Part shown: positions 1 through 64,000 of the stretch, one piece after another
Layout of the letters: every line of letters starts with the position of its first letter
Position numbering within the stretch: the first letter of the stretch is position 1
Sequence record: KY608965.1
Source of the DNA: Escherichia phage phiEC1
DNA: 64,000 nucleotides
Direction: 5' to 3' (one strand)
Made by a program: the position numbers and the translations under genes
Notes under the pieces: generated by a model
What the model was told of the DNA's origin: nothing
What the model saw: only the letters and a program-made list of their open reading frames with translations
Database searches by the model: none

Positions 1-1084
1 TTGCTTTGCAATTAATAAGGTCGTTAACAGCGTCATCAACTTCTTTAATAGAAGAGATAGCACCTAGTTTATATTTAGTTTCAATTGCATCTCGGAAAGG
101 TTTGTGTTTAAACAAAGGTCCCCAGAATTCTACGCAATCAGTAGCTTTAGCACGCCATGATTTCTCTTCACGAATCATTTCGCCTGTTTCTTCGTCAAGG
201 AATTCGCGAGCATACCACCCGGCTTTAGGCTTAACTACAAAACCAATTTCAGTTGCCATTTCTAGCAAGCCACTGAATGGGTCGATACCGCCATCAAAAT
301 TAACTGTGATCGGGAAAGTAGATTTCTCTTTAACTGTACGAGATTTTTCTGCTTTCAACGTGAAGTCATAACCGGTCAATTCTGTACCTTCTTTAACCTG
401 ACGTTTAGAGATAAAGAATACAGTGTTAGCAGAGTAAAGAATACCTGTACCACCGCCCATAATCTCTTTAGGATATAGTCCGCCGATTTCCATTGCTGTA
501 TGGTTGATTGCAACACATGGAATATCTTTAATAGTCAGATACGGGGTTACAATACGGAAAAGAGATTTAAGTGCCTTAGCACGAGACATATCACCTACGA
601 CTTTCTCGTTCAATGCATCTTCGGTTTCTTTCTTAGATGCAGTATTACCGATTGAATCGATAAAGATAATAACTTTATCACCGCGTTCAATTGCATCAAG
701 CTGATTAGTCATATCAACTTTAAGTTGTTCGACGGACTGAATTGGTGTATGAACTACACGGTCTAAATCAACACCCATTGAACGGAAGTAAGATTCTGAA
801 GCACCGAATTCTGAGTCATAGAACAAACAGATTGCATCTTTATATTTCTTCATATACGCTGCAACCATAGTTAGTCCAAACAATGTTTTAAAATGTTTAG
901 AAGGTGCAGCAAAAATAGTCAAGCCTGATTGCAATCCTGCATTCAGAGCACCACCTAGTGCAATATTCAACATCGGAATACGAGTAGGGACTTCATCACG
1001 ATTATTAAACAGCTTAGACTTAGTCAAGTCTGCAGTCATTTTAGAAGTAGAAGCTTTAATCAGACGAGATTTTAAATCAGACAT
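1..1084 (-). CDS. uvsX: UvsX RecA-like recombinase, N-terminal part (gene runs off window start)
   Basis: Minus-strand ATG at 1082-1084 gives MSDLKSRLIKASTSKMTADLTK..., T4 UvsX-like N-terminus; synteny. Confidence 0.85.
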   Translation of the reverse strand, partial: MSDLKSRLIKASTSKMTADLTKSKLFNNRDEVPTRIPMLNIALGGALNAGLQSGLTIFAAPSKHFKTLFGLTMVAAYMKKYKDAICLFYDSEFGASESYFRSMGVDLDRVVHTPIQSVEQLKVDMTNQLDAIERGDKVIIFIDSIGNTASKKETEDALNEKVVGDMSRAKALKSLFRIVTPYLTIKDIPCVAINHTAMEIGGLYPKEIMGGGTGILYSANTVFFISKRQVKEGTELTGYDFTLKAEKSRTVKEKSTFPITVNFDGGIDPFSGLLEMATEIGFVVKPKAGWYAREFLDEETGEMIREEKSWRAKATDCVEFWGPLFKHKPFRDAIETKYKLGAISSIKEVDDAVNDLINCKA

Positions 1085-1183
1085 TGTATTTTTCCATAGG
1101 CATCATTATATTTTACTCATGTTTAAAAGATAAGATGATTATATACTAAGAGTTATACAGCATTTAAAACTTTAAACAGGCTC

Positions 1184-1732
1184 TTAACGAGCCCATTTGA
1201 TAATTTCTGTAATCAAATTATTACGTTCGCTTGCATTAAATCCTATAACTTTGTTAGCACCATCATGATTAAGTAATTGATACGTTTGGATTTTGTTATG
1301 AATTGCAAACTCTTCAAAATGTGAAATGACTGTATTAAAACCGAATGAAGACAAAGTAATAAGGTCGTCTTCAAAACTTTCAGTCATTTCATTACGTGTT
1401 AAAATAATTGTGAACACATCATGGTTTTGGCAAAGACGAACATAATCCTGTTCATAAACATCAAGAACCGAGTCCGCATCTTGTCGAATACGTCCATAAA
1501 CCCAGTTACTAATATATCCACGGTCTAACAGATAAATCTTAGTAGGGTCTAAATAATTCAACATCGTTTCGAAACAGCCAACTTCATTTCGAGACTTAAC
1601 ATCGAAACGTCCATCAACTGTTCGTTTAGGGAAATCAATCTTTACATATCTTTCACTAATTTCCATTATGTCATTAATGAAAGTTGTTTTACCGGCATTA
1701 TCCGGGCCGTCTACTAAAATAATTTTAGCCAT
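1184..1732 (-). CDS. P-loop small-molecule/nucleotide kinase-like protein
   Basis: 182 aa; Walker A ILVDGPDNAGKTT near N-terminus, shikimate/gluconate/dNMP-kinase-like size; function inferred. Confidence 0.55.
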   Translation of the reverse strand: MAKIILVDGPDNAGKTTFINDIMEISERYVKIDFPKRTVDGRFDVKSRNEVGCFETMLNYLDPTKIYLLDRGYISNWVYGRIRQDADSVLDVYEQDYVRLCQNHDVFTIILTRNEMTESFEDDLITLSSFGFNTVISHFEEFAIHNKIQTYQLLNHDGANKVIGFNASERNNLITEIIKWAR

Positions 1733-1733
1733 T

Positions 1734-2633
1734 TTATTCCTCGATTACGACATCTTCGTATTTAGGTATATTATACGGCGAAGAAATTAAAGCATTAAAG
1801 TAGATGAACTCACCAAGACCTGGATGGAATACTTCTTCAGGATTTTCGAAATATTGAATCTTCGGACGTCCTTTAAGAATTTGATAGTACTCAGTTTTAG
1901 TTGGATTAAAAATTCGAATCAGCGCTTCTTCAGGATACTTATTTCTGTCGAAGCTATTATTTGGATCGGTTATATAAAGCGGTTGACCTAATTGAATTGC
2001 GCATTCAACCACTTGTTCAAAACGATAACACGGGTCACTAATTCGAAATGGATGAAAAATACCATCTAGATGAATAGGAGCCAAATCACCTACAAGACGC
2101 TGCATGACGGAAGGACGTATAACTTTCTGCGTTACGATAATCTTATTACCATCGGCACCTGCGTTAACCAGCACTTCCTTTTGACGTTCATTCAACACAG
2201 TAGTTTGAAGTGAACGATTAACAGACAACATGTCGGTTTTTAAGAATTCATCAATATAAAAACGTGGTTTATTAGGGTCTGCAGTGATATTGAAATTGAA
2301 TTCTACGTCAAAAGCGCCATCATATCCAGTGATATCTGTGATTAGAAAATCACAATCATAATAAGCAATTAATGAATCAACCACAAATTCATTTTCAGAC
2401 CAAAAATATTTACGAGTGTTATATGCGTTATCTTTATACCATAATGGAACAAACTTAAATTCCGGGAAAAGACGTTCACATTCTTTAATATCAGATGCAT
2501 TACGTGGATATGTAATCACATCACCTGGATTAGCACGGTGCAAATGAAGTTGGAAGTTGCCATCCTTAAGGATAGCATACTGTCCAGTTTCATAAGACCG
2601 CATACTCAAGATAGGTACGCGGAAAATAGCCAT
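1734..2633 (-). CDS. hypothetical protein, candidate DNA sugar-transferase of the modification module
   Basis: 299-aa ORF, stop/start coupled to neighbours; no motif I can assign; role inferred from position only. Confidence 0.5.
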   Translation of the reverse strand: MAIFRVPILSMRSYETGQYAILKDGNFQLHLHRANPGDVITYPRNASDIKECERLFPEFKFVPLWYKDNAYNTRKYFWSENEFVVDSLIAYYDCDFLITDITGYDGAFDVEFNFNITADPNKPRFYIDEFLKTDMLSVNRSLQTTVLNERQKEVLVNAGADGNKIIVTQKVIRPSVMQRLVGDLAPIHLDGIFHPFRISDPCYRFEQVVECAIQLGQPLYITDPNNSFDRNKYPEEALIRIFNPTKTEYYQILKGRPKIQYFENPEEVFHPGLGEFIYFNALISSPYNIPKYEDVVIEE

Positions 2634-3349
2634 TAGTCAAGGAATCCTTTAACATAATCAAAATCACGTTCAAACACATGGGCACTTACCATGGTATGAG
2701 TATAATCACCAACTTCTACACCGCATTCGTTAGCGATATAATGAAGTAATTTTCCTTGGAGATAAAAATCCAACTGCATAACAACAGCACAGTTCTGAGA
2801 ACGCATATGGCAGTGGGTATAAAGCTTACCATCACGAATATAATAAGTCACTGAGTCAGTACATGGATATTCAAGTGTTTCGTCCGAATCAAGCAAAGCC
2901 TGATCAGAACTTTCTAGAATTTGGAACACAACTCTTCGAGAGTTAGGTTTCTCTTTAAGTTCTTTTAGAAGAGCTGGTAATTGGGCCACAATGCGAGGAC
3001 CATAGAAAGTGTTGAAGTTCGCAGGCAAAGCATCTGATTTTGGTTTAGAAATGAATTTAGCGACATTAGGATATGCCTTAAACGCTTCTTCTGCATCAGT
3101 ACCACCAGAAATCATAAACTTCCAGAAGTCTTCGGCATATTCATAAGAGATGCGGTTAATACGTGGGTCGGTCATTTTGAACGATGATGGATTGTCAACA
3201 ACTACTGTCATGGACCCGATTTCATTACAACGTCCAATACGAGAATCAGTTACGAATTCCGGGTTTTCTAAAATTTCACGATTGACTGCTTTAAATGCGG
3301 TTTGAAAATCTGCGGCTTTGATATATTTCATTGTGTTATGTTTTCCCAT
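2633..3349 (-). CDS. 42: deoxycytidylate hydroxymethylase-like (thymidylate synthase fold, gene 42 family)
   Basis: 238 aa; motifs KPNSRRVVFQ, YPCTDSVTYYIRDG, HMRSQN...QLDF, HVFERDF parallel T4 gp42 NPDSRRGIMIY, MCTNTVQYLIRD, NMRSND...RNDY, HVYSRHF; Asp at the pyrimidine-specificity position. Confidence 0.75.
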   Translation of the reverse strand: MGKHNTMKYIKAADFQTAFKAVNREILENPEFVTDSRIGRCNEIGSMTVVVDNPSSFKMTDPRINRISYEYAEDFWKFMISGGTDAEEAFKAYPNVAKFISKPKSDALPANFNTFYGPRIVAQLPALLKELKEKPNSRRVVFQILESSDQALLDSDETLEYPCTDSVTYYIRDGKLYTHCHMRSQNCAVVMQLDFYLQGKLLHYIANECGVEVGDYTHTMVSAHVFERDFDYVKGFLD

Positions 3350-3391
3350 GTTTACCTCAATACAATTTATTATATACTCAATTCATAAAGC

Positions 3392-3631
3392 TTATTTGAA
3401 TTTCTTGGCAATGTTGATATAACGTAAAGCTTCAGAATCTATACTTCCAAGAACACTATGAAGAAATGCATCAGCGTAGTATTCCAATTGAACAGGTTCT
3501 TTAATCACTTTAGCCGCTTTGGTTTCAAACAGGCCCATCAGGGCCTTTTTAAGAATTTGTTCATTAGTGTTCAGTTTTATAGTCAAAATCTCTTCATTAA
3601 GTTGGTGGTTAAAAGTTTTTCTAGAAATCAT
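3392..3631 (-). CDS. hypothetical small protein
   Basis: 79-aa ORF; start overlaps upstream stop (ATGA coupling). Confidence 0.45.
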   Translation of the reverse strand: MISRKTFNHQLNEEILTIKLNTNEQILKKALMGLFETKAAKVIKEPVQLEYYADAFLHSVLGSIDSEALRYINIAKKFK

Positions 3632-4797
3632 TCCGGGTACCTCAAAGCGTCATCAGAGTTAGTTATATCAATAATAGATATAGAGTTTTCTGATAACCCA
3701 TTTTTAGATAACTGACGTTTATAATATCTTTCACAATATGTACACGTCGTCCCGCAGATTTCATTAGCACAATCGAAATCTGGATGTCTGAACCACCTTT
3801 TTTCTAAAAAGCCATCTAACAAAGAGGTTTCAATATTTACTGTATGTGAAAACTCAGTTTCGTTTTCAAGAGTGAAAATAGTCTCTAAAGGCTTCCACAG
3901 TTCTAACAAATTACCTTCAAACTTTTCAGAAGCGTATGCTTCAAGAACTTTCAAAATGTAGTCTGTGCTACCTGTACGTCCTGAAACTTTGAATTGAGTG
4001 ATACCAATATCATTATAAAGTTTCAAATCTTGAGGACGAACAAAACGAGTTCTCAACCAGTTAAATGGGTCTGTATCACGAGCTTTAATACAGTGCTGCA
4101 TAGGATATCCGTTTAAGGATTTAGCATCATCAGCTGTAACATCAGTACTATGGAAAATATAGCAAGAGTCACGATAGCTACAATGTGTTGTATACCCTTT
4201 ACCAGCATTAGAACAGAACTCATTTACAAGAACTTCAAATATTATATTGTTCTTATTGCAAAACTCTGCTGCACGCTTCAGGAAAGAAACTGAACGGTTC
4301 TTATGAATTCCGCAACAGACTTTTTTGATGTTATATTGGTCGTGCAAGTATTTGATTTGAGTTACGGCATCAACATGTAGAATTGTTGAAACTTCAATCT
4401 CAATATCTTTATTGACTTCACGAACAATTTCCATAACAACAGGGTTAGCGATAGTAATACGCCATACGCCTATTGACCAAAGATACTGAACATAATCCTG
4501 AATAGCTTTCTTCTTCCACTCAACTAGTTCTCTTTTTGAACCAGGATTTATCGTGTTGAGTGTATAGTTAAAGCAAATACCTAATTCGTTACAACGTTTA
4601 ACGTAGTCTTCTAACATCTTTTTGTCAACGTCAGGAAGCCTAAAATCAGGTCTGGCTGCTACAAAAGCCATTTCTCTTGTAGAGCCATATACTTCGTTTA
4701 TCAAGCTATTAGGATAGGTTTTATTGAGCTCTACGATTTTATCAAGAAGAGCTAAATCAAAATTCGTTCCGATTTTAAAAGTATTCATTTTTTGCAT
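3628..4797 (-). CDS. cysteine-rich hypothetical enzyme (possible TIM-barrel/Fe-S protein)
   Basis: 389 aa; Cys cluster CCGIH...FC...CSNAGKGYTTHCSYRDSC and C-terminal CANEICGTTCTYCERYY; weak resemblance to U32-family proteins, not confirmed. Confidence 0.55.
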   Translation of the reverse strand: MQKMNTFKIGTNFDLALLDKIVELNKTYPNSLINEVYGSTREMAFVAARPDFRLPDVDKKMLEDYVKRCNELGICFNYTLNTINPGSKRELVEWKKKAIQDYVQYLWSIGVWRITIANPVVMEIVREVNKDIEIEVSTILHVDAVTQIKYLHDQYNIKKVCCGIHKNRSVSFLKRAAEFCNKNNIIFEVLVNEFCSNAGKGYTTHCSYRDSCYIFHSTDVTADDAKSLNGYPMQHCIKARDTDPFNWLRTRFVRPQDLKLYNDIGITQFKVSGRTGSTDYILKVLEAYASEKFEGNLLELWKPLETIFTLENETEFSHTVNIETSLLDGFLEKRWFRHPDFDCANEICGTTCTYCERYYKRQLSKNGLSENSISIIDITNSDDALRYPE

Positions 4798-4844
4798 CTC
4801 GCGTTAATTGATGCGATGGTTTTTTGCAGGTCTTACTTAAATTA

Positions 4845-5231
4845 TTATAGATTCGGTTTATATGATTTAAATGTTTCGAATTCGCCTTTATTCATAAGAG
4901 CTTTGAATTCGTCAGGACGCATAGCTTTGTCGTCGATAATCCAATCATATACTGGTTTATGTGTTAGCAAATTATGATACTTCAAACCAATGTTTTCCAA
5001 GTTCTGAATCAGACTTGGGAGAATGTCAATTGCTATACGTCCAGGACCTACTGACTTCATACCGCGTGCAGTATAAAGCGTTATAGTATGCCCTGCATCA
5101 TACAGGGCATTAATGGCGGTCACCATTTCGACGTCTGGTTTGAAGTTCACATAATCACGATTGTTATTCCACTCTGTTATACAATCATCGACATCAAAAC
5201 AAAGATTAAGCATGTTTTCTACACGGTGCAT
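4845..5231 (-). CDS. HAD-superfamily phosphatase
   Basis: Motif I FDVDDCIT, motif II ITLYTAR, motif III HKP, motif IV WIIDDK; ATG at 5229-5231 overlaps upstream TAA. Confidence 0.65.
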   Translation of the reverse strand: MHRVENMLNLCFDVDDCITEWNNNRDYVNFKPDVEMVTAINALYDAGHTITLYTARGMKSVGPGRIAIDILPSLIQNLENIGLKYHNLLTHKPVYDWIIDDKAMRPDEFKALMNKGEFETFKSYKPNL

Positions 5232-6916
5232 TAGATTCGTTCCCATTGATGAGTGATATCGCCACCGATTGGACGATAGGAAACACCAGTTTCTTTATCA
5301 GTTAGTACCCATTTACCAGGATTTTTTGTAATCAGAGTAGCCGTTACAGGTTCTGCTACGTCATAACTAATAGAGCCGTCTTGAAGTACACGGCCCATGT
5401 TACGTAATTGCTTAGTCAGAAGTTCCATACCTTTATAATATGCGGCAACCGCTTTAAGTGGATTATTCTTGAAATAACCACCTAATGCAATCCAAATAAT
5501 TGCTACAGCCAAATGATGATACTCGTTAAACGAACTCATCTTTCCATATTTGTAAACTAATGGATTGATGTTAATAGTCACATTACAAGTTGTTTCATCA
5601 ATAGTAAACTGTCCCCAGGTCGGATTAGCATTGAATTCATCATAACCTGAAACAGCATAAAGCACTTTAGCTTCATCATACAATTTTGGCCCGTAAATCT
5701 TGGTTTCACCAAAATATCCACGAGGGTCGATAAACTTGACTTCGCCGTTATCAGTAATCATAGTATTACTGAAGTTTGGGTCACCGTGAATAACAGAGTA
5801 CTGTCCCTGAGAACGGTTATGATAACGAATAAGATGTTCTAAAGCTTGTTTCAACATTGGCTTCAGACGTCCAATCTTAGTGTAGTTCACGTGTGTGATT
5901 TTACCAAATGAATCAATCAATGGCTGAATGCTTTCACAACGATCAATAACTTTCGTATAGAACTCTTTAGTGAAATCACGGCGAACAGTTTCAGGACTTA
6001 CAAAATAAGTGTCTGTGCTGAATTTCAGTGCATCTAAAATTGCATCAACAATTTGTGGACGAGCAAGACTTGATTTGGATTTAATATATTCAAATGCCGG
6101 CTTACCTTTAATACGTTCCATTTCAAAATTATTTTCATTTACCGAAACTAACTGAGGAACTGAATCTGATTTCACTTTCAAATACCATGAAATCTCATCT
6201 TTTTGAAGAGCTCGACCTTGTTCGGTTAACGCGAATTTAGTTACAGTTTCTTCGCCAATTTCAACTGCATTAAAACTACGATTAAGTTCACGAACTTCAT
6301 GAGCTTTTTCAAGTTTAGGCATATCACCTAAATCAATTAGATTCATAAGCTCTGATTTATTGAATGCACTGCCGTAAAGGAATTCTACGAAATCACGTCC
6401 TTTGCAGTATTCGTGAATTTCCTCGTCAGTAGAACCCATGTAGAATTCCCAGTCTTTGAACTGATAAATTCCTACAACATTACCGCCTGTTGAACCTACG
6501 TTAGTGATATTTTCACCATCGAAATTATATCGACATTCATCACCCTTAACATAGATTGCGTTAACATTCCAAGACCATGAACCAAAATCAGGAATAATAT
6601 CACACCAGTTAACAATTACATTATGGCCATCTAAATCTTTGTATAATTTAGCAAGAGCATAAGCAGAACCATACGCTTCATCAACTGTACGAATAGTCAC
6701 ATTGAACCCTTCTTGCTCACAATAAGCTCGAACAGTTTCAGCAAATTTTGAATGAACTACTACAATAATTTCATCTGCGCCAAGGTCAGAATAAATTGTA
6801 TACAAATTGCTCAGAATAGTGTCTTGCTTATAGTTCACAAGAACTTTTGGAATATGGTGAGTAATTGGATATAAACGAGTTGCCAATCCAGCACCAAGAA
6901 TAACAGCTTTTTTCAT
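5231..6916 (-). CDS. bifunctional sugar-1-phosphate nucleotidyltransferase / APH-like anomeric sugar kinase
   Basis: N-terminus VILGAGLATRLYPIT (RmlA/GlmU-type G-x-G-T-R-L-x-P-x-T); C-terminus VIHGDPNFSN...FIDPRGYFG (aminoglycoside/choline-kinase-type catalytic loop); SD GAGGA upstream. Confidence 0.8.
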   Translation of the reverse strand: MKKAVILGAGLATRLYPITHHIPKVLVNYKQDTILSNLYTIYSDLGADEIIVVVHSKFAETVRAYCEQEGFNVTIRTVDEAYGSAYALAKLYKDLDGHNVIVNWCDIIPDFGSWSWNVNAIYVKGDECRYNFDGENITNVGSTGGNVVGIYQFKDWEFYMGSTDEEIHEYCKGRDFVEFLYGSAFNKSELMNLIDLGDMPKLEKAHEVRELNRSFNAVEIGEETVTKFALTEQGRALQKDEISWYLKVKSDSVPQLVSVNENNFEMERIKGKPAFEYIKSKSSLARPQIVDAILDALKFSTDTYFVSPETVRRDFTKEFYTKVIDRCESIQPLIDSFGKITHVNYTKIGRLKPMLKQALEHLIRYHNRSQGQYSVIHGDPNFSNTMITDNGEVKFIDPRGYFGETKIYGPKLYDEAKVLYAVSGYDEFNANPTWGQFTIDETTCNVTININPLVYKYGKMSSFNEYHHLAVAIIWIALGGYFKNNPLKAVAAYYKGMELLTKQLRNMGRVLQDGSISYDVAEPVTATLITKNPGKWVLTDKETGVSYRPIGGDITHQWERI

Positions 6917-6957
6917 GTTGAAGTCCTCATTGGTAAGTAGGTGTATTGTACACTATT

Positions 6958-7101
6958 CTAGTTAAAGCATTCATACTTTGCTTGTAGTCCAATCATAATC
7001 CATCCAATTACAAGTGTTGGAATCATTACTGGAGCCGTTAAGCTCCAGTAGATAGTCATGACAAGCATCAATAGTAAAAGTCCTATTGTTATTGCTTTCA
7101 T
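6958..7101 (-). CDS. small hydrophobic protein (47 aa), not in ORF track
   Basis: MKAITIGLLLLMLVMTIYWSLTAPVMIPTLVIGWIMIGLQAKYECFN; ATG overlaps the SIS-gene TGA (ATGA). Confidence 0.35.
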   Translation of the reverse strand: MKAITIGLLLLMLVMTIYWSLTAPVMIPTLVIGWIMIGLQAKYECFN

Positions 7102-7733
7102 TGTTCGCCTCGTAACATGGCACCTAGTGCACCGCCTGGATGGAACTTAAGGAAGTCATTAGAGGTAAATCCACGTTCAGACGAAAGGTTGATAGCAAAC
7201 GTATCGATAAGCGCTAACAACAATGTAGTGGACATGGTCGGAGCCAGAGAATTCTCGTCAACCTCTACCGCGATACCGGTACAGAACGTATAATCAAAAA
7301 GAGCTTCGTATTCTTGCGGAATGTCAGGGTTACAATGTAACAGAATCTGTTTAACCTGAGGACGAATCATACGAAGATGTTTAGCAACACCTATCATTTC
7401 TTCAGTCTTACCAGAACGACTGATGTGAACTAATACATCATTGGGTGCAATAAATCCTGCATCCCCATGAGAATAATGCCCAGTGTTCAAGTACATACTC
7501 GGGATACCGAGTGAAGCAAAAGTCTCTGAAGCTTTAGTTGCGATATTAGCGTTCTTACCAACACCTGTAATAATTACACGACTTTCATAATTACTCAGTC
7601 CAGGGCGACGAAGAGTTTCAAGAATAACATTATATCGGGCAGAGTTTTGACTAATTACTTTAGCCATAGTGGCAAGAGATGAAGCTTGTTTTACGATTGC
7701 GTCAATAGCGATAGTGATTGGTGTAGTTTTCAT
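7098..7733 (-). CDS. SIS-domain sugar-phosphate isomerase, KdsD/GutQ-like arabinose-5-phosphate isomerase without CBS domains
   Basis: GVGKNANIATKASETFASLGIPS, HISRSGKTEE, LAPTMSTT, FHPGGALG match the KdsD SIS domain (GMGKSGHIG..., ISNSGES, LAPTSSTT, HPGGALG). Confidence 0.8.
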   Translation of the reverse strand: MKTTPITIAIDAIVKQASSLATMAKVISQNSARYNVILETLRRPGLSNYESRVIITGVGKNANIATKASETFASLGIPSMYLNTGHYSHGDAGFIAPNDVLVHISRSGKTEEMIGVAKHLRMIRPQVKQILLHCNPDIPQEYEALFDYTFCTGIAVEVDENSLAPTMSTTLLLALIDTFAINLSSERGFTSNDFLKFHPGGALGAMLRGEQ

Positions 7734-7773
7734 ATTTCTCTCATTTAATTAGTTGGCCGTCCTTGGCATTATA

Positions 7774-10485
7774 TCAAAAATCGAACATATCGAACAGAGA
7801 TGCTTTCTTCTCGTAATCGAGTTTCGCTGCTGATGTGAATCCTTCAAGTGGTTTAATAAATGTCTTCTCAAGGAGAACAGTGTAGTCCATCCAATGAAGT
7901 ACGTCGTCTTTAATTAAATCTGTGATTTCAGTACCAGAAGGCCATGCGATACATTTATCACCGAACGGGTTTCCATCACGTAAAGGCAGAACGTATACCT
8001 TTTCGCCTTCTACAACTTGTGGAGCATCAATATTACCTTTGATAGCCCGGTTATATGTCAGAATTCCACGAATATGGAACGGACATTTAGGACCAGGGAA
8101 TCCACCAACGTCATATTTAGCAATGTTATTCGCAGAAGATACCGACGCGATGCTAATATAATTCAATTGACGGAATTCTTTTTCAAACTCTTTAAAATAT
8201 TCTTGTAATGATTCTTCACCTTCTTGAAGCATACGACGAATACATTCTTTAAGAGCTTTCTGTACTGCTTTAGGGGTCGAAGATTTCTGAGTCTCTAGAC
8301 CCATGATTTTGAGTTTAGGCTCAGCGTAACGAGTACCTTCCATATCCCACACGTTTAATGCGTAACGTTTCTTACCAGTCCAGAATCCACCAATACCTTT
8401 AGAACCGAGCGGAGGACCAGCGATAGCTTCTCGGTCCATGAACATTAAGTGTTGTTTATTGTTCATGTATTCACACATTTCACGGAAACCTCTATCAATA
8501 GCTGGTTCCATACGTTCACGTGCAAACTTATCTAAGAAGTCTACCCAATGGTTGGTATCACGGAATTTAGATTCACCAACCTTATCAATAATTTTATCTG
8601 CAGATACATAAATGGAGTCTGTATCACCATATAGAACGAAAGCTTCACCTTCTGTACCACAAACTTCATTCAGATATTCATTAACTTTACGTTCAATCCA
8701 CTGTAAAGCCATTTGTCCAAATGTTGTGATTGCAGTAGCATTACGCAAATCATAATAACGGAACCAAACGTTGCCAAGTGCACCATAAAGTGAGTTGATA
8801 AGCAATTTACGGTTAATTTGTGCAGTCATACCTGCAACTTCAGTACGTTGAGCTCTAAACAACATTTCATTAAGAGATTTAGCAGACAACTTTTTAATCT
8901 TTTCTTTAATCTCGTCAGTGAAGTCGAAACGATAATCAACATCTAATGGTTCGTCAACAGAAAGATTAGGATTATGCAATGCCTCTTTAATTATTTCACC
9001 ATTACGTTGAGCCGCAAGCATGTAACCTTTATGTTCTTTACGTTGATTAAAGACCTTAGTGATTTCAGTTGGAACTACACCGTCACGGTCTTTATAATAC
9101 ATCATGCCGTTAGGAGAGCAACTGTACACATCTGAAGGACGTTCAGCGATTGCGTTAATATAATCATGCAGTGGAGCTACTTTAAACGTTCCTGCTATTG
9201 TTTCTGGGCTAATATTCACTTGGCGAATAATACTTGGATACAGAGATGTAAGGTCGAAACTCATTACATATTTGTATCGATTTGGAATAGGTTCCTTAAC
9301 AAAAGCGCCAGGATAAGGTTGAACCGGGTGAGAACGACCTTGTGGAATCACCTTGTTTTGTTCTTTAAGGCTATTAAAAATAATAGCATCCCATGTTTTA
9401 ATTGGGCTAAACACAGATTGAATCTGTATCTTAGCATAATAACCCATGTCCAAACTCAAGTTGATGAACTGACGCTTAGCATCAATTTGCAATACACGAT
9501 ACACGTCGATAATGTTATAAGAAATATATCGTTGGTGATTGCTTTCACGAAGCTTAGAAATAGGACCGTCATATTTCAGTTTACCGACATTCAATTCAAA
9601 TTCTGAAATGTAATCCAGAGAATACGACGGTTGATTGGTAAAAGAGAATTTTTTGTAAAGGTCAATGTAATCAAGAACAGAGATACCGAACAATGTAATG
9701 ATTTCACGAGAACCATACATGTTTTCGATAACTTTAACACGAGTTTTACGATGTGGTGATAAACGTTTCGCAGTAGATTCGCCAAAAATATTCTTGATTC
9801 GGTTATACACATATGGAATATCAAATGACTCAACGTTCCATCCAGTCAAAATGACAGGAGTTTTCTGTTGCCAGAAGTTGAGATATTCCATCAACAATTC
9901 TTTTTCGTTATCGAACGGCATATAAATGATTTTATCAATAATTTCGGATGGAACTTCATCACCACCTTGTTCTTGAAGCTTAGCTGCAATTTCGATAGAC
10001 CATTCTTCTACATTACCATATGGAGAATTCAATAGATCAAATACGTAGAACCTGTCGTCAATTGAGTCATAATGGGTGATAGCATCAATCGGATGTTTTG
10101 CTTGTGACGGCTCAGGAAACCCATCCGGAGATGTTACTTCGATGTCGAAGTTAGCCACACGAATTTTTGTATGGTCGTATTTGATTTCATAGTTATAAGT
10201 GTCAGACAAATACGCTAATTTGAAATCGTCCATGCCAAGTGCTTCAAGACCGATATCTTCCATGCGTTTAATCCATTGAGACGCATCACGCATATTAGCG
10301 AACAACTTACGAGTACACGGCTTACCGTAGATATCGAAATATTTCGTAGCTTGACTTTCCGGACAATGAGCAAACAGTGATGGTTTATATTCTACTTCAC
10401 GAGTACGTTCACGGCCATTAGAATCGATGTAACGTTCAAAAATTGAATCACCAATCTGTTCAACCGTTAAGTAAAATTCTTTCAT
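7774..10485 (-). CDS. 43: DNA polymerase (family B) gp43
   Basis: 903 aa; MKEFYLTVEQIGDSIFERYIDSNGRERTREVEYKPSLFAH...; exo and pol motifs (FDIEV, YGDTDS); T4 synteny. Confidence 0.97.
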   Translation of the reverse strand: MKEFYLTVEQIGDSIFERYIDSNGRERTREVEYKPSLFAHCPESQATKYFDIYGKPCTRKLFANMRDASQWIKRMEDIGLEALGMDDFKLAYLSDTYNYEIKYDHTKIRVANFDIEVTSPDGFPEPSQAKHPIDAITHYDSIDDRFYVFDLLNSPYGNVEEWSIEIAAKLQEQGGDEVPSEIIDKIIYMPFDNEKELLMEYLNFWQQKTPVILTGWNVESFDIPYVYNRIKNIFGESTAKRLSPHRKTRVKVIENMYGSREIITLFGISVLDYIDLYKKFSFTNQPSYSLDYISEFELNVGKLKYDGPISKLRESNHQRYISYNIIDVYRVLQIDAKRQFINLSLDMGYYAKIQIQSVFSPIKTWDAIIFNSLKEQNKVIPQGRSHPVQPYPGAFVKEPIPNRYKYVMSFDLTSLYPSIIRQVNISPETIAGTFKVAPLHDYINAIAERPSDVYSCSPNGMMYYKDRDGVVPTEITKVFNQRKEHKGYMLAAQRNGEIIKEALHNPNLSVDEPLDVDYRFDFTDEIKEKIKKLSAKSLNEMLFRAQRTEVAGMTAQINRKLLINSLYGALGNVWFRYYDLRNATAITTFGQMALQWIERKVNEYLNEVCGTEGEAFVLYGDTDSIYVSADKIIDKVGESKFRDTNHWVDFLDKFARERMEPAIDRGFREMCEYMNNKQHLMFMDREAIAGPPLGSKGIGGFWTGKKRYALNVWDMEGTRYAEPKLKIMGLETQKSSTPKAVQKALKECIRRMLQEGEESLQEYFKEFEKEFRQLNYISIASVSSANNIAKYDVGGFPGPKCPFHIRGILTYNRAIKGNIDAPQVVEGEKVYVLPLRDGNPFGDKCIAWPSGTEITDLIKDDVLHWMDYTVLLEKTFIKPLEGFTSAAKLDYEKKASLFDMFDF

Positions 10486-10546
10486 TTAATTTCCTTTAGA
10501 CGAGTTATTGTCTTTTGTTTGTTGATGAACTTATTATACTCCAAAT

Positions 10547-10560
10547 GGGACCGAAGTCCC
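10547..10560 (-). promoter_or_regulatory. GGGAC-UUCG-GUCCC hairpin between regA stop and gene 43 RBS (attenuator or part of gene 43 translational operator?)
   Basis: Perfect 5-bp stem with UUCG tetraloop on transcribed strand 6 nt after regA stop; not followed by a clean U-run. Confidence 0.4.
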
Positions 10561-10566
10561 ATTGCT

Positions 10567-10935
10567 TTAATTACCAATTGTATATTTTGCTTTCAAAGTC
10601 CAGTCATCTTTCTGTTTAAAAGAGATAACACGGAAGTTATTAGTCAGGCTAAATAGATCTTCACGAGCAGAGTCTTCAATAACAATCAATCCCCAGTCTT
10701 CAAGCAACTGAGCAATCGAATCACGTCGCTGATAGTCTTCACCATCGATATCAACTTGACGTCCGTCCATACGCAGCATTTCTTTAAAGTGGACGATGTA
10801 GTATTTACCTTGCTTTTGGAGGATATGACAGGACTGATAAAGGATTTTATCCTTGTTATTAGCGATGCCCATACGGGTCAAAGTCTCTTTGACTTTCAGA
10901 AAATCTTCAGGGTTCTTCAATTTAATTTCAATCAT
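10567..10935 (-). CDS. regA: translational repressor RegA
   Basis: MIEIKLKNPEDFLKVKETLTRMGIANNKDK... matches T4 RegA; start taken at 4th codon of track ORF. Confidence 0.85.
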   Translation of the reverse strand: MIEIKLKNPEDFLKVKETLTRMGIANNKDKILYQSCHILQKQGKYYIVHFKEMLRMDGRQVDIDGEDYQRRDSIAQLLEDWGLIVIEDSAREDLFSLTNNFRVISFKQKDDWTLKAKYTIGN

Positions 10936-10937
10936 TT

Positions 10938-11501
10938 TTACCATTCCAATGCTAATTTTTTAAATTGTTTTTGTTCTTTTACGTTTTTAGTAACTTCTTT
11001 GAGAAATTCATCAGTGACCATGGCCTTCAGTTCTTTAAGGACTATTGGCAGCTTGTTATTTTTTTCAAGGAGCCGCTTATACTCGGTAGCATCATTCATG
11101 TTGATTGTGTAATGTTTCATCAACAGTTTGATAACTAGTAACTCTGAAGTGTCTTCGACTAGTTTAGCCCATTTAGAGAATCGACGACCACGCGGAATTG
11201 CCGCCATCATATAGTTGAAGTGTGCTTCATCGCTTAATTCAGAACCGACTAAGTTCATCATGTAAACGGCTGGCATACATTCTGGAAACTGGGATAATGA
11301 GTTCTCAACCATAAATTTTGAGTAGTCGACCTGAGCAATTGACATAGATTTCTTTTCATTAATAGCATTAATGATTTTAAAGAATTCATTCTCAGGTTTT
11401 TCTTTAAACATATCAGCACATTTTTGAATCGCATCAGCGTCATTAGACTTCCATGCAATTTGGTGCTCGTTAAGCTGGACGTCATCATCGAATAAGTTCA
11501 T
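10938..11501 (-). CDS. 62: clamp-loader small subunit gp62
   Basis: 187 aa, T4 gp62-like sequence and position. Confidence 0.9.
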
Positions 11502-11502
11502 A

Positions 11503-12465
11503 TTATTTCCAAGTCAGTTCACAGGTCAGTTGAAGAAGCATATACATAACATGTAATTCAATATTACTTGCTAATCCGTGAAACTTATTATTTTCGCCTG
11601 CAATTTCATAAAGCGAAATAATACTTTTACCAGGTGCAACTTGGTCATAACATTCTGAAACTAATTTATCGATGAACCATGAATAATCTGCGGCATATTT
11701 TGGAGCTAATGCACGAAGCTGTTTTATATCTTTGTTCTTCATTGCTTCGATAACGTCAGAGACTGTGCCACGGTCATTAGTTACGATAGACAAAATACCA
11801 GCATCAAGAACACCTTTAGACGAGTACTGGTCTAATTGACCAATTGTACGACGAAAGTCCGGGAAGTTCTTTTTAACCAGAGCTGCAACAACTTTCATAT
11901 CAGCGATTTCGATATTTTCGTTCTTACAGATTTCAACCATACGATGAATCATTTTCTTCATCATCGAGATTTTATCTTCTTCGGTTGGACGTCCGAATTC
12001 GATAACTCGACAACGACTACGTAATGGTTCAATAATTCCATCGATGTTGTTAGCAGTAATAACAATAGAGCAGTTACTAGAGAATTCTTCCATAAACGTA
12101 CGAAGGTGACGTTGTGATTCGGCGAGGCCACTACGGTCAAATTCATCAATAACAATAACTTTCGGCTTGCCTTCCATTGAGACTGAACGAGCGAATGCAG
12201 TTAACGGACCACGCACAAAATCAATCTTACAATCAGAACCATTGACAAACATCATTTCGGCATTGATATCATTACATAATGCTTTTGCTACGGTTGTTTT
12301 ACCTGTACCAGGAGAAGGAGAGTGCAAAATAATATGAGGAAGTTTTCCTTTAGATACTAAAGACTTGAATGTTTCATGGTCATACGCAGGCAGAATACAT
12401 TCGTCAATGGAAGAAGGACGATATTTCTGTTCTAGAATGTGTTCTTTGGAATTGATAGTAATCAT
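11503..12465 (-). CDS. 44: clamp-loader ATPase gp44
   Basis: 320 aa; Walker [22 protein letters not shown] motif. Confidence 0.95.
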
Positions 12466-12540
12466 GTAATTTTCCTCATTATCATTAAACTGGAGGATTT
12501 CTCCTCCATAATCGTACTACATTAAACGTAAAGCTTTGAC

Positions 12541-13227
12541 TTAGAAGTCGTGAGTAGAATCGGCTTCCATTGCAATAACATAACTTACTTGAGAGCTTTC
12601 AAACTTGGCTGCAACTTTATCACCAGCTCCCCACAACATTACTTTATAGTTACCTGGCTGGATTTTCATATTAGCCATATTGATTACAAAGTTAAAGTTA
12701 TTAGAACCATCATAATCGGTAAGAGTCAAAGAATACTTAGGACGAGTTAGTCCAGAATCTTCAACTTTATTATAACCATTGATAACAATTTTACCATCTT
12801 TATTTGTAATAGCAATTGTATCAATCTGGAGACCACGTGAAACTCGAAGCAATTGTTGAAGGTCTTCAGCTTTAATTTCAGTAATCACAGAAGCCACTGG
12901 GAATTGAATTGGCTTATTAGGAAAAACAATGGTGCTCTTGTCGGCAGCAGGCCAATAAACTGTGGAACGTGTATCTGCAATTTTAATATTGCCATCAGTG
13001 TGCATTGAAATTTCAGCATCATCAGACACTAGACTCAAAATGCTTAAGAAGCTATTCAAATCATAAAGTGCTACGTCAAAATCAATTTCATCAGAGATAT
13101 TTGCTTCCGCATAAGTGGTGCCATTAACTGCACGGGTCATAATAAATTTACCTTGACTCAGCAGAATACCGGAGTTAATAGAGGCAAAGTTTTTCAGAAT
13201 AGCGATAGTATCTTTAGACAGTTTCAT
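12541..13227 (-). CDS. 45: sliding clamp gp45
   Basis: MKLSKDTIAILKNF..., 228 aa from ATG at 13227 (track start is an upstream TTG); SD AGGAAA. Confidence 0.95.
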   Translation of the reverse strand: MKLSKDTIAILKNFASINSGILLSQGKFIMTRAVNGTTYAEANISDEIDFDVALYDLNSFLSILSLVSDDAEISMHTDGNIKIADTRSTVYWPAADKSTIVFPNKPIQFPVASVITEIKAEDLQQLLRVSRGLQIDTIAITNKDGKIVINGYNKVEDSGLTRPKYSLTLTDYDGSNNFNFVINMANMKIQPGNYKVMLWGAGDKVAAKFESSQVSYVIAMEADSTHDF

Positions 13228-13267
13228 TTTATTTCCTTTCAAGACAATTCAAAGTTTAACAAATTTA

Positions 13268-13684
13268 TTATGCAGCAACCATCTGCTTTTTAATAGCTTC
13301 AGGCAGTGATTCAATATATTCTGGAATTTTAGAAGCAACAATTTCGCCAGCTGCAATTAATTGTTCGTCGGCATCAACACAGTAGAAATCTTCCAGACGC
13401 TCAGAACCATCTTTATCAAGAACGATTTTTCCACCAGCTTCAATAGAATCTTTATAGTGCTTACGCATCAGATGAATCCACATATCAGATACATCATTAT
13501 CAATAAAACCATAAATCATAAAACGAGTTTCTTGTGGCAAAGATTGAAGCTTTTTAGCACTTGCGTCATCACAATGCAGGACCCATGCTTTACGAACACG
13601 ATTATGGTTATGTGGGTTAGCGTCAGTACGGATAGAAGTAACTTTCAGATCAGCAGCAGTGAAACCTTTAGCAGTAGTAAACAT
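13268..13684 (-). CDS. rpbA: RNA polymerase-binding protein RpbA-like
   Basis: 138-aa ORF in the T4 rpbA position between 46 and 45; assignment by synteny. Confidence 0.55.
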   Translation of the reverse strand: MFTTAKGFTAADLKVTSIRTDANPHNHNRVRKAWVLHCDDASAKKLQSLPQETRFMIYGFIDNDVSDMWIHLMRKHYKDSIEAGGKIVLDKDGSERLEDFYCVDADEQLIAAGEIVASKIPEYIESLPEAIKKQMVAA

Positions 13685-13696
13685 ATTATTTCTCTC

Positions 13697-13897
13697 TTAT
13701 TCGTAGAAGTCAGTAACTGTCCATGCGGAATTGCGATTAGACATTATTTTATTATACTCATCTTTAAAAGCAGATTTGAGCATTTGTTCAGTAACAATAT
13801 GTTCTTCACCTGAAAACGTATTGGTCAAAACATATTTTTTAATTTCAGGGACAACAAGAAGATGTTGTCCGGTTGAATACTCCATGTTGTTCTCCAT
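13697..13897 (-). CDS. hypothetical protein (45.2-like position)
   Basis: 66-aa ORF; SD GGAG upstream. Confidence 0.4.
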   Translation of the reverse strand: MENNMEYSTGQHLLVVPEIKKYVLTNTFSGEEHIVTEQMLKSAFKDEYNKIMSNRNSAWTVTDFYE

Positions 13898-13939
13898 TTA
13901 ATTTGATGTGGTCATTATAACCACATCGTGTTAAAGCGT

Positions 13940-15628
13940 TTATGAAACAGTCATCACAGTAAATCGTCCAACTTTGCTCATTTGAAGATGTTGTCCATAA
14001 GCTTGTGGGTCATGGTCTCTGTGACTAATTATAAACACGTTTGCATCGGTTAGAGAGTTAAGAATTGTTGAAATAGCTTTAATACCTTCAGAATCAGTCG
14101 CGGAATCCATGACTTCGTCCATAATTAATGTATTGATTCTAACACCAGAGATCTTTTCAGCAATATCTCGCCATGTAAACAACAATGCGATATCGATACG
14201 TGCCTTTTCACCTTGACTAAATGAAGCATAACTAAAATCTTCACGACCACGTGATTTTATAGATTCATTGAATTCTTCGTCAATAGAAAACACATAATCA
14301 GCTTCCATGATTTTAAGGTAATGGTTAATCTGCTTGTTGAACAGAGGCACATATTTTTTAATGATAGCACCTTTAATACCAGAATCTTTTAACATATCTG
14401 TTATAATACCACGATGGTATTTTTCAAGAACGATATCTGATTTTGTTTTAATGATTTTATCAAGTTCTTTTTGAAGCAAAGCTATCTCATCGGCATGGTC
14501 GATAAATTCCGCCGAGGCTTGTTCTATTGCAGCTTTAACTTTCTTAGCTTTATCAATAGTGGCAATCATTGCTTGTTTCTTAGTACGAATATCAGATGCA
14601 AGGTCCTGCTTAGTCTTAACATTAGCTCTATATTCGTCCACTAGGACACTCAGATTATCTCTGTGGCAGGTAAGTTGCTCGAATGAGTGATTACATTCAT
14701 GAAGCTTATCGGTAATCTTAGAGACAATAGGATCACCCTGGTGCAACTGTGATGCACAAGTAGGACATGTACCGCCATCATGATACATCTTAATAACTTT
14801 GTTATATGAGTCAATTTTAGATTTAATCAAGAATGCTTCTTGTCCTATCTTGTTGAATGCCTCAGTAGGGTCTTCGTCAAGAACGATATTAAGTAGACGC
14901 TCGTTAGCTTCTTCGATTTCTGCTTTTAATGAACGAGCTTCTTTAGCCAGGTCGTCATACATATTCTGTAGACGCGCTACATTATCACCAGATAATTTCT
15001 TTTGACGTTCGATATTCTCGTTATAAATCTTAATTTGTTGGATAATACCATCTTTCTTGGCATCGAGAACTTGCCCCTGGGAATTAAGTTCTCGAACTTG
15101 AGACTTATTGATTTTATCCATTTCAGCGAGTGTGCCAACTTCTAAAAGGTCTTCGACAAGTTTTCTACGAGCAGGGGTGCTAAGAGCCATGAAAGGGGTA
15201 TACCCTGCCGTCCCAAGCACAACGATTTGTTTAAAAGACGCGTATGACATTCCGATGCTACGTTCAAATTCTTCTTGGAAGTCACGACTGCTGGCAGATT
15301 CATCAAGACGAACACCGTCAACGGAGATTTCGAAAATATTGGGCTTTTGGCCACGTTTAATGAAGTATTTTTTACCATCGAATTCCATCCAAAGCTCAAC
15401 TAAGAGCTCTTTCTTGTTCGTGCTATTAATGATTTGTCCTTTCTTAACATCACGAAATGGTTTACCGAAAAGTCCGAAAGTAATGGCTTCTAACATCGTA
15501 GATTTACCACCGCCATTTTTACCTGTGATTAAGGTCTTTTGGACTTTATCTAATTGGATATCGATAAAATTTTGCCCAACAGACATTATATTTTTATAAC
15601 GAACACGATTTAATTTAAATGTTTTCAC
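13940..15628 (-). CDS. 46: recombination endonuclease subunit gp46 (Rad50/SbcC-like)
   Basis: 562 aa; Walker A GKNGGGKST, coiled-coil middle, C-terminal signature/Walker B. Confidence 0.95.
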   Translation of the reverse strand: MKTFKLNRVRYKNIMSVGQNFIDIQLDKVQKTLITGKNGGGKSTMLEAITFGLFGKPFRDVKKGQIINSTNKKELLVELWMEFDGKKYFIKRGQKPNIFEISVDGVRLDESASSRDFQEEFERSIGMSYASFKQIVVLGTAGYTPFMALSTPARRKLVEDLLEVGTLAEMDKINKSQVRELNSQGQVLDAKKDGIIQQIKIYNENIERQKKLSGDNVARLQNMYDDLAKEARSLKAEIEEANERLLNIVLDEDPTEAFNKIGQEAFLIKSKIDSYNKVIKMYHDGGTCPTCASQLHQGDPIVSKITDKLHECNHSFEQLTCHRDNLSVLVDEYRANVKTKQDLASDIRTKKQAMIATIDKAKKVKAAIEQASAEFIDHADEIALLQKELDKIIKTKSDIVLEKYHRGIITDMLKDSGIKGAIIKKYVPLFNKQINHYLKIMEADYVFSIDEEFNESIKSRGREDFSYASFSQGEKARIDIALLFTWRDIAEKISGVRINTLIMDEVMDSATDSEGIKAISTILNSLTDANVFIISHRDHDPQAYGQHLQMSKVGRFTVMTVS

Positions 15629-16490
15629 TTAAATTTTTCCTCATGAATTCAGAAACTAAAGCCTGTAAAGAACTTTGTATAGGATATCCTAAATTGACTA
15701 AATTTTTAGAAAAAGTCACATATTTAGGTTTGTTCATTTTAACCCATTCAACGTAAAGCATATCAAAATTTTCCCAATGATATCCTTTTCTTCTAGATTT
15801 CAAATGAGTGTCTCTAACTTTAGGATTTTTCCAACTGCGTGAAACTCCAGCCGATAATGATTCTCTATATTCGGCTGTTTTAGATATTTTACGACAAGCA
15901 TCCAAATGTTTTTGTTTATTAATAGGGTCACTAAACCACTTTTGGGTCATAATAGAGACGGTTTCTTTAAATTCCTTTGAACTTGTCATAATTCTGTGTT
16001 TCTTTAAATTTTCCGGATTTTTAAACCATGCTTTTAAAGCTTGACTAATCTTAATTCTATTATCCTGATTGGAATAGTATAATGTCATTTTTATAGAATT
16101 AACTTTACAAACATTTTCGAATTCTAAAGAATACGCCTCGGCTATATTATTTAGTTCATGCGTTGTACAATTTAAATTAAATCGCCCGGTATACATTCTT
16201 TGAAGCGCGTTAATCATCTTGTGGTTGCCAGTTTTTGCCAAAATGCTATGTGCAATAAAATGGTTATAATGACTTAAATGACACAAGTTCCATTTACATG
16301 TTTTAAAATCTGGAAAAATAGATTTTGGTAGTATATGGTGAACCTGAGTCAGTCCTTTTACTTTATTAGTGGAATTAGTTTTTATAAAGTTTAAATACTC
16401 ATCAAGTCCTTCCCACGAAGGGAAGGAGGTTTTAAGAATTTTATAAATTTGAGTTTCATAATCAGTCTTCGTCATTATACGCGTCCTCAA
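15615..16490 (-). CDS. free-standing HNH homing endonuclease
   Basis: 291 aa; VHHILPKS...HLSHYNHFIAH HNH motif; inserted between 46 and 47; overlaps 46 start by 14 nt. Confidence 0.7.
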   Translation of the reverse strand: MRTRIMTKTDYETQIYKILKTSFPSWEGLDEYLNFIKTNSTNKVKGLTQVHHILPKSIFPDFKTCKWNLCHLSHYNHFIAHSILAKTGNHKMINALQRMYTGRFNLNCTTHELNNIAEAYSLEFENVCKVNSIKMTLYYSNQDNRIKISQALKAWFKNPENLKKHRIMTSSKEFKETVSIMTQKWFSDPINKQKHLDACRKISKTAEYRESLSAGVSRSWKNPKVRDTHLKSRRKGYHWENFDMLYVEWVKMNKPKYVTFSKNLVNLGYPIQSSLQALVSEFMRKNLSENI

Positions 16491-16719
16491 TACATGCTTC
16501 AGCCATTTTAAGAATAGAACCAGGAGTATCGTTGTCCATTATATTAAAGCTAAATTCAATAGCCCAGTCTGTGCAGACATGAACTGCTTTAACTTCATTG
16601 CCTTCAACGCGTAATGGCTCGATCCAATACTTGATAGTGTTCTCGAATCCATCATCATCTTTAACGTCCATTTCGACTTCAAGCCTGAGTCCAGCATTGT
16701 TAAATTCATCTAAAGTCAT
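16462..16719 (-). CDS. hypothetical acidic protein
   Basis: 85-aa ORF coupled to gene 47 stop. Confidence 0.45.
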   Translation of the reverse strand: MTLDEFNNAGLRLEVEMDVKDDDGFENTIKYWIEPLRVEGNEVKAVHVCTDWAIEFSFNIMDNDTPGSILKMAEACIEDAYNDED

Positions 16720-17735
16720 TGTGTTGCCTCAATATAAAGTTCGTTGGAATATTTGACCAGCGCTTCTCTGTCTTCATCTGAGATATCTGGAATCGCGTCA
16801 ATATATTCTTTAATGATATCTTGAAGTGATTTAATCTCGATTTCCTGGTCGTCATCAGATTCAACACTGTTATCAACTTTAGAAACCATACGAAGAGAGT
16901 GAACTACTTTTTCAAGTTCAGATTCAAACTTAGTCAACTCTGAATCAATTTCTGATACTATAACACGTAAGGCTAGATTAGTATAATCAGAATAATTGAT
17001 TTTGCCTTTAAACGGATAAGTGATTCGTCGATGCCATGTTGTTTCATTAGGAATAAATTCCATACGTTCAACATCAGTGTCAAATACCCAGAATCCGCGC
17101 GGGTCGTTCTCATCACCTGCAGTAAGTGTCCATGGTGTCCCAATATATTTGACGTTAGCAGCTTCAGAGATTGTGTGGAAGTGGCCGGACCAGACTTGTT
17201 TATAGGTCTTTAAGAAATCAGGTTCAAGCCCATGAGACTTCATTCCTTTATAGAAATAAAAGCCATTCAGTTCCCAGTGCCCAACACAATACGCGGCAGA
17301 AGAAGTCTTGATGTGCTCTAAGATTTCACCTGTATTTTCTTCACACATCCATGGAACGATATCAATTAGACATCCGTCAAAATCTACAGTAGTTGGATGT
17401 TCGTAAATAGTAAAGTTTTCAAATTGAGTTAACAATTCAGAAACAGTGTTAGGTGTTATTGTATTCTTAAACGCCATGTCATGGTTTCCTATCGTGACAT
17501 GAACGTGAATGCCTGCTTTAGAAATCATATCAACTATTTCACGATTGAATTCCATTGTACGATGTGTAATTGCTTTACGGACGTCGAACCAATCACCGTA
17601 CTGAATCCAAGTTTTAATCCCGTGTTTCTTAGAGTATTCAATTGCTTGACGAATACCATCACGTTGAATATCTTGAACCCATGGGTCATCTTGTTTGACT
17701 CCGATATGGAAGTCGCCTAAGTGCAAAATTTTCAT
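16716..17735 (-). CDS. 47: recombination endonuclease subunit gp47 (Mre11/SbcD-like)
   Basis: MKILHLGDFHIG..., phosphoesterase motifs GNHD, GHWE. Confidence 0.95.
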   Translation of the reverse strand: MKILHLGDFHIGVKQDDPWVQDIQRDGIRQAIEYSKKHGIKTWIQYGDWFDVRKAITHRTMEFNREIVDMISKAGIHVHVTIGNHDMAFKNTITPNTVSELLTQFENFTIYEHPTTVDFDGCLIDIVPWMCEENTGEILEHIKTSSAAYCVGHWELNGFYFYKGMKSHGLEPDFLKTYKQVWSGHFHTISEAANVKYIGTPWTLTAGDENDPRGFWVFDTDVERMEFIPNETTWHRRITYPFKGKINYSDYTNLALRVIVSEIDSELTKFESELEKVVHSLRMVSKVDNSVESDDDQEIEIKSLQDIIKEYIDAIPDISDEDREALVKYSNELYIEATQ

Positions 17736-17781
17736 ATTATTTCCTCATTAGTTAATTCATTCTATCATCCGTTTATAAAGC

Positions 17782-17806
17782 AAAAAAAGGAACTCCGAAG
17801 AGTTCC
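17782..17806 (-). terminator. rho-independent terminator
   Basis: GGAACUC-UUCG-GAGUUCC hairpin followed by U7 on transcribed strand. Confidence 0.7.
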
Positions 17807-17979
17807 TATCCACATAGTACACCGTACAGAGGCTCATTTGAACTTTTAAATCGAATGGGCTTGTATGTAATAGTTCCTTCGGCTTTAGCTTTATCATAAG
17901 ACTCTTTAAAACGTCTCATTCTTTCTGCTTTGCCTTTACGGATTTTATCGAAATTTTCAGAAGTCGGGATGTTCGTCAT
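17806..17979 (-). CDS. hypothetical small protein (57 aa), not in ORF track
   Basis: MTNIPTSENFDKIRKGKAERMRRFKESYDKAKAEGTITYKPIRFKSSNEPLYGVLCG; followed directly by terminator. Confidence 0.3.
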   Translation of the reverse strand: MTNIPTSENFDKIRKGKAERMRRFKESYDKAKAEGTITYKPIRFKSSNEPLYGVLCG

Positions 17980-18018
17980 GCATAAGCACCTCTCAGAAAA
18001 TGCCTAAATCAATTTCTC

Positions 18019-18225
18019 TCATCGTTTCCACCATTTCTTAACTTGAAATGAATCGACCCACACGAGTTGTTTTGGGTCTGCCTTTACAATAGGCGGACAA
18101 ATTTCTGTAATAGAACCGTCGTGATATTCCTTTTCGGAAATTTTAACACAAAGAGGACCACCCAATTTAATGGTGAACCCTGCGTTCAGCTTCAGACGTT
18201 TAAACTTTGTTTGAACTAGCGCCAT
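18019..18225 (-). CDS. hypothetical protein
   Basis: ORF track; start uncertain (M1 or M6). Confidence 0.4.
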   Translation of the reverse strand: MALVQTKFKRLKLNAGFTIKLGGPLCVKISEKEYHDGSITEICPPIVKADPKQLVWVDSFQVKKWWKR

Positions 18226-18523
18226 TAATGATGTCCTCAATAGCCTGACGAGTAGTAACCCACTGGATTTTAATTAACTTGTCATTATATGGTTGTCGTA
18301 GAATATCCCGAGATTTCTTAATAGCATATTCGTAAGCTTCGAAGTTGTTTTGAATTGCTGCTTCTTGAGCGTGAGCATAAAGACGGTTTAGTTCAAAACG
18401 ATTCTTTTTAAGAATCTTTTCGGATTTTTTACGTGCTTCAGCTTCATTTTTCTTTTGGATTTCTTGTAGCATTTTAGCTACTGCATCTTCTGCTTCTTTA
18501 TTTTCAATAATCTCGGTAGTCAT
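18200..18523 (-). CDS. hypothetical protein
   Basis: 107-aa ORF, charged/helical. Confidence 0.45.
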   Translation of the reverse strand: MTTEIIENKEAEDAVAKMLQEIQKKNEAEARKKSEKILKKNRFELNRLYAHAQEAAIQNNFEAYEYAIKKSRDILRQPYNDKLIKIQWVTTRQAIEDIINGASSNKV

Positions 18524-18524
18524 A

Positions 18525-18740
18525 TTATCTCATTAAATTAAAATAAAAACGTCCATCCTCTTCAATACAGAACTCATACTCAACCGGAGTCCCATTTATC
18601 GAAAATGACACGTCATGTGGGTTCAAAGGGTCGATGTCAAAATTAATTTTAAATTCACGACCCAACAGTTTTACCAAATAAGGGATTGCTTCGTCAAAAG
18701 GTTCTTCTAAGTAGTTAGAGATGTCAATTGTCATCCTCAT
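18525..18740 (-). CDS. hypothetical protein
   Basis: ORF track; 5' end overlaps gene 55, internal Met start likely. Confidence 0.4.
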
Positions 18741-19281
18741 ATAAAAAATCCAAACTAGGCGAATCGCTAACAACTTCCTTCTTTTCAGCCCCAGGAGCTT
18801 TATAAGCGGATTCTTCATAATGCGTCATTTTATCGTAGATGTCTTGAATAAACGTTTCATCTACCAACGCTACCATATCATCGTCATGACTGTCGTAGAC
18901 GTTATGAACGAAGTAACTATATTTCTTTGCAACTTCCTTACGTTCTTTTTTGATACGTTGGACAAAAGCATTAAAACAAGCTCGAGTTATGTATGCATGT
19001 GGGTTATTGTACTTAGTTTCGTCGAAATTATGAAGTCCCTTAATAGAAGCTTCAATCCCGTCTGCAATCATCTCCTGCTTCCAAGACTGGGTATATCCTG
19101 AAAAGTTGAAACGTTTGGACAGGCCTTCGGCGATAAGCATAATTGCTAAACCGATGGTATCATTCTGACGAATAATTTTGTTTGGGTCTTTATTATTTAA
19201 GAGCTCCTTTTTCCACTCGATTATAGCGGCGAGAAGCTCTTTATTATTCACATAGTTATTTTTAGGTTTTTGTTCAGTCAT
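18724..19281 (-). CDS. 55: late-transcription sigma factor gp55
   Basis: [24 protein letters not shown]... matches T4 gp55; ATG at 19281 (track start is upstream TTG). Confidence 0.95.
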
Positions 19282-19436
19282 AAGTACCTCTTGGCTCAAT
19301 TCATAGGTCTATTATATCATAATATTTAGAGACCTATCTTAAAGCACGAGATACTATCAAAGATACATAACTTTCATAAAGTTGTCGACGTAAAATTCGC
19401 CCAGCTTTTCTTCAGTTATAGCGATTCGAGATAGTT

Positions 19437-19664
19437 TCATTCTAGTTCCTTTGCTGCTTCAAGAGCAGCATCCAGCGAATCAAATTGGTCAACGAAATCA
19501 ATATTCAACGCATCGTCAACCGTAGCATATAACCACCATTGTTTGAATTCATATTCCAAAATAAATCCAGGACCTTCAATCTGAGGAAGACCTAAACTAT
19601 TTGTACCAACTTCGTAACCAGCTAGACGCAGGTCATTAATCAAAGTTTCTGTTAATACGCTCAT
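19437..19664 (-). CDS. hypothetical protein
   Basis: 75-aa ORF. Confidence 0.45.
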   Translation of the reverse strand: MSVLTETLINDLRLAGYEVGTNSLGLPQIEGPGFILEYEFKQWWLYATVDDALNIDFVDQFDSLDAALEAAKELE

Positions 19665-20041
19665 TTTACCGCCTTAACAATTTTCAAGTCAGCGAATTTT
19701 TTCTTACGTTGATTTTTCATACGACGGATAGTTTTTTCAGAGATTTCATGTTTCTGATAAGCTTTAGATTCAACACCAAATGCAGCAACGTCAAATTCAG
19801 AAAGAATATATTGTACTAGAATTTCACGAATAGAATTACGTCCAATTTTCTGGTCGTGTTTTTGCATGATTTCATAAAGACGGAATTCCCAGGCGTCAAG
19901 AACTTGAGGAGTAACAATATTGCCAGATTCCAGAAGAGCAACAACTTTATCGAAAGCGAAAGAATTAACTACGTTTTTGATTTTAGTAGACATATTATTT
20001 TCCTCGGTTATTTTATTATCCAACGAGAGAATTATACTCAT
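19661..20041 (-). CDS. hypothetical protein
   Basis: 126-aa ORF. Confidence 0.5.
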   Translation of the reverse strand: MSIILSLDNKITEENNMSTKIKNVVNSFAFDKVVALLESGNIVTPQVLDAWEFRLYEIMQKHDQKIGRNSIREILVQYILSEFDVAAFGVESKAYQKHEISEKTIRRMKNQRKKKFADLKIVKAVK

Positions 20042-20059
20042 CTCTCAAGAGTTTGTATA

Positions 20060-20299
20060 CTATTTTTTAAGCATGAAAAGTAAGTAATTTGTATCACGCG
20101 GAGTAATATCAACACCCATATCAAAGATGCCTTTATAGATTGGGTATTTGTTTTCGGTTGTATCGAAGCTGAAACTATTTCCATCACAACTAACAGTAAT
20201 AGCATCTGTTAAAATGTCATACTCAATCCTAACGGTTGAATCGCCAATTTTAACGTCGAGGTGTTTTTTGAATTTGATAAAATCTAATTCTTGGGCCAC
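20060..20299 (-). CDS. hypothetical protein
   Basis: 79-aa ORF. Confidence 0.45.
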   Translation of the reverse strand: MAQELDFIKFKKHLDVKIGDSTVRIEYDILTDAITVSCDGNSFSFDTTENKYPIYKGIFDMGVDITPRDTNYLLFMLKK

Positions 20300-20362
20300 G
20301 ATATTTTCCTCATTTTAAGACGATAGGAAGACATGTTATTATCTTCCTACCATTGTAAACTA

Positions 20363-20575
20363 TTAACCGAACTTTTTAGCGCCTTTCCAGCCTTCGTACA
20401 TAGCTGCACAAGTCAATAGCACAGCATGTTGACATTCTTTGTATTTGTAAATCCAGAACCAGCGTAAAAAGTCTTCATCCTCAACACCGTTGAGTTTCAT
20501 ATTGGCAAAGAATTCGGCACGTTCTTCACGAAGTTGCCATGACACAATATTTTCAGGATTCATTTTGTGTTCCAC
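20363..20575 (-). CDS. hypothetical protein
   Basis: 70-aa ORF. Confidence 0.4.
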   Translation of the reverse strand: MEHKMNPENIVSWQLREERAEFFANMKLNGVEDEDFLRWFWIYKYKECQHAVLLTCAAMYEGWKGAKKFG

Positions 20576-20694
20576 GCCCCATTTTCATCGATGAACTTAA
20601 TCCAGTCATTTACAGACCATTTAGTTGTATCACCCTTTGGATTAACATTTAAAGTATATAATCCCTGCTTAAAAAGCATTCGTTTGATATTCAT
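20560..20694 (-). CDS. hypothetical small protein
   Basis: Track ORF trimmed to internal Met to avoid 86-nt overlap. Confidence 0.3.
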   Translation of the reverse strand: MNIKRMLFKQGLYTLNVNPKGDTTKWSVNDWIKFIDENGAWNTK

Positions 20695-20701
20695 AATTTC
20701 C

Positions 20702-21025
20702 TCAACTGTAACGATAACATTCGTTAGCTTTACGTTTGGCTTCAGTATGAGAAGTATTATAATCATACTCTTCTTTACTGTAAACATCTTTTTTCAACTT
20801 ACGAACTTCTTTGCGGAGTTGTCGATTCATTTCGTTCTTGACTTCAGAATCAACACCTTTCATACGTTTCCATTTATCTGAGCGGAAGATGTTTTCAACC
20901 ATGTCTTTGTGGCTAACACCATCAGGAGCTTTACGCTTACCAAAATAGTCGTAATCGCGAACTTTCAAATCTTTACGACGATATGTTTTACCCATAAGTA
21001 CCTCAGAGGTTGATTGATACGACAC
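20702..21025 (-). CDS. hypothetical basic protein
   Basis: 107-aa ORF, Lys/Arg-rich. Confidence 0.5.
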   Translation of the reverse strand: MSYQSTSEVLMGKTYRRKDLKVRDYDYFGKRKAPDGVSHKDMVENIFRSDKWKRMKGVDSEVKNEMNRQLRKEVRKLKKDVYSKEEYDYNTSHTEAKRKANECYRYS

Positions 21026-21251
21026 GTTTGATAAAATTCACTTCACTTACTGAAAGGTCTTTAAGACCGATTGATTCTAAACGCTGAGTAAGCGTCAACA
21101 TCGGGATATAATCCCATTGTGTTTTAGTCGTTTGATAAGTACGGACGCCATTAGCAATTTCAACATGTAAATCGGAAATGGTAATGAATACCAGTCGCTC
21201 GTCATTAACTTTAAGGGTTAGAACAACTTTCTTTGAGTCTAAACTAATCAT
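21003..21251 (-). CDS. hypothetical protein
   Basis: 82-aa ORF. Confidence 0.45.
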   Translation of the reverse strand: MISLDSKKVVLTLKVNDERLVFITISDLHVEIANGVRTYQTTKTQWDYIPMLTLTQRLESIGLKDLSVSEVNFIKRVVSINL

Positions 21252-21430
21252 GGCTTAATTTCCTTCGCAATTGAACAGAAGATACCACGGTCACAAAGCA
21301 TTTCACCAATTTCTGGATATTTGATTGAACGGTACCAAACATCCAGGCTTGAAACTCTGGTTATCTGTACTGCATTACCGTTGACAGAATAGTACTGGTC
21401 GACCTTAATTTCTTTATCTTCAATTGTCAT
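21248..21430 (-). CDS. hypothetical protein
   Basis: Track ORF trimmed to MTIEDKEIK... Confidence 0.4.
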   Translation of the reverse strand: MTIEDKEIKVDQYYSVNGNAVQITRVSSLDVWYRSIKYPEIGEMLCDRGIFCSIAKEIKP

Positions 21431-21564
21431 TTTATTTTCCTCTATAGTAGATGGTTTAATCTTAACACATCTATTGAGGATGTAAACTGTTTTATGAAAA
21501 TATTTTTGATTTGAGAGGGGCACAAGGAGATAGTGAAGTGAGGGTTCCAATAGATTATATTAGA

Positions 21565-21597
21565 AATGGGATAAAGAAGACCAGGCGGCACCTGGTC
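21565..21597 (-). terminator. putative rho-independent terminator
   Basis: GACCAGG-ugccg-CCUGGUC hairpin then U-rich UUCUUUAUCCCAUUU. Confidence 0.5.
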
Positions 21598-21919
21598 AAT
21601 CTTCTATGATATCAGAGTCGTATCCTAATGAAATCAAGGACTTTTTAAACTCTGCAATATTCTTTTGTTTCTTACCATTTAAAAATATGACAGGATAACG
21701 AATATTAAGTGAAGTGAATCCTGCACGTTTAGCAAGAGATACGATTAAAGGACGGTCATATTCAATCTTACCATTATTAGTGAGGACTTTATAAAATGTA
21801 TAAGGAGCATTGAGCTCCTTTAAAAGTTTTGTAACAGTATAACATCCTGGACAACGTCCAACTTCTTCAGGGATGCCATAGATTTCAATCTTGTTCTTTA
21901 AGTTCGAGTTTTGTTCCAC
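21596..21919 (-). CDS. glutaredoxin-like protein (NrdH-like), start uncertain
   Basis: IEIYGIPEEVGRCPGCY... redox CxxC; track ORF 21596-22048 overlaps upstream ORF by 164 nt; possible GTG start at 21919. Confidence 0.5.
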   Translation of the reverse strand: MEQNSNLKNKIEIYGIPEEVGRCPGCYTVTKLLKELNAPYTFYKVLTNNGKIEYDRPLIVSLAKRAGFTSLNIRYPVIFLNGKKQKNIAEFKKSLISLGYDSDIIED

Positions 21920-22202
21920 GAGAAATAATTCCTTGATAAGCCCAATAAGGAGGATTAACAGAATCCTCACCAGAGTTTTCTTCAGGAAAATAAACCTGGA
22001 TAACAAATCCAGATGCATCAAAGGTAAAATAAACCATAGGCAGTTCACCTAACAATTCGGCACGAGCATTAATTACTTCGAGATCTCGTTCACGTCCAGC
22101 CCAAAAACTAGGATTTAGACTACATTCGTAAAAATAATAGTCATTACCGAACATATCAAACCCCTTCCAACTCTCTACCACATACCGCTCAAAACTAATC
22201 AT
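21885..22202 (-). CDS. hypothetical protein
   Basis: 105-aa ORF. Confidence 0.45.
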   Translation of the reverse strand: MISFERYVVESWKGFDMFGNDYYFYECSLNPSFWAGRERDLEVINARAELLGELPMVYFTFDASGFVIQVYFPEENSGEDSVNPPYWAYQGIISRGTKLELKEQD

Positions 22203-22204
22203 AA

Positions 22205-22444
22205 TTAAGCCTTTTTATCAAGAACAGAATTCAGTTTATTAGTAATTTTGTCCAAACGTTCATTGAATTCGCTGGAGGATAAACCCTTTTCCGGAGAAAT
22301 TAAACTAATCAAGAAAAATACAACAGTAAAAGGAATAAGAAAAATAGCTCCAACTGCCATAAACAAAAAGAACGTTACAGTTGTAAGAAAATCAGCTAAA
22401 CCTTTACGAAATTTATACATATTTACCCTTAATTGGTTAACCAA
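22205..22444 (-). CDS. hypothetical membrane protein
   Basis: 79 aa with hydrophobic segment. Confidence 0.4.
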   Translation of the reverse strand: MVNQLRVNMYKFRKGLADFLTTVTFFLFMAVGAIFLIPFTVVFFLISLISPEKGLSSSEFNERLDKITNKLNSVLDKKA

Positions 22445-22534
22445 GCATTGATAAGCACTAAACTACACTGTGAATAAAATTCTGGACCAAAATGAAAAAT
22501 CATATCATTTATAGTATCCATAATATAATTCAAT

Positions 22535-23005
22535 TTAATCATGTTTCCACACCCCGTTGGTATTTGACCAAAGTCGCTGATTATCTGATCCTCGCCACAA
22601 CTTTTTGGTCGGAAGATTTTTCTCATACTTACCATCAATAATAACATCAACATATTTAAGCATTTCTAGTTGTTTAATATCTTCAAACTTATATCCTGTC
22701 CACAACCAAATGCTTTTATTGGGATAAAGATTTTTAATAGTTTGTACCACAGAGTGAATCACGTCTCTGTTATCAGGATAAAGAGGGTCACCTCCAGTTA
22801 TAGTTAATCCTTCTATATAATCATTATTCAAACATTCAATTAATTGTTCTAGTGTTTCACCAGTGAATTGAATACCATTTCTAGCATTCCATGTTGATTT
22901 ATTATAACACCCTTCGCATTTATGCAAACAACCTGTAACGAAAAGAACGACCCTGCAACCAGGGCCATTCACAAAATCGCAAGGATAAAATCTATCATAA
23001 TTCAT
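22535..23005 (-). CDS. nrdG: anaerobic ribonucleotide reductase activating protein NrdG (radical SAM)
   Basis: CLHKCEGC cluster motif, 156 aa. Confidence 0.95.
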   Translation of the reverse strand: MNYDRFYPCDFVNGPGCRVVLFVTGCLHKCEGCYNKSTWNARNGIQFTGETLEQLIECLNNDYIEGLTITGGDPLYPDNRDVIHSVVQTIKNLYPNKSIWLWTGYKFEDIKQLEMLKYVDVIIDGKYEKNLPTKKLWRGSDNQRLWSNTNGVWKHD

Positions 23006-24819
23006 TGGTGTTTAACCCTATGCATTATTTCTTTATTTTTACCGAGATTAAATCCGCGTTCGTTCGGATTTCCCAGGTAGCCGCATGTTCTTCTTATTGT
23101 GTTCATCTTTTTAGGATCAGTTTCTCCACAAACTGAACAAACAAATCCGTTTTCAGTCGGAGTCATTTCATGGGTACTTCCACATGTAAAACATTTATCT
23201 ACTGGCATATTAACACCAAAATAATCTAAATGTTGTGCAGCATAATCCCATACAGCCTCAAGACCTTTTAGGTTATTTTTCATATCAGGAAGTTCAACAT
23301 AAGAAATGTGACCACCTGTCGCAATGAAATGATACGGCGCTTCACGAGAAATCTTTTCAAACGGAGTAATATTTTCTTCTACTGAAACATGGAAACTATT
23401 AGTGTACCAGCCTTTATCGGTAACATCTTTTACGCTTCCATATTTTTCAGTATCAAGTTTACAGAAGCGATAACAAAGGTTTTCAGCAGGAGTAGAATAT
23501 AAACTAAAAGCAAATCCAGTTCTTTCGGTCCACTGTTTAAGATGAGCATTCATTTTAGTTAAAATTTCTTGTCCAATATCACGACCAACAAGAATATTCA
23601 ATTCATGAATACCAATGTATCCTAAAGACACTGAACTTCTACCGTTTTTAAATAACTCAATTATATCGTCGTCAGGTTTAAGACGAACCCCGAATGCACC
23701 TTCTTGGTAAAGAATAGGAGCTACAGTTGCTTTAACACCCTTTAAAGAACTAATTCTACACATCAAGGCTTCAAAACACAGATCCATTCGTTCATTAAAT
23801 AGCTCAACAAATTTCTGTTCATTGAACTGTGTTCCAATATAAGAATCTAATGCAATGCGAGGAAGATTCAATGTTACAACACCGAGATTATTACGTCCAT
23901 CAAGAATTTCATTACCAGTCGAATCTTTCCATACGCTCAAGAAACTACGGCAACCCATTGGAGAAACTGGAACTGAAGAACCGGTAATAGCTTTATTATT
24001 CTTAACAGAAATAATGTCAGGATACATTCTTTTGCTTGCACACTCTAGAGCGAGTTGCTTAATATCATAGTTCGGATCGTCTTTATAAAGATTAACACCC
24101 TCTTCAACAAACATAACAAGTTTAGGAAAAATAGGAGTTATTCCATCACGACCAAGTCCTTTAATGCGGTTTTTAAGAATTGCCTTCTGAATCATTCGTT
24201 CGGTCCAATCGGTTCCTGTTCCAAATGTTATAGTAACAAAAGGAGTTTGACCGTTTGAACTAAAAAGAGTATTTACTTCATATTCATAAGCTTGGAATGC
24301 ATCGTATACGTCTTTTTCTGTTTTAGATTGAGCATAATTCAACGCATCAGCGATTTGCCATTTTTCTGCATCCTCAATATGTTTTGCATAGGTGCGTTTA
24401 ACATAAGGAGAAAGAACTTTATCGACATTAGCAAATGTAGTTCCGCCGTATTGATGGGAAGCAACTTGTGCAGTAATTTGTGCCATAATTGCAGTAGCAA
24501 CACCAATCGATTTAGGCGTTTCGATTTGAGCATTGCCTAATTTAAAACCATTCTCAAGCATCCCCTTTAAATCGACTAAACAGCAATTAGTAAATGGAAG
24601 AGCAGGAGAATAATCAATATCATGCATGTGAATGATTCCACTTTCATGCGCATTCATAATAAAAGACGGGACCATATTTTTGGCAATGTGCTTAGACACA
24701 ATACCAGCCATAAGGTCCCGTTGAGTTGGAAAAACACGAGAATCTTTATTAGCATTCTCGTTCAAAAGATCTTTATTAGTTTTATAAATTAATCCTTCAA
24801 TTTCTTTTTCAATTTTCAT
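23002..24819 (-). CDS. nrdD: anaerobic ribonucleoside-triphosphate reductase NrdD
   Basis: 605 aa; C-terminal glycyl-radical RRTCGYLG and Zn-ribbon CxxC...CxxC; uninterrupted. Confidence 0.97.
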   Translation of the reverse strand: MKIEKEIEGLIYKTNKDLLNENANKDSRVFPTQRDLMAGIVSKHIAKNMVPSFIMNAHESGIIHMHDIDYSPALPFTNCCLVDLKGMLENGFKLGNAQIETPKSIGVATAIMAQITAQVASHQYGGTTFANVDKVLSPYVKRTYAKHIEDAEKWQIADALNYAQSKTEKDVYDAFQAYEYEVNTLFSSNGQTPFVTITFGTGTDWTERMIQKAILKNRIKGLGRDGITPIFPKLVMFVEEGVNLYKDDPNYDIKQLALECASKRMYPDIISVKNNKAITGSSVPVSPMGCRSFLSVWKDSTGNEILDGRNNLGVVTLNLPRIALDSYIGTQFNEQKFVELFNERMDLCFEALMCRISSLKGVKATVAPILYQEGAFGVRLKPDDDIIELFKNGRSSVSLGYIGIHELNILVGRDIGQEILTKMNAHLKQWTERTGFAFSLYSTPAENLCYRFCKLDTEKYGSVKDVTDKGWYTNSFHVSVEENITPFEKISREAPYHFIATGGHISYVELPDMKNNLKGLEAVWDYAAQHLDYFGVNMPVDKCFTCGSTHEMTPTENGFVCSVCGETDPKKMNTIRRTCGYLGNPNERGFNLGKNKEIMHRVKHQ

Positions 24820-25289
24820 TTTAAACTCTTTCTAAGCTGCTTTTTGAATGAAGCTATTAATTGTGTTTTAGTATCAGATTCATTATATTCAAATCCTCTT
24901 TGAAGCATCTCGGTCATCATTTCCTCTTTACCTAGTCTTGAGAACTCTTTAGTTTTGTCTGGAACAAAATTAGGATGGATATTATTATCAGAATAATCTT
25001 GTTTCAAATAAGCAAGAAGAGCTTCAAGCCATTCGAGGTAATCAACGTTTTGACCTTTAAGACCAGAACGGTTGAACTTATGCTTCATTTGACCTTCTGC
25101 TGCATTGCACAGGTTACATAGTAAACCACGAACCTTACCAGCTTTTGGCCCGTTTAATTCGTGGTCGTGGTCAAGATGGTTACCTTGAACATCAGGGTCT
25201 AATTCACGGTGGCAAATAGGACACTTACCATTCTGTGCGTCATAAAATTTTTGTTTTTCTTCTTTGTATTTTGCGCCTGATAATAACAT
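24816..25289 (-). CDS. 49: endonuclease VII (Holliday junction resolvase) gp49
   Basis: 157 aa; CPICHREL...HLDHDHEL HNH/Zn motif; matches T4 gp49. Confidence 0.95.
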   Translation of the reverse strand: MLLSGAKYKEEKQKFYDAQNGKCPICHRELDPDVQGNHLDHDHELNGPKAGKVRGLLCNLCNAAEGQMKHKFNRSGLKGQNVDYLEWLEALLAYLKQDYSDNNIHPNFVPDKTKEFSRLGKEEMMTEMLQRGFEYNESDTKTQLIASFKKQLRKSLK

Positions 25290-25324
25290 GATATACCCTT
25301 ACCTTAAATAGATAAGGGTATTTA

Positions 25325-25738
25325 TTAACTTAAACGTCTTTCTAAATATTCAATGTATTCTGCGGCTGCTTGCATCAGATTACCTTCATAGCCGTCGTTA
25401 TTTTCTTGTCCGGCTAATTTAGCTAATGCATAAGAAATTCGTTCACCTTCGAATTCGCCAAGTCCACCATCACAAACTACTTGGTCAATTTCTTCGAGTT
25501 CATCTATTGAATGGGATTCCCAGAAGCACCAAAGACAAGTATCACGGTCATAGATGCAAAGTTTCTCACCTGTGTTCAACATCACTTCGATAATGCCATG
25601 GTCGCCATAACCATCTTCGGTAGTAGTACCAATTACCTTGATGATTGTTCCTTTCTTTAATTCAGGAAACTTGTCTTGTAGTTCTTCGTCTTCTTTAACA
25701 ATCTTGAACCATTTACCGCGAGTTTCAGAAATATTCAT
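25325..25738 (-). CDS. hypothetical protein
   Basis: Track ORF trimmed to MNISETRGKW... Confidence 0.5.
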   Translation of the reverse strand: MNISETRGKWFKIVKEDEELQDKFPELKKGTIIKVIGTTTEDGYGDHGIIEVMLNTGEKLCIYDRDTCLWCFWESHSIDELEEIDQVVCDGGLGEFEGERISYALAKLAGQENNDGYEGNLMQAAAEYIEYLERRLS

Positions 25739-25739
25739 A

Positions 25740-25937
25740 TCAATATTCTCTATAAAAGTTACGATGAGAACGTTTAGCTTTGCGAAGCTGACGTTTAGTA
25801 GGACGAACTGTAAATGGTTGTCCAGAGAAAAAATTCGGATCGGTTTTAATAAGCAAATACCAATCATGCTTGCCATTTTTTAATAAACGGTACAATAATT
25901 TAACTTGCATAATAATCTCTTCCCATTTCCATATCAA
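25740..25937 (-). CDS. hypothetical small basic protein
   Basis: 65-aa ORF. Confidence 0.3.
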   Translation of the reverse strand: MIWKWEEIIMQVKLLYRLLKNGKHDWYLLIKTDPNFFSGQPFTVRPTKRQLRKAKRSHRNFYREY

Positions 25938-26038
25938 TTAATTCATTTATTGAAGGTTCATCATAACATGGTTCTTCGTCGTTGTAAACAGTTTCGACGT
26001 CTGGCTCGACAGTCTCCCATCGAGCAGAATACCACGGT

Positions 26039-26395
26039 TTAACCCCGGAGTTTATTGAGCTCTTCATAATCAATCCAGGATTCTAGTCCGGATGGCAGGT
26101 CACATTCAATGTTCCACAGAAGCTCTTCAATGGCTTGCAGGCGATTATATTCTTCAACGGTAATGGTAACCATTGGTGCAACCGGTTCTGCCTTTTTAAC
26201 CATTATATCGTTCATCAGGACGTAAAGGTCATCACGAACGACGGTGTCGTTCCAACCCCATGATTTGGCTTCGTAAGCTAATGATGAAGGGAGCACATTT
26301 AAAACTTCAATAATAGTTGGAGCATCAGGACCAAGTTCATTGGCACAAACTTCGTATACATCTTGGAAATCTTTAAGATTTAATGAATATGTCAT
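26039..26395 (-). CDS. hypothetical protein
   Basis: 118-aa ORF. Confidence 0.5.
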   Translation of the reverse strand: MTYSLNLKDFQDVYEVCANELGPDAPTIIEVLNVLPSSLAYEAKSWGWNDTVVRDDLYVLMNDIMVKKAEPVAPMVTITVEEYNRLQAIEELLWNIECDLPSGLESWIDYEELNKLRG

Positions 26396-26655
26396 TTAAA
26401 ATATTCTCGTAGTTGGTCAAAGCCACCAATCGAAGTTCCATCAGGAGCAAACACTTGGGGCATAGTCAATCCGACTTGTGATTCACGTCCAAGCTTAACC
26501 AGAAGCTCAGCAATTTTCTCATCATCAAAAACACCTTTTTCTGGCATAACATTAATGAATTCAAATGGCTGTTTCTTAACAGTCAGCAATCGTTTCGCAT
26601 TATCACAATAAATGCATTTATGAATAGTAGAGTCGTACCCGTACACTTTAAACAT
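26392..26655 (-). CDS. nrdC: thioredoxin/glutaredoxin NrdC
   Basis: MFKVYGYDSTIHKCIYCDNAKRLL... matches T4 NrdC; SD AAGGAAA before ATG at 26655. Confidence 0.9.
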   Translation of the reverse strand: MFKVYGYDSTIHKCIYCDNAKRLLTVKKQPFEFINVMPEKGVFDDEKIAELLVKLGRESQVGLTMPQVFAPDGTSIGGFDQLREYFK

Positions 26656-27061
26656 TATTTTTCCTTTCATCGATTAAATATGCAATGCCAAATACAATAC
26701 ATGTAATAAAACCTGTGATACAGATAGAAACCAACAACACTGTACCAAAGAACCAAATCAAGTTATCTTTAGTAGTTTGTTTGATATCCATCTCACGAAT
26801 TTCTATAGCTATCGTATCACCTTTATTCAGAAGCGTATAAAACGATGGTGATACATGCCTGTCAAAAACTCGTCCTTGCTCATCTTTATAGACTGCAATA
26901 AATTCTAATTTAGAATATTTTCCTGTAGATTGACCTGAAATTAATTCCACTACCTCCACAGGAATTACTTTAGTTTCCATGTAAGTATTCTGGCTGTTCC
27001 AAATGAATGGAATAATAGCAAAAACTAAAGCTGCGATAAAACAACGAAGGCTATATCTCAT
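26648..27061 (-). CDS. hypothetical membrane protein
   Basis: 137 aa, N- and C-terminal TM segments. Confidence 0.5.
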   Translation of the reverse strand: MRYSLRCFIAALVFAIIPFIWNSQNTYMETKVIPVEVVELISGQSTGKYSKLEFIAVYKDEQGRVFDRHVSPSFYTLLNKGDTIAIEIREMDIKQTTKDNLIWFFGTVLLVSICITGFITCIVFGIAYLIDERKNNV

Positions 27062-27366
27062 TATAATGTTCTCTCAAATTTGTGGAAGCATTTACGGCAT
27101 TTCAATTTCAAGTTATCAGTGGTCCAGTTAACCAGTTGGACTTGGATAGTTCCACATTCCGGGCATGGATGTTTTGCTGCCGATTTGGCAGCATTTTCAC
27201 GTCGTTCAACCATTTTCATTATTTCGTTCCATGCCGGAGGAACGAACTCTTCTTCACCATGAATTTTATCTCGCTGAACAAATTCAATCTTTGAACTATC
27301 ATCAATAAACTTAACTAAGCCATGATTAGTGCTCATATCAATATCCTCTAGAAGACGTAGGTTCAT
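27061..27366 (-). CDS. hypothetical Zn-ribbon protein
   Basis: 101 aa; CPECG...CRKC. Confidence 0.5.
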   Translation of the reverse strand: MNLRLLEDIDMSTNHGLVKFIDDSSKIEFVQRDKIHGEEEFVPPAWNEIMKMVERRENAAKSAAKHPCPECGTIQVQLVNWTTDNLKLKCRKCFHKFERTL

Positions 27367-28316
27367 TATAACACCTCAATGGCATTTCGTAAACCGTCCG
27401 CTTTCGCATTCAGAGCTTTTAACGATTTAGTTTGTTCTGCAATCTGGGCTTCGACTTCTTTCAGACGAGATTTGAGGTACTCACGTTCTTCGCTCAAGTT
27501 GTCAACTTTTTCTACTTTAGGTTCTTTAATAGTCTTAAGTTTATACTCGTTAGGGTTCTTCAACTTAATTCGGGTACGAGAACTATATAACATTGATCCG
27601 TTATCTTCGGATTCGTCGAACGTTTCAACAACATCCATAGTCTCTAACAATGTAATAAGTTTATAAGACAACGAACGAATAGTTTTGTTGTGCTTATTAA
27701 TTTCTTCGGCTTTCATGGTACCGAGATTACGTGAGTAGTAATAAGGAACCTGGATATCAATTGATAATGATGCGTTACCATTACCAGTTGGTTTGAATAC
27801 TGCAGTAACCCAATCTTTAACATGAACTTTATTTGTACGGCCATCACCGCCAGTGAATAATTTACGAGAATGTTTAAAAAGCATATTCACTTGTTTATTG
27901 AATTCACAAGCAAATTTATCAGCAAATTTAGTTTCAGGAATGGTAGATAACCAATCAGCCAAATGAGTCTTTTTAACATCATTAACAATAGTGAATTCAA
28001 CCAAATCGGTTTTAGATGTCACAGATTTAATAAAGCTCGGCTTCATAAAGTTTTTGATGTTATCACGAGCTACAGTAGAAGATAATAAACGAGAACGTTT
28101 GAACCATTGAAGCAGGGTCCCTAATGAATGAGAATACGCATTCTGAGTATCTTTACAGATATGATTTTCTTGGCCTGTGTATGTACCAAAATCGCGAAGA
28201 ATACCACTTACTACATCTCGGTGTGGAACATCAAATCCTAGTGCACCAACAGCGCGCTGGGCATGAACGTTAGCGATAAGACCGGCAAAGTATTCAATGT
28301 AATGTGAACGTGTCAT
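27366..28316 (-). CDS. hypothetical protein with C-terminal coiled coil
   Basis: 316 aa; own early promoter and SD. Confidence 0.6.
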   Translation of the reverse strand: MTRSHYIEYFAGLIANVHAQRAVGALGFDVPHRDVVSGILRDFGTYTGQENHICKDTQNAYSHSLGTLLQWFKRSRLLSSTVARDNIKNFMKPSFIKSVTSKTDLVEFTIVNDVKKTHLADWLSTIPETKFADKFACEFNKQVNMLFKHSRKLFTGGDGRTNKVHVKDWVTAVFKPTGNGNASLSIDIQVPYYYSRNLGTMKAEEINKHNKTIRSLSYKLITLLETMDVVETFDESEDNGSMLYSSRTRIKLKNPNEYKLKTIKEPKVEKVDNLSEEREYLKSRLKEVEAQIAEQTKSLKALNAKADGLRNAIEVL

Positions 28317-28344
28317 AATATTTTCCTCTCGTTAAGATAGATTC

Positions 28345-28373
28345 ATTATACTCAAACCATCCTTGGTTGTAAA
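28345..28373 (-). promoter_or_regulatory. T4-type early promoter (TTTACA-17-TATAAT)
   Basis: Transcribed strand GTTTACAACCAAGGATGGTTTGAGTATAAT upstream of 27366-28316. Confidence 0.55.
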
Positions 28374-28378
28374 CTGAT

Positions 28379-29335
28379 TTATGATTTTAATGCATTCATT
28401 GCGTTAAAAAGTTTAGAGTACTGCAACTGGAGATTGGTCACCACCTGTTGAGCATCACGAAGCTTAGCTTGTGCCTTATCAAGTTCAGCAGACAGTTGGT
28501 CTACAGTAGCCTTGATTTGATTGTAATGATAATCTTCAGCCGGAAGAAGGTCATTAGAAACATTTAGTTTTACTGCCGACAGTTTGCACACATTTGGCGA
28601 ACCTTTAAACATACCAGATTGTGCTGGAGAATATGCGCCTAGAACCTCTGCATTACCGACTGGTGTTGCTGTAATATTGCCTTCAAACAATGCATTTTCC
28701 TTTTTAAGATTTTGATAGTATTCAGAGTCTTTGTGCCACCATGGTGCAGGAACCTTTTTACCAATAGATACACGAGCCTGGATAGCGATATGGCCCTTAT
28801 TCTTGATAACGTCGATAATATTAAGCTCACGAGAATAAATTGCTTTAATCTCGTGGATATTATCACCTAAAACTTCCAACGCTTGATGGAATACACGAGC
28901 AACGTTATCATTCTTAGGTTTATACGTAAGAGTAAACTCATTCTCACTGATAACCATGATTTCTAACTTATCGTAAGTATATTTCAAATGTTTCATGTTA
29001 ATTGCTTGAGGACGAATACGAGAAGCAATGGCCATCAAATTGTTAAGGTTATTTCTGAACTGTTTAGCAAAATATTGTCCATAACCGCCAATACAAAAAT
29101 TACGAAGTTTCTGTTTGGCCAGTAAACGGCTGAACTCACCATTTTTAATGAACTCTTTAACGGGTGTGTTAGTAACACATTCAAATTGAGTAAACTTACG
29201 AGAATTAATCCCATAATACGAACAGATTTCCTCAATCTCTTCAGGAGTCTTTACAGGCATACGGATAGGATTAGGTCCTGGAGTATATGCGTTCGAGGTA
29301 AATTCTTTGATAAGTTCTCTACGTGTAATAGCCAT
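28379..29335 (-). CDS. hypothetical protein with C-terminal coiled coil
   Basis: 318 aa. Confidence 0.6.
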   Translation of the reverse strand: MAITRRELIKEFTSNAYTPGPNPIRMPVKTPEEIEEICSYYGINSRKFTQFECVTNTPVKEFIKNGEFSRLLAKQKLRNFCIGGYGQYFAKQFRNNLNNLMAIASRIRPQAINMKHLKYTYDKLEIMVISENEFTLTYKPKNDNVARVFHQALEVLGDNIHEIKAIYSRELNIIDVIKNKGHIAIQARVSIGKKVPAPWWHKDSEYYQNLKKENALFEGNITATPVGNAEVLGAYSPAQSGMFKGSPNVCKLSAVKLNVSNDLLPAEDYHYNQIKATVDQLSAELDKAQAKLRDAQQVVTNLQLQYSKLFNAMNALKS

Positions 29336-29361
29336 TTTATATTCCTCATGTTGAAAAATTT

Positions 29362-29390
29362 ATTATACTCCAACCATCCTTGGTTGTACA
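29362..29390 (-). promoter_or_regulatory. T4-type early promoter, near-copy of the 28345 cassette
   Basis: TGTACAACCAAGGATGGTTGGAGTATAAT. Confidence 0.5.
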
Positions 29391-30386
29391 TCATTCCTTA
29401 AGAAGTTTTACTACTTGAATAAGATTAGCTCGTTCTGTTTTATTTTTACCGTTTAAGCCTGCTAATCGTGAGATTTCATCGTCAGTCTGTTGAATAGTTA
29501 CATTAAGTTCGTTAATCAAAGCTTCAAAGTATTTGATTTGCTCAGCATGTTTTGATTCAAATTTCTGAACCGGAATAACGTCTTGGTTTAGTTCGTCAAT
29601 AAGGTCTTTAAGAGCATCTTCTTGGTTGATATCGTATTCAACTTCTTTTATTTCTTCAACGAGCTCGTCTTTATATCTAACGTCTTTTAGTCCTGGAGCT
29701 GGTCCTGAAATCTCTTCTTTAAGAGTACAAACATACCCAATACGGTATCCAATGCCGTCTCGCTTGATATCAACTTCGTCGATAAATCCACAATGTTTAA
29801 GACCAGAGCCGATTATGTCAAAATATCCTTGACGTCGTCCTTCAAACGTTACACGAACTACTAAGACAGTTTTGCCACCGACCTTTTGAAGCTCACATTT
29901 ATAAAAGTTTGTTGAACCTGAATAACGTGGATGAGTTTTAAAGTTCATCTGACGATCTAAGCCCATTTGTAAACGTGCTGTTACAGCCATAAAACGTGTT
30001 TGGTTCTCGTTAAGATGAGCAACGATCCATTTCAAAGGCATTTTACACTGTTCACGTCCGAACAAATCAGTACGTCCTAGATTACGCAGGATGTTGTTAG
30101 AGTTAATCATCGACAGAACGTTAAGTTTATTCAGCGCGCTGAAGATTCCATCAGCCATTGATTTTCCATAACCTTTACACGCTTTAATAAGCGCTCGCGG
30201 CAGATTAGTATAGATTTCAGACGGCATATGAAAATCAAATTTACTAGTCAGTAATTGATGAACTTGGATAGCAATTTGCTCATAATTAAGTGCTCTGCGA
30301 TCGTTATGGTCTTTAAACCACACTTTAATCTGTGAAGCACATAAACCGTTAATTTCATGTTTTACCGCATCAGATGTAATGCTCAT
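29391..30386 (-). CDS. hypothetical protein with C-terminal coiled coil
   Basis: 331 aa. Confidence 0.6.
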   Translation of the reverse strand: MSITSDAVKHEINGLCASQIKVWFKDHNDRRALNYEQIAIQVHQLLTSKFDFHMPSEIYTNLPRALIKACKGYGKSMADGIFSALNKLNVLSMINSNNILRNLGRTDLFGREQCKMPLKWIVAHLNENQTRFMAVTARLQMGLDRQMNFKTHPRYSGSTNFYKCELQKVGGKTVLVVRVTFEGRRQGYFDIIGSGLKHCGFIDEVDIKRDGIGYRIGYVCTLKEEISGPAPGLKDVRYKDELVEEIKEVEYDINQEDALKDLIDELNQDVIPVQKFESKHAEQIKYFEALINELNVTIQQTDDEISRLAGLNGKNKTERANLIQVVKLLKE

Positions 30387-30448
30387 AACTATTTCCTCAG
30401 ATTGAATTGGAACTCAAAACCATTATAACCCGTCCTTGGGTAAAGCGT

Positions 30449-30976
30449 TTATGCGTGAACCGTCTTTAAACGTTCTTCAAATTTCCTAAGAGTACTAATA
30501 CGTTCTGCTTTCTGTTTTGTGTAGTTTGCAATACGTTCTGAAGTGAGAGCGTATCGTTCGTTTACTGTTTCTTTCATGAAGTCAGGGATTTCACGAGAAG
30601 CTTTAATTTCATCAAACTTATCAAGTACTGCCTGATCTTCAGCGATTAAATTTTCGTACATCTCGATATCTTTCTTGATGAAGTCGATATCTTCCTGGGT
30701 TACTTTGGATAAACGAGATGCTTTATCCTTTTTGTACTGCTCGTTAGTTTCACGAGACCAGAATAATGTACGTTTTTTGTTAGTGTTTTTGTAGACTTCC
30801 ACAATTCCAACTGAATCGATGATAACAATCCAATTCCAGCGAGATTTGAAAATCTGACCTCCATCCACGGTAATCTCGTTACCATAAGCAACATCGTTAA
30901 AGAACTTGCTTTGTGCTTCAGATTTAAATTTACCGTCGTTATAATTTACCAGGTTGAAAATATCTTTAGCGTTCAT
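30449..30976 (-). CDS. hypothetical protein
   Basis: 175 aa; SD GGAGG. Confidence 0.55.
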   Translation of the reverse strand: MNAKDIFNLVNYNDGKFKSEAQSKFFNDVAYGNEITVDGGQIFKSRWNWIVIIDSVGIVEVYKNTNKKRTLFWSRETNEQYKKDKASRLSKVTQEDIDFIKKDIEMYENLIAEDQAVLDKFDEIKASREIPDFMKETVNERYALTSERIANYTKQKAERISTLRKFEERLKTVHA

Positions 30977-30994
30977 GTTTTACCTCCAGTAGTT

Positions 30995-31031
30995 GATAGG
31001 TCTATAATAACATAACCATAGACCTTGTAAA
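30995..31031 (-). promoter_or_regulatory. early promoter cassette with inverted repeat (PeSL-like)
   Basis: GTTTACA-17-TATTAT with GGTCTAT/ATAGACC inverted repeat around -10. Confidence 0.5.
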
Positions 31032-31034
31032 CAA

Positions 31035-31322
31035 CTAAAAGAAACTTTTTTCGGTATTTTTTCCACTGAACCAAACAGACTTCGGGATTTTTTGTAATTT
31101 TTCAGATTTAAGTTTCTCTTCCTGTTCTTTCTTATATACACTCTTGTCGTACTGGAGCATCTCTATGGCATTCTTTTGCAAACGATCTAAGGTAATTAAG
31201 GCTTTAGTTTTTCCTTTCAAGGAAGAGTCCTGGCGAACCTCCTCGCTATATTGCATTGTAGAACTAACCATACGATGAGCATAGAGTTCGACTGCAGCTT
31301 TAATTTTTTGCATAAAATCCAT
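31035..31322 (-). CDS. hypothetical protein
   Basis: 95-aa ORF. Confidence 0.45.
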   Translation of the reverse strand: MDFMQKIKAAVELYAHRMVSSTMQYSEEVRQDSSLKGKTKALITLDRLQKNAIEMLQYDKSVYKKEQEEKLKSEKLQKIPKSVWFSGKNTEKSFF

Positions 31323-31460
31323 AACATATCCTCTTTGATTTGTACATCATTATTTTTAAATATTTCTATGCCCTCAGTAGGTTCCTGGTGTCCTTCTTTG
31401 AGGTAAGCCATATGATTATTCATCTTTATGGCTTTTGTTACCTCAGAACTTCCTATAAGC

Positions 31461-32441
31461 TTATTTCAGTAAAGTTACTTCGGAGATTTCCTCCCAACCA
31501 TCTTTATCAGTTGAAATAAAATCTGCTACATAAAGAGCCGTACGTAATGATACATTGCGAAGACGAGATACGTTAGCCTTCATCCAGGACAATGCTTTGT
31601 ACGTTTCAGCATCAGTCAGACCACGTTTCTGCATCATGTCAGTAGATAATATTACGTCTTCAACTCGAACCATAATCTCTTCATTAGAGTGTACTCCAAG
31701 GTCGAGATACACTGAACGAGATACTAAAGCTTGAAGGTGTGGGGCAAGTTTCGAACCACGTTCTAACTCTTTATCGATATCAACGTTTGTAATGAAAACG
31801 ATAGTACCTTCAAACTCAAATTCTTTATCGATACCCTTATCATCAAGATAAGATGATGCAGTGCTCCAGCAAACTTTGCGTTTATCACCGGTATCTAATG
31901 CTGCTTTAAGAAGGTTCAAGATGTCCATATCCGAGAATACGTCAACGTCGTCGATTAAGAGAACGCTGTCTGCATCACGGTTGAGCCAAAGTTGTTCGTA
32001 AAGACCTATACCAGAGATTTTACCATTAATGCTTTTGTATTTGATGAAACCATTATCATTAGCATTACTAAGTGCTTTATCCAGAGAATACGTCTTACCA
32101 ATACCAGCTGCACCTGAAATAATGAGTGAACGAATTTTGCCATCGATAATGCCATTCGTCATCATGTTCATTACTTTAAAGCGTTTGTTGATACGAGTTT
32201 TCATATCTTCAGTGCTTTCAACAACTGCAACTGGTGATGTCTCAACTCCTTCCATTACGATGTCTGATTTGAAGACCCATACTCCACGTTCAGAACCATC
32301 AATCATAACGAAAATTTTACCATCACCTAAGTGGGAACATTCAGGATTAAGCTTTGCCGGGAACCATGTCTTTGTGGCAACATAAGAACCAGAGATTTCG
32401 TTATTACGATAGATACCTTTTTTGATTTGAACGTTGAACAT
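31461..32441 (-). CDS. P-loop ATPase
   Basis: Walker A IISGAAGIGKTYS, Walker B VLLIDDVD; start at MFNVQIKKG with SD GAGGAG. Confidence 0.65.
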   Translation of the reverse strand: MFNVQIKKGIYRNNEISGSYVATKTWFPAKLNPECSHLGDGKIFVMIDGSERGVWVFKSDIVMEGVETSPVAVVESTEDMKTRINKRFKVMNMMTNGIIDGKIRSLIISGAAGIGKTYSLDKALSNANDNGFIKYKSINGKISGIGLYEQLWLNRDADSVLLIDDVDVFSDMDILNLLKAALDTGDKRKVCWSTASSYLDDKGIDKEFEFEGTIVFITNVDIDKELERGSKLAPHLQALVSRSVYLDLGVHSNEEIMVRVEDVILSTDMMQKRGLTDAETYKALSWMKANVSRLRNVSLRTALYVADFISTDKDGWEEISEVTLLK

Positions 32442-32460
32442 TTTATTCTCCTCTTGTTTT

Positions 32461-32497
32461 GATAGGTCTATAATAACATATCCTAAAAGCATGTACA
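32461..32497 (-). promoter_or_regulatory. early promoter cassette (PeSL-like)
   Basis: GTGTACA-17-ATTATAGACCTATC. Confidence 0.45.
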
Positions 32498-32514
32498 CTA
32501 CTTTTTAAAAATAT

Positions 32515-32544
32515 TTTGACCCCCTAAAGGGACCCGAAGGTCCC
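32515..32544 (-). terminator. putative terminator hairpin
   Basis: GGGACC-UUCG-GGUCCC 5 nt after stop of 32550-32816; weak U tract. Confidence 0.5.
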
Positions 32545-32549
32545 CACAT

Positions 32550-32816
32550 TTACTTATCGCACTTAGCAACATAATTAGGCATATCACAGAATACGGAGCG
32601 TGTAACTACTCGACCCTTTGACCATGCTTCAGTTGCTTGTCCGGCTGTGCTATTAATATAGCTTGATTTAATGTTCTCAATACCCTGAGAATGTGATGCA
32701 TTTACCGAACCGTTGGAAGGTGCAGAAGACTGGTTACCACCAGCTCCTGTACCTATGGTAGCACCAACAGAGAATGCCATCATTACTGCGAATAAACCAA
32801 TTGCTAATTTTTTCAT
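32550..32816 (-). CDS. small secreted protein (signal peptide)
   Basis: MKKLAIGLFAVMMAFSVGA... then Gly/Ser-rich. Confidence 0.55.
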   Translation of the reverse strand: MKKLAIGLFAVMMAFSVGATIGTGAGGNQSSAPSNGSVNASHSQGIENIKSSYINSTAGQATEAWSKGRVVTRSVFCDMPNYVAKCDK

Positions 32817-32843
32817 ATTTACCTCAAGTTAAGGGTTATTTAT

Positions 32844-33830
32844 CTATTTATAGTAAGAATTATGATTTTCGAGATAGACTTGCTCAAGGAAGTCATCCCA
32901 GAAACTCATATCTACTTTTTGCTGCATACCGTTCTTAGCGGCTTGTTCTGATGCTTGTTCAACTTGGTCAACAATATCTTCTAGGAATTCTTGTACAGTT
33001 TTAAACGTATGTTTACCAAGCTTAACATCGAGAATAAATGGAGCATCCTGAAGTGGGTAAACCAGGTCGCCGGTTTTGTAAATTTCCAATAATTGAAGTC
33101 CACCACGACATGCATGACTCAATGCTTTCCAGTCAATACCTTCGTTGGCTTCTGCCTTACGAGCACGTTCGCCATAGTTCTCTTCAAGTTTAACCAGGAT
33201 GGCATTGAACTCTTTATTGGTTAACGTGTCTTGGAATTTACGGTCTAACAGACTATAGAATGTTTGCTTACCTGTTTTCTCGTTTTCGGTTTCAACCCAT
33301 GAAGCAAATTCACCTACAGGCAGAACATTCTTCATATGTGATAAACGAATTACTGCACCGTTATCAAAGTATTGTCCCCATTCATTAGAACGTTTAAGGG
33401 CTTGACGAAGAACAGCCAGTCGAGAACCCTTGACACCGTATTTAGAAGCTTGCTTACGGACATACCCTAAATAAGATTTCATGTTAGTGGTATAGAAACG
33501 AGACCTGTTATCTTGAATATACTTCCATACATCAGGCAAATCAGATTTAACTACTAGACTTGGTGGAGTGTGAAGCATATCTAATGCGACGGTTTCACCA
33601 TCCGCAGCTAGTTTAAAGAAATATTTGAGACTATATAACTCATGGTCCACGTCGTCTTTTGTGTTCTTAGAAGATGTGTTATTCGTGTTCTTGCTCATAT
33701 GTTCTTTAACGTTACCGGTCAAAATATCACGAGCATGAGGGACATAAATTTCTTTAAAATCGACGTCAGATTCAGGAGTAGACGTTCCATAAAGGTGGCT
33801 ACCAAAGTAAGCCTTAACAATCGTTTTCAT
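32844..33830 (-). CDS. Pol-beta-superfamily nucleotidyltransferase-fold protein
   Basis: 328 aa; YFGSHLYGTSTPESDVDF matches GS...DxD minimal NTase motif. Confidence 0.55.
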   Translation of the reverse strand: MKTIVKAYFGSHLYGTSTPESDVDFKEIYVPHARDILTGNVKEHMSKNTNNTSSKNTKDDVDHELYSLKYFFKLAADGETVALDMLHTPPSLVVKSDLPDVWKYIQDNRSRFYTTNMKSYLGYVRKQASKYGVKGSRLAVLRQALKRSNEWGQYFDNGAVIRLSHMKNVLPVGEFASWVETENEKTGKQTFYSLLDRKFQDTLTNKEFNAILVKLEENYGERARKAEANEGIDWKALSHACRGGLQLLEIYKTGDLVYPLQDAPFILDVKLGKHTFKTVQEFLEDIVDQVEQASEQAAKNGMQQKVDMSFWDDFLEQVYLENHNSYYK

Positions 33831-34303
33831 TATTTAGCCTTATATTCAAGAGTAGGACAGATTTTTTCTTTACGAGCTTTAAGGTATTCACCTATTAATG
33901 ATTTCTTACGTTCAATAGGCTCAAGTCCATTTTTAATTCGTTCTTGGTTTTGTGCAATGAGCTCAATTTCTTTATAATATTTTCTGTCGTTATATTTGTC
34001 TAACAACCAAGACGGACCAATTATCAACCCAACAGAAATAAGAGCCATGACTGCTACAATTAAAATGCCTACGCCAATTGAGGCTGGAACTAATGTCCAT
34101 AGACTGCTAAAAACAAAGAATTTAGTTAAAATTTCATGGCCGATGATTATGACTGCTGCTAAAATCGCAAATCCAATAATTGAAACAGCCAATGCCGGGA
34201 TTAACGTTTTCCAAAAATAAGCACACAACGTTTTCGGACGATTCCATGTACTATTAAACGCGGCATAAATTTTAAAGTGCCAAGAGTTTTCATTGATAAT
34301 CAT
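33830..34303 (-). CDS. hypothetical membrane protein
   Basis: 157 aa, 2-3 TM segments. Confidence 0.5.
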   Translation of the reverse strand: MIINENSWHFKIYAAFNSTWNRPKTLCAYFWKTLIPALAVSIIGFAILAAVIIIGHEILTKFFVFSSLWTLVPASIGVGILIVAVMALISVGLIIGPSWLLDKYNDRKYYKEIELIAQNQERIKNGLEPIERKKSLIGEYLKARKEKICPTLEYKAK

Positions 34304-34312
34304 AATAATTCC

Positions 34313-34843
34313 TTATTTCAAAGTTGGGATAATAGAATCGAGATAAGCTTTAAGAGCAACTGCTTCATCTTTGTCTAATGTAACGATATGTTGACGAAGG
34401 TCATCAATTTGGCGAATAACTACAACATCGCCATCTTCATAAGAAGGATTAACGCCTAGGACTGTTGTATAGTCAGGGCGGTCCTGATTTGTAATAAAAG
34501 CATTACGGCATTTAGCCCATTGAAGTTTGGCCTTTTTGGCTGTTTCAGATTCAATGAATTCTTTCACCTTAGTGACGAATGTTTTCCAATTATTAATAGA
34601 AAAACATTCGTCTTCAGTTTCGATATTAACCCCACTATAAAGTCCGTGATAAAAACGAACTTGAAGGTCTTCATTAATGTTAATTACAGATGCATGGCCT
34701 GGTGGATTGAGTTTCAAAATCTTGTCCAGTTCCATAGGAAGAATAGTAGCAGCATCATCTTCTTGTGTCAGAACATACACATAACCACGTTTTTCGATAC
34801 ATAAATCACCAAACAACTCGGTTGTTTCAATTACAGTTTTCAT
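34313..34843 (-). CDS. hypothetical protein
   Basis: 176 aa from ATG at 34843 (track start is TTG). Confidence 0.55.
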   Translation of the reverse strand: MKTVIETTELFGDLCIEKRGYVYVLTQEDDAATILPMELDKILKLNPPGHASVININEDLQVRFYHGLYSGVNIETEDECFSINNWKTFVTKVKEFIESETAKKAKLQWAKCRNAFITNQDRPDYTTVLGVNPSYEDGDVVVIRQIDDLRQHIVTLDKDEAVALKAYLDSIIPTLK

Positions 34844-34844
34844 A

Positions 34845-35023
34845 TTATTCACCAATTAAAGTTTCAACAAAATTCACCAAATCATTCAGACAAGCATCAA
34901 CCTGATTTTCATAAAAGTCTTCGTTATCATTTACTGCATGATAAGCTACATCATTCAAATCTGAATCGGCTTCACGTAAGTCACTGATAAGGTCCATCAA
35001 TTTATTAGCTTGTTCACGGGTCA
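34845..35023 (-). CDS. hypothetical acidic small protein (58 aa), not in ORF track
   Basis: MTREQANKLMDLISDLREADSDLNDV...; stop abuts next start. Confidence 0.3.
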
Positions 35024-35150
35024 TTTTACCATACTCGTTTCAATAAGATTCACTATGCCGTTTACCATGTTATAAGTAAACATCGGATAATTGTATTGTA
35101 CTACAACATAAGCGATAAGCAAAAGTTTCATTTTGTTCTCCGTTCGTTTT

Positions 35151-35177
35151 GATAGGACTACTATAACATAGTCCTAC
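35151..35177 (-). repeat. palindromic early-promoter element GATAGGACTACTATAACATAGTCCTA(T/C), copy 1
   Basis: Inverted repeat centred on -10 TATAGT; GTAAAC (-35) at 35183-35188 on + strand. Confidence 0.55.
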
Positions 35178-35188
35178 CAAGATGTAAA

Positions 35189-35425
35189 CTACCGATTGTG
35201 TTTTAAATGTTGATAAAGTTCTTCAACTTGTTTAGGGTCCAAAACAATTAAGTCATTTTCTTGGCGAAGATAAATCCATCCCTTATCCCCAGGGCCATTT
35301 TTACAAAACATCACCGTCGTCATATCATCATCTTCAGCGCTTTCAGGTAAAAGTTCAAGTACACCGTCTTCAGATTTTCCAGTATAATCGTAAAGCATAA
35401 TGTCCTCACATAATCTCGTTAACAT
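35189..35425 (-). CDS. hypothetical protein
   Basis: 78-aa ORF. Confidence 0.45.
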   Translation of the reverse strand: MLTRLCEDIMLYDYTGKSEDGVLELLPESAEDDDMTTVMFCKNGPGDKGWIYLRQENDLIVLDPKQVEELYQHLKHNR

Positions 35426-35585
35426 ACATTTGCAATTCGGTGTGGGCGTCGGCCATCTTTTTCATAGCTCTGTTAATGTCGATGTCTCCATCTTCGCAAC
35501 CATGAGCATTTTCCCAATCAGATACCGCATTAGCGTACTCTTCAATCAAAAACATCAACTTAGAAATCTTTTCTTTACGTGTCAT
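35406..35585 (-). CDS. hypothetical protein
   Basis: Start MTRKEKISKLM with SD AGAGGAG. Confidence 0.4.
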   Translation of the reverse strand: MTRKEKISKLMFLIEEYANAVSDWENAHGCEDGDIDINRAMKKMADAHTELQMYVNEIM

Positions 35586-35652
35586 AACGTTCTCCTCTAG
35601 TAAGTAAGGACTACTATAACACAACCTGAGGAAAAGTAAACTGCTAAATGCC

Positions 35653-35680
35653 AAAAAGCCCCAACCATAAGGAAGGGGCT
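35653..35680 (-). terminator. rho-independent terminator
   Basis: GCCCC...GGGGC hairpin followed by U5; same architecture as 51445. Confidence 0.6.
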
Positions 35681-35686
35681 AGTAAA

Positions 35687-35989
35687 TTAGATAGATGTAG
35701 GCTCTAATTTTATTTTCATGAACTCGGCAAATTGTCTGGCAGTTTTTATGCCTTGTTCATGACATTCAAATGCATCATCACAGGGGCTATTTTTGTAATG
35801 CTTTGCCATATACTTATAGAATTTTTCAGAATTCTCGACATTTTGAATTTCAAACAAAGTATATACGTTTTTAATCCCTGATTCCATAAAGTTATCAAAA
35901 TATGGGTCAATATGTGCAGTACCAACGATAGGAGTTGTTGCTGCAAAAAACCCCAGCATCGCCATGACAGCTATCGCTCTTAAGGCCAT
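35687..35989 (-). CDS. secreted protein (signal peptide)
   Basis: MALRAIAVMAMLGFFAATTPIVGTA... Confidence 0.5.
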   Translation of the reverse strand: MALRAIAVMAMLGFFAATTPIVGTAHIDPYFDNFMESGIKNVYTLFEIQNVENSEKFYKYMAKHYKNSPCDDAFECHEQGIKTARQFAEFMKIKLEPTSI

Positions 35990-36001
35990 ATAGGCCTCCT
36001 G

Positions 36002-36214
36002 TTAATTTTGGCCAGTATTTATTTTTCGCCTTTGGACGGCCTTAACATCTGTGAGGTATTTTTCCAGCTTGCGCTTGCGTGTATAATCAGCTTTAGAACC
36101 AGTTTGACGGATATCCTCGTTTAAATGAGAAATAGAATGTCCTAATTCTCTTCGGATTTCATCCAATTGGGTTACAGTAAGATTACGAAGTTGTCTTTCG
36201 TTTAATTGCTGCAT
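36002..36214 (-). CDS. hypothetical protein
   Basis: 70-aa ORF. Confidence 0.45.
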
Positions 36215-36241
36215 ATATACCTCTTGGTTAGATATTAGTAT

Positions 36242-36823
36242 TTATAACAACCCTGTCAAATCATTCCAATGCTTCCGGCATAATGACACGTATCTATCGG
36301 TATCACCAATTTCAATTTGACTGCCATCTGTAATTGGAAGTCCATCTTCCGTGACTCTAGCTACCATTGTGGCCTTTTTACCGCAATGACAGACACCTTT
36401 AAGTTCAACAAGCTTATCGGCAATAGCCATTAATGCTTGAGAACCTTCAAATAGATTACCTTTAAAATCTGTTCGTAGTCCATATGCCATTACCGGCACA
36501 TTGTATACGTCAACAATACGACTAAGTTGATACACCTTTTCAGTAGTTAAGAACTGAGCTTCGTCAACAAATACACAGTGAATATCCTTTTGTGCTGCAG
36601 CCCATTTATAGAATTCAAAGATATCCATGTCTTTTGTAATTATATTGGCATCTTGACGAATACCAATACGAGAGACTATTTCACCTTTTGAATCACGAGT
36701 ATCAATAGCCGGTTTAAGAACTAATACACCCATGCCACGTTCTTTATAGTTATGTGCGGCAGTAAGTAATGAAGCAGACTTACCAGCGTTCATAGCGGCA
36801 TAGGTAAAAATTAAACTAGCCAT
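36242..36823 (-). CDS. tk: thymidine kinase
   Basis: MASLIFTYAAMNAGKSASLL..., matches T4 Tk; Zn-site CHCGKKA. Confidence 0.95.
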   Translation of the reverse strand: MASLIFTYAAMNAGKSASLLTAAHNYKERGMGVLVLKPAIDTRDSKGEIVSRIGIRQDANIITKDMDIFEFYKWAAAQKDIHCVFVDEAQFLTTEKVYQLSRIVDVYNVPVMAYGLRTDFKGNLFEGSQALMAIADKLVELKGVCHCGKKATMVARVTEDGLPITDGSQIEIGDTDRYVSLCRKHWNDLTGLL

Positions 36824-36831
36824 AAGAGTCC

Positions 36832-37017
36832 TTATTCGGTAATTCGTTCTAGATAATCATCTAATGCCCTTTGAGCATCTTCCAGTTCTTGTGTTGCGAG
36901 CTGTTTTGCCAGTTTAGACGAGAAATACGATGAATGTTCCCATTCATAAGCTTGTTCAGCCAAACGTATTTCATTAGACAAATAAATTATCTCTTCTTTC
37001 TGTTGACGAGTAATCAT
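36832..37017 (-). CDS. hypothetical protein
   Basis: 61-aa ORF. Confidence 0.4.
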   Translation of the reverse strand: MITRQQKEEIIYLSNEIRLAEQAYEWEHSSYFSSKLAKQLATQELEDAQRALDDYLERITE

Positions 37018-37196
37018 AATGAGTTCACATAATTAATGAGTTCTTGTTCTTTCCTGTCAAATGATTCCAACAATGCTTGATATTCTTCATCTGTTAAAGG
37101 AGCATATTCATCGTACGCATTGGTGGCTGCTTGCTCATCCAATAGGTCATGGATAAGTTCGAACAGTTTAGCTTTCTCTTCTTTAGTCAATTTCAT
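37014..37196 (-). CDS. hypothetical acidic protein
   Basis: 60-aa ORF. Confidence 0.4.
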   Translation of the reverse strand: MKLTKEEKAKLFELIHDLLDEQAATNAYDEYAPLTDEEYQALLESFDRKEQELINYVNSL

Positions 37197-37224
37197 TTAG
37201 CACCTGTAAGAATTTTTGTTTGAC

Positions 37225-37437
37225 TCATAACCATGTCACCTTTAAGCAATATTCTTCTACATGTTGTTTACGACCTTTCTTATCAATAAAGGTATATTCA
37301 ACGAATGTTCCGATGTAGTCTTTATCTACGTCATGTGGACTATTAATTGGACATTTAGTACGACAAATGCGTTCCCATTGACGAATAATTACTGCTTTAT
37401 TTTTAGGATCAAACGGATGTGGGTAATGTACTTTCAT
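37225..37437 (-). CDS. hypothetical protein
   Basis: Start MKVHYPHP overlapping macro-gene stop (ATGA). Confidence 0.4.
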   Translation of the reverse strand: MKVHYPHPFDPKNKAVIIRQWERICRTKCPINSPHDVDKDYIGTFVEYTFIDKKGRKQHVEEYCLKVTWL

Positions 37438-37931
37438 AGCAATGGTTCCCAATCAACAATCACAATTTCTAGTTTAGTGGAATACGTATCTAAAATTTCT
37501 TCGATGACATCCCAGTTTCCACCACCAATACCTGCACCAATTCTTGGCATATAAATTACAGGCTTTGTTATCTTATTCTTTCCGAATTTATTTAATTCTA
37601 TTATACAATTCATTAAAGCAGAGTACTCAAAATTAGGTCCCGGCTCAAACTGTGTATAAAGATTAAAGCAATAAGCTTTATGGGTCTTAAAATATTTTTC
37701 ATAAACCGAATAAGTCCCGAGTTTAGACTCGTCTCCGAATTCGGTTTGAAGTTTATCGGCTTCCAGAATTTTTGGATAAGCCTTTGCTAATTGACCTGCT
37801 ACACCAGCGCCCATTGTATGAAAACAATTACACCCATGAGCAATATTATTACCTTTAGAAAACAGGGCGACAATATCGCCCTTGATATAGTTTTTAATCA
37901 CTTGCTGCAAGTCCTCTAGTATAAGAGTCAA
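37434..37931 (-). CDS. macro-domain protein (ADP-ribose binding/processing)
   Basis: NIAHGCNCFHTMGAGVAGQ and PRIGAGIGGGNW macrodomain signatures. Confidence 0.7.
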   Translation of the reverse strand: MTLILEDLQQVIKNYIKGDIVALFSKGNNIAHGCNCFHTMGAGVAGQLAKAYPKILEADKLQTEFGDESKLGTYSVYEKYFKTHKAYCFNLYTQFEPGPNFEYSALMNCIIELNKFGKNKITKPVIYMPRIGAGIGGGNWDVIEEILDTYSTKLEIVIVDWEPLL

Positions 37932-38241
37932 CTAGACGGTCCACCATAGAATTGCATGCTGCCTTATCTTTAGGTTCCGCCACCGAGCATTCTAATATTT
38001 GCCATTTTTTATAGTATCTTTTAATTAAAGTAGACGCCTTGAACCTACTAGACGCCCCATCTTTTTCTCCGTCTTTATACGCGTATAACAATTTTTGTGA
38101 AAAATCTACTTTACACTCTTGACTTTTACCACAGTAATCAGACGCCGTTCTGTTTGTATACTCCGTTACATCAGTATATGTAGTATTAGCAAGAGCGTTA
38201 AATGAAACCAAGCCAACTATTAAAGCCAACATTTTGGTCAT
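37894..38241 (-). CDS. secreted protein (vs-like position)
   Basis: 115 aa, signal peptide, 4 Cys. Confidence 0.5.
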   Translation of the reverse strand: MTKMLALIVGLVSFNALANTTYTDVTEYTNRTASDYCGKSQECKVDFSQKLLYAYKDGEKDGASSRFKASTLIKRYYKKWQILECSVAEPKDKAACNSMVDRLVDSYTRGLAASD

Positions 38242-38780
38242 TCTTTTATTTCCAGTAGTTTATTTGATTTAAGGTAATTAGCCTTTTCTAGGACTTCAGA
38301 AGCATATTTACTTCCAGCACTTGTCTTCCATCCCGCATTATATGAGGATATAGCTTTTCTTATATCCCCGTTATGTATATTTAACCAATAAGAAAATTCG
38401 ATATAAGCCCATCTGGCTGAATTAGACCGCTTAGATAGCATTTTCTTAATTTGGGCATCAGTCATATTATAACCAAGCTGGTTAATTCTTGCCCTCATTG
38501 TTGGTAGATAATTTTGGAACATTCCATACGCATGGTGACCTTTCTTATCTTTAAGATTAATACCGGCAGATGATTCCTGCCATAGTATTGCGGCCATTAT
38601 GTATCCAAGTCCTTTCTTATGCATATTTTCATGCGTTTTAAATTTTCCATCCTTAGAAAACTGTTCCCCAAACTGATAAGCATAATTCAAGTTATCGAGT
38701 TGGACATTACTAAAAGTATGCTCGGAGCTATGTGCTGATAACGAAAGAGCAAATAGACCAGCGAGTAGTGCTTTTCTCAT
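38238..38780 (-). CDS. secreted lytic transglycosylase-like protein
   Basis: Signal peptide; WQESSAG...GMFQ SLT-type motif. Confidence 0.6.
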   Translation of the reverse strand: MRKALLAGLFALSLSAHSSEHTFSNVQLDNLNYAYQFGEQFSKDGKFKTHENMHKKGLGYIMAAILWQESSAGINLKDKKGHHAYGMFQNYLPTMRARINQLGYNMTDAQIKKMLSKRSNSARWAYIEFSYWLNIHNGDIRKAISSYNAGWKTSAGSKYASEVLEKANYLKSNKLLEIKE

Positions 38781-38788
38781 GTTTACCT

Positions 38789-39247
38789 CTAGATTTTAAT
38801 CACTGCTTTAGAAGCTTTTCCTGGTAGTCGTTTACTGTTAATAATAGCCATTCTACATTGAAGAGTCTTCATTTTGAATGCTGGATTTTCGCGACAAACT
38901 GTAAGTCCTAACCAAAGATTTCCGTCAGTTATTTCTAAACGGCCTGGGCGATATTCGACACCTTCGACAAAATCTTCATCAACATCTGGACGTGCCGGCA
39001 TTGATAAAAATTCTGCAACTTCTTTAACATGATTTTTTACTTTATGAAATAATTCAAAAACGTAATTCTCATCTATTTCTCTCTGGATGGCACGATCTAA
39101 GAGATGTTGAGAATACTTGATATGAAAGCCTGGTAGCCCAAGAGACTTTGCAGCATCTTTTATACCGGCATTTATTTTGCGGAACTCCGTTTCAAAGATT
39201 CGACGAAGTTTATTACGGCGGATAAAAACGTCTGAATTGATAGTCAT
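38789..39247 (-). CDS. regB: endoribonuclease RegB
   Basis: MTINSDVFIRRNKLRRIFETEFRKIN... matches T4 RegB. Confidence 0.9.
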   Translation of the reverse strand: MTINSDVFIRRNKLRRIFETEFRKINAGIKDAAKSLGLPGFHIKYSQHLLDRAIQREIDENYVFELFHKVKNHVKEVAEFLSMPARPDVDEDFVEGVEYRPGRLEITDGNLWLGLTVCRENPAFKMKTLQCRMAIINSKRLPGKASKAVIKI

Positions 39248-39270
39248 TTTGATTTCTCCTCTAGCTGACA

Positions 39271-39304
39271 GGTCTATAGTAACACAACTAGAGGAGAAGT
39301 AAAC
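39271..39304 (-). promoter_or_regulatory. early promoter cassette
   Basis: GTTTACTTCTCCTCTAGTTGTGTTACTATAGACC. Confidence 0.4.
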
Positions 39305-39308
39305 TACT

Positions 39309-39524
39309 TTATTGATAAAATGGAGTTAAAGCCCAAGATTCTTTAGATACCATATCGGCGAAACGCCTCATCTCTTCGATTTGGCGACGACGCTGGTCAG
39401 CATAGTCTTCTTCGCCTTCTTCCTTACAATCTTCAAGGTCTTCTTCAAGATACTTTAAGTATTCACTACAAATTTTGTTGACCTTTTCTTGGAAGTCCAA
39501 TAACCCAGTAATAGTAGAAGCCAT
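39309..39524 (-). CDS. hypothetical acidic protein
   Basis: 71-aa ORF. Confidence 0.45.
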   Translation of the reverse strand: MASTITGLLDFQEKVNKICSEYLKYLEEDLEDCKEEGEEDYADQRRRQIEEMRRFADMVSKESWALTPFYQ

Positions 39525-39790
39525 TAGTATTTTTCCTCAGGTCGAAATACTGCACGACAGGCCCACATGCTGGCTTCTTTTAGATGTTGCTTAGCATACT
39601 TAAGAGCCTGCACTGCATCCATATCTTCTTTGGTTTGTTGCTCTGTTTCATTTTCTTTCAAGATATATGCTTCTTCAATCAGAGCATCAAACAGCAATCC
39701 AAGACGGACTTCTGCATCTTTAATAGCGTTCACTTTACCGATTTTATCGTCGGTATGCGGCTTGTAGCCTTTGATGTCTTCAATCGACAT
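39524..39790 (-). CDS. hypothetical protein
   Basis: Track ORF trimmed to MSIEDIKGYK... Confidence 0.4.
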   Translation of the reverse strand: MSIEDIKGYKPHTDDKIGKVNAIKDAEVRLGLLFDALIEEAYILKENETEQQTKEDMDAVQALKYAKQHLKEASMWACRAVFRPEEKY

Positions 39791-40004
39791 AAGGAATTTC
39801 CTCATCGGTGGCAAGGTCATATTCGACCAATTGGATAGGCTCATTAATACCATATCCACGTACAGTGATATCAGTTGTCGGATAGCTTCCAGTAATATCA
39901 CCCATTCTAAATGCTTCAATGAATGATTGCTCGCCTGAGCAACTAAACCAGGCGGCAAAACATTTTAAAACATCTTCAGAACCTTCAATAATTATTTTAG
40001 CCAT
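39780..40004 (-). CDS. hypothetical protein
   Basis: 74-aa ORF. Confidence 0.45.
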   Translation of the reverse strand: MAKIIIEGSEDVLKCFAAWFSCSGEQSFIEAFRMGDITGSYPTTDITVRGYGINEPIQLVEYDLATDEEIPYVD

Positions 40005-40366
40005 TATAGACTCTCAGTAAAGGTACGAGCGATAACGTCGCGCTGCTGTTCCGGAGTCAGAGAGTTAAAGCGAACTGCATAACCGGATACACGGACGGTC
40101 AGCTGTGGATATTTTTCCGGATGCTTAACTGCATCTTCCAGAGTTTCGCGACGCAGAACGTTAACGTTCAGGTGTTGACCACCTTCAATTTTAACTTTAG
40201 GTTGATGTTCAATTTCAATTTCACGGGCATTCAAACCGTAGAAAATTTCCGGGTCTACAATAGCGTCTTCTTTAAAAGTCTTAGAGACAATAATCCGGGC
40301 TTGAGTACCATCTTCAAAATAAATAGTGCCTTTATGTGCACCTTCAAGAATTTGATATGCTTTCAT
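40004..40366 (-). CDS. autonomous glycyl-radical cofactor (GrcA/YfiD-like)
   Basis: C-terminus [62 protein letters not shown] carries the RVSGYAV glycyl-radical signature. Confidence 0.85.
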
Positions 40367-40372
40367 ATAACC

Positions 40373-40681
40373 TCAATTAGAAAATAAATTTATCCAAGTT
40401 TTTTCTTTAATCAAAAATGGGTCGGAATTAAACGCCATTAAACTTTGAGTGATTAATCCCTTAAATGGCCCATCAATAAATTCCATTTTGAAATGTGGAA
40501 TACTAGTCATCAACCGCGCATTAGGAGCAGTACAAAGAACCTGCTGCCCTGAGAACGGACCTTTAGTCAAACGATATCGTTTAGGTTTAAAATGGTAAAT
40601 CTCGTAATTTTCTACAAGAGCCCTTTTATTGCATACTGGGCTGTTATAACAATATTCAAAAACTTCAATAGTGGTCATCAT
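40373..40681 (-). CDS. hypothetical protein
   Basis: 102-aa ORF. Confidence 0.45.
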   Translation of the reverse strand: MMTTIEVFEYCYNSPVCNKRALVENYEIYHFKPKRYRLTKGPFSGQQVLCTAPNARLMTSIPHFKMEFIDGPFKGLITQSLMAFNSDPFLIKEKTWINLFSN

Positions 40682-41217
40682 TGCATTCCAATCACAAAAA
40701 ATTGAGGACGAGCGTTACCGCCGATGCAATATTTGCTTTTGCAGCAGGGCTGTACTGTTTTAATGTGGACATTGTAAATCTTATCCATATCAGGAGCTTT
40801 AATAGGCTCGTCAATTATATACAGAATACGAGAAAGCGTTAATCCACGGAATTTAGAACCTTCATTGCCAATAAAACTACGAACAGAATCGGTAAATAAA
40901 CGGAATCGAATATCGTCGCTAGAATAACGCGAAAATTCTTTTTCAATGTTGCCAGCAGAAATTTTAGCATAAGCTGAAGTATTAGAAAGAACAATAACTG
41001 TTCCACCATCATACAGCCAATTAGCAGCAAAGTTAGTCACAGCAATTGATTTACCTGATTGTCGGCCGCCATCTAAACGAAGTGTACAGTACTGCTTGAG
41101 TACGTCTTCAAATGGTGGGACATAACCGTTCTTACAAATTTCTTCTACTCTAGCATCAGAATGGTGTGTAAAAGCATTCATCAGGGATAGATAAGGTCCA
41201 GTTAAAAATGTTCTCAT
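40678..41217 (-). CDS. P-loop NTPase-like protein
   Basis: Walker A-like DGGRQSGKS, Walker B-like LYIIDEP. Confidence 0.5.
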   Translation of the reverse strand: MRTFLTGPYLSLMNAFTHHSDARVEEICKNGYVPPFEDVLKQYCTLRLDGGRQSGKSIAVTNFAANWLYDGGTVIVLSNTSAYAKISAGNIEKEFSRYSSDDIRFRLFTDSVRSFIGNEGSKFRGLTLSRILYIIDEPIKAPDMDKIYNVHIKTVQPCCKSKYCIGGNARPQFFVIGMQ

Positions 41218-41360
41218 TTAGTTTCTCTTAAGGTTGGGCCATTCCATGGCGCATGAATTGTCCGTTTCTGTATTTACCCATTACCGCACTTGGGCTCGAC
41301 CTTATTACAGGTTGGCGGGAATCCCTCATAGAATAATGAGGTCCAGGTTGTTCCCATTTT

Positions 41361-41392
41361 ATTTAAATGTAAATAGGCCTATACTTAGGCCT
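41361..41392 (-). terminator. putative terminator
   Basis: AGGCCU-n6-AGGCCU hairpin after ipIII-like stop, U-rich tail. Confidence 0.45.
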
Positions 41393-41394
41393 TA

Positions 41395-41973
41395 TTAATT
41401 ACCACGGGCTGCATTAGCAACGGCGTAAGCGTACTGAACATTAGCGTCTTTAAACGTACCTTTAGAGGTATCTATTTCTGCCTTAAAGCCGCCTTTAGCC
41501 ATAACATCAGCAAATTCTTTACGGAAAGCCATTGCGTCAAGACCTTTCCATGATGATTTATGCTTGGCAAATTCAAGACCTGCGAAGTTGACAGCTTTAG
41601 CCAATTTATTATCAATGACCCATTTACCTGCTTTAGGCACAAACTTCGGGCCTTTTTGTTTAGAGAACAGTTTTAAATTCCAGCGACGAAGGTCACTGTC
41701 GGCTTTAACAAAAGCTGCGTCTAAGTTACTAGCAACAACATCTTCAATATGAGCAAATTTAAGACCATCAACTTCAATATTTAGATCGTTACGCCAGCGA
41801 AGTCCTTCCCAAGCGAAGGCTTTAAAGTCGGAAGCCTTTGTAGCTAAGTACCGTTCAATAGGAGCAGTTTTAGGGTCAAAGCCGTTTCCGCCACGATAAT
41901 TCCACTCGTCCTTATTAATGCCTTGAGCTTTTCCTGCAAAGGCCTCGGCGATAAATTCTTTATATGTTTTCAT
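41395..41973 (-). CDS. ipIII: internal protein III-like (capsid-targeted)
   Basis: N-terminal MKTYKEFIAEA capsid-targeting leader; 192 aa. Confidence 0.7.
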   Translation of the reverse strand: MKTYKEFIAEAFAGKAQGINKDEWNYRGGNGFDPKTAPIERYLATKASDFKAFAWEGLRWRNDLNIEVDGLKFAHIEDVVASNLDAAFVKADSDLRRWNLKLFSKQKGPKFVPKAGKWVIDNKLAKAVNFAGLEFAKHKSSWKGLDAMAFRKEFADVMAKGGFKAEIDTSKGTFKDANVQYAYAVANAARGN

Positions 41974-41999
41974 TTTTGTTCCTATTCTTTTAATTTATG

Positions 42000-42314
42000 T
42001 TATTCTTTAGGGAAGTTTTTAGAGTATGCGTCATAAAGTTTATTACCGATGCGACGGAAGACTTTAGCTGCAAAACGGTTTTCAGGGTTTTTAATCATGA
42101 TTTGCATCATGTAAGTTCCTGCATCCGAAAGAGCTTCTTCATAGTACCCATTAATTTCTTTAAGAGTCCTACGTTTACCACCAGGACCATCAACAGTAAT
42201 TTTCCATTTACCTGTAGAAGTGCGGCTCGGTGGCTCAACTTGTTCAATCCAAATATAACCACCTTCAACGCGTTGGTTGGCGGATTCTGCAATAAATTCT
42301 TTATACGTTTTCAT
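42000..42314 (-). CDS. ipII: internal protein II-like (capsid-targeted)
   Basis: MKTYKEFIAES leader; 104 aa. Confidence 0.65.
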   Translation of the reverse strand: MKTYKEFIAESANQRVEGGYIWIEQVEPPSRTSTGKWKITVDGPGGKRRTLKEINGYYEEALSDAGTYMMQIMIKNPENRFAAKVFRRIGNKLYDAYSKNFPKE

Positions 42315-42340
42315 TTTTGTTTCCTTGTTTGTTTTGATAG

Positions 42341-42374
42341 AGTAATTATACCATATTAATACTTAAGCGTAAAC
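42341..42374 (-). promoter_or_regulatory. early promoter (TTTACG-17-TATAAT)
   Basis: Transcribed strand TTTACGCTTAAGTATTAATATGGTATAAT upstream of ipII-like gene. Confidence 0.5.
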
Positions 42375-42377
42375 AAT

Positions 42378-42494
42378 TTAAGCTTTACCGCCAGAAATAA
42401 TTCCGAAGTTGTTAAAATCGTATCCAATATCGTCAACATCTACTTTAGGACCTTTGGCATCTGCTTCAATGATAAATTCTTGATACATTTTCAT
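42378..42494 (-). CDS. mini internal-protein-like ORF (38 aa), not in ORF track
   Basis: MKMYQEFIIEADAKGPKVDVDDIGYDFNNFGIISGGKA; SD AAGGA. Confidence 0.4.
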   Translation of the reverse strand: MKMYQEFIIEADAKGPKVDVDDIGYDFNNFGIISGGKA

Positions 42495-42500
42495 TTTTCC

Positions 42501-42914
42501 TTAGTAAATTGATTTACCATAGTATTTGTACCAAGTCGGACGTTGAGCAATTTTTTCATCTAAGCGTGCTTGACTTATCGCAATGGACGCTTCGGACGGG
42601 ACATAATTATTACGAAATTCGGCAGGAATGTCGGAAATATCCTGGACAGTCGTGTCCTTGATTTTGAAACCACGTTTCAAGCATTCAGCTATTAGCTCGA
42701 TTTGACGTAAACGTAAAAATTCGAGTTTGTCATAAAAGAATGTTACGTGACCTGTGCCTAAGATAAATGTTGGAGAGATTTTAAAATCCTTTACACGTTT
42801 ACCATTTTGAACATGTTTACGGACTGCACCAAATACGCGTGGTAATTCACGATACTCAGCCATAAGATGTTGGTCGGTCAGTTCAGAAACAAGTGTTAAA
42901 TTGATACGAGTCAT
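42501..42914 (-). CDS. denV: endonuclease V (pyrimidine-dimer DNA glycosylase) DenV
   Basis: [29 protein letters not shown]... matches T4 DenV; SD GGAGG. Confidence 0.92.
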
Positions 42915-42940
42915 AATTTCCTCCAAGTAGTTGATAGATG

Positions 42941-42971
42941 TATAGTATCAAAACCCTTGGAGGAAGTAAAC
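42941..42971 (-). promoter_or_regulatory. early promoter cassette
   Basis: GTTTACTTCCTCCAAGGGTTTTGATACTATACATCTATC. Confidence 0.4.
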
Positions 42972-42972
42972 A

Positions 42973-43254
42973 CTATTTTTCTGAAGCGCCTGAAATATAT
43001 TTTTCAAGACGTTGTTTCATCAGCGAGCCGTTCTTAGCGATTTCTTCCGGTTTATCGCACATACGCAACAGTGCTTCAAGCTTAGCGATATCGCTGGTAC
43101 GTTCAAATTTGCGAGTATCTATCTTACTGGCAAGTTCAGAAATACGTGCTAATAGACTTTCAGCTTCAACCAAAGCTGCACCTAGCTTAGTTGCAAATGT
43201 GTCAGTAGCTTCGTTAAGAATAGATTCTGATAAAAATTCACTATATGTTTTCAT
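42973..43254 (-). CDS. internal-protein-like protein with CTS leader
   Basis: [11 protein letters not shown] leader; ATGA overlap with gene e stop. Confidence 0.6.
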
Positions 43255-43739
43255 ATATACGCTTTCCAAGTTCCTGTTTTAAATGTTGAGATTACGCGTT
43301 TTGCGCGATTAGGTGTCTGACGATACCATTTAGATTGGGCGAGATTTACTGCCGCTTCATCCCAACGTTTCTGTTGAAGCATACGAAGAGAATTAGTAAA
43401 ACCGGCGACGCCTGATACGCCCATTTGGAAGACCATATTGACTAATGCACATCGACGAACCGCGTCTAAAGAATCATACACCGGTTTAAGTTTAGCATTA
43501 CCCAAGATTCCGCGAACGGCTTTATCGACGTCTTCATTAAATAGCTTTTCAGCCTCATCAAGGGTAATTGTACCGTTGCATTTACGACCGATCATTCTGT
43601 CAAGTTCAGCTTTAGCTACGGCTAAAGACGGGTTCTTTGTTACTAAATGGCCTATGCCAATCGTCCAAAAGCCTTCAGTGTCTTTATATAAAGTCAGTCT
43701 AAGACCTTCATCATTACGAAGCATTTCAAATATATTCAT
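43251..43739 (-). CDS. e: lysozyme (endolysin) gene e
   Basis: [32 protein letters not shown]... matches T4 lysozyme; SD GGAGG. Confidence 0.95.
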
Positions 43740-43773
43740 AATACCTCCCACGTTTATAGGAGGTATTTATTAC

Positions 43774-44232
43774 TTATAGGAGGGTAGTGAGCACCTTATA
43801 TAATGATTTGCCCATTACATATTCCCATTGAGAAGGTTTAATTAAAGCGAATGCATCAAATTCAGGAATTTGTCGTCCGTCTGGGAATGTATGATAGGAA
43901 TTACAAACACTGTTTCTGAATTGCTCGTGCTCTACAGGGATGGTATATAGGAACAGATGAATATTCTTATTGTCTGAGTAATGATGTTCACCTAGGTCTT
44001 TCAGGAAGGCAGGGTCATATTGTGTAAACCCAGTTTCTTCTTCGCATTCACGAATAGCGGCTTCAATAGGAGATTCGCCAGGTTCGACACGGCCTTTAGG
44101 AATATCCCACCGATGAGCTAATGCACCTTTAGAACGAGAACCAGTTACACGACCCATGAATAATTCTTTATCTTCGGTAAGGAAAATAATACCGGCTGAT
44201 AGTTCTTTCACTTTATTTTTCTTACTCATCAT
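43774..44232 (-). CDS. nudE: Nudix hydrolase NudE
   Basis: Nudix box GRVEPGESPIEAAIRECEEETG. Confidence 0.85.
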   Translation of the reverse strand: MMSKKNKVKELSAGIIFLTEDKELFMGRVTGSRSKGALAHRWDIPKGRVEPGESPIEAAIRECEEETGFTQYDPAFLKDLGEHHYSDNKNIHLFLYTIPVEHEQFRNSVCNSYHTFPDGRQIPEFDAFALIKPSQWEYVMGKSLYKVLTTLL

Positions 44233-44473
44233 CTCGGTCCCATGATTTGGCCATTAATTCGGACATAAATTCTTCAATGCGTGTTTCTTTAGATGGACTT
44301 TCACTATTAGAGACCGCAAGTTTGTAATCTGCAATAGGACGGAACAAATCAAGGTCCATATTAAGATCGTCTTTGATTTTTTCTTCTGACACATCTTTAT
44401 CGTATGTGTATAGATAACTATCACATGATTCCGATTTAATGTAAATTGCTATACTCATCTCAAATTCCTGCAT
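44222..44473 (-). CDS. hypothetical acidic protein
   Basis: 83-aa ORF. Confidence 0.45.
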   Translation of the reverse strand: MQEFEMSIAIYIKSESCDSYLYTYDKDVSEEKIKDDLNMDLDLFRPIADYKLAVSNSESPSKETRIEEFMSELMAKSWDRDDE

Positions 44474-44946
44474 TCGGTAATAAAACGTTCAACTTCGTTA
44501 TTCTTGGCCTTTATCTTGTCTTTACGTTCCTGTAAACTACTTTTAACAAGATTAATAATGATGCCTATAGTACCTCCACCAATTATACCACCAATTATAC
44601 TTACGATAGTAGATGCCAATAAGATAGCGATAATATCTGGTATGGCAAAGGCACTTACTTTAGTACTAAAAAACCATACCGACGGTACAAATATAATCCA
44701 TCCTGTTATCCATTGGCACTTATTGAAAAACTTTTCAAGATCAGCTTGAGTTGTTCGTATTACTTCATCGATAGGTTGATATCCATTAATGTATCTGTTC
44801 ACGATAATACCTGCTGGCTGGTCGATTTTAAATTCTTGGCAAATACGTTTCACTAAGTAGGATGGACATCCTGTCCAATCCACCGAATAGTACGAAATAC
44901 CTTCATTGCCGTCGTCAATATTAGACCAATATGTTTTGTTAATCAT
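44455..44946 (-). CDS. membrane protein, FI(K/T)ECR C-terminal family
   Basis: TM segments then C-terminal ...EVERFITECRNLR. Confidence 0.5.
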   Translation of the reverse strand: MINKTYWSNIDDGNEGISYYSVDWTGCPSYLVKRICQEFKIDQPAGIIVNRYINGYQPIDEVIRTTQADLEKFFNKCQWITGWIIFVPSVWFFSTKVSAFAIPDIIAILLASTIVSIIGGIIGGGTIGIIINLVKSSLQERKDKIKAKNNEVERFITECRNLR

Positions 44947-45632
44947 TACCAGCCTTCCATAGGGAATTCCAGATAAACTTGGGCATTGACACGAATTTCA
45001 TTGGTAATCTTTTTAACTCGGTCTGTATTACGAGATACACGTCCGAACCAACGCCATCCATTACTAATTGCACGAGAACCAGTGTGCCATGTTTGCCAAT
45101 CAAACTGAAGAAGAGTACGGTCCGGAGCTTCCCATTTCTCTAGTTCACCTTTTTCAATTTTTTCGAGGACTTCTTTGTGCCACTGGCGATAGATAAGTTC
45201 GCCATCAGGAATCTGACTGAACTCTGCAGTTCCTGTTGCAAAATGAGTAGGACACACGTCAGCGTTAACAAGACCAAGAATATGTTCAGAATGGTAACGA
45301 GGGTTGTCATAATCAGGTTGTCCTGCAGTAATAAAATGTTGACCAACCGGAATATCCGGGCGTGGTACATCATCATGGTGATAACCTGGGATAGCAGGAT
45401 ACCAACCAGGCATCAGCATGTGGACTCGTGAATCAAATACAACCTGGTCTGTGTTCCAATCATCTGGCAAGTTCATGATGAAGCTGCGAGTAATAGGACC
45501 GCCGTTATTATAAGCAAATTCTAAACTACAGTTGAAGAACATAGGCTCGTTCTTGATTTTATCATTAGAAATACCGCCGGCAAAACCACCTACTGCACGA
45601 GCTTGACTATTAAACACTTTAGAACTATTCAT
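44946..45632 (-). CDS. hypothetical protein
   Basis: 228-aa ORF, His/Asp-rich. Confidence 0.55.
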   Translation of the reverse strand: MNSSKVFNSQARAVGGFAGGISNDKIKNEPMFFNCSLEFAYNNGGPITRSFIMNLPDDWNTDQVVFDSRVHMLMPGWYPAIPGYHHDDVPRPDIPVGQHFITAGQPDYDNPRYHSEHILGLVNADVCPTHFATGTAEFSQIPDGELIYRQWHKEVLEKIEKGELEKWEAPDRTLLQFDWQTWHTGSRAISNGWRWFGRVSRNTDRVKKITNEIRVNAQVYLEFPMEGW

Positions 45633-45633
45633 A

Positions 45634-45939
45634 TTATTTTCCTCGACATTCTTTAATGAAATTTTCTAGATTGGTAGATTCAATAGCTTTTTTACGAGCT
45701 TCTGCGTGTTCTTCTTCAGACAATTTACATTTATAATTAACCCAGACGTTATGGTCAAAACTAGTCGTGGCATATAATAACAAAGCCCCGACGAATAATA
45801 AAAATGGTGATAAGAATACAAAACCAGGAACACCATCCATATCGTAAGCCTTTTGTAATACTGCAACAGAAAGAGCTGCGTAAAAAGGTGATGCAAATAT
45901 TGTTAAAAGACCAATTCGGTTGGTTTCGCCTAATTTCAT
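45634..45939 (-). CDS. membrane protein, FI(K/T)ECR C-terminal family
   Basis: TM hairpin then ...LENFIKECRGK. Confidence 0.5.
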   Translation of the reverse strand: MKLGETNRIGLLTIFASPFYAALSVAVLQKAYDMDGVPGFVFLSPFLLFVGALLLYATTSFDHNVWVNYKCKLSEEEHAEARKKAIESTNLENFIKECRGK

Positions 45940-45959
45940 AATATTCTCCTCATGTTTTA

Positions 45960-45985
45960 ATAGGACTACTATAACATAGTCCTAT
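45960..45985 (-). repeat. palindromic early-promoter element, copy 2
   Basis: ATAGGACTACTATAACATAGTCCTAT; GTAAAC at 45992-45997. Confidence 0.55.
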
Positions 45986-46009
45986 AATTGGGTAAACAGT
46001 TTTGTGAAG

Positions 46010-46966
46010 TTATTTGAAAGGTTTCACCATATGAAAATTTTCTTTAAACCGTTTGATGTAATCATTTTTGCCGAGCTTATGATACATAGCCACTACTTCA
46101 TAATAGTTCTCGTATGCGTACTCACGGAACCATCCTGACGTGATTGAAGTACAGACTTTTTCTAATGCCATCATGAAACTGGCTTCAGGGTTAATTTCAA
46201 AGTTATTAGGAATCTGAGAACGTTCTAATGCTAGTACACATGATTCTTCGTATACACCGGCCAATTTGACCATTTCCGGTAATGATTCGAACTTCTCGCG
46301 TGAGGTCATGACTTCAGAACCATCTTTCATGTAAAATGTATACGCTGGACGGTCTGTTAGTGCAATGGCTTCGTGAATAGTATCATGGTCATACGTATAG
46401 ATGTCATCTTTAAAGAATGCGCTTTTAGAAGTGTCAAGAACTGGGTGAGCATAGTTCAAGGTTTCTTTCTGGCGTTTCAGCATAATTTCAGTAAGTTCAT
46501 CGTTCAGTGTAACACCTTTACCACGAAGATACTGAATATGGTTCATAGTCTTTAAAAAGAATGGATTATTTTTCTTGAAACGATGGGACATCTTAATTGC
46601 AAGGCACATCTCAGGAGTTGCCCAGTAAAACCCGTTCAAACGGTCTTTAGTCAAATTTTTCTTGGCGTATTTTAAAAGGTCATAAGAAGACGTGAAATCT
46701 TCAGGAGTGAGTTCACCGACTAATTCACGGACATTAGTGATTGCCGGAACAATATATGCTTCAAAATGAGTTTCGCGTCCGTTATGAAAACATTTGAAAA
46801 CCTGGACGTCAGGGTTATCTTGGTGAACATATACACCCATCATTTGATTTTTGAATGCATTCCAAGAACCTTGGTCCGCAATAAAGTCCCAATCGCTATT
46901 TTTGATAGCGCTAGAATCAATAAGGCCGTGATAGTGAAGTGCACGAGAACCAATAACTAACATCAT
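46010..46966 (-). CDS. hypothetical protein
   Basis: 318-aa ORF. Confidence 0.6.
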   Translation of the reverse strand: MMLVIGSRALHYHGLIDSSAIKNSDWDFIADQGSWNAFKNQMMGVYVHQDNPDVQVFKCFHNGRETHFEAYIVPAITNVRELVGELTPEDFTSSYDLLKYAKKNLTKDRLNGFYWATPEMCLAIKMSHRFKKNNPFFLKTMNHIQYLRGKGVTLNDELTEIMLKRQKETLNYAHPVLDTSKSAFFKDDIYTYDHDTIHEAIALTDRPAYTFYMKDGSEVMTSREKFESLPEMVKLAGVYEESCVLALERSQIPNNFEINPEASFMMALEKVCTSITSGWFREYAYENYYEVVAMYHKLGKNDYIKRFKENFHMVKPFK

Positions 46967-46991
46967 AATATTTTCCTCGAATTTAGATTAC

Positions 46992-47243
46992 TTAAATTTC
47001 ACGACATGCGATATTATATTCATCCCAGAGGTCGTCATGTGAAGCCTCTACCAAAGGAACGATTGTACCGTTTATGTCTTCATTATAAGGACAAATTGTA
47101 CAGTGCGCATCTTCGAATCGGATGCCTTTGTGTTCAGATTTTTTATAACGCATATCGAATATCTTTGCAAACTTTTCACGACTAATAGTTTTAGCAACTA
47201 CTTCGGTTCCGATACTTTCGTAATAAATCATTGTAGACTCCAT
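46992..47243 (-). CDS. hypothetical protein
   Basis: 83 aa; Cys/His pairs. Confidence 0.5.
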   Translation of the reverse strand: MESTMIYYESIGTEVVAKTISREKFAKIFDMRYKKSEHKGIRFEDAHCTICPYNEDINGTIVPLVEASHDDLWDEYNIACREI

Positions 47244-47250
47244 TTAATTT

Positions 47251-47277
47251 GATAGGACTACTATAACATAGCCCTAT
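47251..47277 (-). repeat. palindromic early-promoter element, copy 3 (one mismatch)
   Basis: GATAGGACTACTATAACATAGCCCTATC; GTAAAC at 47285-47290. Confidence 0.5.
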
Positions 47278-47293
47278 CTTGTTGTAAACTGTT

Positions 47294-47491
47294 TTAGCAA
47301 GAATAACTAGATGATACCCAGCCTTGAACAGTAATACTATTATTTGATAACGAGATTGCGTCCTGGAGATTCAGACCTGCGTTATCTTCAATCCACAATG
47401 TAACTTCTTCACGTTCTTCGGTTGCAATTTGGAACAGGTTTTCCAGGGCAGCTACTGCCGTACGTACAGCACAATCTAATTCACGAGACAT
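47294..47491 (-). CDS. hypothetical protein
   Basis: 65-aa ORF. Confidence 0.4.
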   Translation of the reverse strand: MSRELDCAVRTAVAALENLFQIATEEREEVTLWIEDNAGLNLQDAISLSNNSITVQGWVSSSYSC

Positions 47492-47500
47492 ATTATTTCC

Positions 47501-47773
47501 TTAACAAGTGTGAGAAGATGCAACCCAACCGCCATCTTCAAGGCTCAGGTTGTAGTCGTATTGGTAAACGTCGGCCCATTCAGCATAGCCGTTTTTTGTA
47601 CAACGTTCAAGATCGGCTTTAAGCTGTCCGGGTGAATGATAGGTTCCACCCATACCATAAGCTGGATACAAGTCGAATGTTGTGTTTTGTTTATCAGCAA
47701 TTTCTTTGGCAGCCTCAATAGCTGCATAGATTTTTGCTACAGCTTCAGCCAGCTCGGTTTGTTCTTTAGACAT
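47501..47773 (-). CDS. hypothetical protein, tandem paralog A
   Basis: 90 aa; C-terminus GGWVASSHTC. Confidence 0.5.
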   Translation of the reverse strand: MSKEQTELAEAVAKIYAAIEAAKEIADKQNTTFDLYPAYGMGGTYHSPGQLKADLERCTKNGYAEWADVYQYDYNLSLEDGGWVASSHTC

Positions 47774-47782
47774 AATGATTCC

Positions 47783-48088
47783 TTAGCACAACGCAGAAGA
47801 CGAAACCCAAGCACCTTCAGTAATAACGTAACCATTACCTTCACGCTTAACATCGCCACCATTATTTTCAATTTCATTTTTCATCCACTGAGATACGATT
47901 TCACCCTTAGGATAATAAGTACGACCGCTACCATAATCACCTACAGAAAATGATACGGCATATTGGTCTGCGATCTTTGTTGCTTCTTCTTCGATACGTT
48001 CAGCTTGATTTAGAAGTTTATAAATTGCATCTGAAGCGGATTTGGCATCATTAAACTCTGGTACTTTAATTTCAATAATCTTACTCAT
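47783..48088 (-). CDS. hypothetical protein, tandem paralog B
   Basis: 101 aa; C-terminus GAWVSSSALC; shared MSK...A.A..KI N-terminus. Confidence 0.5.
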   Translation of the reverse strand: MSKIIEIKVPEFNDAKSASDAIYKLLNQAERIEEEATKIADQYAVSFSVGDYGSGRTYYPKGEIVSQWMKNEIENNGGDVKREGNGYVITEGAWVSSSALC

Positions 48089-48444
48089 TTTCTACATTCC
48101 TTAATAAAGTTTTCGATTGTTTCATTTTCACGTCTAGCTAGGAGTTCATTATAACTAATCATTTGAGAAGCGTAAACCTTTTTATTTTTCTTGTTATGGT
48201 TTATAAAATCGTAGTAAAAATAGACTACAGTACAAAAGGATGCTATTGATGCAAAGGCTTGGGTATACCGTAAGTCCTGCCATTGGTCTGTGAATCCACC
48301 AGTGTTACCTATAAATCCTAACACAACGCCGTCAATAAGAAATCCAACTAATCCAAAGGCAAATCCCATGCCGGCGCTCATGATAAAAATTAAAATATTC
48401 TCACCAAGAGAAGGCCATACGGTTAAGAGTTGAGGCTTTTGCAT
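48085..48444 (-). CDS. membrane protein, FI(K/T)ECR C-terminal family
   Basis: TM segments then ...IENFIKECRK. Confidence 0.5.
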   Translation of the reverse strand: MQKPQLLTVWPSLGENILIFIMSAGMGFAFGLVGFLIDGVVLGFIGNTGGFTDQWQDLRYTQAFASIASFCTVVYFYYDFINHNKKNKKVYASQMISYNELLARRENETIENFIKECRK

Positions 48445-48848
48445 CTTATTTCCTTAACGAATTCCATAGCTTCTTCATATTCATACTTTTTAACAGCTTC
48501 ATCATACTGAGCTTGGGCTTTTGCGCACTGAACTTTCCACTCGCGAACTCGAGCTCTGTGATGACGGCCTTGGTGCCAATATCCTGCCCAATTAATAGGC
48601 ATTAATAAAAACGGTACAATAAGTGGTGCGACGAACATTAATGAAAACGCTGCATCAGACGATATAACTTTATTGGAATCTAAAATAGCTCCTATAATCA
48701 TAAAGATTAAAAATGCTAAAGCTAAAATAGGGCCAAATAGTACTTCGTTTGGGATTAATTTACGTTTGTATTCGTATGCCCAGGGCTTAATTGGCATGTA
48801 CAGGGTTGGCTTTGACATATTCTCTACATTCCATAATAAATTGCTCAA
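48423..48848 (-). CDS. membrane protein (related C-terminal EFVKEIRCK)
   Basis: 141 aa, 2 TM segments. Confidence 0.5.
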   Translation of the reverse strand: MSNLLWNVENMSKPTLYMPIKPWAYEYKRKLIPNEVLFGPILALAFLIFMIIGAILDSNKVISSDAAFSLMFVAPLIVPFLLMPINWAGYWHQGRHHRARVREWKVQCAKAQAQYDEAVKKYEYEEAMEFVKEIRCKSLNS

Positions 48849-49389
48849 GGATTAAATTGTTAGTGAAATTAGGACTAACAACCATAGTTTCATAAAGCGC
48901 ATCAATAGCACTTAAAGCATCAACTCTTTTAAGCAAAGGCTCGCCTTCATACATAGTTTCAGAATCGACGATTAACGTAAAGTAATATTTTTTATTATCG
49001 ACTAGAACTTCAGTATCGATATAAAACATATTAGACCTCAGAAGCTTATCTCTAAAACCATAATAATCTTCAGAGCGTTCGCTGATATATTCCCATTCAG
49101 TGTTTAAACAACAAACAGACCATGTAGGAGCAACAAAATCGGTGAATCTAATATCATGGTCTGCAACTAGTTTAGCAATAGCTCCGATATCATGAATCAT
49201 AATACCTGGGGCTAATAAAGATTTTCTGCTATGGCCAGCCGTTTTCTCAGTGGTCTCATAAGAAGCTGACCAGTACCATTTACGTCCAGTTGCAACATAT
49301 CGTAATGAATCAACTAAAGACGTAGGTGGATTTACCTTATTTCGGAACTCTTCGAACATTGAGTCAATATCATTATTTTGGTTTCGCAT
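48787..49389 (-). CDS. hypothetical protein
   Basis: Start MRNQNNDIDSM with SD AAGGAG. Confidence 0.5.
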   Translation of the reverse strand: MRNQNNDIDSMFEEFRNKVNPPTSLVDSLRYVATGRKWYWSASYETTEKTAGHSRKSLLAPGIMIHDIGAIAKLVADHDIRFTDFVAPTWSVCCLNTEWEYISERSEDYYGFRDKLLRSNMFYIDTEVLVDNKKYYFTLIVDSETMYEGEPLLKRVDALSAIDALYETMVVSPNFTNNLILEQFIMECREYVKANPVHAN

Positions 49390-49404
49390 GTTAACTCCTT
49401 TATT

Positions 49405-49430
49405 ATCCAAAAGGAGGACAAAAGTCCTCC
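49405..49430 (-). terminator. rho-independent terminator
   Basis: GGAGGAC-UUUU-GUCCUCC hairpin followed by UUUUGG. Confidence 0.6.
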
Positions 49431-49438
49431 GTATTATT

Positions 49439-50047
49439 TTATTTCAAAGAGTTAATATATTCTTGTACATCAGCAGAAGTGGTTTCGACACCAGCTGGAG
49501 TGCCATTGAACGTTTCAACACGAGTCAGAGTGTCTTCGATATCAACCTTAGTCAGTGCAGCGATTTCAATTACATCATCGGCCGTAGAGATACCAAGGGC
49601 ATTAGCTGCTCGAGTTTCACGAATGTATTCGAGTTTGATTGCCAGATTCTGACGAGCATCGTCAAGTTCAACAACCTTACGAGCAATTTCAATTCGCATA
49701 GCGGCATACCCGTCAGCTTTTGTATTAAGTTGTTCGGCCGTTCGACGATACAGAAGACCAAGCTTAGCATGCATGGTAACATCTTGTCCTTCAGCCAGGA
49801 GCTTACGAATTTCACGTTCCTTAGAAGCGGCTTGCTTGTTCTTTTCATTAACAAGTTCGCGAATACGTTTTTCTTCATTAATAGATTTAACAGAAGCCGT
49901 TTTTAGTTCTTTGATTTGGGTAATCAACTTATCTGCAGCTGCGTTATACTGTTCTTCGACAGTCAGATTTTTAGCCATAGCAGTACTCAGTTTAGTGCGG
50001 ATGAATTCAACAAGTTTCTTCAGTGTGTTCATATTATTACCTTTCAA
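49439..50047 (-). CDS. coiled-coil protein
   Basis: 202 aa, long helical heptad-like sequence. Confidence 0.55.
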
Positions 50048-50102
50048 TTGGTGGTTTATTATCCAATGAGAGCATTATACTCTGCTCTCAAGAGTTTGTA
50101 AA

Positions 50103-50330
50103 TTATTTTTTAATCAAATTGACATAAAACTCGGCGTCTTCCGGGTGCATGCCTTCACAGTATTCTTCAACCATGAACTTCTTAACGGCTTCATAAGGAC
50201 CACTCAGATTAAGCTCAGTTGTCCAGAACTTGGAATCTTGGACTGAATCGATACGAACTTCAGGGTGACGGTTGCGAATAACTTCTTCGGTGTATTCATA
50301 ATCAACAACATCAATACTAACTGTAGCCAT
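50103..50330 (-). CDS. hypothetical acidic protein
   Basis: 75-aa ORF. Confidence 0.45.
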   Translation of the reverse strand: MATVSIDVVDYEYTEEVIRNRHPEVRIDSVQDSKFWTTELNLSGPYEAVKKFMVEEYCEGMHPEDAEFYVNLIKK

Positions 50331-50350
50331 TTTGTTTCTCCTCTTGATTT

Positions 50351-50389
50351 GATGTGATTACTATAACATAAACTTACTTAGATGTAAAT
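50351..50389 (-). promoter_or_regulatory. early promoter cassette
   Basis: ATTTACATC...TTATAGTAATC. Confidence 0.4.
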
Positions 50390-50542
50390 TATTTCAACGT
50401 CACCTTTAGCGGCTTTATAACCTTCAGCCCAAGATACAACAGAGTTTTTATCTGAGGATTCAAATTCAGGCATTGGACTTTCACCAATATTCACACAATA
50501 TGTTTCTTCATTTTCATCGAACCAAATAATTAAAGTAGTCAT
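50378..50542 (-). CDS. hypothetical small protein (54 aa), not in ORF track
   Basis: MTTLIIWFDENEETYCVNIGESPMPEFESSDKNSVVSWAEGYKAAKGDVEIIYI. Confidence 0.3.
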   Translation of the reverse strand: MTTLIIWFDENEETYCVNIGESPMPEFESSDKNSVVSWAEGYKAAKGDVEIIYI

Positions 50543-50560
50543 TTTGTTTACTCCTCTGTA

Positions 50561-50593
50561 GTTGATAAGTTTATAGTATCACCGTCCTTGGTG
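50561..50593 (-). promoter_or_regulatory. early promoter cassette
   Basis: ATGTACAAGCACCAAGGACGGTGATACTATAAACTTATC. Confidence 0.4.
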
Positions 50594-50610
50594 CTTGTAC
50601 ATCATTATTT

Positions 50611-50943
50611 TTAATTTTTCCAACTTAACAACTTGTAGTGTCCTTCATTAACACGTGGTTTATCCCAAGAAATACTAATATATGATTCACTGTCAATAGA
50701 AGTCGCCGGGTTTTTCTCTACCGTAAGACCTTCACTTTCCAGCCATTCAATAGTATTTGCGCATAAATCAGAAGAACACCTCATTGGAAACCGGCAAGAT
50801 TTTTCACCTTTAGCTGCAGTGTTATACATCTTTTCTAAAATACGCTTTTGCACGTTTTTAAAAATAGTTTCAGCAGATTCTTCAGATTTTTTATTCAGTT
50901 CGGTATAAAGACTCATAACATTCTTCTCATTAATAGTGCTCAT
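50611..50943 (-). CDS. hypothetical protein
   Basis: 110-aa ORF. Confidence 0.5.
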   Translation of the reverse strand: MSTINEKNVMSLYTELNKKSEESAETIFKNVQKRILEKMYNTAAKGEKSCRFPMRCSSDLCANTIEWLESEGLTVEKNPATSIDSESYISISWDKPRVNEGHYKLLSWKN

Positions 50944-50973
50944 AATATCTCAATCATAAGCCCGTGTAAACAA

Positions 50974-51249
50974 TTATTTCATATTATTGAAATAATCTTC
51001 CGCATCAAAATCGTTATCATGGTAAACTTTGGTAGACGATTTGGCGTAGCCTTCAGCAGAGAACATATTAATCACAACTTTAATTGTATACCACTGTCCA
51101 TCTTCATTACCCATTACTGCATAGGTTTCATACACCGGGTGTTCAGGTCCAATAACTTTAATATCATTCACTGTACGTCCGAAATCTTCTGGAACGCATT
51201 TCATAAAGAAGTTGAACAGTTCACCGTAATTATCCATTTCATTCTCCAA
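50974..51249 (-). CDS. hypothetical protein
   Basis: 91-aa ORF. Confidence 0.5.
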   Translation of the reverse strand: MENEMDNYGELFNFFMKCVPEDFGRTVNDIKVIGPEHPVYETYAVMGNEDGQWYTIKVVINMFSAEGYAKSSTKVYHDNDFDAEDYFNNMK

Positions 51250-51270
51250 GTTTTTTCTGTATCGGTAGTT

Positions 51271-51309
51271 GATAGTTGTATAGTACCACGGAAGAACAGG
51301 GATGTAAAC
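51271..51309 (-). promoter_or_regulatory. early promoter cassette
   Basis: GTTTACA-17-TACTATACAACTATC. Confidence 0.45.
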
Positions 51310-51444
51310 AGTTTTGTGAAAAAATTTTTAAAAAGTTTTGTGGAATTCTAGGGCAGGGAGAGGAAATTAAAAAGTAGGATAATATATTATAAAGGGTATA
51401 AACTAAATGATGTGCCTAGAGAGGCCCTGAAAGGCCTAGATACC

Positions 51445-51472
51445 AAAAAGCCCCAACCTTTCGGAAGGGGCT
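51445..51472 (-). terminator. rho-independent terminator
   Basis: AGCCCC-UUCCGAAAGGUU-GGGGCU followed by U5. Confidence 0.7.
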
Positions 51473-51480
51473 ATACCTTG

Positions 51481-51770
51481 TCGGGGTTCCACCTGCAAGG
51501 CAAGTGTTTGTACGAAACGCCGGGATTCGAACCCGGTTATTGAGTAGTTGACGCTACTCAATATTTTTAAAAGGCCATATCTCGACCATATCCGAACATT
51601 CCGTCAAAAACGCTACTCGGCTTACGGCAAAGATATTTCCTCGAATCGATAATTCGGTGCGCCGTTTCTGCTGTGATGTAAGGGGATATTAACGAATCAT
51701 AAAGATTTATTAAGACCAGTCCTTAATCAGGGAACATCAGTCCGACGACTTGCCGGTAGCGACCCGGCTT
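51481..51770 (-). other. non-coding region with tRNA-like 3' module (possible stable small RNA or tRNA remnant)
   Basis: No ORF; canonical T-arm CCGGG-TTCGAAT-CCCGG near 51520-51536 preceded by 9-bp hairpin, but no acceptor-stem partner. Confidence 0.3.
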
Positions 51771-51771
51771 C

Positions 51772-52116
51772 TTATTTTGACATATCATCAATTTGTTCTC
51801 TACGTCTACGCCATAGATTAATTACTTCATCAACACATTCGGCGTTTGATATATGACGGCAATAATATAATGATTCGCGTTTCTGGAACCGATGTTGCAA
51901 TGGGATTTCGTTTAAAAGGTCTTTACGGTCAAAGTATTCAAAACTAGTTAACCCAGAACGGTTTTTAAGGAACTTCCAATGACCAAATTCATTTTGAACA
52001 TAGACGTAATCGGCATGCTGATACAGCGAATTAATTAACCTATTGGAAATAACTGTTTCACGTTCGTTAAAATAAAACGTTAAATCATGAACTACCAGAT
52101 AAACATTGCCTTTCAT
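51772..52116 (-). CDS. hypothetical protein
   Basis: Start MKGNVYLVVHD with SD GAGGAAAA; track ORF N-terminus would overlap tRNA. Confidence 0.5.
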   Translation of the reverse strand: MKGNVYLVVHDLTFYFNERETVISNRLINSLYQHADYVYVQNEFGHWKFLKNRSGLTSFEYFDRKDLLNEIPLQHRFQKRESLYYCRHISNAECVDEVINLWRRRREQIDDMSK

Positions 52117-52134
52117 ATTTTCCTCACTTAAAGT

Positions 52135-52211
<77 letters not shown>

Positions 52212-52217
52212 AATATA

Positions 52218-52291
52218 TGACCCAGACCAGATTCGAACTGGTAACCTTTCCCTTATGAGGGGACTGCTGCTAACCATTGAGCTACAGGGCC
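52218..52291 (-). tRNA. tRNA with CAT anticodon (Met or lysidine-type Ile)
   Basis: Hand-folded: T arm ACCAG-TTCGAAT-CTGGT, anticodon loop CTCATAA, D-loop with GG; one acceptor-stem mismatch; 74 nt. Confidence 0.65.
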
Positions 52292-52370
52292 TAAATAACT
52301 TTCTATTATGAAAGGCACTTTAGAGCACCTTTGGTAATAGAGGGTATGAATTAATAATAACACATAATTC

Positions 52371-52886
52371 TTAAAGCAAATCAACCATTTTAACGGTCGG
52401 CAAAACGATTTCTTCTTCAATATAAGCAAATTCGACACGTTCAACTACACGCAAGAAATCGTAATCATAGTATTCAGAAGCATAGCCAAGAATATCAATA
52501 AGACCTTGAGATATCTCATCGCCTTTCACAAAGAACAGGTCGAATACACGTGATTCATCTTCTTCAGATTTATTACCGAGGTCGACTTCGATACCAAAGA
52601 CCTTTTTAATGAATTCCGGATAAAGCTGGTCTGAGAACAGTCCTTCAACCAAGTATTCATAGATTAAAAGCGAGCAATCACTGAATGGTGTATTACCACA
52701 ATAACGTTCGGCTTTGGTGCTAGAATGACGGCTCTTAAATTTCTTCAAGAGATATTTAAACTGTTGGAGCTCATGCTCTTCCACTTCAAACAATGTTTTG
52801 GTTTTATAGTTGTCACCATCATTTTCATAGGTAGTGACATCAATTACGTAACCCTTAGGAATTGTACTGCCTAAACAAATATTCAT
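52371..52886 (-). CDS. hypothetical protein
   Basis: 171-aa ORF. Confidence 0.55.
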   Translation of the reverse strand: MNICLGSTIPKGYVIDVTTYENDGDNYKTKTLFEVEEHELQQFKYLLKKFKSRHSSTKAERYCGNTPFSDCSLLIYEYLVEGLFSDQLYPEFIKKVFGIEVDLGNKSEEDESRVFDLFFVKGDEISQGLIDILGYASEYYDYDFLRVVERVEFAYIEEEIVLPTVKMVDLL

Positions 52887-52890
52887 TTAC

Positions 52891-53181
52891 TCACCGTACC
52901 ATATTAATGTAATTATATTCAATGCAACGTAATTTCAAAGGATTCTTGAAAATATCATATTCAAGAGGACCTTTTTCTGTTTCAATAAAGAAATCAAAGT
53001 TCACACTATTAAATTTGCGGTCTTCCCAAAGTAATTTAACCTGTGAAGATGAACGGTCGATGTAAACCTTTTCAACTTCAAAGTGGGTCAAAATACCATA
53101 GTAATCGACTAGTGCTTTAGCTGCAGCTCGGTCGCTTTCATATCCATTCTCAACGGATTTTACCTTAGCATAAAGAATCAT
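52891..53181 (-). CDS. hypothetical protein
   Basis: 96-aa ORF. Confidence 0.5.
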   Translation of the reverse strand: MILYAKVKSVENGYESDRAAAKALVDYYGILTHFEVEKVYIDRSSSQVKLLWEDRKFNSVNFDFFIETEKGPLEYDIFKNPLKLRCIEYNYINMVR

Positions 53182-53558
53182 GAATGTTCCACCATTTCAA
53201 AGGTATGAGCATCAACAATATGATACCAGTCAAAATTTTCTTCTGCGTTTTTATAAATTTCGCGAAGAGCCTCAACAGTTTTTCCTGTAGCAACAAGGTC
53301 GTCAATACCACCAAGAGGATAACAGTCATAACCAGCAAACAGAAGGAAATTAATAGTTTCTGTAGGTTCTGGATACAGAACTCCGTTATCGTCTACCACT
53401 TCAAAGAAAGTGTAAGAAGGAGTACAAGTTTTAATCCAGGCCCATGCTTGAGCTGCTGAATCAAACGGATTACGGAATAAACGACAATCCGGGTCTTTAG
53501 AAGGATTTGCTTCAAAATCAGCATATACATGATATTTCATTTTACTCACCTTTTGCAA
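53178..53558 (-). CDS. hypothetical protein
   Basis: 126-aa ORF. Confidence 0.5.
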   Translation of the reverse strand: MQKVSKMKYHVYADFEANPSKDPDCRLFRNPFDSAAQAWAWIKTCTPSYTFFEVVDDNGVLYPEPTETINFLLFAGYDCYPLGGIDDLVATGKTVEALREIYKNAEENFDWYHIVDAHTFEMVEHS

Positions 53559-53748
53559 TTTTATCCATAACGATAGCGATTAAGCCGATTAGAAATGCTA
53601 CTACCAATGAGATAGAATTTTCTGTTGTTGTCAGTAGTCCACAAATGAATCCTACAAACATCGAAAAACTAAAAGCCATTGAAGCAATTACTACAGCAAC
53701 ATTACGAATCAGTTCAGCGCGTTTCATTTTATTTCTCCATTTACTCAT
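53542..53748 (-). CDS. small membrane protein
   Basis: 68 aa, two hydrophobic helices. Confidence 0.45.
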   Translation of the reverse strand: MSKWRNKMKRAELIRNVAVVIASMAFSFSMFVGFICGLLTTTENSISLVVAFLIGLIAIVMDKIAKGE

Positions 53749-53755
53749 TTGATTT

Positions 53756-53783
53756 GATAGGACTACTATAACATAGTCCTATC
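53756..53783 (-). repeat. palindromic early-promoter element, copy 4
   Basis: GATAGGACTACTATAACATAGTCCTATC; GTAAAC at 53789-53794. Confidence 0.55.
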
Positions 53784-53797
53784 AGCATGTAAACTAC

Positions 53798-54085
53798 TTA
53801 TAGAAGAGTTTTTGCAATAATTTTAAGCTGAGCTACAGAAATATGCTTAGCTTTAAACAGTGCAGTCTCTTCAGCCGGAGAGATAACAATAGTAGCGCCA
53901 TCTTTCTTAGCAGACCATCCATCCCCTAAGTAAACAGTACCTTTTACTTCTTCACCATCAACCAGACTAATCATTGGTTTACCCTCACGTCCTTTATTTG
54001 TTTTAATAACTTCAGAAGTAAGGGATGCTTCGGTCAGAGTAGAAACGTTAGCAACAGGTGATATAAATTCTTTATAGGTTTTCAT
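53798..54085 (-). CDS. internal protein I-like (capsid-targeted), ipI locus
   Basis: MKTYKEFISPVANV... CTS-like leader; position next to 57B as T4 ipI. Confidence 0.65.
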   Translation of the reverse strand: MKTYKEFISPVANVSTLTEASLTSEVIKTNKGREGKPMISLVDGEEVKGTVYLGDGWSAKKDGATIVISPAEETALFKAKHISVAQLKIIAKTLL

Positions 54086-54110
54086 TTTATTTCCTTGAGG
54101 CTGTTTATTT

Positions 54111-54150
54111 GATAGGATGATAGTAACACACCATCATCCTTATGTAAACT
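54111..54150 (-). promoter_or_regulatory. early promoter cassette with inverted repeat
   Basis: GTTTACATAAGGATGATGGTGTGTTACTATCATCCTATC. Confidence 0.45.
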
Positions 54151-54162
54151 GTTTTGTAAAAA

Positions 54163-54848
<686 letters not shown>

Positions 54849-54852
54849 TTTA

Positions 54853-55587
54853 TTACCTTAAGATTGTTTCAATTTTAGAATAAAGCTCTTCTAAAGAGCT
54901 GTCGTTTGTAATAACTAAATCGCCTTCTTCAATAGGCAACCCAGCTTCTGTAATATGTTTATCGGTGGATTCCGTACCAGAGCGAACCACATGAATAACT
55001 GTAGCACCCATCGCTCTAGCGGTTTCCATTTCATGGACTTGACGTGTATCGGTTACGACATAGTAATCGAAATCACTTCCAATATAATCCATATAGTTTA
55101 ATGCAAAAAGTTTAACCCAATACATACGGTCAAATAAATTAACGACAACATCCGTACCGAGGGCTTGCATAAGACGGCGGATTGACCATGTGTCGTTGAT
55201 ATTATTTATAGCTTCACGCAGGGCTTCATATGGTTTAATATCTAGATACGAATATCCACCTTCTAACGATGATAATACTTTAACATTATTAATTGGTAAA
55301 TATTGACTTTGCAAATAAATTAGCGCTTCTTCCAATAATTCAATAACATCCAACTTATTGAGATTTAATGGTGTTTCACGGTCATATCCAACGCCTTCAA
55401 AGTATTCATATTTCAACTCTGTGAATACATCAGGATTTTCAGCATGCCTACGTCCCCAGGCTATTGCTAGAGCGTCTTTAATCGGATATGCCAATTGATA
55501 TTTTACGGATTTAAAGTTTGAATTGATGTAATCAGCAGTGGTGTCTTTACCACTACGTTTGATGCCGCTTAAAAAGATTAGCTCCAT
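54853..55587 (-). CDS. 1: deoxynucleoside monophosphate kinase gp1
   Basis: MELIFLSGIKRSGKDTTADYI... matches T4 gp1. Confidence 0.92.
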   Translation of the reverse strand: MELIFLSGIKRSGKDTTADYINSNFKSVKYQLAYPIKDALAIAWGRRHAENPDVFTELKYEYFEGVGYDRETPLNLNKLDVIELLEEALIYLQSQYLPINNVKVLSSLEGGYSYLDIKPYEALREAINNINDTWSIRRLMQALGTDVVVNLFDRMYWVKLFALNYMDYIGSDFDYYVVTDTRQVHEMETARAMGATVIHVVRSGTESTDKHITEAGLPIEEGDLVITNDSSLEELYSKIETILR

Positions 55588-55640
55588 AGGTTTTCCTCAT
55601 ATAATTTATGAGTGATTATAACATACGGAGCTAGAAGCGA

Positions 55641-56225
55641 TTAACGCAAAGAAGGGTGTCTAGAAATGGATTTAGATTCGACCGCTTGACGTGGTTGTTG
55701 AGATACAATGACTTCACCATCTTTTTCTATCGTCATATACGCGTAATGAATAGTTGCTACGCAAGTAACGGCAGGGTCAGAGTCTTCAGTGTAACTAAAT
55801 TCAATTTCACTCAAATCAGAAATCCATGGTTTATAGAAATTTGCTGTCAAAACTACTTCTGTTTTATTGTTGTTTAAAATGTGCAAAGTAACAAACTCAG
55901 GACCATCAGAGTGGGCCGTATTATGGCCGGTTATATAGTTATTAGTGCTGAGCATCCATTTATACATGTTCATCCAGGACGTCATGTCTTCATCAACTAT
56001 AAATCGTACAATAAAAGGGTCATATTCAAATGTGGTGCCTGCACGCATTGCACGTCCTAAACCCATTGTGCCTGTCACAGTTTCAACAACAGGAATTCTC
56101 ACACCTGGCAATGGTGCCGTTTGGGCATTGAGCACAAAACCTGAAGTTCGTGTACTATCCGGGATATCCACAACAAAGTTTGTTATATTTGTTTGGTTAA
56201 AAATCTGTCTCGCTGGACGAGTCAT
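55641..56225 (-). CDS. 3: tail completion / sheath stabilizer gp3
   Basis: T4 synteny; ATG at 56225 (track start is GTG two codons upstream). Confidence 0.75.
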   Translation of the reverse strand: MTRPARQIFNQTNITNFVVDIPDSTRTSGFVLNAQTAPLPGVRIPVVETVTGTMGLGRAMRAGTTFEYDPFIVRFIVDEDMTSWMNMYKWMLSTNNYITGHNTAHSDGPEFVTLHILNNNKTEVVLTANFYKPWISDLSEIEFSYTEDSDPAVTCVATIHYAYMTIEKDGEVIVSQQPRQAVESKSISRHPSLR

Positions 56226-56327
56226 AAGCACCTCAAAAACGCTTTAATAAAAATGCAGTATAATGGTTTTAGGTCTCTTCCATTAATCCGGTTCAACAGA
56301 ATATCAGACGAACGGAAGAGAATAGAA

Positions 56328-57149
56328 TTAAGATTTCCAAACAGTATTTGCAGAGAAACGTTTTCCTTTTGACATAAACTGTTGAGTAGGTAACATGATT
56401 ATGTTAGCCCAGTCTTTAGGAGCTATTTCTGTTATTGTTCCTCTAATGTGACCTGGCAGGTATGCTTTAATCATTTTGTCAGCACCTTGAAATCCTTTCA
56501 CCTTACTCCAGTCTATTTTCAACTTTGTGTTATTAGTAATAGTAGTTGTGCTAGCATATTGCTTCAGCAATTCTTCAAGAAACTGTTGACGTGCTTTAGG
56601 TGGGATATAGTGCAAGTTTAACCCATACATCAAATTATGTTTACCTAATCCTAAATAAATAATCAAAGGATATCGGTCCCAGTATGGCAGAGTATCTTTA
56701 TGTTTAGCATCATAAACGTAAGTATAAATTTTGCCTGGCGTAGGCTTGACTACTTTATGGCCTTTTACACTTTTCTTAATTGTTTCAACAAACCACTTAG
56801 ATGATTTGTTGTTTACTGCTGCGCCTTCATTTCTAATCTTTTCTCGTATTGAACTGCGAAACGAGTTTATCATCAGAAGTTGACGTTCTTGCTTATTGAG
56901 TTTATTTTTAGGTTTAGATTCAAGCGTTTCAATTTTCTGTGCAGTCTTAATAGATGATGCATATCTAGACATTGCAGATGTAAACGACGAGTATTTTATT
57001 CCTTTTGATTCTGCAAATGCTTTTGCAGTGATTCCTTTCTCTTTAGCTTTCTTGTATTCTAATCCTATCTCAATCCATTTTCTTTCATTCATAGACTGAG
57101 CAATCTTAGGGGCTTGTACGCCTTCAGATATAATTTGGAATATGCTCAT
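56328..57149 (-). CDS. 2: DNA end protector gp2
   Basis: 273 aa, T4 gp2-like. Confidence 0.88.
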
Positions 57150-57151
57150 AA

Positions 57152-57601
57152 TTACCCCTTGTATCCGAGTTTTCTAAGTCCGTCTTCGGTTAGAACTCGA
57201 AATTTTATATTTCTCTTTTCAGCAACAGCTGAGGCAGCTTTCCATTTGTCACAGTTCACAGACCACGTGTAGATTTCATTCATATAACGTTTCTTAGCCG
57301 CAGTTGTAAGATTCACCGGTTTAATAGGTGGCTGAGTTTCTTTCTTTGGTTTTATTTCTACAAAGAACTCTTGACCTGATGCATCTTTCATCCATATGTC
57401 CATATAGTATCGACGTTTCTTACCTTCAGCATTACAAAAATATGGAATTACTGCTGTTTCACTACCCCATGCAATAATTTCTGGATTTTTATCCAACCAT
57501 TCGAAAAAGAATTTTTCCCAGTTTGAACGATACGTTATTTTGGTATGGTCTCCACGGTATTTTTTTAAATTTTTTGGGACCCATTTACCAGAGTAGGCCA
57601 T
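57152..57601 (-). CDS. 4: head completion protein gp4
   Basis: [36 protein letters not shown]... T4 gp4-like; SD AGGAGG. Confidence 0.9.
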
Positions 57602-57612
57602 GTTGTCCTCCT

Positions 57613-57620
57613 TATAAATA
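57613..57620 (+). promoter_or_regulatory. T4 late promoter TATAAATA (gene 53 operon)
   Basis: Exact TATAAATA about 40 nt upstream of gene 53 start. Confidence 0.6.
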
Positions 57621-57627
57621 GTATTAT

Positions 57628-57635
57628 TATTTATA
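57628..57635 (-). promoter_or_regulatory. T4 late promoter TATAAATA (gene 4 operon)
   Basis: Exact TATAAATA on minus strand about 24 nt upstream of SD AGGAGG of gene 4. Confidence 0.6.
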
Positions 57636-57662
57636 CCAATTTCATATTGGAAGGAGACTATC

Positions 57663-58238
57663 TTGTTATTTACATTCTTCGACCCAATAGGATATAGTGC
57701 TAAAACAGTTGATAAGAATGCACCTACTATTCCTATGACAGATATATTTCGTAACTATAAAGAGTACTTTAAGCGTGTTGCTGCCAATTATAGATTACGT
57801 TCTTATTACATTAAAGGCTCTCCACGTCCTGAAGAACTAGCAAACATAATTTATGGAAACCCTCAATTATACTGGGTCCTTTTGATGTGCAACGATAACT
57901 ATGACCCGTATTATGGTTGGATTACATCTCAGGAAGCAGCGTATCAAGCTTCTATTCAGAAATATGCAAATGCCGGCGGAGACCAAATTCTTTATCATAT
58001 TAACGAGAACCGTGAGAAATTTTACAATTTGGTTTCATATCCGGACGAGCCTTTAGTGTGGTACGATAAAGGTGATGAAGCTCGTAAGTATCCGCAATAT
58101 AAAGGACCTTTAGCTGCAGTAGATACTTATGAAGCGGCAGTATTAGATAATGAAAAACTTCGTAAAATAAAAATTGTTGCAAAAGAAGATATAAACTCGT
58201 TTATCACAGATTTGATTCGAGAGATGGAGATTGCATAA
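57663..58238 (+). CDS. 53: baseplate wedge protein gp53
   Basis: MLFTFFDPIGYSAKTVDKNAPTIPMTDIF... matches T4 gp53; TTG start after SD AAGGAG, no in-frame ATG upstream. Confidence 0.9.
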   Translation: MLFTFFDPIGYSAKTVDKNAPTIPMTDIFRNYKEYFKRVAANYRLRSYYIKGSPRPEELANIIYGNPQLYWVLLMCNDNYDPYYGWITSQEAAYQASIQKYANAGGDQILYHINENREKFYNLVSYPDEPLVWYDKGDEARKYPQYKGPLAAVDTYEAAVLDNEKLRKIKIVAKEDINSFITDLIREMEIA

Positions 58239-59971
58239 TGGAAATGATTAGCAGTAGCCTTAATTGGTTCGTGGGTGTTGTCGAGGACAGAATGGACCCA
58301 TTAAAACAAGGGCGAGTTCGAGTTCGAGTCGTTGGTCTTCATCCGGCACAGAGGGCACAAGGTGATGTACAAGGTATTCCTACAGAAAAACTTCCATGGA
58401 TGACTGTTATTCAACCTATTACGTCTGCGTCAATGTCAGGTATTGGTGGTTCTGTTACAGGTCCTGTTGAAGGAACTCGAGTATATGGTCATTTCTTAGA
58501 CAAATGGAAAACAAACGGGATTGTACTTGGTACATACGGTGGAATCGTACGTGAAAAGCCTAATAGACTCGAAGGTTTTTCCGACCCTACAGGTCAATAT
58601 CCACGACGTTTAGGTAATGATACGAACGTATTAAACCAAGGTGGTGAAGCTGGTTATTATTCGAACTCTAACGTAATTCAAGATAACAACTTGGATTATG
58701 GTATAAACCCAGATGATACAGATTTAGCAAATATTCCAGAAGATGATGACCCTAATTTTACAATAACAGAAATGTTACGTCGTGACGAAGGTCTTCGTGA
58801 TAAAGTGTATTGGGACCATCTCGGATATCCTACGGTAGGTATTGGACACCTTATCGTAATGGAAAAGACCCGAGATATGTCTCGAATTAATAAATTGTTA
58901 TCTGATCAAGTAGGGCGTGAAGTAACAGGAAATCCCGGGACTATTACATTAGAAGAAGCAACAGCGTTATTTGAGAAAGACCTTGCTAAGATGCAGAAAG
59001 ACATTCGTTCTAATTCTAAAGTGGGTCCTGTTTATGCTAAAATGAACAGATCTCGCCAAATGGCATTAGAAAACATGTGCTTCCAAATGGGCGTTGGTGG
59101 TGTAGCAAAATTCAATACTATGCTTAAAGCAATGGCCGAAGGTGATTGGAAAACTGCATACAAATCTGGGCGCGATTCATTATGGTTCCAACAGACTAAA
59201 GGACGCGCTTCACGTGTAACAACAATTATTTTAACAGGTAATATGGAATCATACGGTGTTCCTGTTAAAACACCTCCTTCACCAGGAGTTGGTGCCGATT
59301 TAGTTACTAGAAATACCGATTCAGAAGACCCGGCTGGTCCTCCTGTTCCATTAGATTCACGCATCCTTTTTAAAGAACCGGAATCAAGTTATCGTGGTGA
59401 GTATCCATACGTTCATGCTATGGAAACAGAAAGTGGTCATATTCAAGAATTTGACGATACTCCAGGTAATGAACGTTATCGCTTAGTTCATCCAACAGGG
59501 TCATATGAGGAAGTTTCTCCGTCCGGGCGTCGTACTCGTAAAACTGTAGAAGACCTTTATGACATCACTAATGGTGATGGGAACTTCTTGATTTCTGGCG
59601 ATAAGCTTGTTAACGTTGGTGCTAATGAAATATATTATAACATGGCAGACCGCCTCCATCAAATAGACGGCAATGACACAATCTTTATTCGTGGTAACCA
59701 AACTAAAACTGTTGAAGGCGATGGAACTCTTTACGTTAAGGGGAATATCAAAATAGTTGTTGACGGAAATGCAGATATTCTTGTTAAAGGTGATGCTAAA
59801 ACTCAGGTCGAAGGGAATCATGATTACACCGTCAACGGAAACGTTAAATGGACCGTTAATGGTAATGTTGATATGACTGTTGCCGGGGATTGGGCAGAAA
59901 CAATGTCTACAATGAGCTCAGTAGCTTCAGGACAATACACTGTTGACGGATCTCGTATTGATATTGGGTAA
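58238..59971 (+). CDS. 5: baseplate hub + tail lysozyme gp5
   Basis: 577 aa; OB-fold N-terminus, lysozyme domain, C-terminal VxGxxxxx beta-helix repeats. Confidence 0.97.
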   Translation: MEMISSSLNWFVGVVEDRMDPLKQGRVRVRVVGLHPAQRAQGDVQGIPTEKLPWMTVIQPITSASMSGIGGSVTGPVEGTRVYGHFLDKWKTNGIVLGTYGGIVREKPNRLEGFSDPTGQYPRRLGNDTNVLNQGGEAGYYSNSNVIQDNNLDYGINPDDTDLANIPEDDDPNFTITEMLRRDEGLRDKVYWDHLGYPTVGIGHLIVMEKTRDMSRINKLLSDQVGREVTGNPGTITLEEATALFEKDLAKMQKDIRSNSKVGPVYAKMNRSRQMALENMCFQMGVGGVAKFNTMLKAMAEGDWKTAYKSGRDSLWFQQTKGRASRVTTIILTGNMESYGVPVKTPPSPGVGADLVTRNTDSEDPAGPPVPLDSRILFKEPESSYRGEYPYVHAMETESGHIQEFDDTPGNERYRLVHPTGSYEEVSPSGRRTRKTVEDLYDITNGDGNFLISGDKLVNVGANEIYYNMADRLHQIDGNDTIFIRGNQTKTVEGDGTLYVKGNIKIVVDGNADILVKGDAKTQVEGNHDYTVNGNVKWTVNGNVDMTVAGDWAETMSTMSSVASGQYTVDGSRIDIG

Positions 59972-59974
59972 CAT

Positions 59975-60490
59975 ATGGCACAAATACTTCCTTTAAATAC
60001 CGACTTAGGAGAAGACATGGAAGGGGCGTCTATTGACGTCCTTTTTACTCCACAGTTAGAAACAACCGAAACTTTAGTGTCAATAAATATAACAGATTAT
60101 GAACCGACACAAGGCATTACGGTAGATGGTAATCGTTTATACGGAACATATGAAAGTGTGTTTAGCTTTTCTTCGGATGCATTGAAATACCGATTAAATG
60201 ATGATTTTGAAACCGCATCTTCATGGGATGATTTACCAAAAGATGAATCCACGCAGTTATATTTGTGGAGAGCTCCTCAGAATCTTCGTAAAGTGTTTAG
60301 TTATACGGTTGAAATGATTTATAACTACCAAGAAGAAAGTTCATCAGGCGGTTCTAGAAATGACTCTGGTACAGAACCTCCACCGGCTCCAGTACAAAAA
60401 ACTCTTACTAAGGTTTATACAAAAACTATAGTAGGAAATTGGAGCAAATGGGCTCATCAATTACGAAACTACGTTTATGTGAGGCCGTGA
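59975..60490 (+). CDS. 5.1: gp5.1-like protein
   Basis: 171-aa ORF in T4 5.1 position. Confidence 0.75.
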
Positions 60491-60492
60491 AA

Positions 60493-60786
60493 ATGTCTGG
60501 CTTAAGTTACGACAAGTGCGTTACATCAGGTCATGAAGCATGGCCTCCTACTGTAATAAATGCTTCCCAATCTAAAGTGTTCACCGGCGGTATTCCTGTT
60601 CTTGTGGCAGGAGACCAAATAACACCTCATACAGAAATTAAAAAACCATACGAGACTCATGGAGGTGTTACTGAACCTCGTACATCTAAAGTATACGTCA
60701 CTGGTAAAAAGGCCGTTCAAATGGCTGACCCAATTTCATGCGGGGATACTGTTTCTCAGGCCTCGTCAAAAGTCTTTATAAAATAG
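60493..60786 (+). CDS. 5.4: baseplate spike tip PAAR-repeat protein gp5.4
   Basis: [21 protein letters not shown]..., 97 aa; SD GAGG. Confidence 0.85.
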
Positions 60787-60794
60787 GAATTAAA

Positions 60795-62768
60795 ATGGCA
60801 AACACTCCTGTAAATTATCAATTAGCCCGAACAGCGAATGCTATTCCCGAGATTTTTATCGGGGGCACATTTGCCGAAATCAAACAAAACATTATCGAAT
60901 GGCTCCATGGACAGAATGAATTTCTTGATTATGATTTTGAAGGTTCACGCTTAAACGTATTGTGCGACCTTTTAGCATATAACACTCTTTACATCCAACA
61001 GTTCAGTAATAGTGCAGTGTATGAAAGTTTTATGCGTACTGCAAACTTGCGTAGTTCTGTTGTACAAGCGGCTCAAGATAATGGATATCTGCCTTCATCT
61101 AAATCCGCAGCACAAACAGAAATTATGCTCACATGTACGGATGCATTAAATAGAAACTATATCACCATTCCACGTGGCACTCGTTTCTTAGCATACGCTA
61201 AAGATACTTCTGTTAACCCATATAACTTTGTTTCTACTGAAGATGTCATTGTAGTTAAAGACAAAAATAACCAATATTTTCCACGTCTTCGATTAGCTCA
61301 AGGACGTATTGTTCGCACTGAATTAACCTTTGATAAATTAAAACCTATCATTATTCGTGATAAGAATATTGACCGTAATTTGGTTAAGTTATACGTTGAC
61401 GGAGCAGAATGGATTAACTGGACTCGTAAGTCTATGGTTCACGCTGGTTCTACGTCAACAATCTATTATATGCGTGAAACAGTTGACGGGAACACCGAAT
61501 TTTATTTTGGTGAGGGCGAAATCTCTATTAACACATCAGAAGGTGCGTTAACATCTAACTATATTGGCGGCCTTAAACCTGTTCAGGGTTCTAAAATCGT
61601 AATTGAGTATATTTCTACTAATGGTGCAGATGCTAACGGAGCTGTAGGATTTTCTTATGCTGATACATTAGCTAATATCACGGTAATCGATATTAACGAG
61701 AACCCTAGCAATAACCCAGACTTTGTTGGGGCTGACGGTGGTGGTGACCCTGAAGATATTGAACGTATCCGCGAATTAGGCACAATTAAACGCGAAACTC
61801 AACAACGTTGTGTAACCGCTTCCGATTATGACACATTCGTCTCTGAGCGGTTTGGTTCTATTATTCAAGCCGTTCAAACATTCACAGATTCATCTAAACC
61901 AGGGTACGCATATATTGCTGCTAAGCCTAAATCTGGATTGTATTTGACTTCTGTCCAACGTGATGATATCAAAAACTATTTGAATGATTATAACTTAGGA
62001 ACTATTACTCCTGTTGTTATTTCGCCTGATTATTTGTTTATCAAAATGAATATCAAAGTTACATATGCTTTGAATAAGCTTCAAGAATCAGAACAATACC
62101 TTGAAGGGCAAATTATTAATAAAATTGACCGATATTATATTGAAGATGTAGAAATTTTTAACTCATCGTTTGCAAAATCTAAAATGCTAACTTATGTCGA
62201 TGATGCAGATATTTCTATTATTGGTTCTTCGGCTACTATTCAAATGGTTCGCGAAGTACAGAACTTTTATAAAACGCCTGAGGCCGGTATTAAATACAAT
62301 AATCAGATTAAAGATAGATCGATGGAATCTAATATATTCTCGTTTGATTCGCACAGACCTAATCCAGAAAATGCAAACGAAACTATTAAATACGGTGTTC
62401 GCATAGTATCTTCTGACCGTAATGACCGTGGCATAGGTCAAGTTATTATTGGTCCATTCGCAGACGGTGATGTTGTTGAAAACGAAAATATACAACCTTA
62501 TACAGGTAATGATTTTAATAAACTTGCTGTTACTGACGGACGAAACAAATACTATTCAATTGGTGAAGTGAATTATCCTGCCGATTCGATTTATTGGAAC
62601 ATTGCTAAAATTGACCTCACTTCAGACCGTTTTGAAGTTCAAACAATTGAACTTTATTCCGACCCTGCAGATGATATTATTTTTACAAAGGACGGTTCTT
62701 TAATCGTATTTGAAAATGACTTACGTCCCCAGTACTTAACTATAGATTTGGAGCCTATTTCACAATGA
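60795..62768 (+). CDS. 6: baseplate wedge protein gp6
   Basis: Start MANTPVNYQLARTANAIPEIFIGG; T4 gp6-like. Confidence 0.95.
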   Translation: MANTPVNYQLARTANAIPEIFIGGTFAEIKQNIIEWLHGQNEFLDYDFEGSRLNVLCDLLAYNTLYIQQFSNSAVYESFMRTANLRSSVVQAAQDNGYLPSSKSAAQTEIMLTCTDALNRNYITIPRGTRFLAYAKDTSVNPYNFVSTEDVIVVKDKNNQYFPRLRLAQGRIVRTELTFDKLKPIIIRDKNIDRNLVKLYVDGAEWINWTRKSMVHAGSTSTIYYMRETVDGNTEFYFGEGEISINTSEGALTSNYIGGLKPVQGSKIVIEYISTNGADANGAVGFSYADTLANITVIDINENPSNNPDFVGADGGGDPEDIERIRELGTIKRETQQRCVTASDYDTFVSERFGSIIQAVQTFTDSSKPGYAYIAAKPKSGLYLTSVQRDDIKNYLNDYNLGTITPVVISPDYLFIKMNIKVTYALNKLQESEQYLEGQIINKIDRYYIEDVEIFNSSFAKSKMLTYVDDADISIIGSSATIQMVREVQNFYKTPEAGIKYNNQIKDRSMESNIFSFDSHRPNPENANETIKYGVRIVSSDRNDRGIGQVIIGPFADGDVVENENIQPYTGNDFNKLAVTDGRNKYYSIGEVNYPADSIYWNIAKIDLTSDRFEVQTIELYSDPADDIIFTKDGSLIVFENDLRPQYLTIDLEPISQ

Positions 62769-64000
62769 CAGTAAAAGCGCCAGCAGTCACAAGTCTCAGA
62801 ATATCCAAGTTGTCCGCTAACCAAGTTCAAATACGCTGGGATGACGTTGGTGCTAATTTCTACTATTTCGTAGAAATCGCTGAGACTAAAACGGCAGACG
62901 GGGAAATAATTCCCCCTGCCAGCTACAGATGGATAAATTTAGGATATACTCCTAATAGCAACTGGTTCGAAAGTAGCTTAGACCCATTAACTTCTTATAT
63001 TATTCGTGTATCAACTGCCGCTGAAGGCTTCGAGAGATCCGATTGGGTATATACCGAAATATTTGAATCATTTCAGACTAACGCGTATACATTTCAACAT
63101 ATGATTGAAATGCAATTGGCTAACACTTTTATTAGAGAAAAATTTACAAATAACAACATGGCTTATGTCGATTTTAATAACGACACTATAATGGCAGCTC
63201 TAATGAATGAATCGTTCCAATTTAGCCCTGCTTATGCGGATATTTCATCTATTAAAAATTTCATTATTGGTGAAAATGAGTATCACGAAATTCAAGGTTC
63301 GATTCAACAGGTGTGCCATGATATAAACCGTGTTTATTTGATGGAATCTGAAGGAATTCTTTATTTGTTTGAACGGTATCAGCCTGTAGTTAAAGTCTCT
63401 AATGATAAGGGACAAACCTGGAAATCGGTTAAATTGTTTAATGACCGTGTAGGATACCCTGTATCAAGAACAGTGTATTACCAGACAGATTACACCACGT
63501 ATGTTCTTGGGTATGATAAATTATTTTACGGCCGTAAATCAACAGATGTTCGTTGGTCTGCTGATGATGTGAGATTTAGTTCTCAAGATATAACATTTGC
63601 TAAAATTGGTGACCAGTTAAATTTAGGATTTGATGTAGAAATATTTGGTAACTACGCATCATTACCTGCTAACGTATCACGTATTGCAGAAGCTATCGTT
63701 TGCAATGACGATTATGTATATGTTGCTGCTCGAGATAAAGTTCGTTTTATTAAAACTAGTAATGCCCCTATTGATTCAGACCCGTTATCTCCGACATATT
63801 CCGAACGTTTGTTTGAACAAGAAACATTTAACATCACAGGTAACCCTAAGGCAGTTTGCTATAAAATGGATTCTGTCGGTGGTAAAATATTTGCACTGAT
63901 TATCGGTGAAGTTGTTAATCTTAATGACGACCCAAGGACCACTCCTATTGTTGATTCTGCTGATAAGGGTGTTTACGTTCTAGACCATGATGCTGGCACA
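62765..64000 (+). CDS. 7: baseplate wedge protein gp7, N-terminal part (runs off window end)
   Basis: ATGA overlap with gp6 stop; open frame to window end. Confidence 0.88.
   Translation, partial: MTVKAPAVTSLRISKLSANQVQIRWDDVGANFYYFVEIAETKTADGEIIPPASYRWINLGYTPNSNWFESSLDPLTSYIIRVSTAAEGFERSDWVYTEIFESFQTNAYTFQHMIEMQLANTFIREKFTNNNMAYVDFNNDTIMAALMNESFQFSPAYADISSIKNFIIGENEYHEIQGSIQQVCHDINRVYLMESEGILYLFERYQPVVKVSNDKGQTWKSVKLFNDRVGYPVSRTVYYQTDYTTYVLGYDKLFYGRKSTDVRWSADDVRFSSQDITFAKIGDQLNLGFDVEIFGNYASLPANVSRIAEAIVCNDDYVYVAARDKVRFIKTSNAPIDSDPLSPTYSERLFEQETFNITGNPKAVCYKMDSVGGKIFALIIGEVVNLNDDPRTTPIVDSADKGVYVLDHDAGT

Follow-up and report, generated by a model that had tools for sequence, protein, structure and literature searches.

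The repeated motifs in this stretch of Escherichia phage phiEC1 DNA (the window; 64,000 nucleotides of record KY608965.1) are early promoters of an RB69-like T4-type phage. These sigma70-type promoters are probably the T-even form of PeSL cassettes, with a hairpin that would act on read-through RNA and not as an operator. The repeated 27-bp palindrome would be the stem-loop part of the cassette, its 5' arm written in the otherwise free spacer between the -35 and -10 elements, its loop formed by the extended -10 and its 3' arm by the discriminator and start region. Such a hairpin would serve as an end-of-cistron element on RNA reading through from upstream genes, where it might attenuate transcription, insulate the cistrons or shield the upstream message from 3' exonucleases; that the palindromic hairpin is an attenuator or a stabiliser is a guess. 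The observation made in the initial annotation was confirmed in part, and its interpretation was partly supported.

Early promoters of the nrdC–ipI region

Compared with coliphage RB69 (66949-76651), the window showed about 95% identity, and the locus is the nrdC–tk–regB–denV–e–tRNA–ipI hyperplastic region, rich in ORFans. A search found 16 matches to GTTTAC-N17/18-TAYWRT in the window, all on the minus strand, where 0.26 +/- 0.46 were expected. Thirteen of them lie within 30995-54150, together with three further sites whose -35 box differs by one base (GTGTAC at 32498, ATTTAC at 50103 and 50389), giving 16 promoter-like sites in that span (Table 1). At all of these a Shine-Dalgarno (SD) sequence, an ATG and an ORF start follow 27-42 nt downstream. 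The cassette occupies about 70 nt of intergenic DNA and is made of a stop codon, an A/T-rich UP-like stretch, GTTTAC, a 17-18-nt spacer, TGn and the -10 box, a CCTATCA start region, SD and ATG; the 24 nt upstream of the promoters are 73% A+T, against 63% in the background.

The 17-nt spacing reported earlier is right for TTTACA, with a TGn extended -10, and is really 18 nt for GTTTAC. The box (A)GTCCTATC / GACCTATC, described as common to at least 12 sites, follows the -10 exactly at only six (31032, 32498, 35189, 45997, 47289 and 53794), with near matches at 35641 (GTCCTTAC), 39304 (GACCTGTC) and 54149 (ATCCTATC); about 13 sites have a shorter CTATC(A) around +1 in common. Terminator-promoter-gene units, with the cassette right after a hairpin terminator, are found at a few sites and not at most. 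At 32498 a hairpin (GGTCCC..GGGGGTC) and T-run at 32518-32534 precede the promoter, and at 35641 a GC-rich hairpin (about 35657-35680) and then TTTTT lie ahead of it. A terminator-like hairpin also occurs at 41375-41392.

Table 1. Early promoters and promoter-like sites of the region, with predicted RNA hairpins.
Promoter	Coordinates	Strand	5' arm; 3' arm	kcal/mol (z)	Remarks
nrdC.8 homologue	30990..31032	-	AGGTCTAT 31018-31025; ATAGACCT 30998-31005	-13.4 (-3.7)	-10-spanning hairpin
Upstream of nrdC.10 homologue	32470..32534	-			Classical terminator-then-promoter unit; GTGTAC-N17-TATTAT-AGACCTATC
Palindrome copy 1, upstream of unannotated 36-codon ORF	35146..35189	-	35169-35180; 35149-35160, one G.U pair	-18.0 (-5.9)	-10 35160-35165; predicted +1 35153
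mobD.2a homologue	35589..35641	-	TTTTCCTC 35628-35635; GAGGAGAA 35589-35596, one U.G pair		Class B
regB	39245..39304	-	TTCTCCTCTAG 39288-39298; CTAGAGGAGAA 39254-39264 (contains SD)	-21.4 (-5.4)	Class B
Upstream of RB69ORF124c-like ORF	42345..42374	-			Weak spanning hairpin only
denV	42912..42971	-	TTCCTCCAAG 42956-42965; CTTGGAGGAA 42918-42927 (covers SD)	-19.0 (-4.9)	Class B
Palindrome copy 2, upstream of RB69ORF133c homologue	45954..45997	-	45977-45985; 45960-45968	-12.7 (-4.3)	-10 45968-45973; predicted +1 45961
Palindrome copy 3, upstream of RB69ORF135c homologue	47246..47289	-	47269-47278; 47251-47260, one G.U pair (GGGC/GTCC)	-16.0 (-6.0)	-10 47260-47265; predicted +1 47253
Early promoter-like site	48148..48177	-			Leader 59 nt
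e.6 homologue (ATTTAC)	50060..50103	-	TGAGAGCA 50083-50090; TGCTCTCA 50067-50074	-13.8 (-3.9)	Hairpin
frd.3 homologue (ATTTAC)	50360..50389	-			Without hairpin
RB69ORF146c homologue	50942..50971	-			
e.8 homologue	51280..51309	-			Long upstream gap; without spanning hairpin
Palindrome copy 4, upstream of tRNA.4 homologue	53751..53794	-	53774-53784; 53755-53765, perfect, 11 bp	-17.7 (-5.9)	-35 GTTTAC 53789-53794; TGT and -10 TATAGT (53765-53770) in loop; predicted +1 A at 53758
ipI-like gene	54106..54149	-	AGGATGAT 54133-54140; ATCATCCT 54114-54121	-15.4 (-4.6)	-10-spanning hairpin

Hairpins within the promoters

The 27-bp palindrome occurs in four copies, as initially described (35151-35177, 45959-45985, 47251-47277 and 53756-53782), with 0-1 mismatch, and was absent from 100 shuffled sequences. 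It corresponds to a 10-13-bp hairpin: the -35/-10 spacer holds the 5' arm, the loop contains TGn and the -10 box, and the 3' arm runs from -7 to +3. Other hairpins span the -10 of the ipI-like and nrdC.8 promoters, and the e.6 promoter carries a further one; together with the palindromic ones, these RNA hairpins have energies between -12.7 and -18 kcal/mol (z between -3.7 and -6.0). In the T4 record, promoter Pe133295 is named after the seventh base past the -10; this base, an A, belongs to the 3' arm of a comparable hairpin (GGTAGAG/CTCTACC). Extrapolated from this nomenclature, the start of the palindromic promoters is predicted inside the 3' arm, and the whole hairpin would thus be present only in read-through transcripts. 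Downstream of these hairpins the sequence is A-rich, and a U-tract is missing from the palindrome itself, so the hairpins do not qualify as canonical intrinsic terminators.

At the four palindromic promoters the distance between the upstream stop codon and the -35 box is -1 to 12 nt, which leaves no room for a terminator. Among RB69 and T4 promoters (65 of 70; 44 tight, 21 loose), the median energy of the spanning hairpin was -8.2 kcal/mol where the stop codon is at most 15 nt from the -35 box, versus -2.2 kcal/mol at looser sites (one-sided p = 0.009). Roomy sites have a separate upstream GC hairpin and T-run instead of a spanning hairpin. The hairpin appears to have been fitted into the promoter for lack of space, the upstream gene stopping right at the -35 box.

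A second class of promoters (class B), comprising regB, denV and mobD.2a, pairs the spacer with the SD sequence, as judged from predicted folding. In regB the 5' arm directly follows the -35 box and is missing from the promoter's own transcript. The predicted probability that the SD is unpaired was 0.26 in read-through RNA versus 0.53 in the promoter's own transcript for regB, and 0.32 versus 0.64 for denV; the RB69 orthologue of the mobD.2a promoter has a perfect arm, TTCTCCTC. Read-through RNA would accordingly be poorly translated at these genes, with the promoter's own transcript alone open.

Covariation and competing readings

In 20 window promoters, complementarity between the spacer and downstream sequence reached 364 for cognate pairs versus 270 +/- 15 for swapped spacers (0/2000). 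The same test, applied to 48 promoters of RB69 and 37 of T4, gave z = 9.0 and z = 11.3, respectively, with z = 6-11 across sets. A helix in fixed register, scored in 55 GTTTAC-N18-TATAGT promoters picked regardless of their arms, had 63.6% of cells paired versus 51.7% after shuffling (0/500), and a covariation of 0.373 versus 0.208 (0/500; slid controls, 0.13-0.19). The arms themselves vary among sites of the window (GATAGGACTA, GGTCTAT, GGATGAT, GAGAGC), in T4 (GACAAGACTA, TGATGAGGTA and a 14-bp arm at ipIII) and in T4-like contigs from IMG/VR (TAGGGTC, GGTAGGAAG, GTGTAGGAG). Compensated variants include GGGC/GCCC (RB69 145286, L092, L100) and T4 GACAAGACTA/TAGTCTTGTC, and a paralogue of the e.6 promoter at 20060 has the compensatory difference GAGAGA/TCTCTC. 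Eight of the window's 58 perfect stems of at least 8 bp fall in promoter-leader regions, which make up 2% of the sequence. Internal mismatches on the sense strand were 18 G.T/T.G versus 5 A.C/C.A (p = 0.011; 23 mismatches, from partly related genomes). Arms that differ and stay complementary, with a bias to sense-strand G.U, point to a folded single strand and not to a protein-binding site, and argue for a palindrome that behaves like an RNA hairpin.

The inverted repeat might instead work as DNA, by extruding as a hairpin or cruciform or by offering a repeated patch of homology, and so be a recombination site that shuffles gene cassettes, in line with the PeSL "mobile cassette" and mini-circle idea and possibly with involvement of endonuclease VII. 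One RB49 mini-circle crossover was localised to the loop of a stem-loop (Arbiol et al., PMC2839356). The cassette is shared with distant phages, where one copy sits within an intron in a DNA polymerase gene; promoter cassettes flank two indels between the window and RB69, and one further palindromic ipI promoter, present in RB69, has been lost from the window. However, both crossovers fall in microhomology at the SD, ATG and first codon, outside the palindrome, about eight other indels have no promoter bounds, and the deletion junction predicted between the palindromic promoters 47289 and 45997 was absent from all 153 related phage records. The 32470..32534 cassette is the RB69 ORF102c cassette fused to nrdC.10 at GGAGAA(T/C)AAAATG. 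Homologous recombination requires no hairpin, and a cruciform should accept G.T and A.C alike, which the observed mismatches do not fit. Injected T4-type DNA is linear, which also disfavours cruciform extrusion. A DNA-level role is considered unlikely.

An operator, as raised in the initial annotation, would be bound by a dimeric protein, from phage or host, that turns some of the early promoters off (or on), and could belong to the early-promoter shut-off of T4-type phages, whose mechanism is still unexplained (PMC2988021, PMC3014915). Dyad symmetry centred on the -10 box is an ideal repressor position, and the arm pair GATAGGACTA/TAGTCCTATC is identical in the 4 window copies and in 9 of RB69; each Mosigvirus genome has 8-9 copies, and the pair recurs in T4-like phages of Acinetobacter, which belong to another subfamily (Twarogvirinae). 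This conservation exceeds the needs of pure structure and would also be compatible with a sequence-specific partner or with a cassette that spread by recombination. The operator is nevertheless quite improbable and found no support: early promoters of the same genome have unrelated arms with complementarity kept, compensated changes occur within the family, the 8-nt centre is not symmetric, the G.U asymmetry is not expected from a duplex-binding protein, and the model does not predict that hairpin strength follows the closeness of the upstream stop codon.

It is likewise quite unlikely that the spacer and discriminator are promoter-intrinsic DNA signals tuning RNA polymerase binding, melting, escape or Alt-dependent stimulation, with complementarity incidental or an aid to melting. 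T4 early promoters do have further conserved regions of unknown role (PMC2988021), and RB69 prefers C at -3 to -1 (Nolan et al.). CCTATCA, at -3 to +4, is conserved even at promoters without the partner arm, and in the RB69 orthologue of the frd.3 promoter, which has no 5' arm, the AGTCCTATC box is retained; CCTATC, a part of the 3' arm, is therefore also constrained as promoter or start sequence. Sequence conservation does not, however, explain covariation with different arms, the class B pairing with the SD or the dependence on proximity of the upstream gene. Finally, a frozen accident without function, with the four near-identical copies derived from one promoter by recent duplication or gene conversion, is very improbable even though promoter cassettes do recombine, as identity ends at the arm edges (each of the four copies has a different 5-nt sequence separating the arm from the -35 box), promoters of RB69, T4 and metagenomic phages show this geometry with independent arms, and every statistical control was exceeded, which is poorly compatible with such an origin in the swapped-spacer and fixed-register tests.

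Relation to PeSL cassettes and other hairpins

The hairpin-embedded promoters are a local form of a known type of element, the PeSL cassettes, whose stem-loops over the -10 box have been known since Arbiol et al. 2010 (PMC2839356). In that definition a PeSL comprises AT-rich DNA, an early promoter of sigma70 type, a stem-loop (placed most commonly between -35 and -10 or over the -10 box) and SD/ATG, and one of the stem-loops was found to reduce lacZ read-through (PMC2839356). The likeness proposed in the initial annotation is right in kind, and all sequence-level features are present. As in RB49 and phi1, the AT-rich stretch, strong early promoter, stem-loop and SD/ATG lie within about 70 nt, the stem-loop, with G-T pairs in its stem, is often between -35 and -10 or over the -10 box, and the cassettes occupy hyperplastic regions beside small ORFans, tied to cassette indels (PMC2839356). 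Unlike the RB49/phi1 elements, with a near-perfect TTGACA and GGGG/CCCC stems, those of the window have a T4-type promoter (GTTTAC, TGn) and AT-richer stems (4 G-C of 10), and their mappable crossovers lie in the SD/ATG region.

The PeSLs of T4 and PST belong to the same phage subgroup and share the TTTACW-N17-TAYWAT promoter (Comeau et al. 2014, PMC4122927). The figure legend of that paper places their stem-loops just upstream of the promoter, whereas many in the window and the T4 scan straddle the -10 and the start. PeSL-like analogues at T-even internal-protein loci are mentioned in PMC2839356, citing Repoila et al. 1994, and the cassette exchange at the ipI locus of the window is classical internal-protein shuffling. 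No mention of the RB69-type palindrome was found in the available parts of the literature on T4/PST PeSLs and T-even internal-protein-locus elements.

REP elements are intercistronic stabiliser hairpins in E. coli operons. Like them, the palindromic hairpins are stable, lack a U-tract and lie at the end of a cistron, and could block 3' exonucleases; the analogy is one of mechanism only, with no sequence relation.

The class B promoters resemble T4 e, soc, 49 and I-TevI, which have SD-sequestering hairpins with an internal promoter (PMC3014915). In both cases the SD would be masked in long transcripts, and the 5' arm is missing from the proximal one. The internal promoters of the T4 genes are late (or middle) and delay translation, whereas that of class B is early, and translation would thereby be confined to the early transcript of the promoter itself.

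Promoter cassettes of the early region

Judged from its collinearity with phage RB69 (nrdC.8 – nrdC.10 – tk – vs – regB – denV – e – tRNA – ipI – 57B), the span 30995-54150 is the classical hyperplastic early region of the T-even phages. Its genes are minus-strand throughout; many of them are ORFs without known function, and many are RB69ORFxxx genes. Positions 45000-54000 share 94.9% identity with RB69 (AY303349, 66949-76651) and 94-97% with the other best-matching Mosigvirus phages. An Rfam scan of 19000-56000 returned two tRNAs only.

The motif GTTTAC-N17/18-TAYWRT has 16 matches in the window against 0.26 expected, so the repeated promoters described in the initial annotation are far more frequent than chance would give. 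All 16 are on the minus strand and thus co-oriented with the genes, 13 of them fall inside 30995-54150, and none was found in the late-gene part of the window. One-mismatch -35 variants at 32498, 50103, and 50389 (promoters are named by the window coordinate at which the -35 box starts) bring the span to 16 promoter-like sites, every one followed by a Shine-Dalgarno sequence (SD), an ATG and an ORF; at the listed promoters SD and ATG are found 27-42 nt past the -10 box. The exact pattern first put forward, GTTTAC-N17-TATWRT, matched only twice; counted from GTTTAC the spacer is really 18 nt long, and the pattern also has to accept TACTAT as a -10 box. A typical minus-strand copy is GTTTAC-atgct-GATAGGACTA-tgt-TATAGT-AGTCCTATC-aaatc...GGAG...ATG, which reads as TTTACA-N17-TATAGT plus a TGn extended -10, the T4 early-promoter consensus (PMC2988021, PMC1524935). 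The TGn element is present in most promoters, and the 24 nt ahead of the -35 box are 73% A+T, against a background of 63%.

A 27-bp palindrome across the -10 box recurs in four copies with at most one mismatch, as had been noted, and in 0 of 100 shuffles. Plus-strand "promoter" matches inside the palindromes (e.g. 53739) were discarded as mirror images of the dyad; no genes follow them. The box (A)GTCCTATC/GACCTATC, thought to be shared by at least 12 sites, follows only six -10 boxes exactly, with three near matches, while CTATC(A) around +1 is common to about 13 sites. A hairpin terminator immediately upstream, also proposed, is present only at a minority of sites (32518-32534; ~35657-35680). 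At most sites the -35 box is separated from the upstream stop codon by -1 to 13 nt, and at the four palindromic promoters by -1 to 12 nt, which leaves no room for a terminator there. Behind palindromic promoter 35189 a 36-codon ORF (MKLLLIAYVVVQYNYPMFTYNMVNG...) with its own SD occupies a place where RB69 is unannotated, between tk.1 and RB69ORF107c; cassette and ORF are kept in RB69 (57675) and in an IMG/VR locus (L044).

Promoters with complementary arms, and other features of the window (promoters on the minus strand, located by the start of the -35 box)
Feature	Location	5' arm/3' arm	Details
Palindromic promoter	35189		palindrome 35151; start would be 35153
Palindromic promoter	45997		palindrome 45959; start would be 45961
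Palindromic promoter	47289		palindrome 47251; start would be 47253
Palindromic promoter	53794		palindrome 53756; start would be 53758
Promoter with other arms	54149	AGGATGAT/ATCATCCT	
Promoter with other arms	31032	AGGTCTAT/ATAGACCT	
Promoter with other arms	50103	TGAGAGCA/TGCTCTCA	
Promoter with other arms	20060	GAGAGA/TCTCTC	
SD-pairing promoter, regB	39304	TTCTCCTCTAG/CTAGAGGAGAA	predicted -21.4 kcal/mol
SD-pairing promoter, denV	42971	TTCCTCCAAG/CTTGGAGGAA	predicted -19.0 kcal/mol
SD-pairing promoter, mobD.2a homologue	35641	TTTTCCUC/GAGGAGAA	one U·G pair
Separate upstream hairpin	32518-32534		
Separate upstream hairpin	~35657-35680		
Separate upstream hairpin	41375-41392	AGGCCTA/TAGGCCT	loop AGTA; GC-rich, terminator-like on both strands; intergenic, vs.8/ORF123c region; ATTTAC directly follows
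Separate upstream hairpin	49413-49430	GGAGGAC/GTCCTCC	loop TTTT; GC-rich, terminator-like on both strands; intergenic, e.5/e.6 region
ORF, 36 codons	35021-35131 (minus)		behind promoter 35189
Stem upstream of gene 55 homologue	19303-19337 (minus)	ATAGGTCT/AGACCTAT	8 bp, perfect; 19-nt loop
Inverted repeat in mobD.1 homologue (ORF 34313-34855)	34574-34612	GACGAATGTTTT/AAAACATTCGTC	12 bp, perfect
Segment absent or replaced in RB69	32553-32839		small ORF 32550-32816 (88 aa)
Segment absent or replaced in RB69	36836-37015		small ORF 36832-37017 (61 aa)
Segment absent or replaced in RB69	37201-37443		small ORF 37225-37452 (75 aa)
Segment absent or replaced in RB69	41316-41947		small ORF 41395-41973 (192 aa)
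Segment absent or replaced in RB69	15628-16453		

Complementary arms at the -10 box and at the Shine-Dalgarno sequence

In the palindromic promoters the 5' arm occupies spacer positions 6-15 and the 3' arm begins with the final T of the -10 box and ends at +3; the 8-nt centre between them, TGTTATAG, comprises TGn plus five of the -10 bases. The stem has 9-11 Watson-Crick pairs, or 10-13 as RNA counting G·U. Predicted folding of the four copies as RNA gives -12.7 to -18.0 kcal/mol (z = -4.3 to -6.0), and promoter hairpins of both classes range from -12.7 to -21.4 kcal/mol (z = -3.7 to -6.0). Identity between the copies ends at the arm edges, the 5 nt between -35 box and arm differing in all four, and they are therefore not simply recent duplicates. 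Neither strand carries a T-run or U-tract after the hairpins; on this ground the palindrome was rejected as an intrinsic terminator, and the hairpin spanning the -10 box is not a canonical one.

The T4 RefSeq record names early promoter Pe133295 for the seventh base past its -10 box, an A within the 3' arm of an analogous GGTAGAG/CTCTACC hairpin. By this rule the starts in phiEC1 would be the A of CCTATC, inside the 3' arm, so that RNA initiated there would open with AUCAAA... and be without the hairpin. Read-through RNA from the upstream gene would carry it in full.

The same geometry occurs with other arm sequences at further promoters of the window. RB69 has nine two-armed copies of the GATAGGACTA family, including a fully compensated variant at 145286 (GATAGGGCTA/TAGCCCTATC). 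Arms in T4 include GACAAGACTA/TAGTCTTGTC, TGACAAGATTA/TAATCTTGTCA, and TGATGAGGTA/TACCTCATCA, with a 14-bp stem at the ipIII promoter, and T4-like IMG/VR contigs carry TAGGGTC/GACCCTA, GGTAGGAAG/CTTCCTACC, GTGTAGGAG/CTCCTACAC, and others. When the best stem of each spacer with its own downstream sequence (-10 box to ATG) was compared with those obtained after exchanging spacers among promoters, the window promoters gave 364 versus 270 ± 15 (0/2000), the 48 promoters found across the whole RB69 genome z = 9.0, and 37 T4 promoters z = 11.3; the result stands with Watson-Crick pairs alone. In 55 promoters picked by -35, spacing and -10 only (GTTTAC-N18-TATAGT, then SD and ATG), disregarding the arms, 63.6% of cells in a fixed 10-bp register were paired versus 51.7% in shuffled sets (0/500), and the covariation score was 0.373 versus 0.208 shuffled (0/500), falling to 0.13-0.19 when partner columns were slid. 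Perfect stems of at least 8 bp, counted in place of a generic inverted-repeat listing that was too noisy, lie within promoter-leader segments in 8 of 58 cases, an approximately seven-fold enrichment as these segments make up 2% of the window. The feature is real and statistically robust.

Stem finding penalised all mismatches alike, and internal mismatches collected from RB69, T4, and IMG/VR comprised 18 G·T/T·G and 5 A·C/C·A (binomial p = 0.011). A sense-strand G·U is C·A on the other strand, hence the asymmetry points to a folded sense strand, that is, RNA or the non-template DNA strand; given a small sample from partly related genomes, this is supportive and not conclusive. The asymmetry also argues against a symmetric duplex site or a cruciform.

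The 31-nt core containing the palindrome is more conserved than pairing alone would need. Many T-even phages of E. coli and Shigella carry it unchanged (100% identity), with 8-9 copies per Mosigvirus genome and one or two in some other E. coli/Shigella phage records. It recurs, with its promoter context preserved, in Acinetobacter phages that belong to another subfamily, the Twarogvirinae. The copy in AB-Navy1 (33347-33372) reads GTTTAC-agcatc-ATAGGACTA-tgt-TATAAT-AGTCCTAT, and in Morttis (48726-48756) a GATAGGACTA/TAGTCCTATC cassette precedes a small ORF inside the intron-interrupted DNA polymerase gene. In a check for co-transfer, the gene behind the AB-Navy1 copy, ABNavy1_069, was weakly similar (32 aa, E = 7e-4) to the RB69ORF137c homologue (47639-47734), which is not the gene behind a palindrome in the window. 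Such conservation would allow for a sequence-specific partner, and the palindrome had been suggested as an operator, i.e. a repressor site; however, the arms vary between promoters while pairing is kept, so that no one recognition sequence is found at all of them, the central 8 nt are non-symmetric, and the mismatches are asymmetric. Covariation and strand asymmetry thus make an operator unlikely. The excess conservation may reflect promoter and start-site constraint on the 3' arm, spread of the cassette by recombination, or a sequence-specific partner.

In a second class, comprising the promoters of regB, denV, and the mobD.2a homologue, the first 8-14 nt of the spacer serve as 5' arm and the SD region as 3' arm. 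The predicted helices over the SD are 11-14 bp long at regB and 10 bp at denV. For regB the predicted unpaired probability of SD-AUG is 0.26 in read-through RNA versus 0.53 in the promoter's own RNA, and for denV 0.32 versus 0.64; with the start placed as in T4 Pe133295, the promoter's own transcript would be without the 5' arm. The helices are kept in orthologues: 13 bp at both RB69 61362 and RB69 7429, and at T4 regB 15 bp, two of them wobble pairs.

Related arrangements were seen elsewhere. In distant T4-like contigs (IMG/VR L010 2458, L074 392, L126 8498) the discriminator pairs with the SD, GTCYTCC directly past the -10 box (-6 to +1) matching SD GGAGGAC, and the start site again truncates the 5' arm. 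Five contigs that failed the T4-like filter (L022, L037, L049, L054, L098) share a conserved AAATATGTTATAGTATGTTT motif at GTTTAC-N18-TATAGT and may represent a further phage group in which a dyad covers the -10 box. Upstream of the gene 55 homologue, the stem at 19303-19337 holds TATAAT at the 3' end of its loop and thus has the same design at a site that does not resemble an early promoter: it is preceded by TGCTTTA, MotA-box-like and too far from the -10 box, with no GTTTAC. An indel relative to RB69 (the absence of RB69ORF072c) directly adjoins it. The repeat within the mobD.1 homologue widens to 19-nt arms with 89% complementarity and is among the longest in the region.

Gene spacing, cassette exchange and possible roles

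Among 65 of 70 scored RB69 and T4 promoters, the spanning hairpin was stronger at the 44 with the upstream stop at most 15 nt from the -35 box than at the 21 with a gap of at least 30 nt (median -8.2 versus -2.2 kcal/mol; one-sided Mann-Whitney p = 0.009). The roomy window sites 35641, 32498, and 25989 have a GC-rich hairpin upstream instead of a spanning one, accompanied by a T-run at 35641 and 32498; terminator-like separate upstream hairpins are limited to the four of the table. On the simplest reading, a hairpin would be wanted at the end of the upstream cistron. A tight intergenic space would hold the promoter alone, with spacer and discriminator as its sole unconstrained letters, so that the hairpin would be written there with the -10 box as loop. 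Most probably it would attenuate or pause transcription, shield the upstream message from 3'-exonucleases (for example once RegB or RNase E has cut at the next SD), or insulate adjacent translation-initiation regions from each other.

The early region differs from that of RB69 by about ten indels or replacements, two of them bounded by promoter cassettes. In one, RB69ORF102c is absent and its cassette, fused at GGAGAA(T/C)AAAATG, drives nrdC.10; in the other, at ipI, a junction within AAAATGAAAACCTAT links promoter and leader of ORF156c to the ipI body, with loss of ORF156c and of a fifth palindromic promoter (RB69 76798). Both crossovers fall in SD/ATG/first-codon homology, outside the stem-loop, and a synthetic junction of palindromic promoters 47289 and 45997 was found in 0 of 153 related genomes. 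Judged from these junctions, cassette-mediated exchange probably occurs here, while the palindrome is unsupported as the crossover site. Also missing relative to RB69 are RB69ORF087c and 148c/149c.

In the model phages RB69 and T4, early promoters have extra conserved positions and are silenced, both so far without explanation; Hinton (2010), who noted this for T4, did not mention dyads (PMC2988021). The results show that much of the "free" spacer is constrained by pairing with the start region or SD, a concrete reason for part of that conservation, and are supportive of a constraint on the sense strand. It is predicted that a gene's message would behave differently according to its promoter of origin. 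For annotation, the cassettes mark real gene starts, including unannotated mini-ORFs, and for phage engineering they indicate natural module boundaries. A broader proposal, which seems unlikely, is that the hairpins form a genome-wide T-even isoform switch, the GATAGGACTA/TAGTCCTATC subfamily being additionally recognised by an early-shut-off factor. If true, the spacer at dozens of early promoters would be written to pair with the start region or SD, read-through and promoter-proximal RNA would differ in structure and hence in translation, RegB/RNase E sensitivity or 3'-end stability, and an unrecognised layer would exist in the early-to-middle transition.

Comparison with PeSL cassettes and other T4 hairpins

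The promoter-early stem-loop (PeSL) cassettes of RB49 and phi1 consist of an AT-rich region, an early promoter, a stem-loop, mostly placed in the -35/-10 interval or across the -10 box, and SD/ATG; their stems show G-T pairs, and one stem-loop matched rrnB T1 in lowering lacZ read-through (Arbiol et al., 2010, PMC2839356). PeSL-like analogues on T4 early promoters were described at T-even internal-protein loci (Repoila, 1994, cited in PMC2839356), and PeSLs were extended to T4/PST and KVP40/nt-1, with T4-type stems drawn directly before the promoter (Comeau et al., 2014, PMC4122927). The resemblance to PeSLs proposed in the initial annotation was right in kind. The cassettes of phiEC1 share the hyperplastic location beside small ORFs (here RB69 nrdC.8 to 57B), the A+T-rich upstream region, a strong sigma70-recognised early promoter (-35, ~17-nt spacer, -10), SD/ATG, and a predicted stable stem-loop within or next to the promoter, with complementarity above swapped controls and covariation.

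Nolan et al. (2006) predicted 57 RB69 early promoters with C at -3 to -1 and did not mention hairpins, and a literature search for global 5'/3' end maps of T4 or RB69 found none addressing these sites. The cassettes are therefore a PeSL-type element in a phage group for which no explicit description was found, and an earlier T4/RB69 report of -10-spanning stems is possible. The sequence comparisons add covariation statistics, a probable start site within the 3' arm, a bias between strands, SD pairing as a class among early promoters, and a link between hairpins and gene spacing.

A promoter inside a hairpin frees the ribosome-binding site of T4 e, soc, 49, and I-TevI (PMC3014915). The second class shares with these genes an SD predicted to be paired in the long transcript and a promoter's own transcript that would be without the 5' arm; it differs in that the promoter inside the hairpin is here an early promoter.

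Follow-up and report, generated by a model that had tools for sequence, protein, structure and literature searches.

DarTG systems stop phages by ADP-ribosylating phage DNA. T-even phages were found to resist DarTG2 through an unidentified factor even when they lack AdfA and AdfN (PMC11257639). When a T4 transposon library was placed on a DarTG2 host, tk.4 was the single significant hit, and a clean knock-out of this gene, named adfM, sensitised T4 to DarTG2, with enzymatic removal of ADP-ribose by the T4 protein described only as 'seems likely' (HIDEN-SEQ, bioRxiv 10.1101/2025.11.20.689424). In another phage, PhiKZ, the protein gp104 (also called AdfM) removes ADP-ribose from a DarT2-modified oligonucleotide in vitro, and an N23A substitution reduces this activity (Cell Rep 2026, PMC13309987). 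A related activity was reported for the macrodomain protein SCO6735 of Streptomyces coelicolor, which removes ADP-ribose from thymidines in DNA and gives protection from DarT; there, Q85A abolished all activity, N27S and G128E strongly impaired it, and H24Y also abolished it, where a folding effect may contribute (PMC9411070, PMC9967889). In the proposed catalytic scheme, the Val25 backbone places a water molecule, while Gln85 holds the distal ribose (PMC9411070, PMC9967889). Human TARG1, too, cleaves thymidine-linked ADP-ribose from DNA.

We compared with these systems a macrodomain gene found in a 64,000-nucleotide stretch of Escherichia phage phiEC1 (KY608965.1), referred to below, as a whole, as the window. 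The gene and its neighbours on the vs side are laid out as follows:

37434..37901, minus strand: the most likely macrodomain coding sequence, orthologue of T4 tk.4 (adfM), 155 aa, GTG start, TGA stop
37902..37931, minus strand: 10-codon N-terminal extension with a TTG start, within the 3' end of vs
37912..37916, minus strand: GAGGA, a Shine-Dalgarno-like element 10 nt 5' of the GTG start
37894..38241, minus strand: vs (valyl-tRNA synthetase modifier), directly upstream in transcription order
38238..38780, minus strand: vs.1-like gene, 180 aa, with a signal-like hydrophobic stretch at the N-terminus
38789..39247: regB (the true one)

The original prediction had described a 165-aa protein carrying two glycine-rich macrodomain signatures. 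The corresponding 165-codon ORF (37434..37931, minus strand, TTG start) does contain both motifs, GCNCFHTMGAGVAGQ and PRIGAGIGGGNW, and represents a real gene, but its 5' end was probably set 30 nt too far upstream. The codon at which we place the start (GTG at 37901) is the one that begins T4 Tk.4 (as ATG), the annotated protein of phage mogra and a 155-aa cluster of homologues (P0001). Moreover, in T4 the frame of the 30-nt extension holds two in-frame stop codons, the spacing between GAGGA and the start is equal in T4, mogra and the window, and similarity to the T4-type protein begins at residue 11 of the 165-aa ORF. Given the orthologue starts, the T4 stop codons and the equal spacing of the Shine-Dalgarno-like element, we dropped the TTG at 37931 in favour of the GTG at 37901: the coding sequence is most likely 37434..37901, encoding 155 aa, and the extension at 37902..37931 is probably not translated as part of the macrodomain protein. 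The first 8 nt of the gene are shared with the end of vs, and at its other end the TGA stop runs into the ATG of the tk.3-like gene (as ATGA).

The order of genes, from tk (36242..36823) through the small tk.x genes and the macrodomain gene to vs, vs.1 and regB, is that of T4, which agrees with the tk-region location initially proposed, and the macrodomain gene, flanked by tk.3 and vs, keeps its T4 position within the tk-regB block. In DNA sequence, ATK47, mogra and other Mosigvirus phages are 97-98% identical to the region, and T4 is ~74% identical. In a full-length pairwise alignment with T4 Tk.4, 129 of 155 residues were identical (83%) and 146 of 155 positive, with no gaps, and the comparison with T4 tk.4 gave a dN/dS of 0.07 at a dS of 1.29; the macrodomain gene is under strong purifying selection. 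By sequence and synteny, then, it is the Mosigvirus orthologue of T4 tk.4 (adfM). Homologues were detected by tblastn in 2797 phage records, and many of the GenBank relatives are labelled 'macro domain protein' or 'phosphatase'. Both the gene and its anti-DarTG2 role are thus already known, the former being annotated in GenBank relatives and the latter assigned functionally in T4.

Several further features of the region were observed. A difference of ~171 nt in length from relatives, and a match to them that came in two pieces, were traced to an exchange of small genes in the interval from tk to tk.3, and not to an indel in the macrodomain gene. The swap occupies 36832..37200 (minus strand) in the window and 2499..2884 in mogra (L001 numbering), between flanks that are 95-98% identical in the two phages: the window carries a 61-aa gene (36832..37017, minus strand) that is absent from mogra, and mogra carries a 68-aa gene (2678..2884, L001 numbering) that is absent from the window. 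The vs.1-like gene is called 'SLT transglycosylase' in one relative and 'endoribonuclease RegB' in mogra, as are several neighbouring genes there; the latter label appears to have spread from the annotation of the true regB. In T4, vs was the gene most strongly depleted in M9-glucose compared with LB (HIDEN-SEQ preprint, bioRxiv 10.1101/2025.11.20.689424). A 120-aa ORF at 40004..40366 (minus strand) is annotated in mogra as 'autonomous glycyl radical cofactor' (GrcA/YfiD-like), and gives the phage a spare glycyl-radical module. We take this ORF to be the counterpart of T4 Y06I. The whole window yielded just two tRNA genes, for tRNA-Arg(tct) and tRNA-Met(cat), which lie back to back at 52135..52291 (minus strand).

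Within the macrodomain gene, at codons 7-13, we observed a terminator-like hairpin (AGGGCGAT-ATT-GTCGCCCT, followed by GTTTTCT, at 37864..37882 on the minus strand), the stem of which is identical in T4 and mogra. Terminator-like sites were about three times commoner over 35-41 kb than in shuffled sequence (11 versus 3.6 +/- 1.7), and this particular hairpin may simply reflect the conserved codons of the KGDIVAL stretch. Sigma-70 promoter-like sites were not enriched over shuffled sequence (20 versus 20.9); as they match the shuffle frequency, we make no promoter claim.

As to the protein itself, it matched Pfam Macro (PF01661) at 28.4 bits, where the gathering cut-off is 22 (E=1.7e-6; aligned to model positions 2-117 of 118), and PHROG 335 at E=1.7e-66. 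An AlphaFold2 model built on a 59-sequence family alignment displayed a three-layer alpha/beta/alpha macro fold (mean pLDDT 95.8, pTM 0.91), and a Foldseek search of the PDB with this model returned TARG1, Poa1p, DarG and BT1257 as top matches (E 3e-10 to 1.6e-7, TM up to 0.81). The predicted ADP-ribose-binding motifs, KGD, MGAG and PRIGAGIGGG, are present and conserved. The nearest structure and profile neighbours belong to the ALC1/TARG1-like class and are clearly apart from MacroD, viral nsp3, PARG and macroH2A. The macrodomain identity put forward in the original prediction is therefore borne out, and a fold other than macro, which had been named as the refuting outcome of structure prediction, is not what was obtained, since sequence, profile and predicted fold all give a macrodomain. 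Going by its sequence and model, the protein is a stand-alone 155-aa macrodomain of the TARG1/DarG/SCO6735 (ALC1-like) class.

DarG was the sole family that the protein matched in NCBIfam and PADLOC, yet filing it there was rejected. It scored 31.9 bits on the DarG equivalog (NF048014), far under the cut-off of 250, and 33.2 bits on the PADLOC DarG model, through the macro part only. It also lacks the catalytic Lys of DarG (FPTK motif) and the C-terminal DarT-binding domain, being 155 aa long against 329-338 model positions, and no darT gene is adjacent, the neighbours being the tk.3-like gene and vs.

To place the active-site residues, the family was aligned by profile with PDB sequences, with DarG and gp104 (probability 98.9%) and with SCO6735 and BT1257 (probability 98.9%). 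Pairwise alignments (MAFFT, phmmer) disagreed by at least one residue around the catalytic strand, whereas the three profile-profile alignments were consistent with one another and with the predicted end of the strand, and the latter were used instead. The published K80/W83 pair served to check the numbering of the DarG fragment, and H24, V25, N27, K34, Q85, K89, G126 and G128 did so for SCO6735. Three segments of the window protein emerged as relevant:

37794..37838, minus strand: residues 22-36, HGCNCFHTMGAGVAG, the His22-x-Cys-Asn25 motif and first Gly-rich (substrate/phosphate) loop
37650..37664, minus strand: residues 80-84, NLYTQ, at the end of the beta strand 75-84, with Gln84 at the catalytic-Lys position
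37512..37547, minus strand: residues 119-130, PRIGAGIGGGNW, the second Gly-rich (diphosphate-binding) loop

Gln84 aligned with the catalytic Lys of DarG (K80) and TARG1 (K84) and with Gln85 of SCO6735. By hhalign, H22, N25, Q84, G122 and G124 fell onto H24, N27, Q85, G126 and G128 of SCO6735; the His22-x-Cys-Asn25 motif as a whole matched its H24-V25-C26-N27, and Asn25 matched the Asn that was mutated in PhiKZ gp104 N23A. Fourteen positions (G23, N25, C26, G33, A35, D49, G62, N80, Y82, Q84, P119, I121, G122 and G124) are invariant in all 59 family members, with H22 conserved in 58 of the 59. All 120 homologues at close or middle range carried the N-x-Y-[TS]-Q motif that ends in Gln84, as did at least 124 of 142 distant cluster representatives. 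No Lys occurs in residues 79-110.

We considered whether the missing Lys and Asp of TARG1 (K84/D125) mark an inactive or odd enzyme, and dropped this reading, as SCO6735 provides a precedent for an active Gln-type enzyme and DarG, too, lacks the Asp. Since the SCO6735 constellation is reproduced and the motif is conserved, the absent Lys is not a sign of inactivity but the mark of a known alternative catalytic type. That an invariant Gln occupies the DarG/TARG1 Lys position seems not to have been stressed before; it is a mechanistic point, and predicts that a Q84A substitution would abolish protection.

We consider it likely, from sequence, model and analogy, that the protein is a DNA ADP-ribosylglycohydrolase akin to an orphan antitoxin, removing DarT2 marks from single-stranded phage DNA, probably by a Gln-type mechanism. 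Under this proposal, the host DarT2 toxin would ADP-ribosylate thymidines in single-stranded phage DNA and block replication; the macrodomain protein would use its two Gly-rich loops to bind the ADP-ribose moiety, and would hydrolyse the bond between thymine N3 and the ribose, restoring normal DNA and acting, in effect, as an orphan 'antitoxin'. Most likely, as in the SCO6735 scheme, Gln84, held by Asn25, would position the distal ribose, and a water molecule held by the backbone next to His22 would perform the chemistry, unlike in the lysine mechanism of DarG and TARG1. The narrower statement, that Tk.4-type AdfM is a glutamine-type, water-mediated, SCO6735-like DNA de-ADP-ribosylase and not a catalytic mimic of DarG, we regard as having about an even chance of being right.

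Reversal of host ADP-ribosylation defences had been proposed at the outset, and it was demonstrated by T4 genetics for the syntenic orthologue, 83% identical to the window protein (bioRxiv 10.1101/2025.11.20.689424). The anti-DarTG2 phenotype is that of T4 only; from it and from the alignments we infer DNA de-ADP-ribosylation by this type of protein, its Gln-based mechanism and the transfer of the phenotype to phiEC1. Counting against the proposal are the absence of the DarG/TARG1 catalytic Lys and the lack of conservation of K34, K89 and the long, basic mobile loop of SCO6735: the window protein has A32 at the K34 position, is mildly acidic (pI 6.3), and its loop after Q84 is ~5-6 residues shorter (one 5-residue and one single-residue gap by hhalign) and contains no Lys. 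These differences in lysines, loop and pI are no strong argument against activity on DNA, since gp104, which is active on DNA, is itself acidic with an Ala at the K34 position. As T4 tk.4 has a single, specific DarTG2 phenotype, hydrolysis of DarT2 marks is also a more economical explanation than the four others that we weighed.

One of these, which we judge improbable, takes the protein for a Poa1p-like small-molecule enzyme, i.e., an ADP-ribose-1''-phosphate phosphatase or O-acetyl-ADP-ribose deacetylase acting on soluble ADP-ribose derivatives. The RefSeq and T4 labels read 'phosphatase', with 'A1pp phosphatase motif' also in use and 'O-acetyl-ADP-ribose deacetylase' among JGI relatives, but such labels were inherited from domain names and not derived from assays. 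A further argument lies in the HxCNC motif and Thr29, which align with His23 and Ser30 of Poa1p, the residues mutated in PDB 6lfs and 6lft. Because His22 and Thr29 map onto this pair, a small-molecule substrate is still a reading that the sequence offers, although the C-terminal half of the two proteins aligns poorly. Against it, the invariant Gln84 matches the DNA-active SCO6735, while Poa1p has no Gln at that site. We know of no Tpt1/KptA pathway in T4 that would generate Appr1p. Finally, the sole genome-wide phenotype of tk.4 is loss of DarTG2 resistance (bioRxiv 10.1101/2025.11.20.689424).

Equally improbable, in our estimation, is that the protein protects without hydrolysis, either as an inhibitor that binds DarT2 or as a mask over ADP-ribosylated sites. 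Such neutralisation has precedents: the dead variants SCO6735 Q85A, DarG K80A and TARG1 K84A inhibit DarT in vitro, with SCO6735 the strongest, and DarG K80 mutants still partly counteract DarT. The window protein, moreover, is missing the DarG-type catalytic Lys. However, H22, N25, Q84 and both Gly loops are invariant across very distant relatives, which points to a conserved active site; at only 155 aa, the protein has no DarG-like C-terminal domain for binding DarT; and the hosts of the family carry very different DarT2 proteins, which fits recognition of the substrate better than recognition of the toxin.

A broader hydrolase, directed, besides or in place of DarT2 marks, against other ADP-ribose products of immunity such as CmdT marks on mRNA or ADP-ribose signals derived from Thoeris/TIR systems, appears slightly less probable still. 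Macro domains are the most widespread phage domain for ADP-ribose processing and have been proposed to act against soluble immune signals; one fused relative weakly matches the ThsA_Macro model, and, with 8934 clusters at E<=1e-10, the family is very large. Nevertheless, CmdTAC is reported to be a robust defence against T-even phages, even though these carry tk.4 homologues, and SCO6735 was inactive on the other nucleic-acid ADP-ribose linkages tried.

Least credible of all, although named as a second option in the original prediction, is that the protein erases or tunes the marks that the phage's own ADP-ribosyltransferases (Alt, ModA and ModB) place on host proteins or RNA: T4-like phages encode three such enzymes, the tk.4 region is expressed early, and TARG1-class macrodomains can act on Asp/Glu-linked ADP-ribose in proteins (as SCO6735 does on PARP1), but Alt and ModA/B modify arginine, a linkage that, to our knowledge, no macrodomain cleaves, nothing in the window links the macrodomain gene to an ADP-ribosyltransferase, many phages from groups unrelated to one another have homologues (tblastn), and the HIDEN-SEQ preprint reports no tk.4 phenotype on plain K-12.

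We next turn from the single protein to its family. A profile search of 1.84 billion cluster representatives recovered 18164 clusters at E<=1e-3, of which 8934 reached E<=1e-10 and 1189 reached E<=1e-30. Among the best 150, three distant members (P0245, P0217 and P0231) showed fusions, one joining the macro domain to NADAR and DUF4326, another to DUF4326 alone and a third to NUDIX. AdfN, by which T4 counters DarT1, has the NADAR fold, so the macro-NADAR fusion fits a shared role in erasing ADP-ribosylation of bases, and DUF4326, being fused to Tk.4-type macro domains, may belong to the same ADP-ribose-processing toolkit. A homologue assigned to a 'Nitrospirae' MAG (P0110; contig JADFXO010000349.1 of GCA_015233485.1) was also observed; its 4.5-kb contig holds small unannotated ORFs and an SLT-domain gene, with no DarT neighbour and hence no sign of a toxin-antitoxin context on that contig. 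As the contig looks phage-derived, the 'bacterial' label is doubtful.

If the glutamine-type reading is true, this family (~9000 clusters at 50% identity) would be a general phage toolkit for erasing ADP-ribosylation of bases, its substrates possibly extending beyond thymidine. T-even phages have erasers in layers, with AdfA and AdfN directed at DarT1 and Tk.4/AdfM, presumably an eraser as well, at DarT2. A routine gain is one of annotation, from 'phosphatase' or 'hypothetical protein' to 'anti-DarT2 macrodomain AdfM'.

Set beside the described systems, the window protein is closest to T4 Tk.4 (NP_049723), with which it shares 83% identity over 155 aa, the start position, the flanking genes and all motif residues; T4 differs in its ATG start (GTG in the window), in a 4-nt overlap with vs (8 nt in the window) and in a K at position 127 (G127 in the window). 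SCO6735 (PDB 5e3b) and its close relative BT1257 of Bacteroides (PDB 2afc/2fg1) are ~23-30% identical to it, and the His-x-Cys-Asn ... Gln ... Gly-x-Gly arrangement of SCO6735 is common to the Tk.4 family. In contrast, Lys34 of SCO6735 is an Ala in the window protein, Lys89 and Lys93 are absent and the mobile loop after the Gln is shorter; SCO6735 and the DarG fragments have a pI of 9-10, SCO6735 being strongly basic, versus 6.3 here; and SCO6735 is a DNA-damage-induced chromosomal gene, whereas the window gene is viral.

Human TARG1 (C6orf130/OARD1) and yeast Poa1p matched the model with Foldseek E values of 3e-10 and 9e-10 and TM scores of 0.69-0.81, and share with it the KGD adenine-contact motif and the PRIG-x-G loop. 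Lys84 and Asp125 of TARG1 are nevertheless Gln84 and Gly126 in the window protein, and Poa1p, an Appr1p phosphatase, has no Gln at the site equivalent to Gln84. Relative to the DarG macrodomain (PDB 5m31, 5m3i and 7omu), Lys80 is replaced by Gln and Trp83 by Pro; by analogy, the window protein would work like DarG while standing outside the DarG family.

The functional counterpart among phages is PhiKZ gp104, likewise a stand-alone macrodomain against DarTG2 that falls in the broad PHROG 335, is acidic and has an Ala at the SCO6735 K34 position. Yet gp104 is DarG-like, retaining the FPTK lysine and matching M. tuberculosis DarG by phmmer at E=9e-25, and it is imported into the phage nucleus; pairwise BLASTP between it and the window protein yielded a match of 23 aa only (E=7e-4). 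Judged by their sequences, Tk.4 and gp104 are related as members of the macro class, but each stands in a lineage of its own with a different catalytic residue, and the name AdfM was given within months to these two non-orthologous phage macrodomains, one of Gln type (T4 Tk.4) and one of Lys type (PhiKZ gp104). Should the glutamine-type reading hold, T-even phages and nucleus-forming jumbo phages would have independently recruited Gln-type Tk.4 and Lys-type gp104, respectively, against DarT2.

Follow-up and report, generated by a model that had tools for sequence, protein, structure and literature searches.

Pyruvate formate-lyase (PFL) is cleaved by oxygen at G734, and small spare-part proteins reactivate the cleaved enzyme (PMC13450708; PMC8683613). 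Two spare-part proteins, YfiD and Y06I, have been validated experimentally; both are activated by the PFL activating enzyme (PFL-AE) and bind cleaved PFL (PMC8683613). Both also restore activity to oxygen-cleaved PFL (Wagner et al. 2001, described in PMC8683613). The PFL activase takes the 7-mer peptide RVSGYAV as a substrate but not RVCGYLG, and the N-terminus of the E. coli protein, GrcA, is disordered and less constrained and aids radical installation (PMC13450708). Y06I is the product of phage T4 gene vs.6, one of the 11 uncharacterised T4 ORFs that are conserved in five additional T4-like genomes; all six of the six orthologs match the Gly_radical family, and a role in nucleotide metabolism has been speculated for them (PMC1524935). 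A phage-encoded GrcA is thus already known, both from the biochemistry of Wagner et al. 2001 on Y06I, which places it in the literature since 2001, and from RefSeq, where the vs.6 products of RB69 and T4 carry the product name "autonomous glycyl radical cofactor GrcA".

We analysed a 64,000-nucleotide stretch of the genome of Escherichia phage phiEC1 (KY608965.1), referred to here as the window. Judged by its nucleotide sequence, the window is that of an RB69-like T-even phage (Mosigvirus). The 1.8 kb around vs.6 show 97% nucleotide identity to RB69 and its relatives, and a megablast search with this 1.8 kb region matched 858 phage records. The vs.6 gene itself lies on the minus strand at 40004..40366 and encodes 120 amino acids plus a stop from an ATG start, an assignment based on the open reading frame list, Pfam, PDB entry 6OWR, PHROG 1209 and synteny with RB69. 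It is located between vs.7 (40373..40681, minus strand) and vs.5 (39780..40004, minus strand), both taken from the open reading frame list, within the regB-denV early/middle cluster. This position is conserved with RB69 and T4, and the order vs.8, vs.7, vs.6, vs.5, vs.4, regB is common to the three phages.

A GAGG Shine-Dalgarno sequence, read from the sequence at 40371..40374 (minus strand), 5-8 nt upstream of the vs.6 start, shares bases with the stop codon of vs.7, the next gene upstream, and from this arrangement we infer translational coupling of vs.7 and vs.6. At the other end the TAA of vs.6 overlaps the ATG of vs.5 in the sequence TAATG. A promoter scan near vs.6 gave promoter-like sites at chance level, and a terminator scan gave none adjoining the gene. 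Terminator-like sites in the vs.6 region as a whole were commoner than in shuffled sequence (9 observed, 2.5 in shuffles). One perfect 7-bp GC-rich hairpin (AGGCCTAAGTATAGGCCT) at 41375..41392, with T-rich tails on both strands, sits in the 178-nt gap that leads from vs.8 to an internal-protein-like gene and looks like a bidirectional terminator.

Several neighbouring genes can also be described. Two genes downstream of vs.6, vs.4 (39527..39793, minus strand) matches the Pfam family Acb2_Tad1_hairpin (PF24729) at 1.4e-17 and corresponds to the cyclic-nucleotide sponge of the T4 Vs.4/Acb2 type, an anti-CBASS protein; the open reading frame finder had placed its start too far upstream, at a TTG at 39958, and the RB69 annotation gives a protein of 88 amino acids. 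Two open reading frames on the minus strand, at 41395..41973 (192 amino acids) and 42000..42314 (104 amino acids), both start with MKTYKEFIAE, which is reminiscent of the sequence that targets T4 internal proteins to the capsid. Pfam matched neither of them, and RB69 has internal head proteins annotated hereabouts.

The vs.6 product of the window was compared with protein families and solved structures. Residues 60-101 match the Pfam family Gly_radical (PF01228) at 1.3e-18, with 67.9 bits against a cut-off of 22.2 bits, and phrog_1209 covers residues 1-120 at 2e-62. The top match among solved structures is E. coli GrcA (6OWR, E=2.8e-42), followed by residues 696-759 of E. coli PflB (E=4e-26), where approximately 48 of 64 residues are identical as counted from the printed alignment. 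The best-scoring NCBIfam family is TIGR04365 (spare_glycyl, E=1.6e-46); the score of 157.7 bits falls approximately 12 bits short of its equivalog cut-off of 170 because the N-terminus has diverged. The protein is free-standing at approximately 14 kDa and combines a C-terminal radical domain resembling that of PflB, an RVSGYAV loop and a GrcA-type N-terminus, which are the features of a GrcA-type spare part. The loop occupies residues 92-98 (40073..40093, minus strand) and is identical in translation to the loop of PflB and GrcA, with the radical glycine, G95, encoded at 40082..40084 (minus strand).

The two closest phage proteins are the Vs.6 of RB69 (NP_861810) and T4 Y06I (NP_049730). The RB69 protein has the same neighbours and is identical at 117 of 120 residues, with approximately 98.6% nucleotide identity; it differs from the window at A35S, V69I and V91I (window to RB69). 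T4 Y06I also has 120 amino acids and the same position between vs.5 and vs.7, and is identical at 111 of 120 residues in a codon-level alignment. Seven of its nine substitutions relative to the window are in the N-terminal half, where the genes share 90% of their nucleotides. Residue 73 is H in T4 and R in the others; residue 91 is V in the window and I in T4, RB69 and E. coli. E. coli GrcA/YfiD (P68066, PDB 6OWR) shares with these proteins an N-terminal region, a glycyl radical domain of approximately 60 amino acids and the RVSGYAV loop, but its gene sits beside ung while vs.6 sits in the early/middle cluster of the phage. The C-terminal glycyl radical domain of PflB (residues 696-759; PDB 1H16) is the domain that Vs.6 mimics; unlike PflB, Vs.6 is free-standing at 14 kDa and has neither the ten-stranded barrel nor the catalytic cysteines.

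These comparisons agree with the first-pass annotation of the gene as a GrcA/YfiD-like spare part, which had proposed alignment to E. coli GrcA and T4 Y06I and inspection of the radical glycine as a check; the protein is a Y06I ortholog and G95 is present. The impression that its last 60 residues are essentially those of the enterobacterial protein also holds, since 59 of the 60 are identical to E. coli K-12 GrcA and the sole difference is I to V at residue 91, a resemblance well outside what chance would give. The peptide quoted in that annotation corresponds to residues 92-120. The suggested role in the rescue of PFL has been demonstrated biochemically for the ortholog Y06I, according to PMC8683613, and is extended to the present protein by orthology. 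We are confident that the open reading frame is T4 gene vs.6 (Y06I) in its RB69-type allele, that it encodes a 14-kDa PFL spare part whose mechanism is assigned by orthology, and that its codons 61-117 were recently overwritten from the host.

The two halves of vs.6 relate to the host gene in very different ways. Codons 1-60 (40187..40366, minus strand) encode a diverged GrcA-type N-terminal region of phage-like composition, with a third-position GC content (GC3) of 0.22; they share 47% of nucleotides and 18 of 60 amino acids with E. coli grcA. Scanned by themselves, the first 60 residues hit no NCBIfam model, and Pfam reports nothing there. Homology was nevertheless found in a profile comparison by hhalign of 14 phage N-terminal halves with 17 host GrcA N-terminal halves, which gave a probability of 97.3%, E=2.1e-11 and 28% identity, collinear over 60 columns. 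Landmarks common to phage and host include a (G/A)IQI start, ARxIv-K, ED..V and RE..(I/V)E..P.V. The N-terminal half of the window protein is approximately 28-30% identical to that of GrcA and 7 residues shorter. The earlier view that the N-terminal 60 residues are phage-specific was therefore half right: they have diverged, but they are a collinear homolog of the GrcA N-terminus, and the hhalign result rules out a novel phage-specific domain.

The remainder of the gene, excepting its last codons, is almost identical to host DNA. In codons 61-117 (40016..40186, minus strand), which encode the glycyl radical domain, 169 of 171 nucleotides are those of E. coli K-12 grcA, and 55 of the 56 codons that specify the same residue are identical. 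The two differences are G to A at 40106, which is synonymous (P87), and A to G at 40096, which changes I to V at residue 91. At the 5' edge of this patch identity steps from 47% to 99% within one codon. At its 3' edge the last three codons, GAG AGT CTA, which together with the TAA stop occupy 40004..40015 (minus strand), match the GAA AGC CTG of E. coli at only 6 of 9 nucleotides and are identical to those of RB16 and RB69. The last 60 codons have 50% GC and a GC3 of 0.42, against 37% GC for the window and the GC3 of 0.22 in codons 1-60. In T4 the last 60 codons of vs.6 are identical to E. coli grcA at 176 of 180 nucleotides, and its patch is of the same E. coli type.

A patch of this kind could in principle be produced without any separate recombination, if the whole gene were a recent capture of host grcA and its 3' half had simply diverged more slowly under constraint. 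The C-terminal domain is indeed extremely conserved in protein across phage and host homologs, the N-terminal halves are homologous, and the disorder and weaker constraint described for the GrcA N-terminus (PMC13450708) would allow faster change there. The decisive evidence comes from synonymous sites. RB16, which is also an E. coli phage, encodes the same 57 residues, yet only 144 of its 171 nucleotides and 32 of its 57 codons are identical to E. coli grcA; with 27 nucleotide differences in RB16 for the same residues, and 2 in the window, protein constraint does not explain the match. Constraint on codons 61-117 is likewise contradicted by Matisse, CfP1 and the T5-like phages, and with at least 27 synonymous differences in RB16 and others the identity is not a product of constraint. 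Both edges of the patch are sharp, with the step inside a single codon at one end and RB16-type codons at the other, and GC3 jumps within the gene. In addition, one type of N-terminal half is common to six Straboviridae genera whose 3' halves vary widely in nucleotide sequence. We regard recent capture of the whole gene as highly improbable.

The reading we prefer is that vs.6 is an old phage gene in which codons 61-117 were recently overwritten by E. coli grcA through homologous patch recombination, from host to phage. The first-pass annotation had proposed recent capture from the host, and this stands for the internal 171-nt patch only; the gene itself is an old and conserved ORF of the T4 family, present in all five of the additional T4-like genomes compared in PMC1524935 and, by tblastn, with homologs in 1588 phage records that include T5-like and jumbo phages. 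As far as alignment of nucleotides can establish it, the comparisons show vs.6 to be of mosaic origin. A search of the accessible literature did not find the vs.6/grcA nucleotide patch, or its recurrence in other phages, described.

The donor and the direction of transfer were examined with host genomes. For the same stretch of grcA, E. coli is 82.5% identical to Salmonella and 91.8% identical to Citrobacter, and the 5' half of the gene diverges similarly. The stretch is thus native to Escherichia and the transfer ran from host to phage; the opposite direction was rejected on this ground together with the host-like GC3 of the region. In a neighbour-joining analysis of the patch, the group made up of E. 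coli, Escherichia sp., T4, RB69 and the window received a bootstrap value of 98.7%. We also considered pflB and tdcE as donors and rejected them, since grcA is the best E. coli match in all 5426 genomes searched and the tdcE match is shown at 75%; the closest host DNA to vs.6 is grcA and not pflB or tdcE. The best E. coli match to the phage patch among the 5426 genomes is 97.3% over 183 nt. None of these genomes carries an allele identical to the phage patch and none beats K-12, so the two differences in the patch are attributed to mutation in the phage.

When phage records are ordered by their identity to the final 180 nt of E. coli grcA, the distribution is bimodal, with 635 records at 95% or above, 11 at 90-95% and 857 below 90%. 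The E. coli-type patch occurs in Tequatrovirus and Mosigvirus, where 169-170 of 171 nucleotides are identical. No difference from E. coli K-12 within the patch is common to T4, RB69 and the window, and one synonymous site in the patch varies within each of the two phage clades and also among the hosts. Other blocks of 100% identity between T4 and the window occur near vs.6. Separate acquisition of the patch by T4-type and RB69-type phages and its exchange between them both fit the data.

Residue 91 (40094..40096, minus strand), which immediately precedes the RVSGYAV loop, is Val in the window and Ile in E. coli GrcA, PflB, T4, RB69 and all other phage homologs in the panels examined; the cause is a single A to G change within the host-type patch.

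A second patch was found in phages of the genus Jiaodavirus. In PSE-D1 (a Salmonella phage, 301-663) and KP182 (a Klebsiella phage, 301-663) GC3 rises from 0.23-0.25 to 0.60-0.63 inside vs.6. A 32-mer from the Jiaodavirus patch was located on 31 metagenome stretches, mostly host-type grcA (N-terminus MITGIQITKAANDD...), on contigs from the gut of up to 620 kb and 57% GC. The metagenome grcA allele matches PSE-D1 at 166 of 171 nucleotides and KP182 at 160 of 171, and here too identity is bounded by codon 61 on one side and the last three codons on the other. Bootstrap support for the grouping of Jiaodavirus with this allele is moderate at 67%. The contigs are closest to loci of Klebsiella sp. 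and Raoultella, with 82% identity over 1.6 kb. The donor is likely to belong to the K. pneumoniae complex, where the label "Klebsiella-like" reflects the 57% GC and the 82% identity, K. pneumoniae being absent from the 80 loci of the genome scan.

Other groups of phages have vs.6 without a patch. These comprise Pseudotevenvirus, Slopekvirus, Karamvirus, Krischvirus, and the T5-like, jumbo and Aeromonas phages, in which 110-156 of 171 nucleotides match the best host. The lineages of RB16, Matisse, Karamvirus, the T5-like phages and the jumbo phages would represent fully ameliorated versions. The occurrence of two patches with the same boundaries and from different hosts suggests recurrent conversion from host to phage. 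We consider the chances about even that T-even phages repeatedly overwrite the half of vs.6 that encodes the radical domain with the grcA allele of their current host, through homologous recombination limited to the conserved block, which would keep that part matched to the PflB and PflA of the host.

Some residues in this domain also follow the host. Phages of E. coli and Citrobacter have LEDAVKH, as in E. coli GrcA, while Klebsiella phages of two genera have LLDAVEH, as in Klebsiella and Raoultella GrcA. In the panel of Matisse, RB16, CfP1 and KP182 these variants go with the host also in cases where the nucleotide sequence departs from it, which suggests selection to match the PFL system of the host.

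A comparable pattern of intragenic recombination is reported for cyanophages (Zeidner 2005; Sullivan 2006), where psbA, an auxiliary metabolic gene that phages have long carried, has segments replaced by host alleles that appear as patches in GC content and at synonymous sites. The gene, the hosts and the phage subgroup differ from those of vs.6. If recurrent conversion is true, vs.6 would be the coliphage counterpart of this exchange of psbA, and possibly a marker of recent host history.

The partner of the spare part in the infected cell is a separate question. The first-pass annotation had allowed for rescue of either PFL or the phage class III ribonucleotide reductase, NrdD, and oxygen likewise cuts NrdD at the radical glycine. 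The window encodes both nrdD (23002..24819, minus strand; Pfam NRDD at 2.6e-171 plus Gly_radical) and its radical-SAM activase nrdG (22535..23005, minus strand; Pfam Fer4_12 at 1.4e-48 plus Radical_SAM), so that Vs.6 might receive its radical from phage NrdG and stand in for the C-terminus that NrdD loses to oxygen. The role in nucleotide metabolism speculated in PMC1524935 would agree with this, as would the position of vs.6 in Aeromonas phages 65 and Ah1, between nrdG and nrdC. The sequences of the two proteins argue otherwise. BLASTP of Vs.6 against the NrdD of the window gave E=4.9 with an alignment off the glycine site. The NrdD loop is RTCGYLG and follows a Cys-rich CxxC segment, and Vs.6 has neither the loop nor the segment; its radical domain is approximately 75% identical to the C-terminus of PflB and 98% identical to GrcA. 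Activase specificity follows the sequence of the glycine loop, and the PFL activase refuses the NrdD-like peptide RVCGYLG (PMC13450708). With a different loop and no similarity outside chance, rescue of the phage NrdD is extremely unlikely, and that part of the earlier proposal is abandoned.

Vs.6 could instead interfere with its partner, acting as a decoy that soaks up PflA or occupies PflB and so redirects or shuts down host fermentation. It carries the exact recognition loop of PflA, its near-identity to GrcA would allow competition for PflA and PflB, and the gene lies among early/middle genes of host takeover, of which regB and vs.4 (anti-CBASS) are examples. Set against this, T4 Y06I restored the activity of cleaved PFL in vitro as YfiD did (described in PMC8683613), and the radical glycine is conserved together with the entire docking surface, both having even been refreshed from a host allele, as expected of a functional part. 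We consider a decoy very unlikely.

Repair of PFL is the reading that we develop here. By orthology with T4 Y06I and E. coli GrcA, host PflA, a radical SAM enzyme, would remove a hydrogen atom from G95 within the RVSGYAV loop. The C-terminal domain, now carrying the radical, would then dock on a PflB molecule whose own radical domain oxygen had removed at G734, and the docked protein would restore the breakdown of pyruvate into acetyl-CoA and formate. The counterpart of the GrcA N-terminus, which in GrcA promotes installation of the radical, would be the diverged N-terminal half. In those open reading frame lists of the window that were examined no pflA homolog was seen, and nrdG is the sole glycyl-radical activase identified in them; Vs.6 would thus depend on host PflA.

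The benefit to the phage would probably be that fermentative acetyl-CoA, ATP and formate are kept up in a gut host exposed to small amounts or pulses of oxygen. Formate derived from PFL could also feed the phage NrdD. The E. coli-type class III reductase uses formate as its reductant (Mulliez et al. 1995, cited in PMC13450708), and the formate-dependent class III enzyme is discussed as a consumer of formate (PMC13450708). In the window vs.6 lies 15 kb from nrdD and nrdG. In Aeromonas phages 65 (260-622) and Ah1 (301-684) it lies directly between nrdG and nrdC (thioredoxin), and this synteny hints at a functional tie of the PFL spare part to anaerobic nucleotide reduction.

The corrected picture is one in which Vs.6 would repair PflB/TdcE-type enzymes and not NrdD, and the link through formate to the anaerobic ribonucleotide reductase of the phage is a testable hypothesis for why gut phages retain vs.6. 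The sharply bounded 171-nt patch, together with the Klebsiella-type patch, provides a clean and easily testable example of ongoing host-to-phage gene conversion in lytic T-even phages. T-even phages degrade the DNA of their host, and the patches could record recent host use.

Follow-up and report, generated by a model that had tools for sequence, protein, structure and literature searches.

The closest described counterparts of the genes considered here are the internal-protein (ip) genes of phage T4 and related phages. The capsid-targeting sequence (CTS) of T4 comprises the first 10 residues of IPIII, within which targeting depends on positions 4 and 7 and processing on positions 8 and 10 (PMC9026906). 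The targeting determinants, Tyr/Phe4 and Phe7, come from the work of Mullaney and Black (1996), as summarised in PMC9026906. The prohead protease gp21 cleaves after L/I-x-Glu, and the 10-residue CTS by itself suffices in T4 to package foreign proteins (PMC9026906). Leader-mediated modular shuffling of ip genes was proposed in 1994 by Repoila and colleagues (cited in PMC3012670). The idea of such a leader goes back to 1994-1996; that the internal proteins act against restriction was established between 2007 and 2025.

T4 Ip1, Ip2 and Ip3 each inhibit one distinct subtype of GmrSD type IV enzyme without cross-protection (PMC12373910), which bears out the statement in the original prediction that a T4 internal protein blocks modification-dependent restriction. 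The IPI proteins of T4 and RB69 have been reported as inhibitors of GmrSD of the CT596 type, and GmrSD cleaves the DNA of RB69, against which RB69 IPI gives protection (PMC6024577). T4 Ip2 inhibits the BrxU-like ECOR21 enzyme (PMC12373910), while T4 infection of ECOR17 requires IPIII. Another leader-bearing protein, Bas37_0260, inhibits McrBC (10.1101/2025.11.20.689424). A further set, ip4-10, for which we use the definitions given by database names and citing papers, gave no reproducible inhibition against a panel of GmrSD variants, in constructs that may differ from the alleles described below (PMC12373910). Internal proteins thus represent a pre-loaded, injected phage countermeasure against modification-dependent restriction.

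The source of the DNA analysed here, a 64-kb stretch referred to as the window, is a T-even phage belonging to the RB69 group (Mosigvirus). Over positions 41200-43800, its closest public record is Mosigvirus p000v, with 96.9% nucleotide identity. This region matches 868 phage records, of which just 64 cover 80% or more of it without interruption, indicating a variable locus. The features of the region, together with a fifth leader-bearing gene elsewhere in the window, are as follows.

41375..41392, minus strand: terminator-like hairpin directly 3' of the stop codon of ipIII, where the array ends
41395..41973, minus strand: ipIII orthologue, 192 aa, beginning MKTYKEFIAEAF
42000..42314, minus strand: ip10, 104 aa, beginning MKTYKEFIAESA
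42345..42373, minus strand: promoter-like site 5' of ip10, sigma-70/T4-early type, TTTACG-17-TATAAT with TG
42378..42494, minus strand: truncated internal-protein gene, 38 aa, beginning MKMYQEFIIEAD (phrog_35655)
42501-42926, minus strand: denV (Pfam Pyr_excise)
42973..43254, minus strand: Ip5-family gene, 93 aa, its ATG overlapping the stop codon of lysozyme e (ATGA)
43251-43751, minus strand: lysozyme e (Pfam Phage_lysozyme)
53798..54085, minus strand: ipI orthologue, 95 aa, beginning MKTYKEFISPVA

Along the minus strand in the 5' to 3' direction, lysozyme e is followed by the 93-aa ORF, denV, the 38-aa ORF, the promoter-like site, the 104-aa ORF, the 192-aa ORF, the hairpin and a vs.8 homologue. 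The Pfam assignments of denV and e agree with the original prediction, which had placed the array around these two genes, and the fifth gene adjoins 57B, 57A and gene 1, as ipI does in T4 and as had been proposed. The array had been given an end at 43269; the 93-aa ORF found there is real, but 43269 belongs to a TTG of the mechanical ORF that lies in frame and upstream, and the gene itself occupies 42973-43254.

A leader of the form MKTY-EF(I/L) starts these five minus-strand ORFs and no other ORF in the window. A six-frame scan of the window with the pattern M[KR]x[YF]x[ED]F[ILVM] returned exactly five sites, all of them the starts of the leader ORFs, as against a chance expectation of 0.02 (the mean of 200 shuffled windows, with a maximum of 1). 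The prediction of five leader-bearing ORFs therefore holds at each of the positions proposed. MK(T/M)Y-EF is present in all five, and Tyr4 and Phe7, the residues needed for targeting, are kept throughout. In sequence-motif terms, the gp21 processing signal L/I-x-Glu is also found in all five ORFs; in four of these it takes the form [I/L]8-x-E10 (IAE10, IAE10, IIE10 and LSE10). The fifth, IPI, lacks Glu10 and instead carries LTE19 directly before its mature domain. With the T4 CTS determinants in place, and with two of the genes being orthologues of T4 IPIII and IPI, the description of the leader as capsid-targeting is well founded. The genes for the prohead protease and the scaffold fall outside the 64-kb window. 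Both gp21, the prohead protease, and gp22, the scaffolding core protein, are generally counted among the core genes that all T4-like phages share (PMC9026906).

Behind the leader, the five proteins have nothing in common. An all-against-all BLASTP comparison aligned them only from residue 1 to about residues 11-18, indicating that the bodies are unrelated, and the DNA behaves in the same way: between leader genes, coding nucleotides 1-30 are identical at 20-26 of 30 positions, while over nucleotides 31-48 identity is at chance (4-8 of 18). Both results uphold the earlier claim of unrelated bodies. Each of the five ORFs lies at an ip hotspot, of which there are two (the e/denV/vs.8 side and the 57B/tRNA side). 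RBS-like motifs (AGGAA/GGAAA) precede four of the genes, and the fifth is ATGA-coupled to lysozyme e. An NCBIfam search of the internal proteins gave no match, and a Pfam search matched IPI alone; PDB sequence searches with IPIII, Ip10 and the 93-aa family were without match. Compared with database proteins, all five ORFs can be placed in known families.

The 192-aa protein is 92.7% identical to T4 IPIII over its full length (192 aa) and 98.4% identical to p000v gp240, and it matches phrog_5341, 'internal virion protein', with an E value of 2e-117. Its CTS is predicted to be residues 1-10. The protein contains a single [LIV]xE site, at E10, so that the predicted cut after IAE10 would leave a 182-aa mature protein with a pI of 9.6. 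CTS and cut site are the same as in T4 IPIII (Ip3), the inhibitor of the two-gene ECOR17 GmrSD.

The 95-aa protein is 86.3% identical to T4 IPI, its mature part differing at 6 of 76 positions. Residues 20-95 match both Pfam IPI_T4 (PF11634; E 2.6e-49, 165.5 bits against a gathering cut-off of 25) and PDB 2JUB, 'Internal protein I' (E 7.4e-41). As the position-10 glutamate is missing, the cut is predicted after LTE19, giving a 76-aa IPI* form. T4 IPI/IPI* (PF11634, 2JUB; inhibitor of the CT596 GmrSD) resembles it in its locus by 57B, in a leader without Glu10 and in a predicted cut after x-T-E19. By analogy with the T4 protein, the 76-aa IPI* form is taken to be the GmrSD inhibitor. The two phages differ in their DNA: T4 has glucosyl-hmC, whereas the phage in the window has an arabinosylation cluster. 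Whether substitutions change the enzyme specificity of IPI is a question that has been raised for RB69 IPI (PMC6024577).

The 104-aa protein is 100% identical to p000v gp241, and its exact sequence occurs on 218 public contigs. It belongs to phrog_3966, shares a 90% cluster with 'Ip10 [Enterobacteria phage Pol]' (CAA84455, from a 1994 Krisch-lab study) and shows 72% identity at 100% coverage with Ip10 of Shigella phage SP18. The name Ip10 dates from 1994, as far as the sources citing that work indicate. Cleavage is predicted after IAE10, yielding a 94-aa mature protein with a pI of 9.6. An AF2 model of Ip10 was unusable (pLDDT 49).

The 93-aa protein is 98.9% identical to p000v gp244, 'internal head protein', and its exact sequence is found on 220 public contigs; copies of the 104-aa and the 93-aa proteins, exact or 98-100% identical, each occur on more than 200. 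BLASTP aligned it with bas37_0261 at 47.6% identity (E 1.6e-23), which in turn is 98.8% identical to P0068, named in UniRef as the 'Ip5 internal head protein' of phage T2. A profile of the 93-aa family found P0068 with an E value of 7.4e-16, and T2 Ip5 and bas37_0261 share with the 93-aa protein the motifs KLGxAL-EAE-L--RI-ELA and EIAKNGS-MK-RLE. Judged by these alignments, the 93-aa ORF is a divergent relative (subfamily) of T2 Ip5. An HMMER scan of 1.84 billion representative proteins with the family returned four relatives only, the T2 Ip5 protein among them, all being leader-bearing phage proteins of 84-94 aa. Two candidate cuts are present, after LSE10 and after the family-invariant LNE15, the latter leaving a 78-aa mature protein. 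N14-E15-A16 is invariant in the family while some relatives have lost E10, suggesting that the final cleavage probably takes place at (L/I)NE15-A16. The AF2 model of the 93-aa protein is all-helical, with three helices (pLDDT 73, pTM 0.35); a comparison with PDB folds gave no meaningful match (best E 6.9).

The 38-aa ORF is of a different nature. Over 201 nt it is 100% identical to the corresponding DNA of phage moha except for one exact 144-nt in-frame gap, bounded by an 8-bp direct repeat, GTCCTAAA. In the resulting ORF, residues 1-17 of a leader-bearing protein of 86 aa run directly into its residues 66-86. The truncated allele is contiguous in PhAPEC2, UGJNEcP1/2, 172859UKE1 and MRostami-2023e, and most relatives have 345 bp here (full gene). 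Trimming of its product would leave a predicted acidic peptide of 28 aa. The ORF is best read as an in-frame deletion allele of the 86-aa internal-protein gene and no gene type of its own, and it is probably defective or non-functional. Thus, the ORF does lie with its leader where the original prediction had it, but it is the remnant of a 144-bp deletion and not a distinct member of the array.

Gene order separates this locus from that of T4, which reads e-ipIII-ipII-denV-vs.8, as against e-ip5like-denV-(truncated ip)-ip10-ipIII-vs.8 in the window. With T4 IPII (Ip2; inhibitor of the BrxU-type GmrSD of ECOR21), the window proteins have only the leader in common: a tblastn search of the window for the IPII body gave just leader matches of 11-14 aa. 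Additional ip genes, IPII among them, are found between ipIII and vs.8 in some Mosigviruses (phi25-307) and in W143. The McrBC inhibitor Bas37_0260 shares the leader and the concept with the window proteins and differs in its body, for which leader-only matches and no body homology were found in any window ORF. In Bas37 the interval between e and denV is free of ip genes and the Ip5 homologue lies at the ipI locus, whereas the 93-aa gene of the window is translationally coupled to lysozyme e. Relatives of Ip5 and Ip10 occur at the other ip locus in Bas37/T2. Presumably, Ip10 of phage Pol also lies at the other ip locus.

The ip10 gene, at the denV locus in the window, is missing from close relatives such as moha. 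In moha, a segment equal to the promoter/RBS of ip10 stands directly 5' of ipIII; its DNA follows that of the window up to the ATG and then continues into ipIII. This switch at the ATG places the breakpoint within the shared aaaaATGAAAAC..TATAAAGAATTTAT leader DNA. Shared leader DNA acting as a recombination site, by which whole cassettes could be added, removed or moved, would account for the polymorphic array. This corresponds to the modular shuffling put forward in 1994.

Taken with the T4 literature, these observations suggest that the five ORFs are the ip genes of a Mosigvirus, located at the two classical loci (e-denV-vs.8 and 57B-tRNA), whose products are packaged, trimmed and injected and serve in anti-restriction; we give this reading a probability of roughly 85%. 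The gene identities, the conserved motifs, the deletion allele and the cassette breakpoint are direct observations, and the packaging, cleavage, injection and enzyme targets are carried over from T4 by homology. In this scheme, the N-terminal CTS of about 10 residues would bind each internal protein to the scaffolding core while the prohead assembles. Removal of the leader by gp21 would follow, with cleavage after L/I-x-Glu; the cut would fall behind residue 10 in IPIII, in Ip10 and in the product of the truncated gene, behind residue 19 in IPI, and behind residue 10, residue 15 or both in the Ip5-like protein. Once trimmed, the proteins, small and mostly basic, would stay with the packaged DNA and enter the next host along with the genome, acting ahead of any phage gene expression. 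A literature search for virion proteomics, N-terminal sequencing or injection data on Ip10, the Ip5-like protein and the 86-aa family found none.

The anti-restriction role differs in strength among the genes. Orthology to the T4 proteins marks IPI and IPIII of the window as inhibitors of type IV restriction, IPI* presumably blocking the CT596-type GmrSD and IPIII the two-gene ECOR17-type GmrSD. For Ip10 and the Ip5-like protein, the most likely targets would be further nucleases of the modification-dependent (type IV) class, which is a reasonable guess only, given that ip4-10 did not inhibit GmrSD reproducibly. The earlier description of the array as a source of anti-restriction candidates therefore stands for IPI and IPIII, but for Ip10 and the Ip5-like protein it amounts to a guess, the ip4-10 panel having been negative.

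That same negative panel suits the view that Ip10 and/or the Ip5-like protein are directed at first-response defences other than type IV enzymes, for instance nucleases of other kinds that act on hypermodified DNA, or systems without a nuclease. Further nuclease families against hypermodified phage genomes are being described (PMC12191111), and neither of the two bodies resembles any entry in Pfam, NCBIfam or PDB. Positive evidence for such targets is lacking, however, and type IV enzymes were the target in four of four solved cases; we regard this view as unlikely, though it is the strongest of the competing explanations.

Less probable still is that the proteins are packaged mainly as structural or charge-neutralising DNA-binding components of the condensed genome, with Ip10 and the Ip5-like protein having no anti-defence target. 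Mature IPI, Ip10 and IPIII are basic (pI 9.0-9.6), resembling the T4 internal proteins, whose lysines touch DNA phosphates (PMC3012670), and the failure of ip4-10 to inhibit any tested GmrSD reproducibly would also fit. Yet every leader-bearing protein of resolved function (Ip1, Ip2, Ip3 and Bas37_0260) is an inhibitor of type IV restriction, and the mature Ip5-like protein is near neutral, with a pI of 8.1 and a net charge of +1. Further, ip genes are dispensable and variable among close relatives, a pattern that an arms race fits better than a structural need.

That the small ORFs are decayed duplicates kept merely by their position in a hotspot, the leader likeness being a relic of duplication and not a working signal, is very improbable. 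In its favour, the 38-aa ORF has been shown to be what a deletion left behind, and the set of genes at the locus differs widely among phages (Bas37 has none between denV and e). Against it, the 104-aa and 93-aa proteins are intact, with exact sequences on about 220 contigs each, the Ip5 family keeps its leader and two body motifs at just 36-48% identity, which points to purifying selection, and a CTS of this length packages foreign proteins in T4 (PMC9026906).

Returning to the anti-restriction reading, its relation to the DNA modification of this phage needs separate consideration. Window positions 1734-7733 hold an RB69-type arabinosylation cluster (compare the p000v annotation), which encodes a homologue of thymidylate synthase, a U32-like protein, an NTP-transferase and an SIS isomerase. 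Clusters of this type make arabinosylated 5-hydroxycytosine in Mosigviruses (PMC13326640, PMC13390438). The original prediction had taken the internal proteins to be matched to the DNA modification of the phage. Despite this cluster, IPI and IPIII are 86-93% identical to the proteins of T4, a phage with glucosyl-hmC DNA; this near-identity, together with the enzyme-subtype specificity of the known inhibitors, leaves the proposed matching unsupported. The inhibitors are matched to enzyme subtypes and not to the modification.

BrxU, an enzyme of the GmrSD family, cleaves arabinosylated DNA and restricts a Mosigvirus. Since ipII is absent from the window and Ip2 is the inhibitor of a BrxU-like enzyme, the phage is predicted, by analogy, to be sensitive to BrxU-type GmrSD of the BrxU/ECOR21 class. 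We further put forward, as a tentative idea that we think has somewhat less than an even chance, that modification-dependent nucleases acting on DNA with arabinosylated 5-hydroxycytosine may be the targets of Ip10, of the Ip5-like protein and of the 86-aa family in its intact form. The published ip4-10 screen used tester phages with glucosyl-hmC (T2/T4/T6), and targets acting on arabinosylated DNA would therefore be invisible in it. If the idea is true, the array would provide direct handles on uncharted defences against Mosigvirus-type DNA.

In practical terms, the window holds IPI and IPIII together with the Ip10 and Ip5-like cassettes, lacks IPII and the McrBC inhibitor and has one broken cassette. 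The set of ip genes carried helps to decide which wild E. coli strains can be infected and is thus relevant to the choice of therapeutic T4-like phages. The observation of a leader-bearing array is real and was correctly read, but it is not novel: the leader/anti-restriction idea was published long ago (Repoila et al., 1994, as cited in PMC3012670) and hence no discovery is involved. Many published phages encode proteins 98-100% identical to those of the ip genes in the window, and these genes leave the current understanding unchanged.

With regard to expression, the promoter-like site at 42345..42373 agrees with the consensus at 10 of 12 positions, a consensus match only. A search near the array for the exact T4 late promoter (TATAAATA) found none, so that late expression of these genes is suggested by analogy and by the coupling to gene e. 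In the hairpin at 41375..41392, 4 of the 7 base pairs of the stem are GC, and a T-rich tail comes next. A structured RNA was also considered for the 177-nt gap that separates ipIII from the next gene and was rejected, as there was no credible Rfam hit and the fold z-score was -1.0; the gap corresponds to the split 5' end of vs.8.

The presence or absence of ip10 appears to follow from the leader that the internal-protein (ip) genes have in common. When window positions 41973-42373 are compared with the corresponding locus of phage moha (L005), the breakpoint falls within the shared leader DNA, and in moha ipIII is joined at its ATG to the promoter and RBS that serve ip10 in the window. This fusion indicates that ip10 is a cassette gained or lost through homologous recombination between leaders. 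In phage phi25-307 (L007), a segment of ~70 nt from upstream of vs.8 is duplicated 5' of an extra ip gene, gp082 (L007 812-883 versus window 41208-41278). This repeat may represent a second type of cassette junction, in which the leader is not involved.

Two further features of the denV locus concern shortened or broken genes.

42378-42494, minus strand: 38-aa ORF, a deletion allele of an 86-aa leader-bearing gene by comparison with moha
41218-41394: 177-nt 'gap' 3' of ipIII, a terminator-like hairpin followed by ~120 nt of the vs.8 5' end
41228-41329, minus strand: vs.8 fragment, 33-aa ORF
40678-41217, minus strand: vs.8 fragment, 179-aa ORF

The 38-aa ORF lacks exactly 144 bp, in frame, between two copies of GTCCTAAA; its deletion flanks are 100% identical to moha, and PhAPEC2, UGJNEcP1/2, 172859UKE1 and MRostami-2023e share this allele. 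Past the hairpin, the ~120 nt match T4 vs.8 at its 5' end with ~95% identity; in the window, vs.8 is broken in two by an 8-nt indel relative to T4. An Rfam search of the gap gave no credible match, and its RNA fold was not significant.

The Tequatrovirus Bas37 (KarlGJung; L008, 1353-2323) has denV directly adjoining e, with ip genes neither between nor beside them; thus, the whole denV-locus array can be lost. In the window, the 93-aa Ip5-like gene has a start codon that shares bases with the lysozyme e TGA (ATGA, 43251-43254), which suggests that its translation is coupled to that of this late gene.

The window also carries an RB69-type arabinosylation cluster, which implies that the phage DNA contains arabinosyl-5-hydroxycytosine rather than glucosyl-hmC.

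1734-7733: whole cluster
2633-3349: thymidylate-synthase homologue
3628-4797: Peptidase_U32-like protein
5231-6916: NTP-transferase, 561 aa
7098-7733: SIS isomerase

Start codons of leader-bearing genes appear to be mis-set in two public annotations: that of phi25-307 gp082 (L007 492-869) lies 16 codons 5' of the MKTYQEFITE leader, while that of p000v gp242 (L001 2680-2934) is Met3 (MYQEF...), two codons within the MKMYQEF leader.
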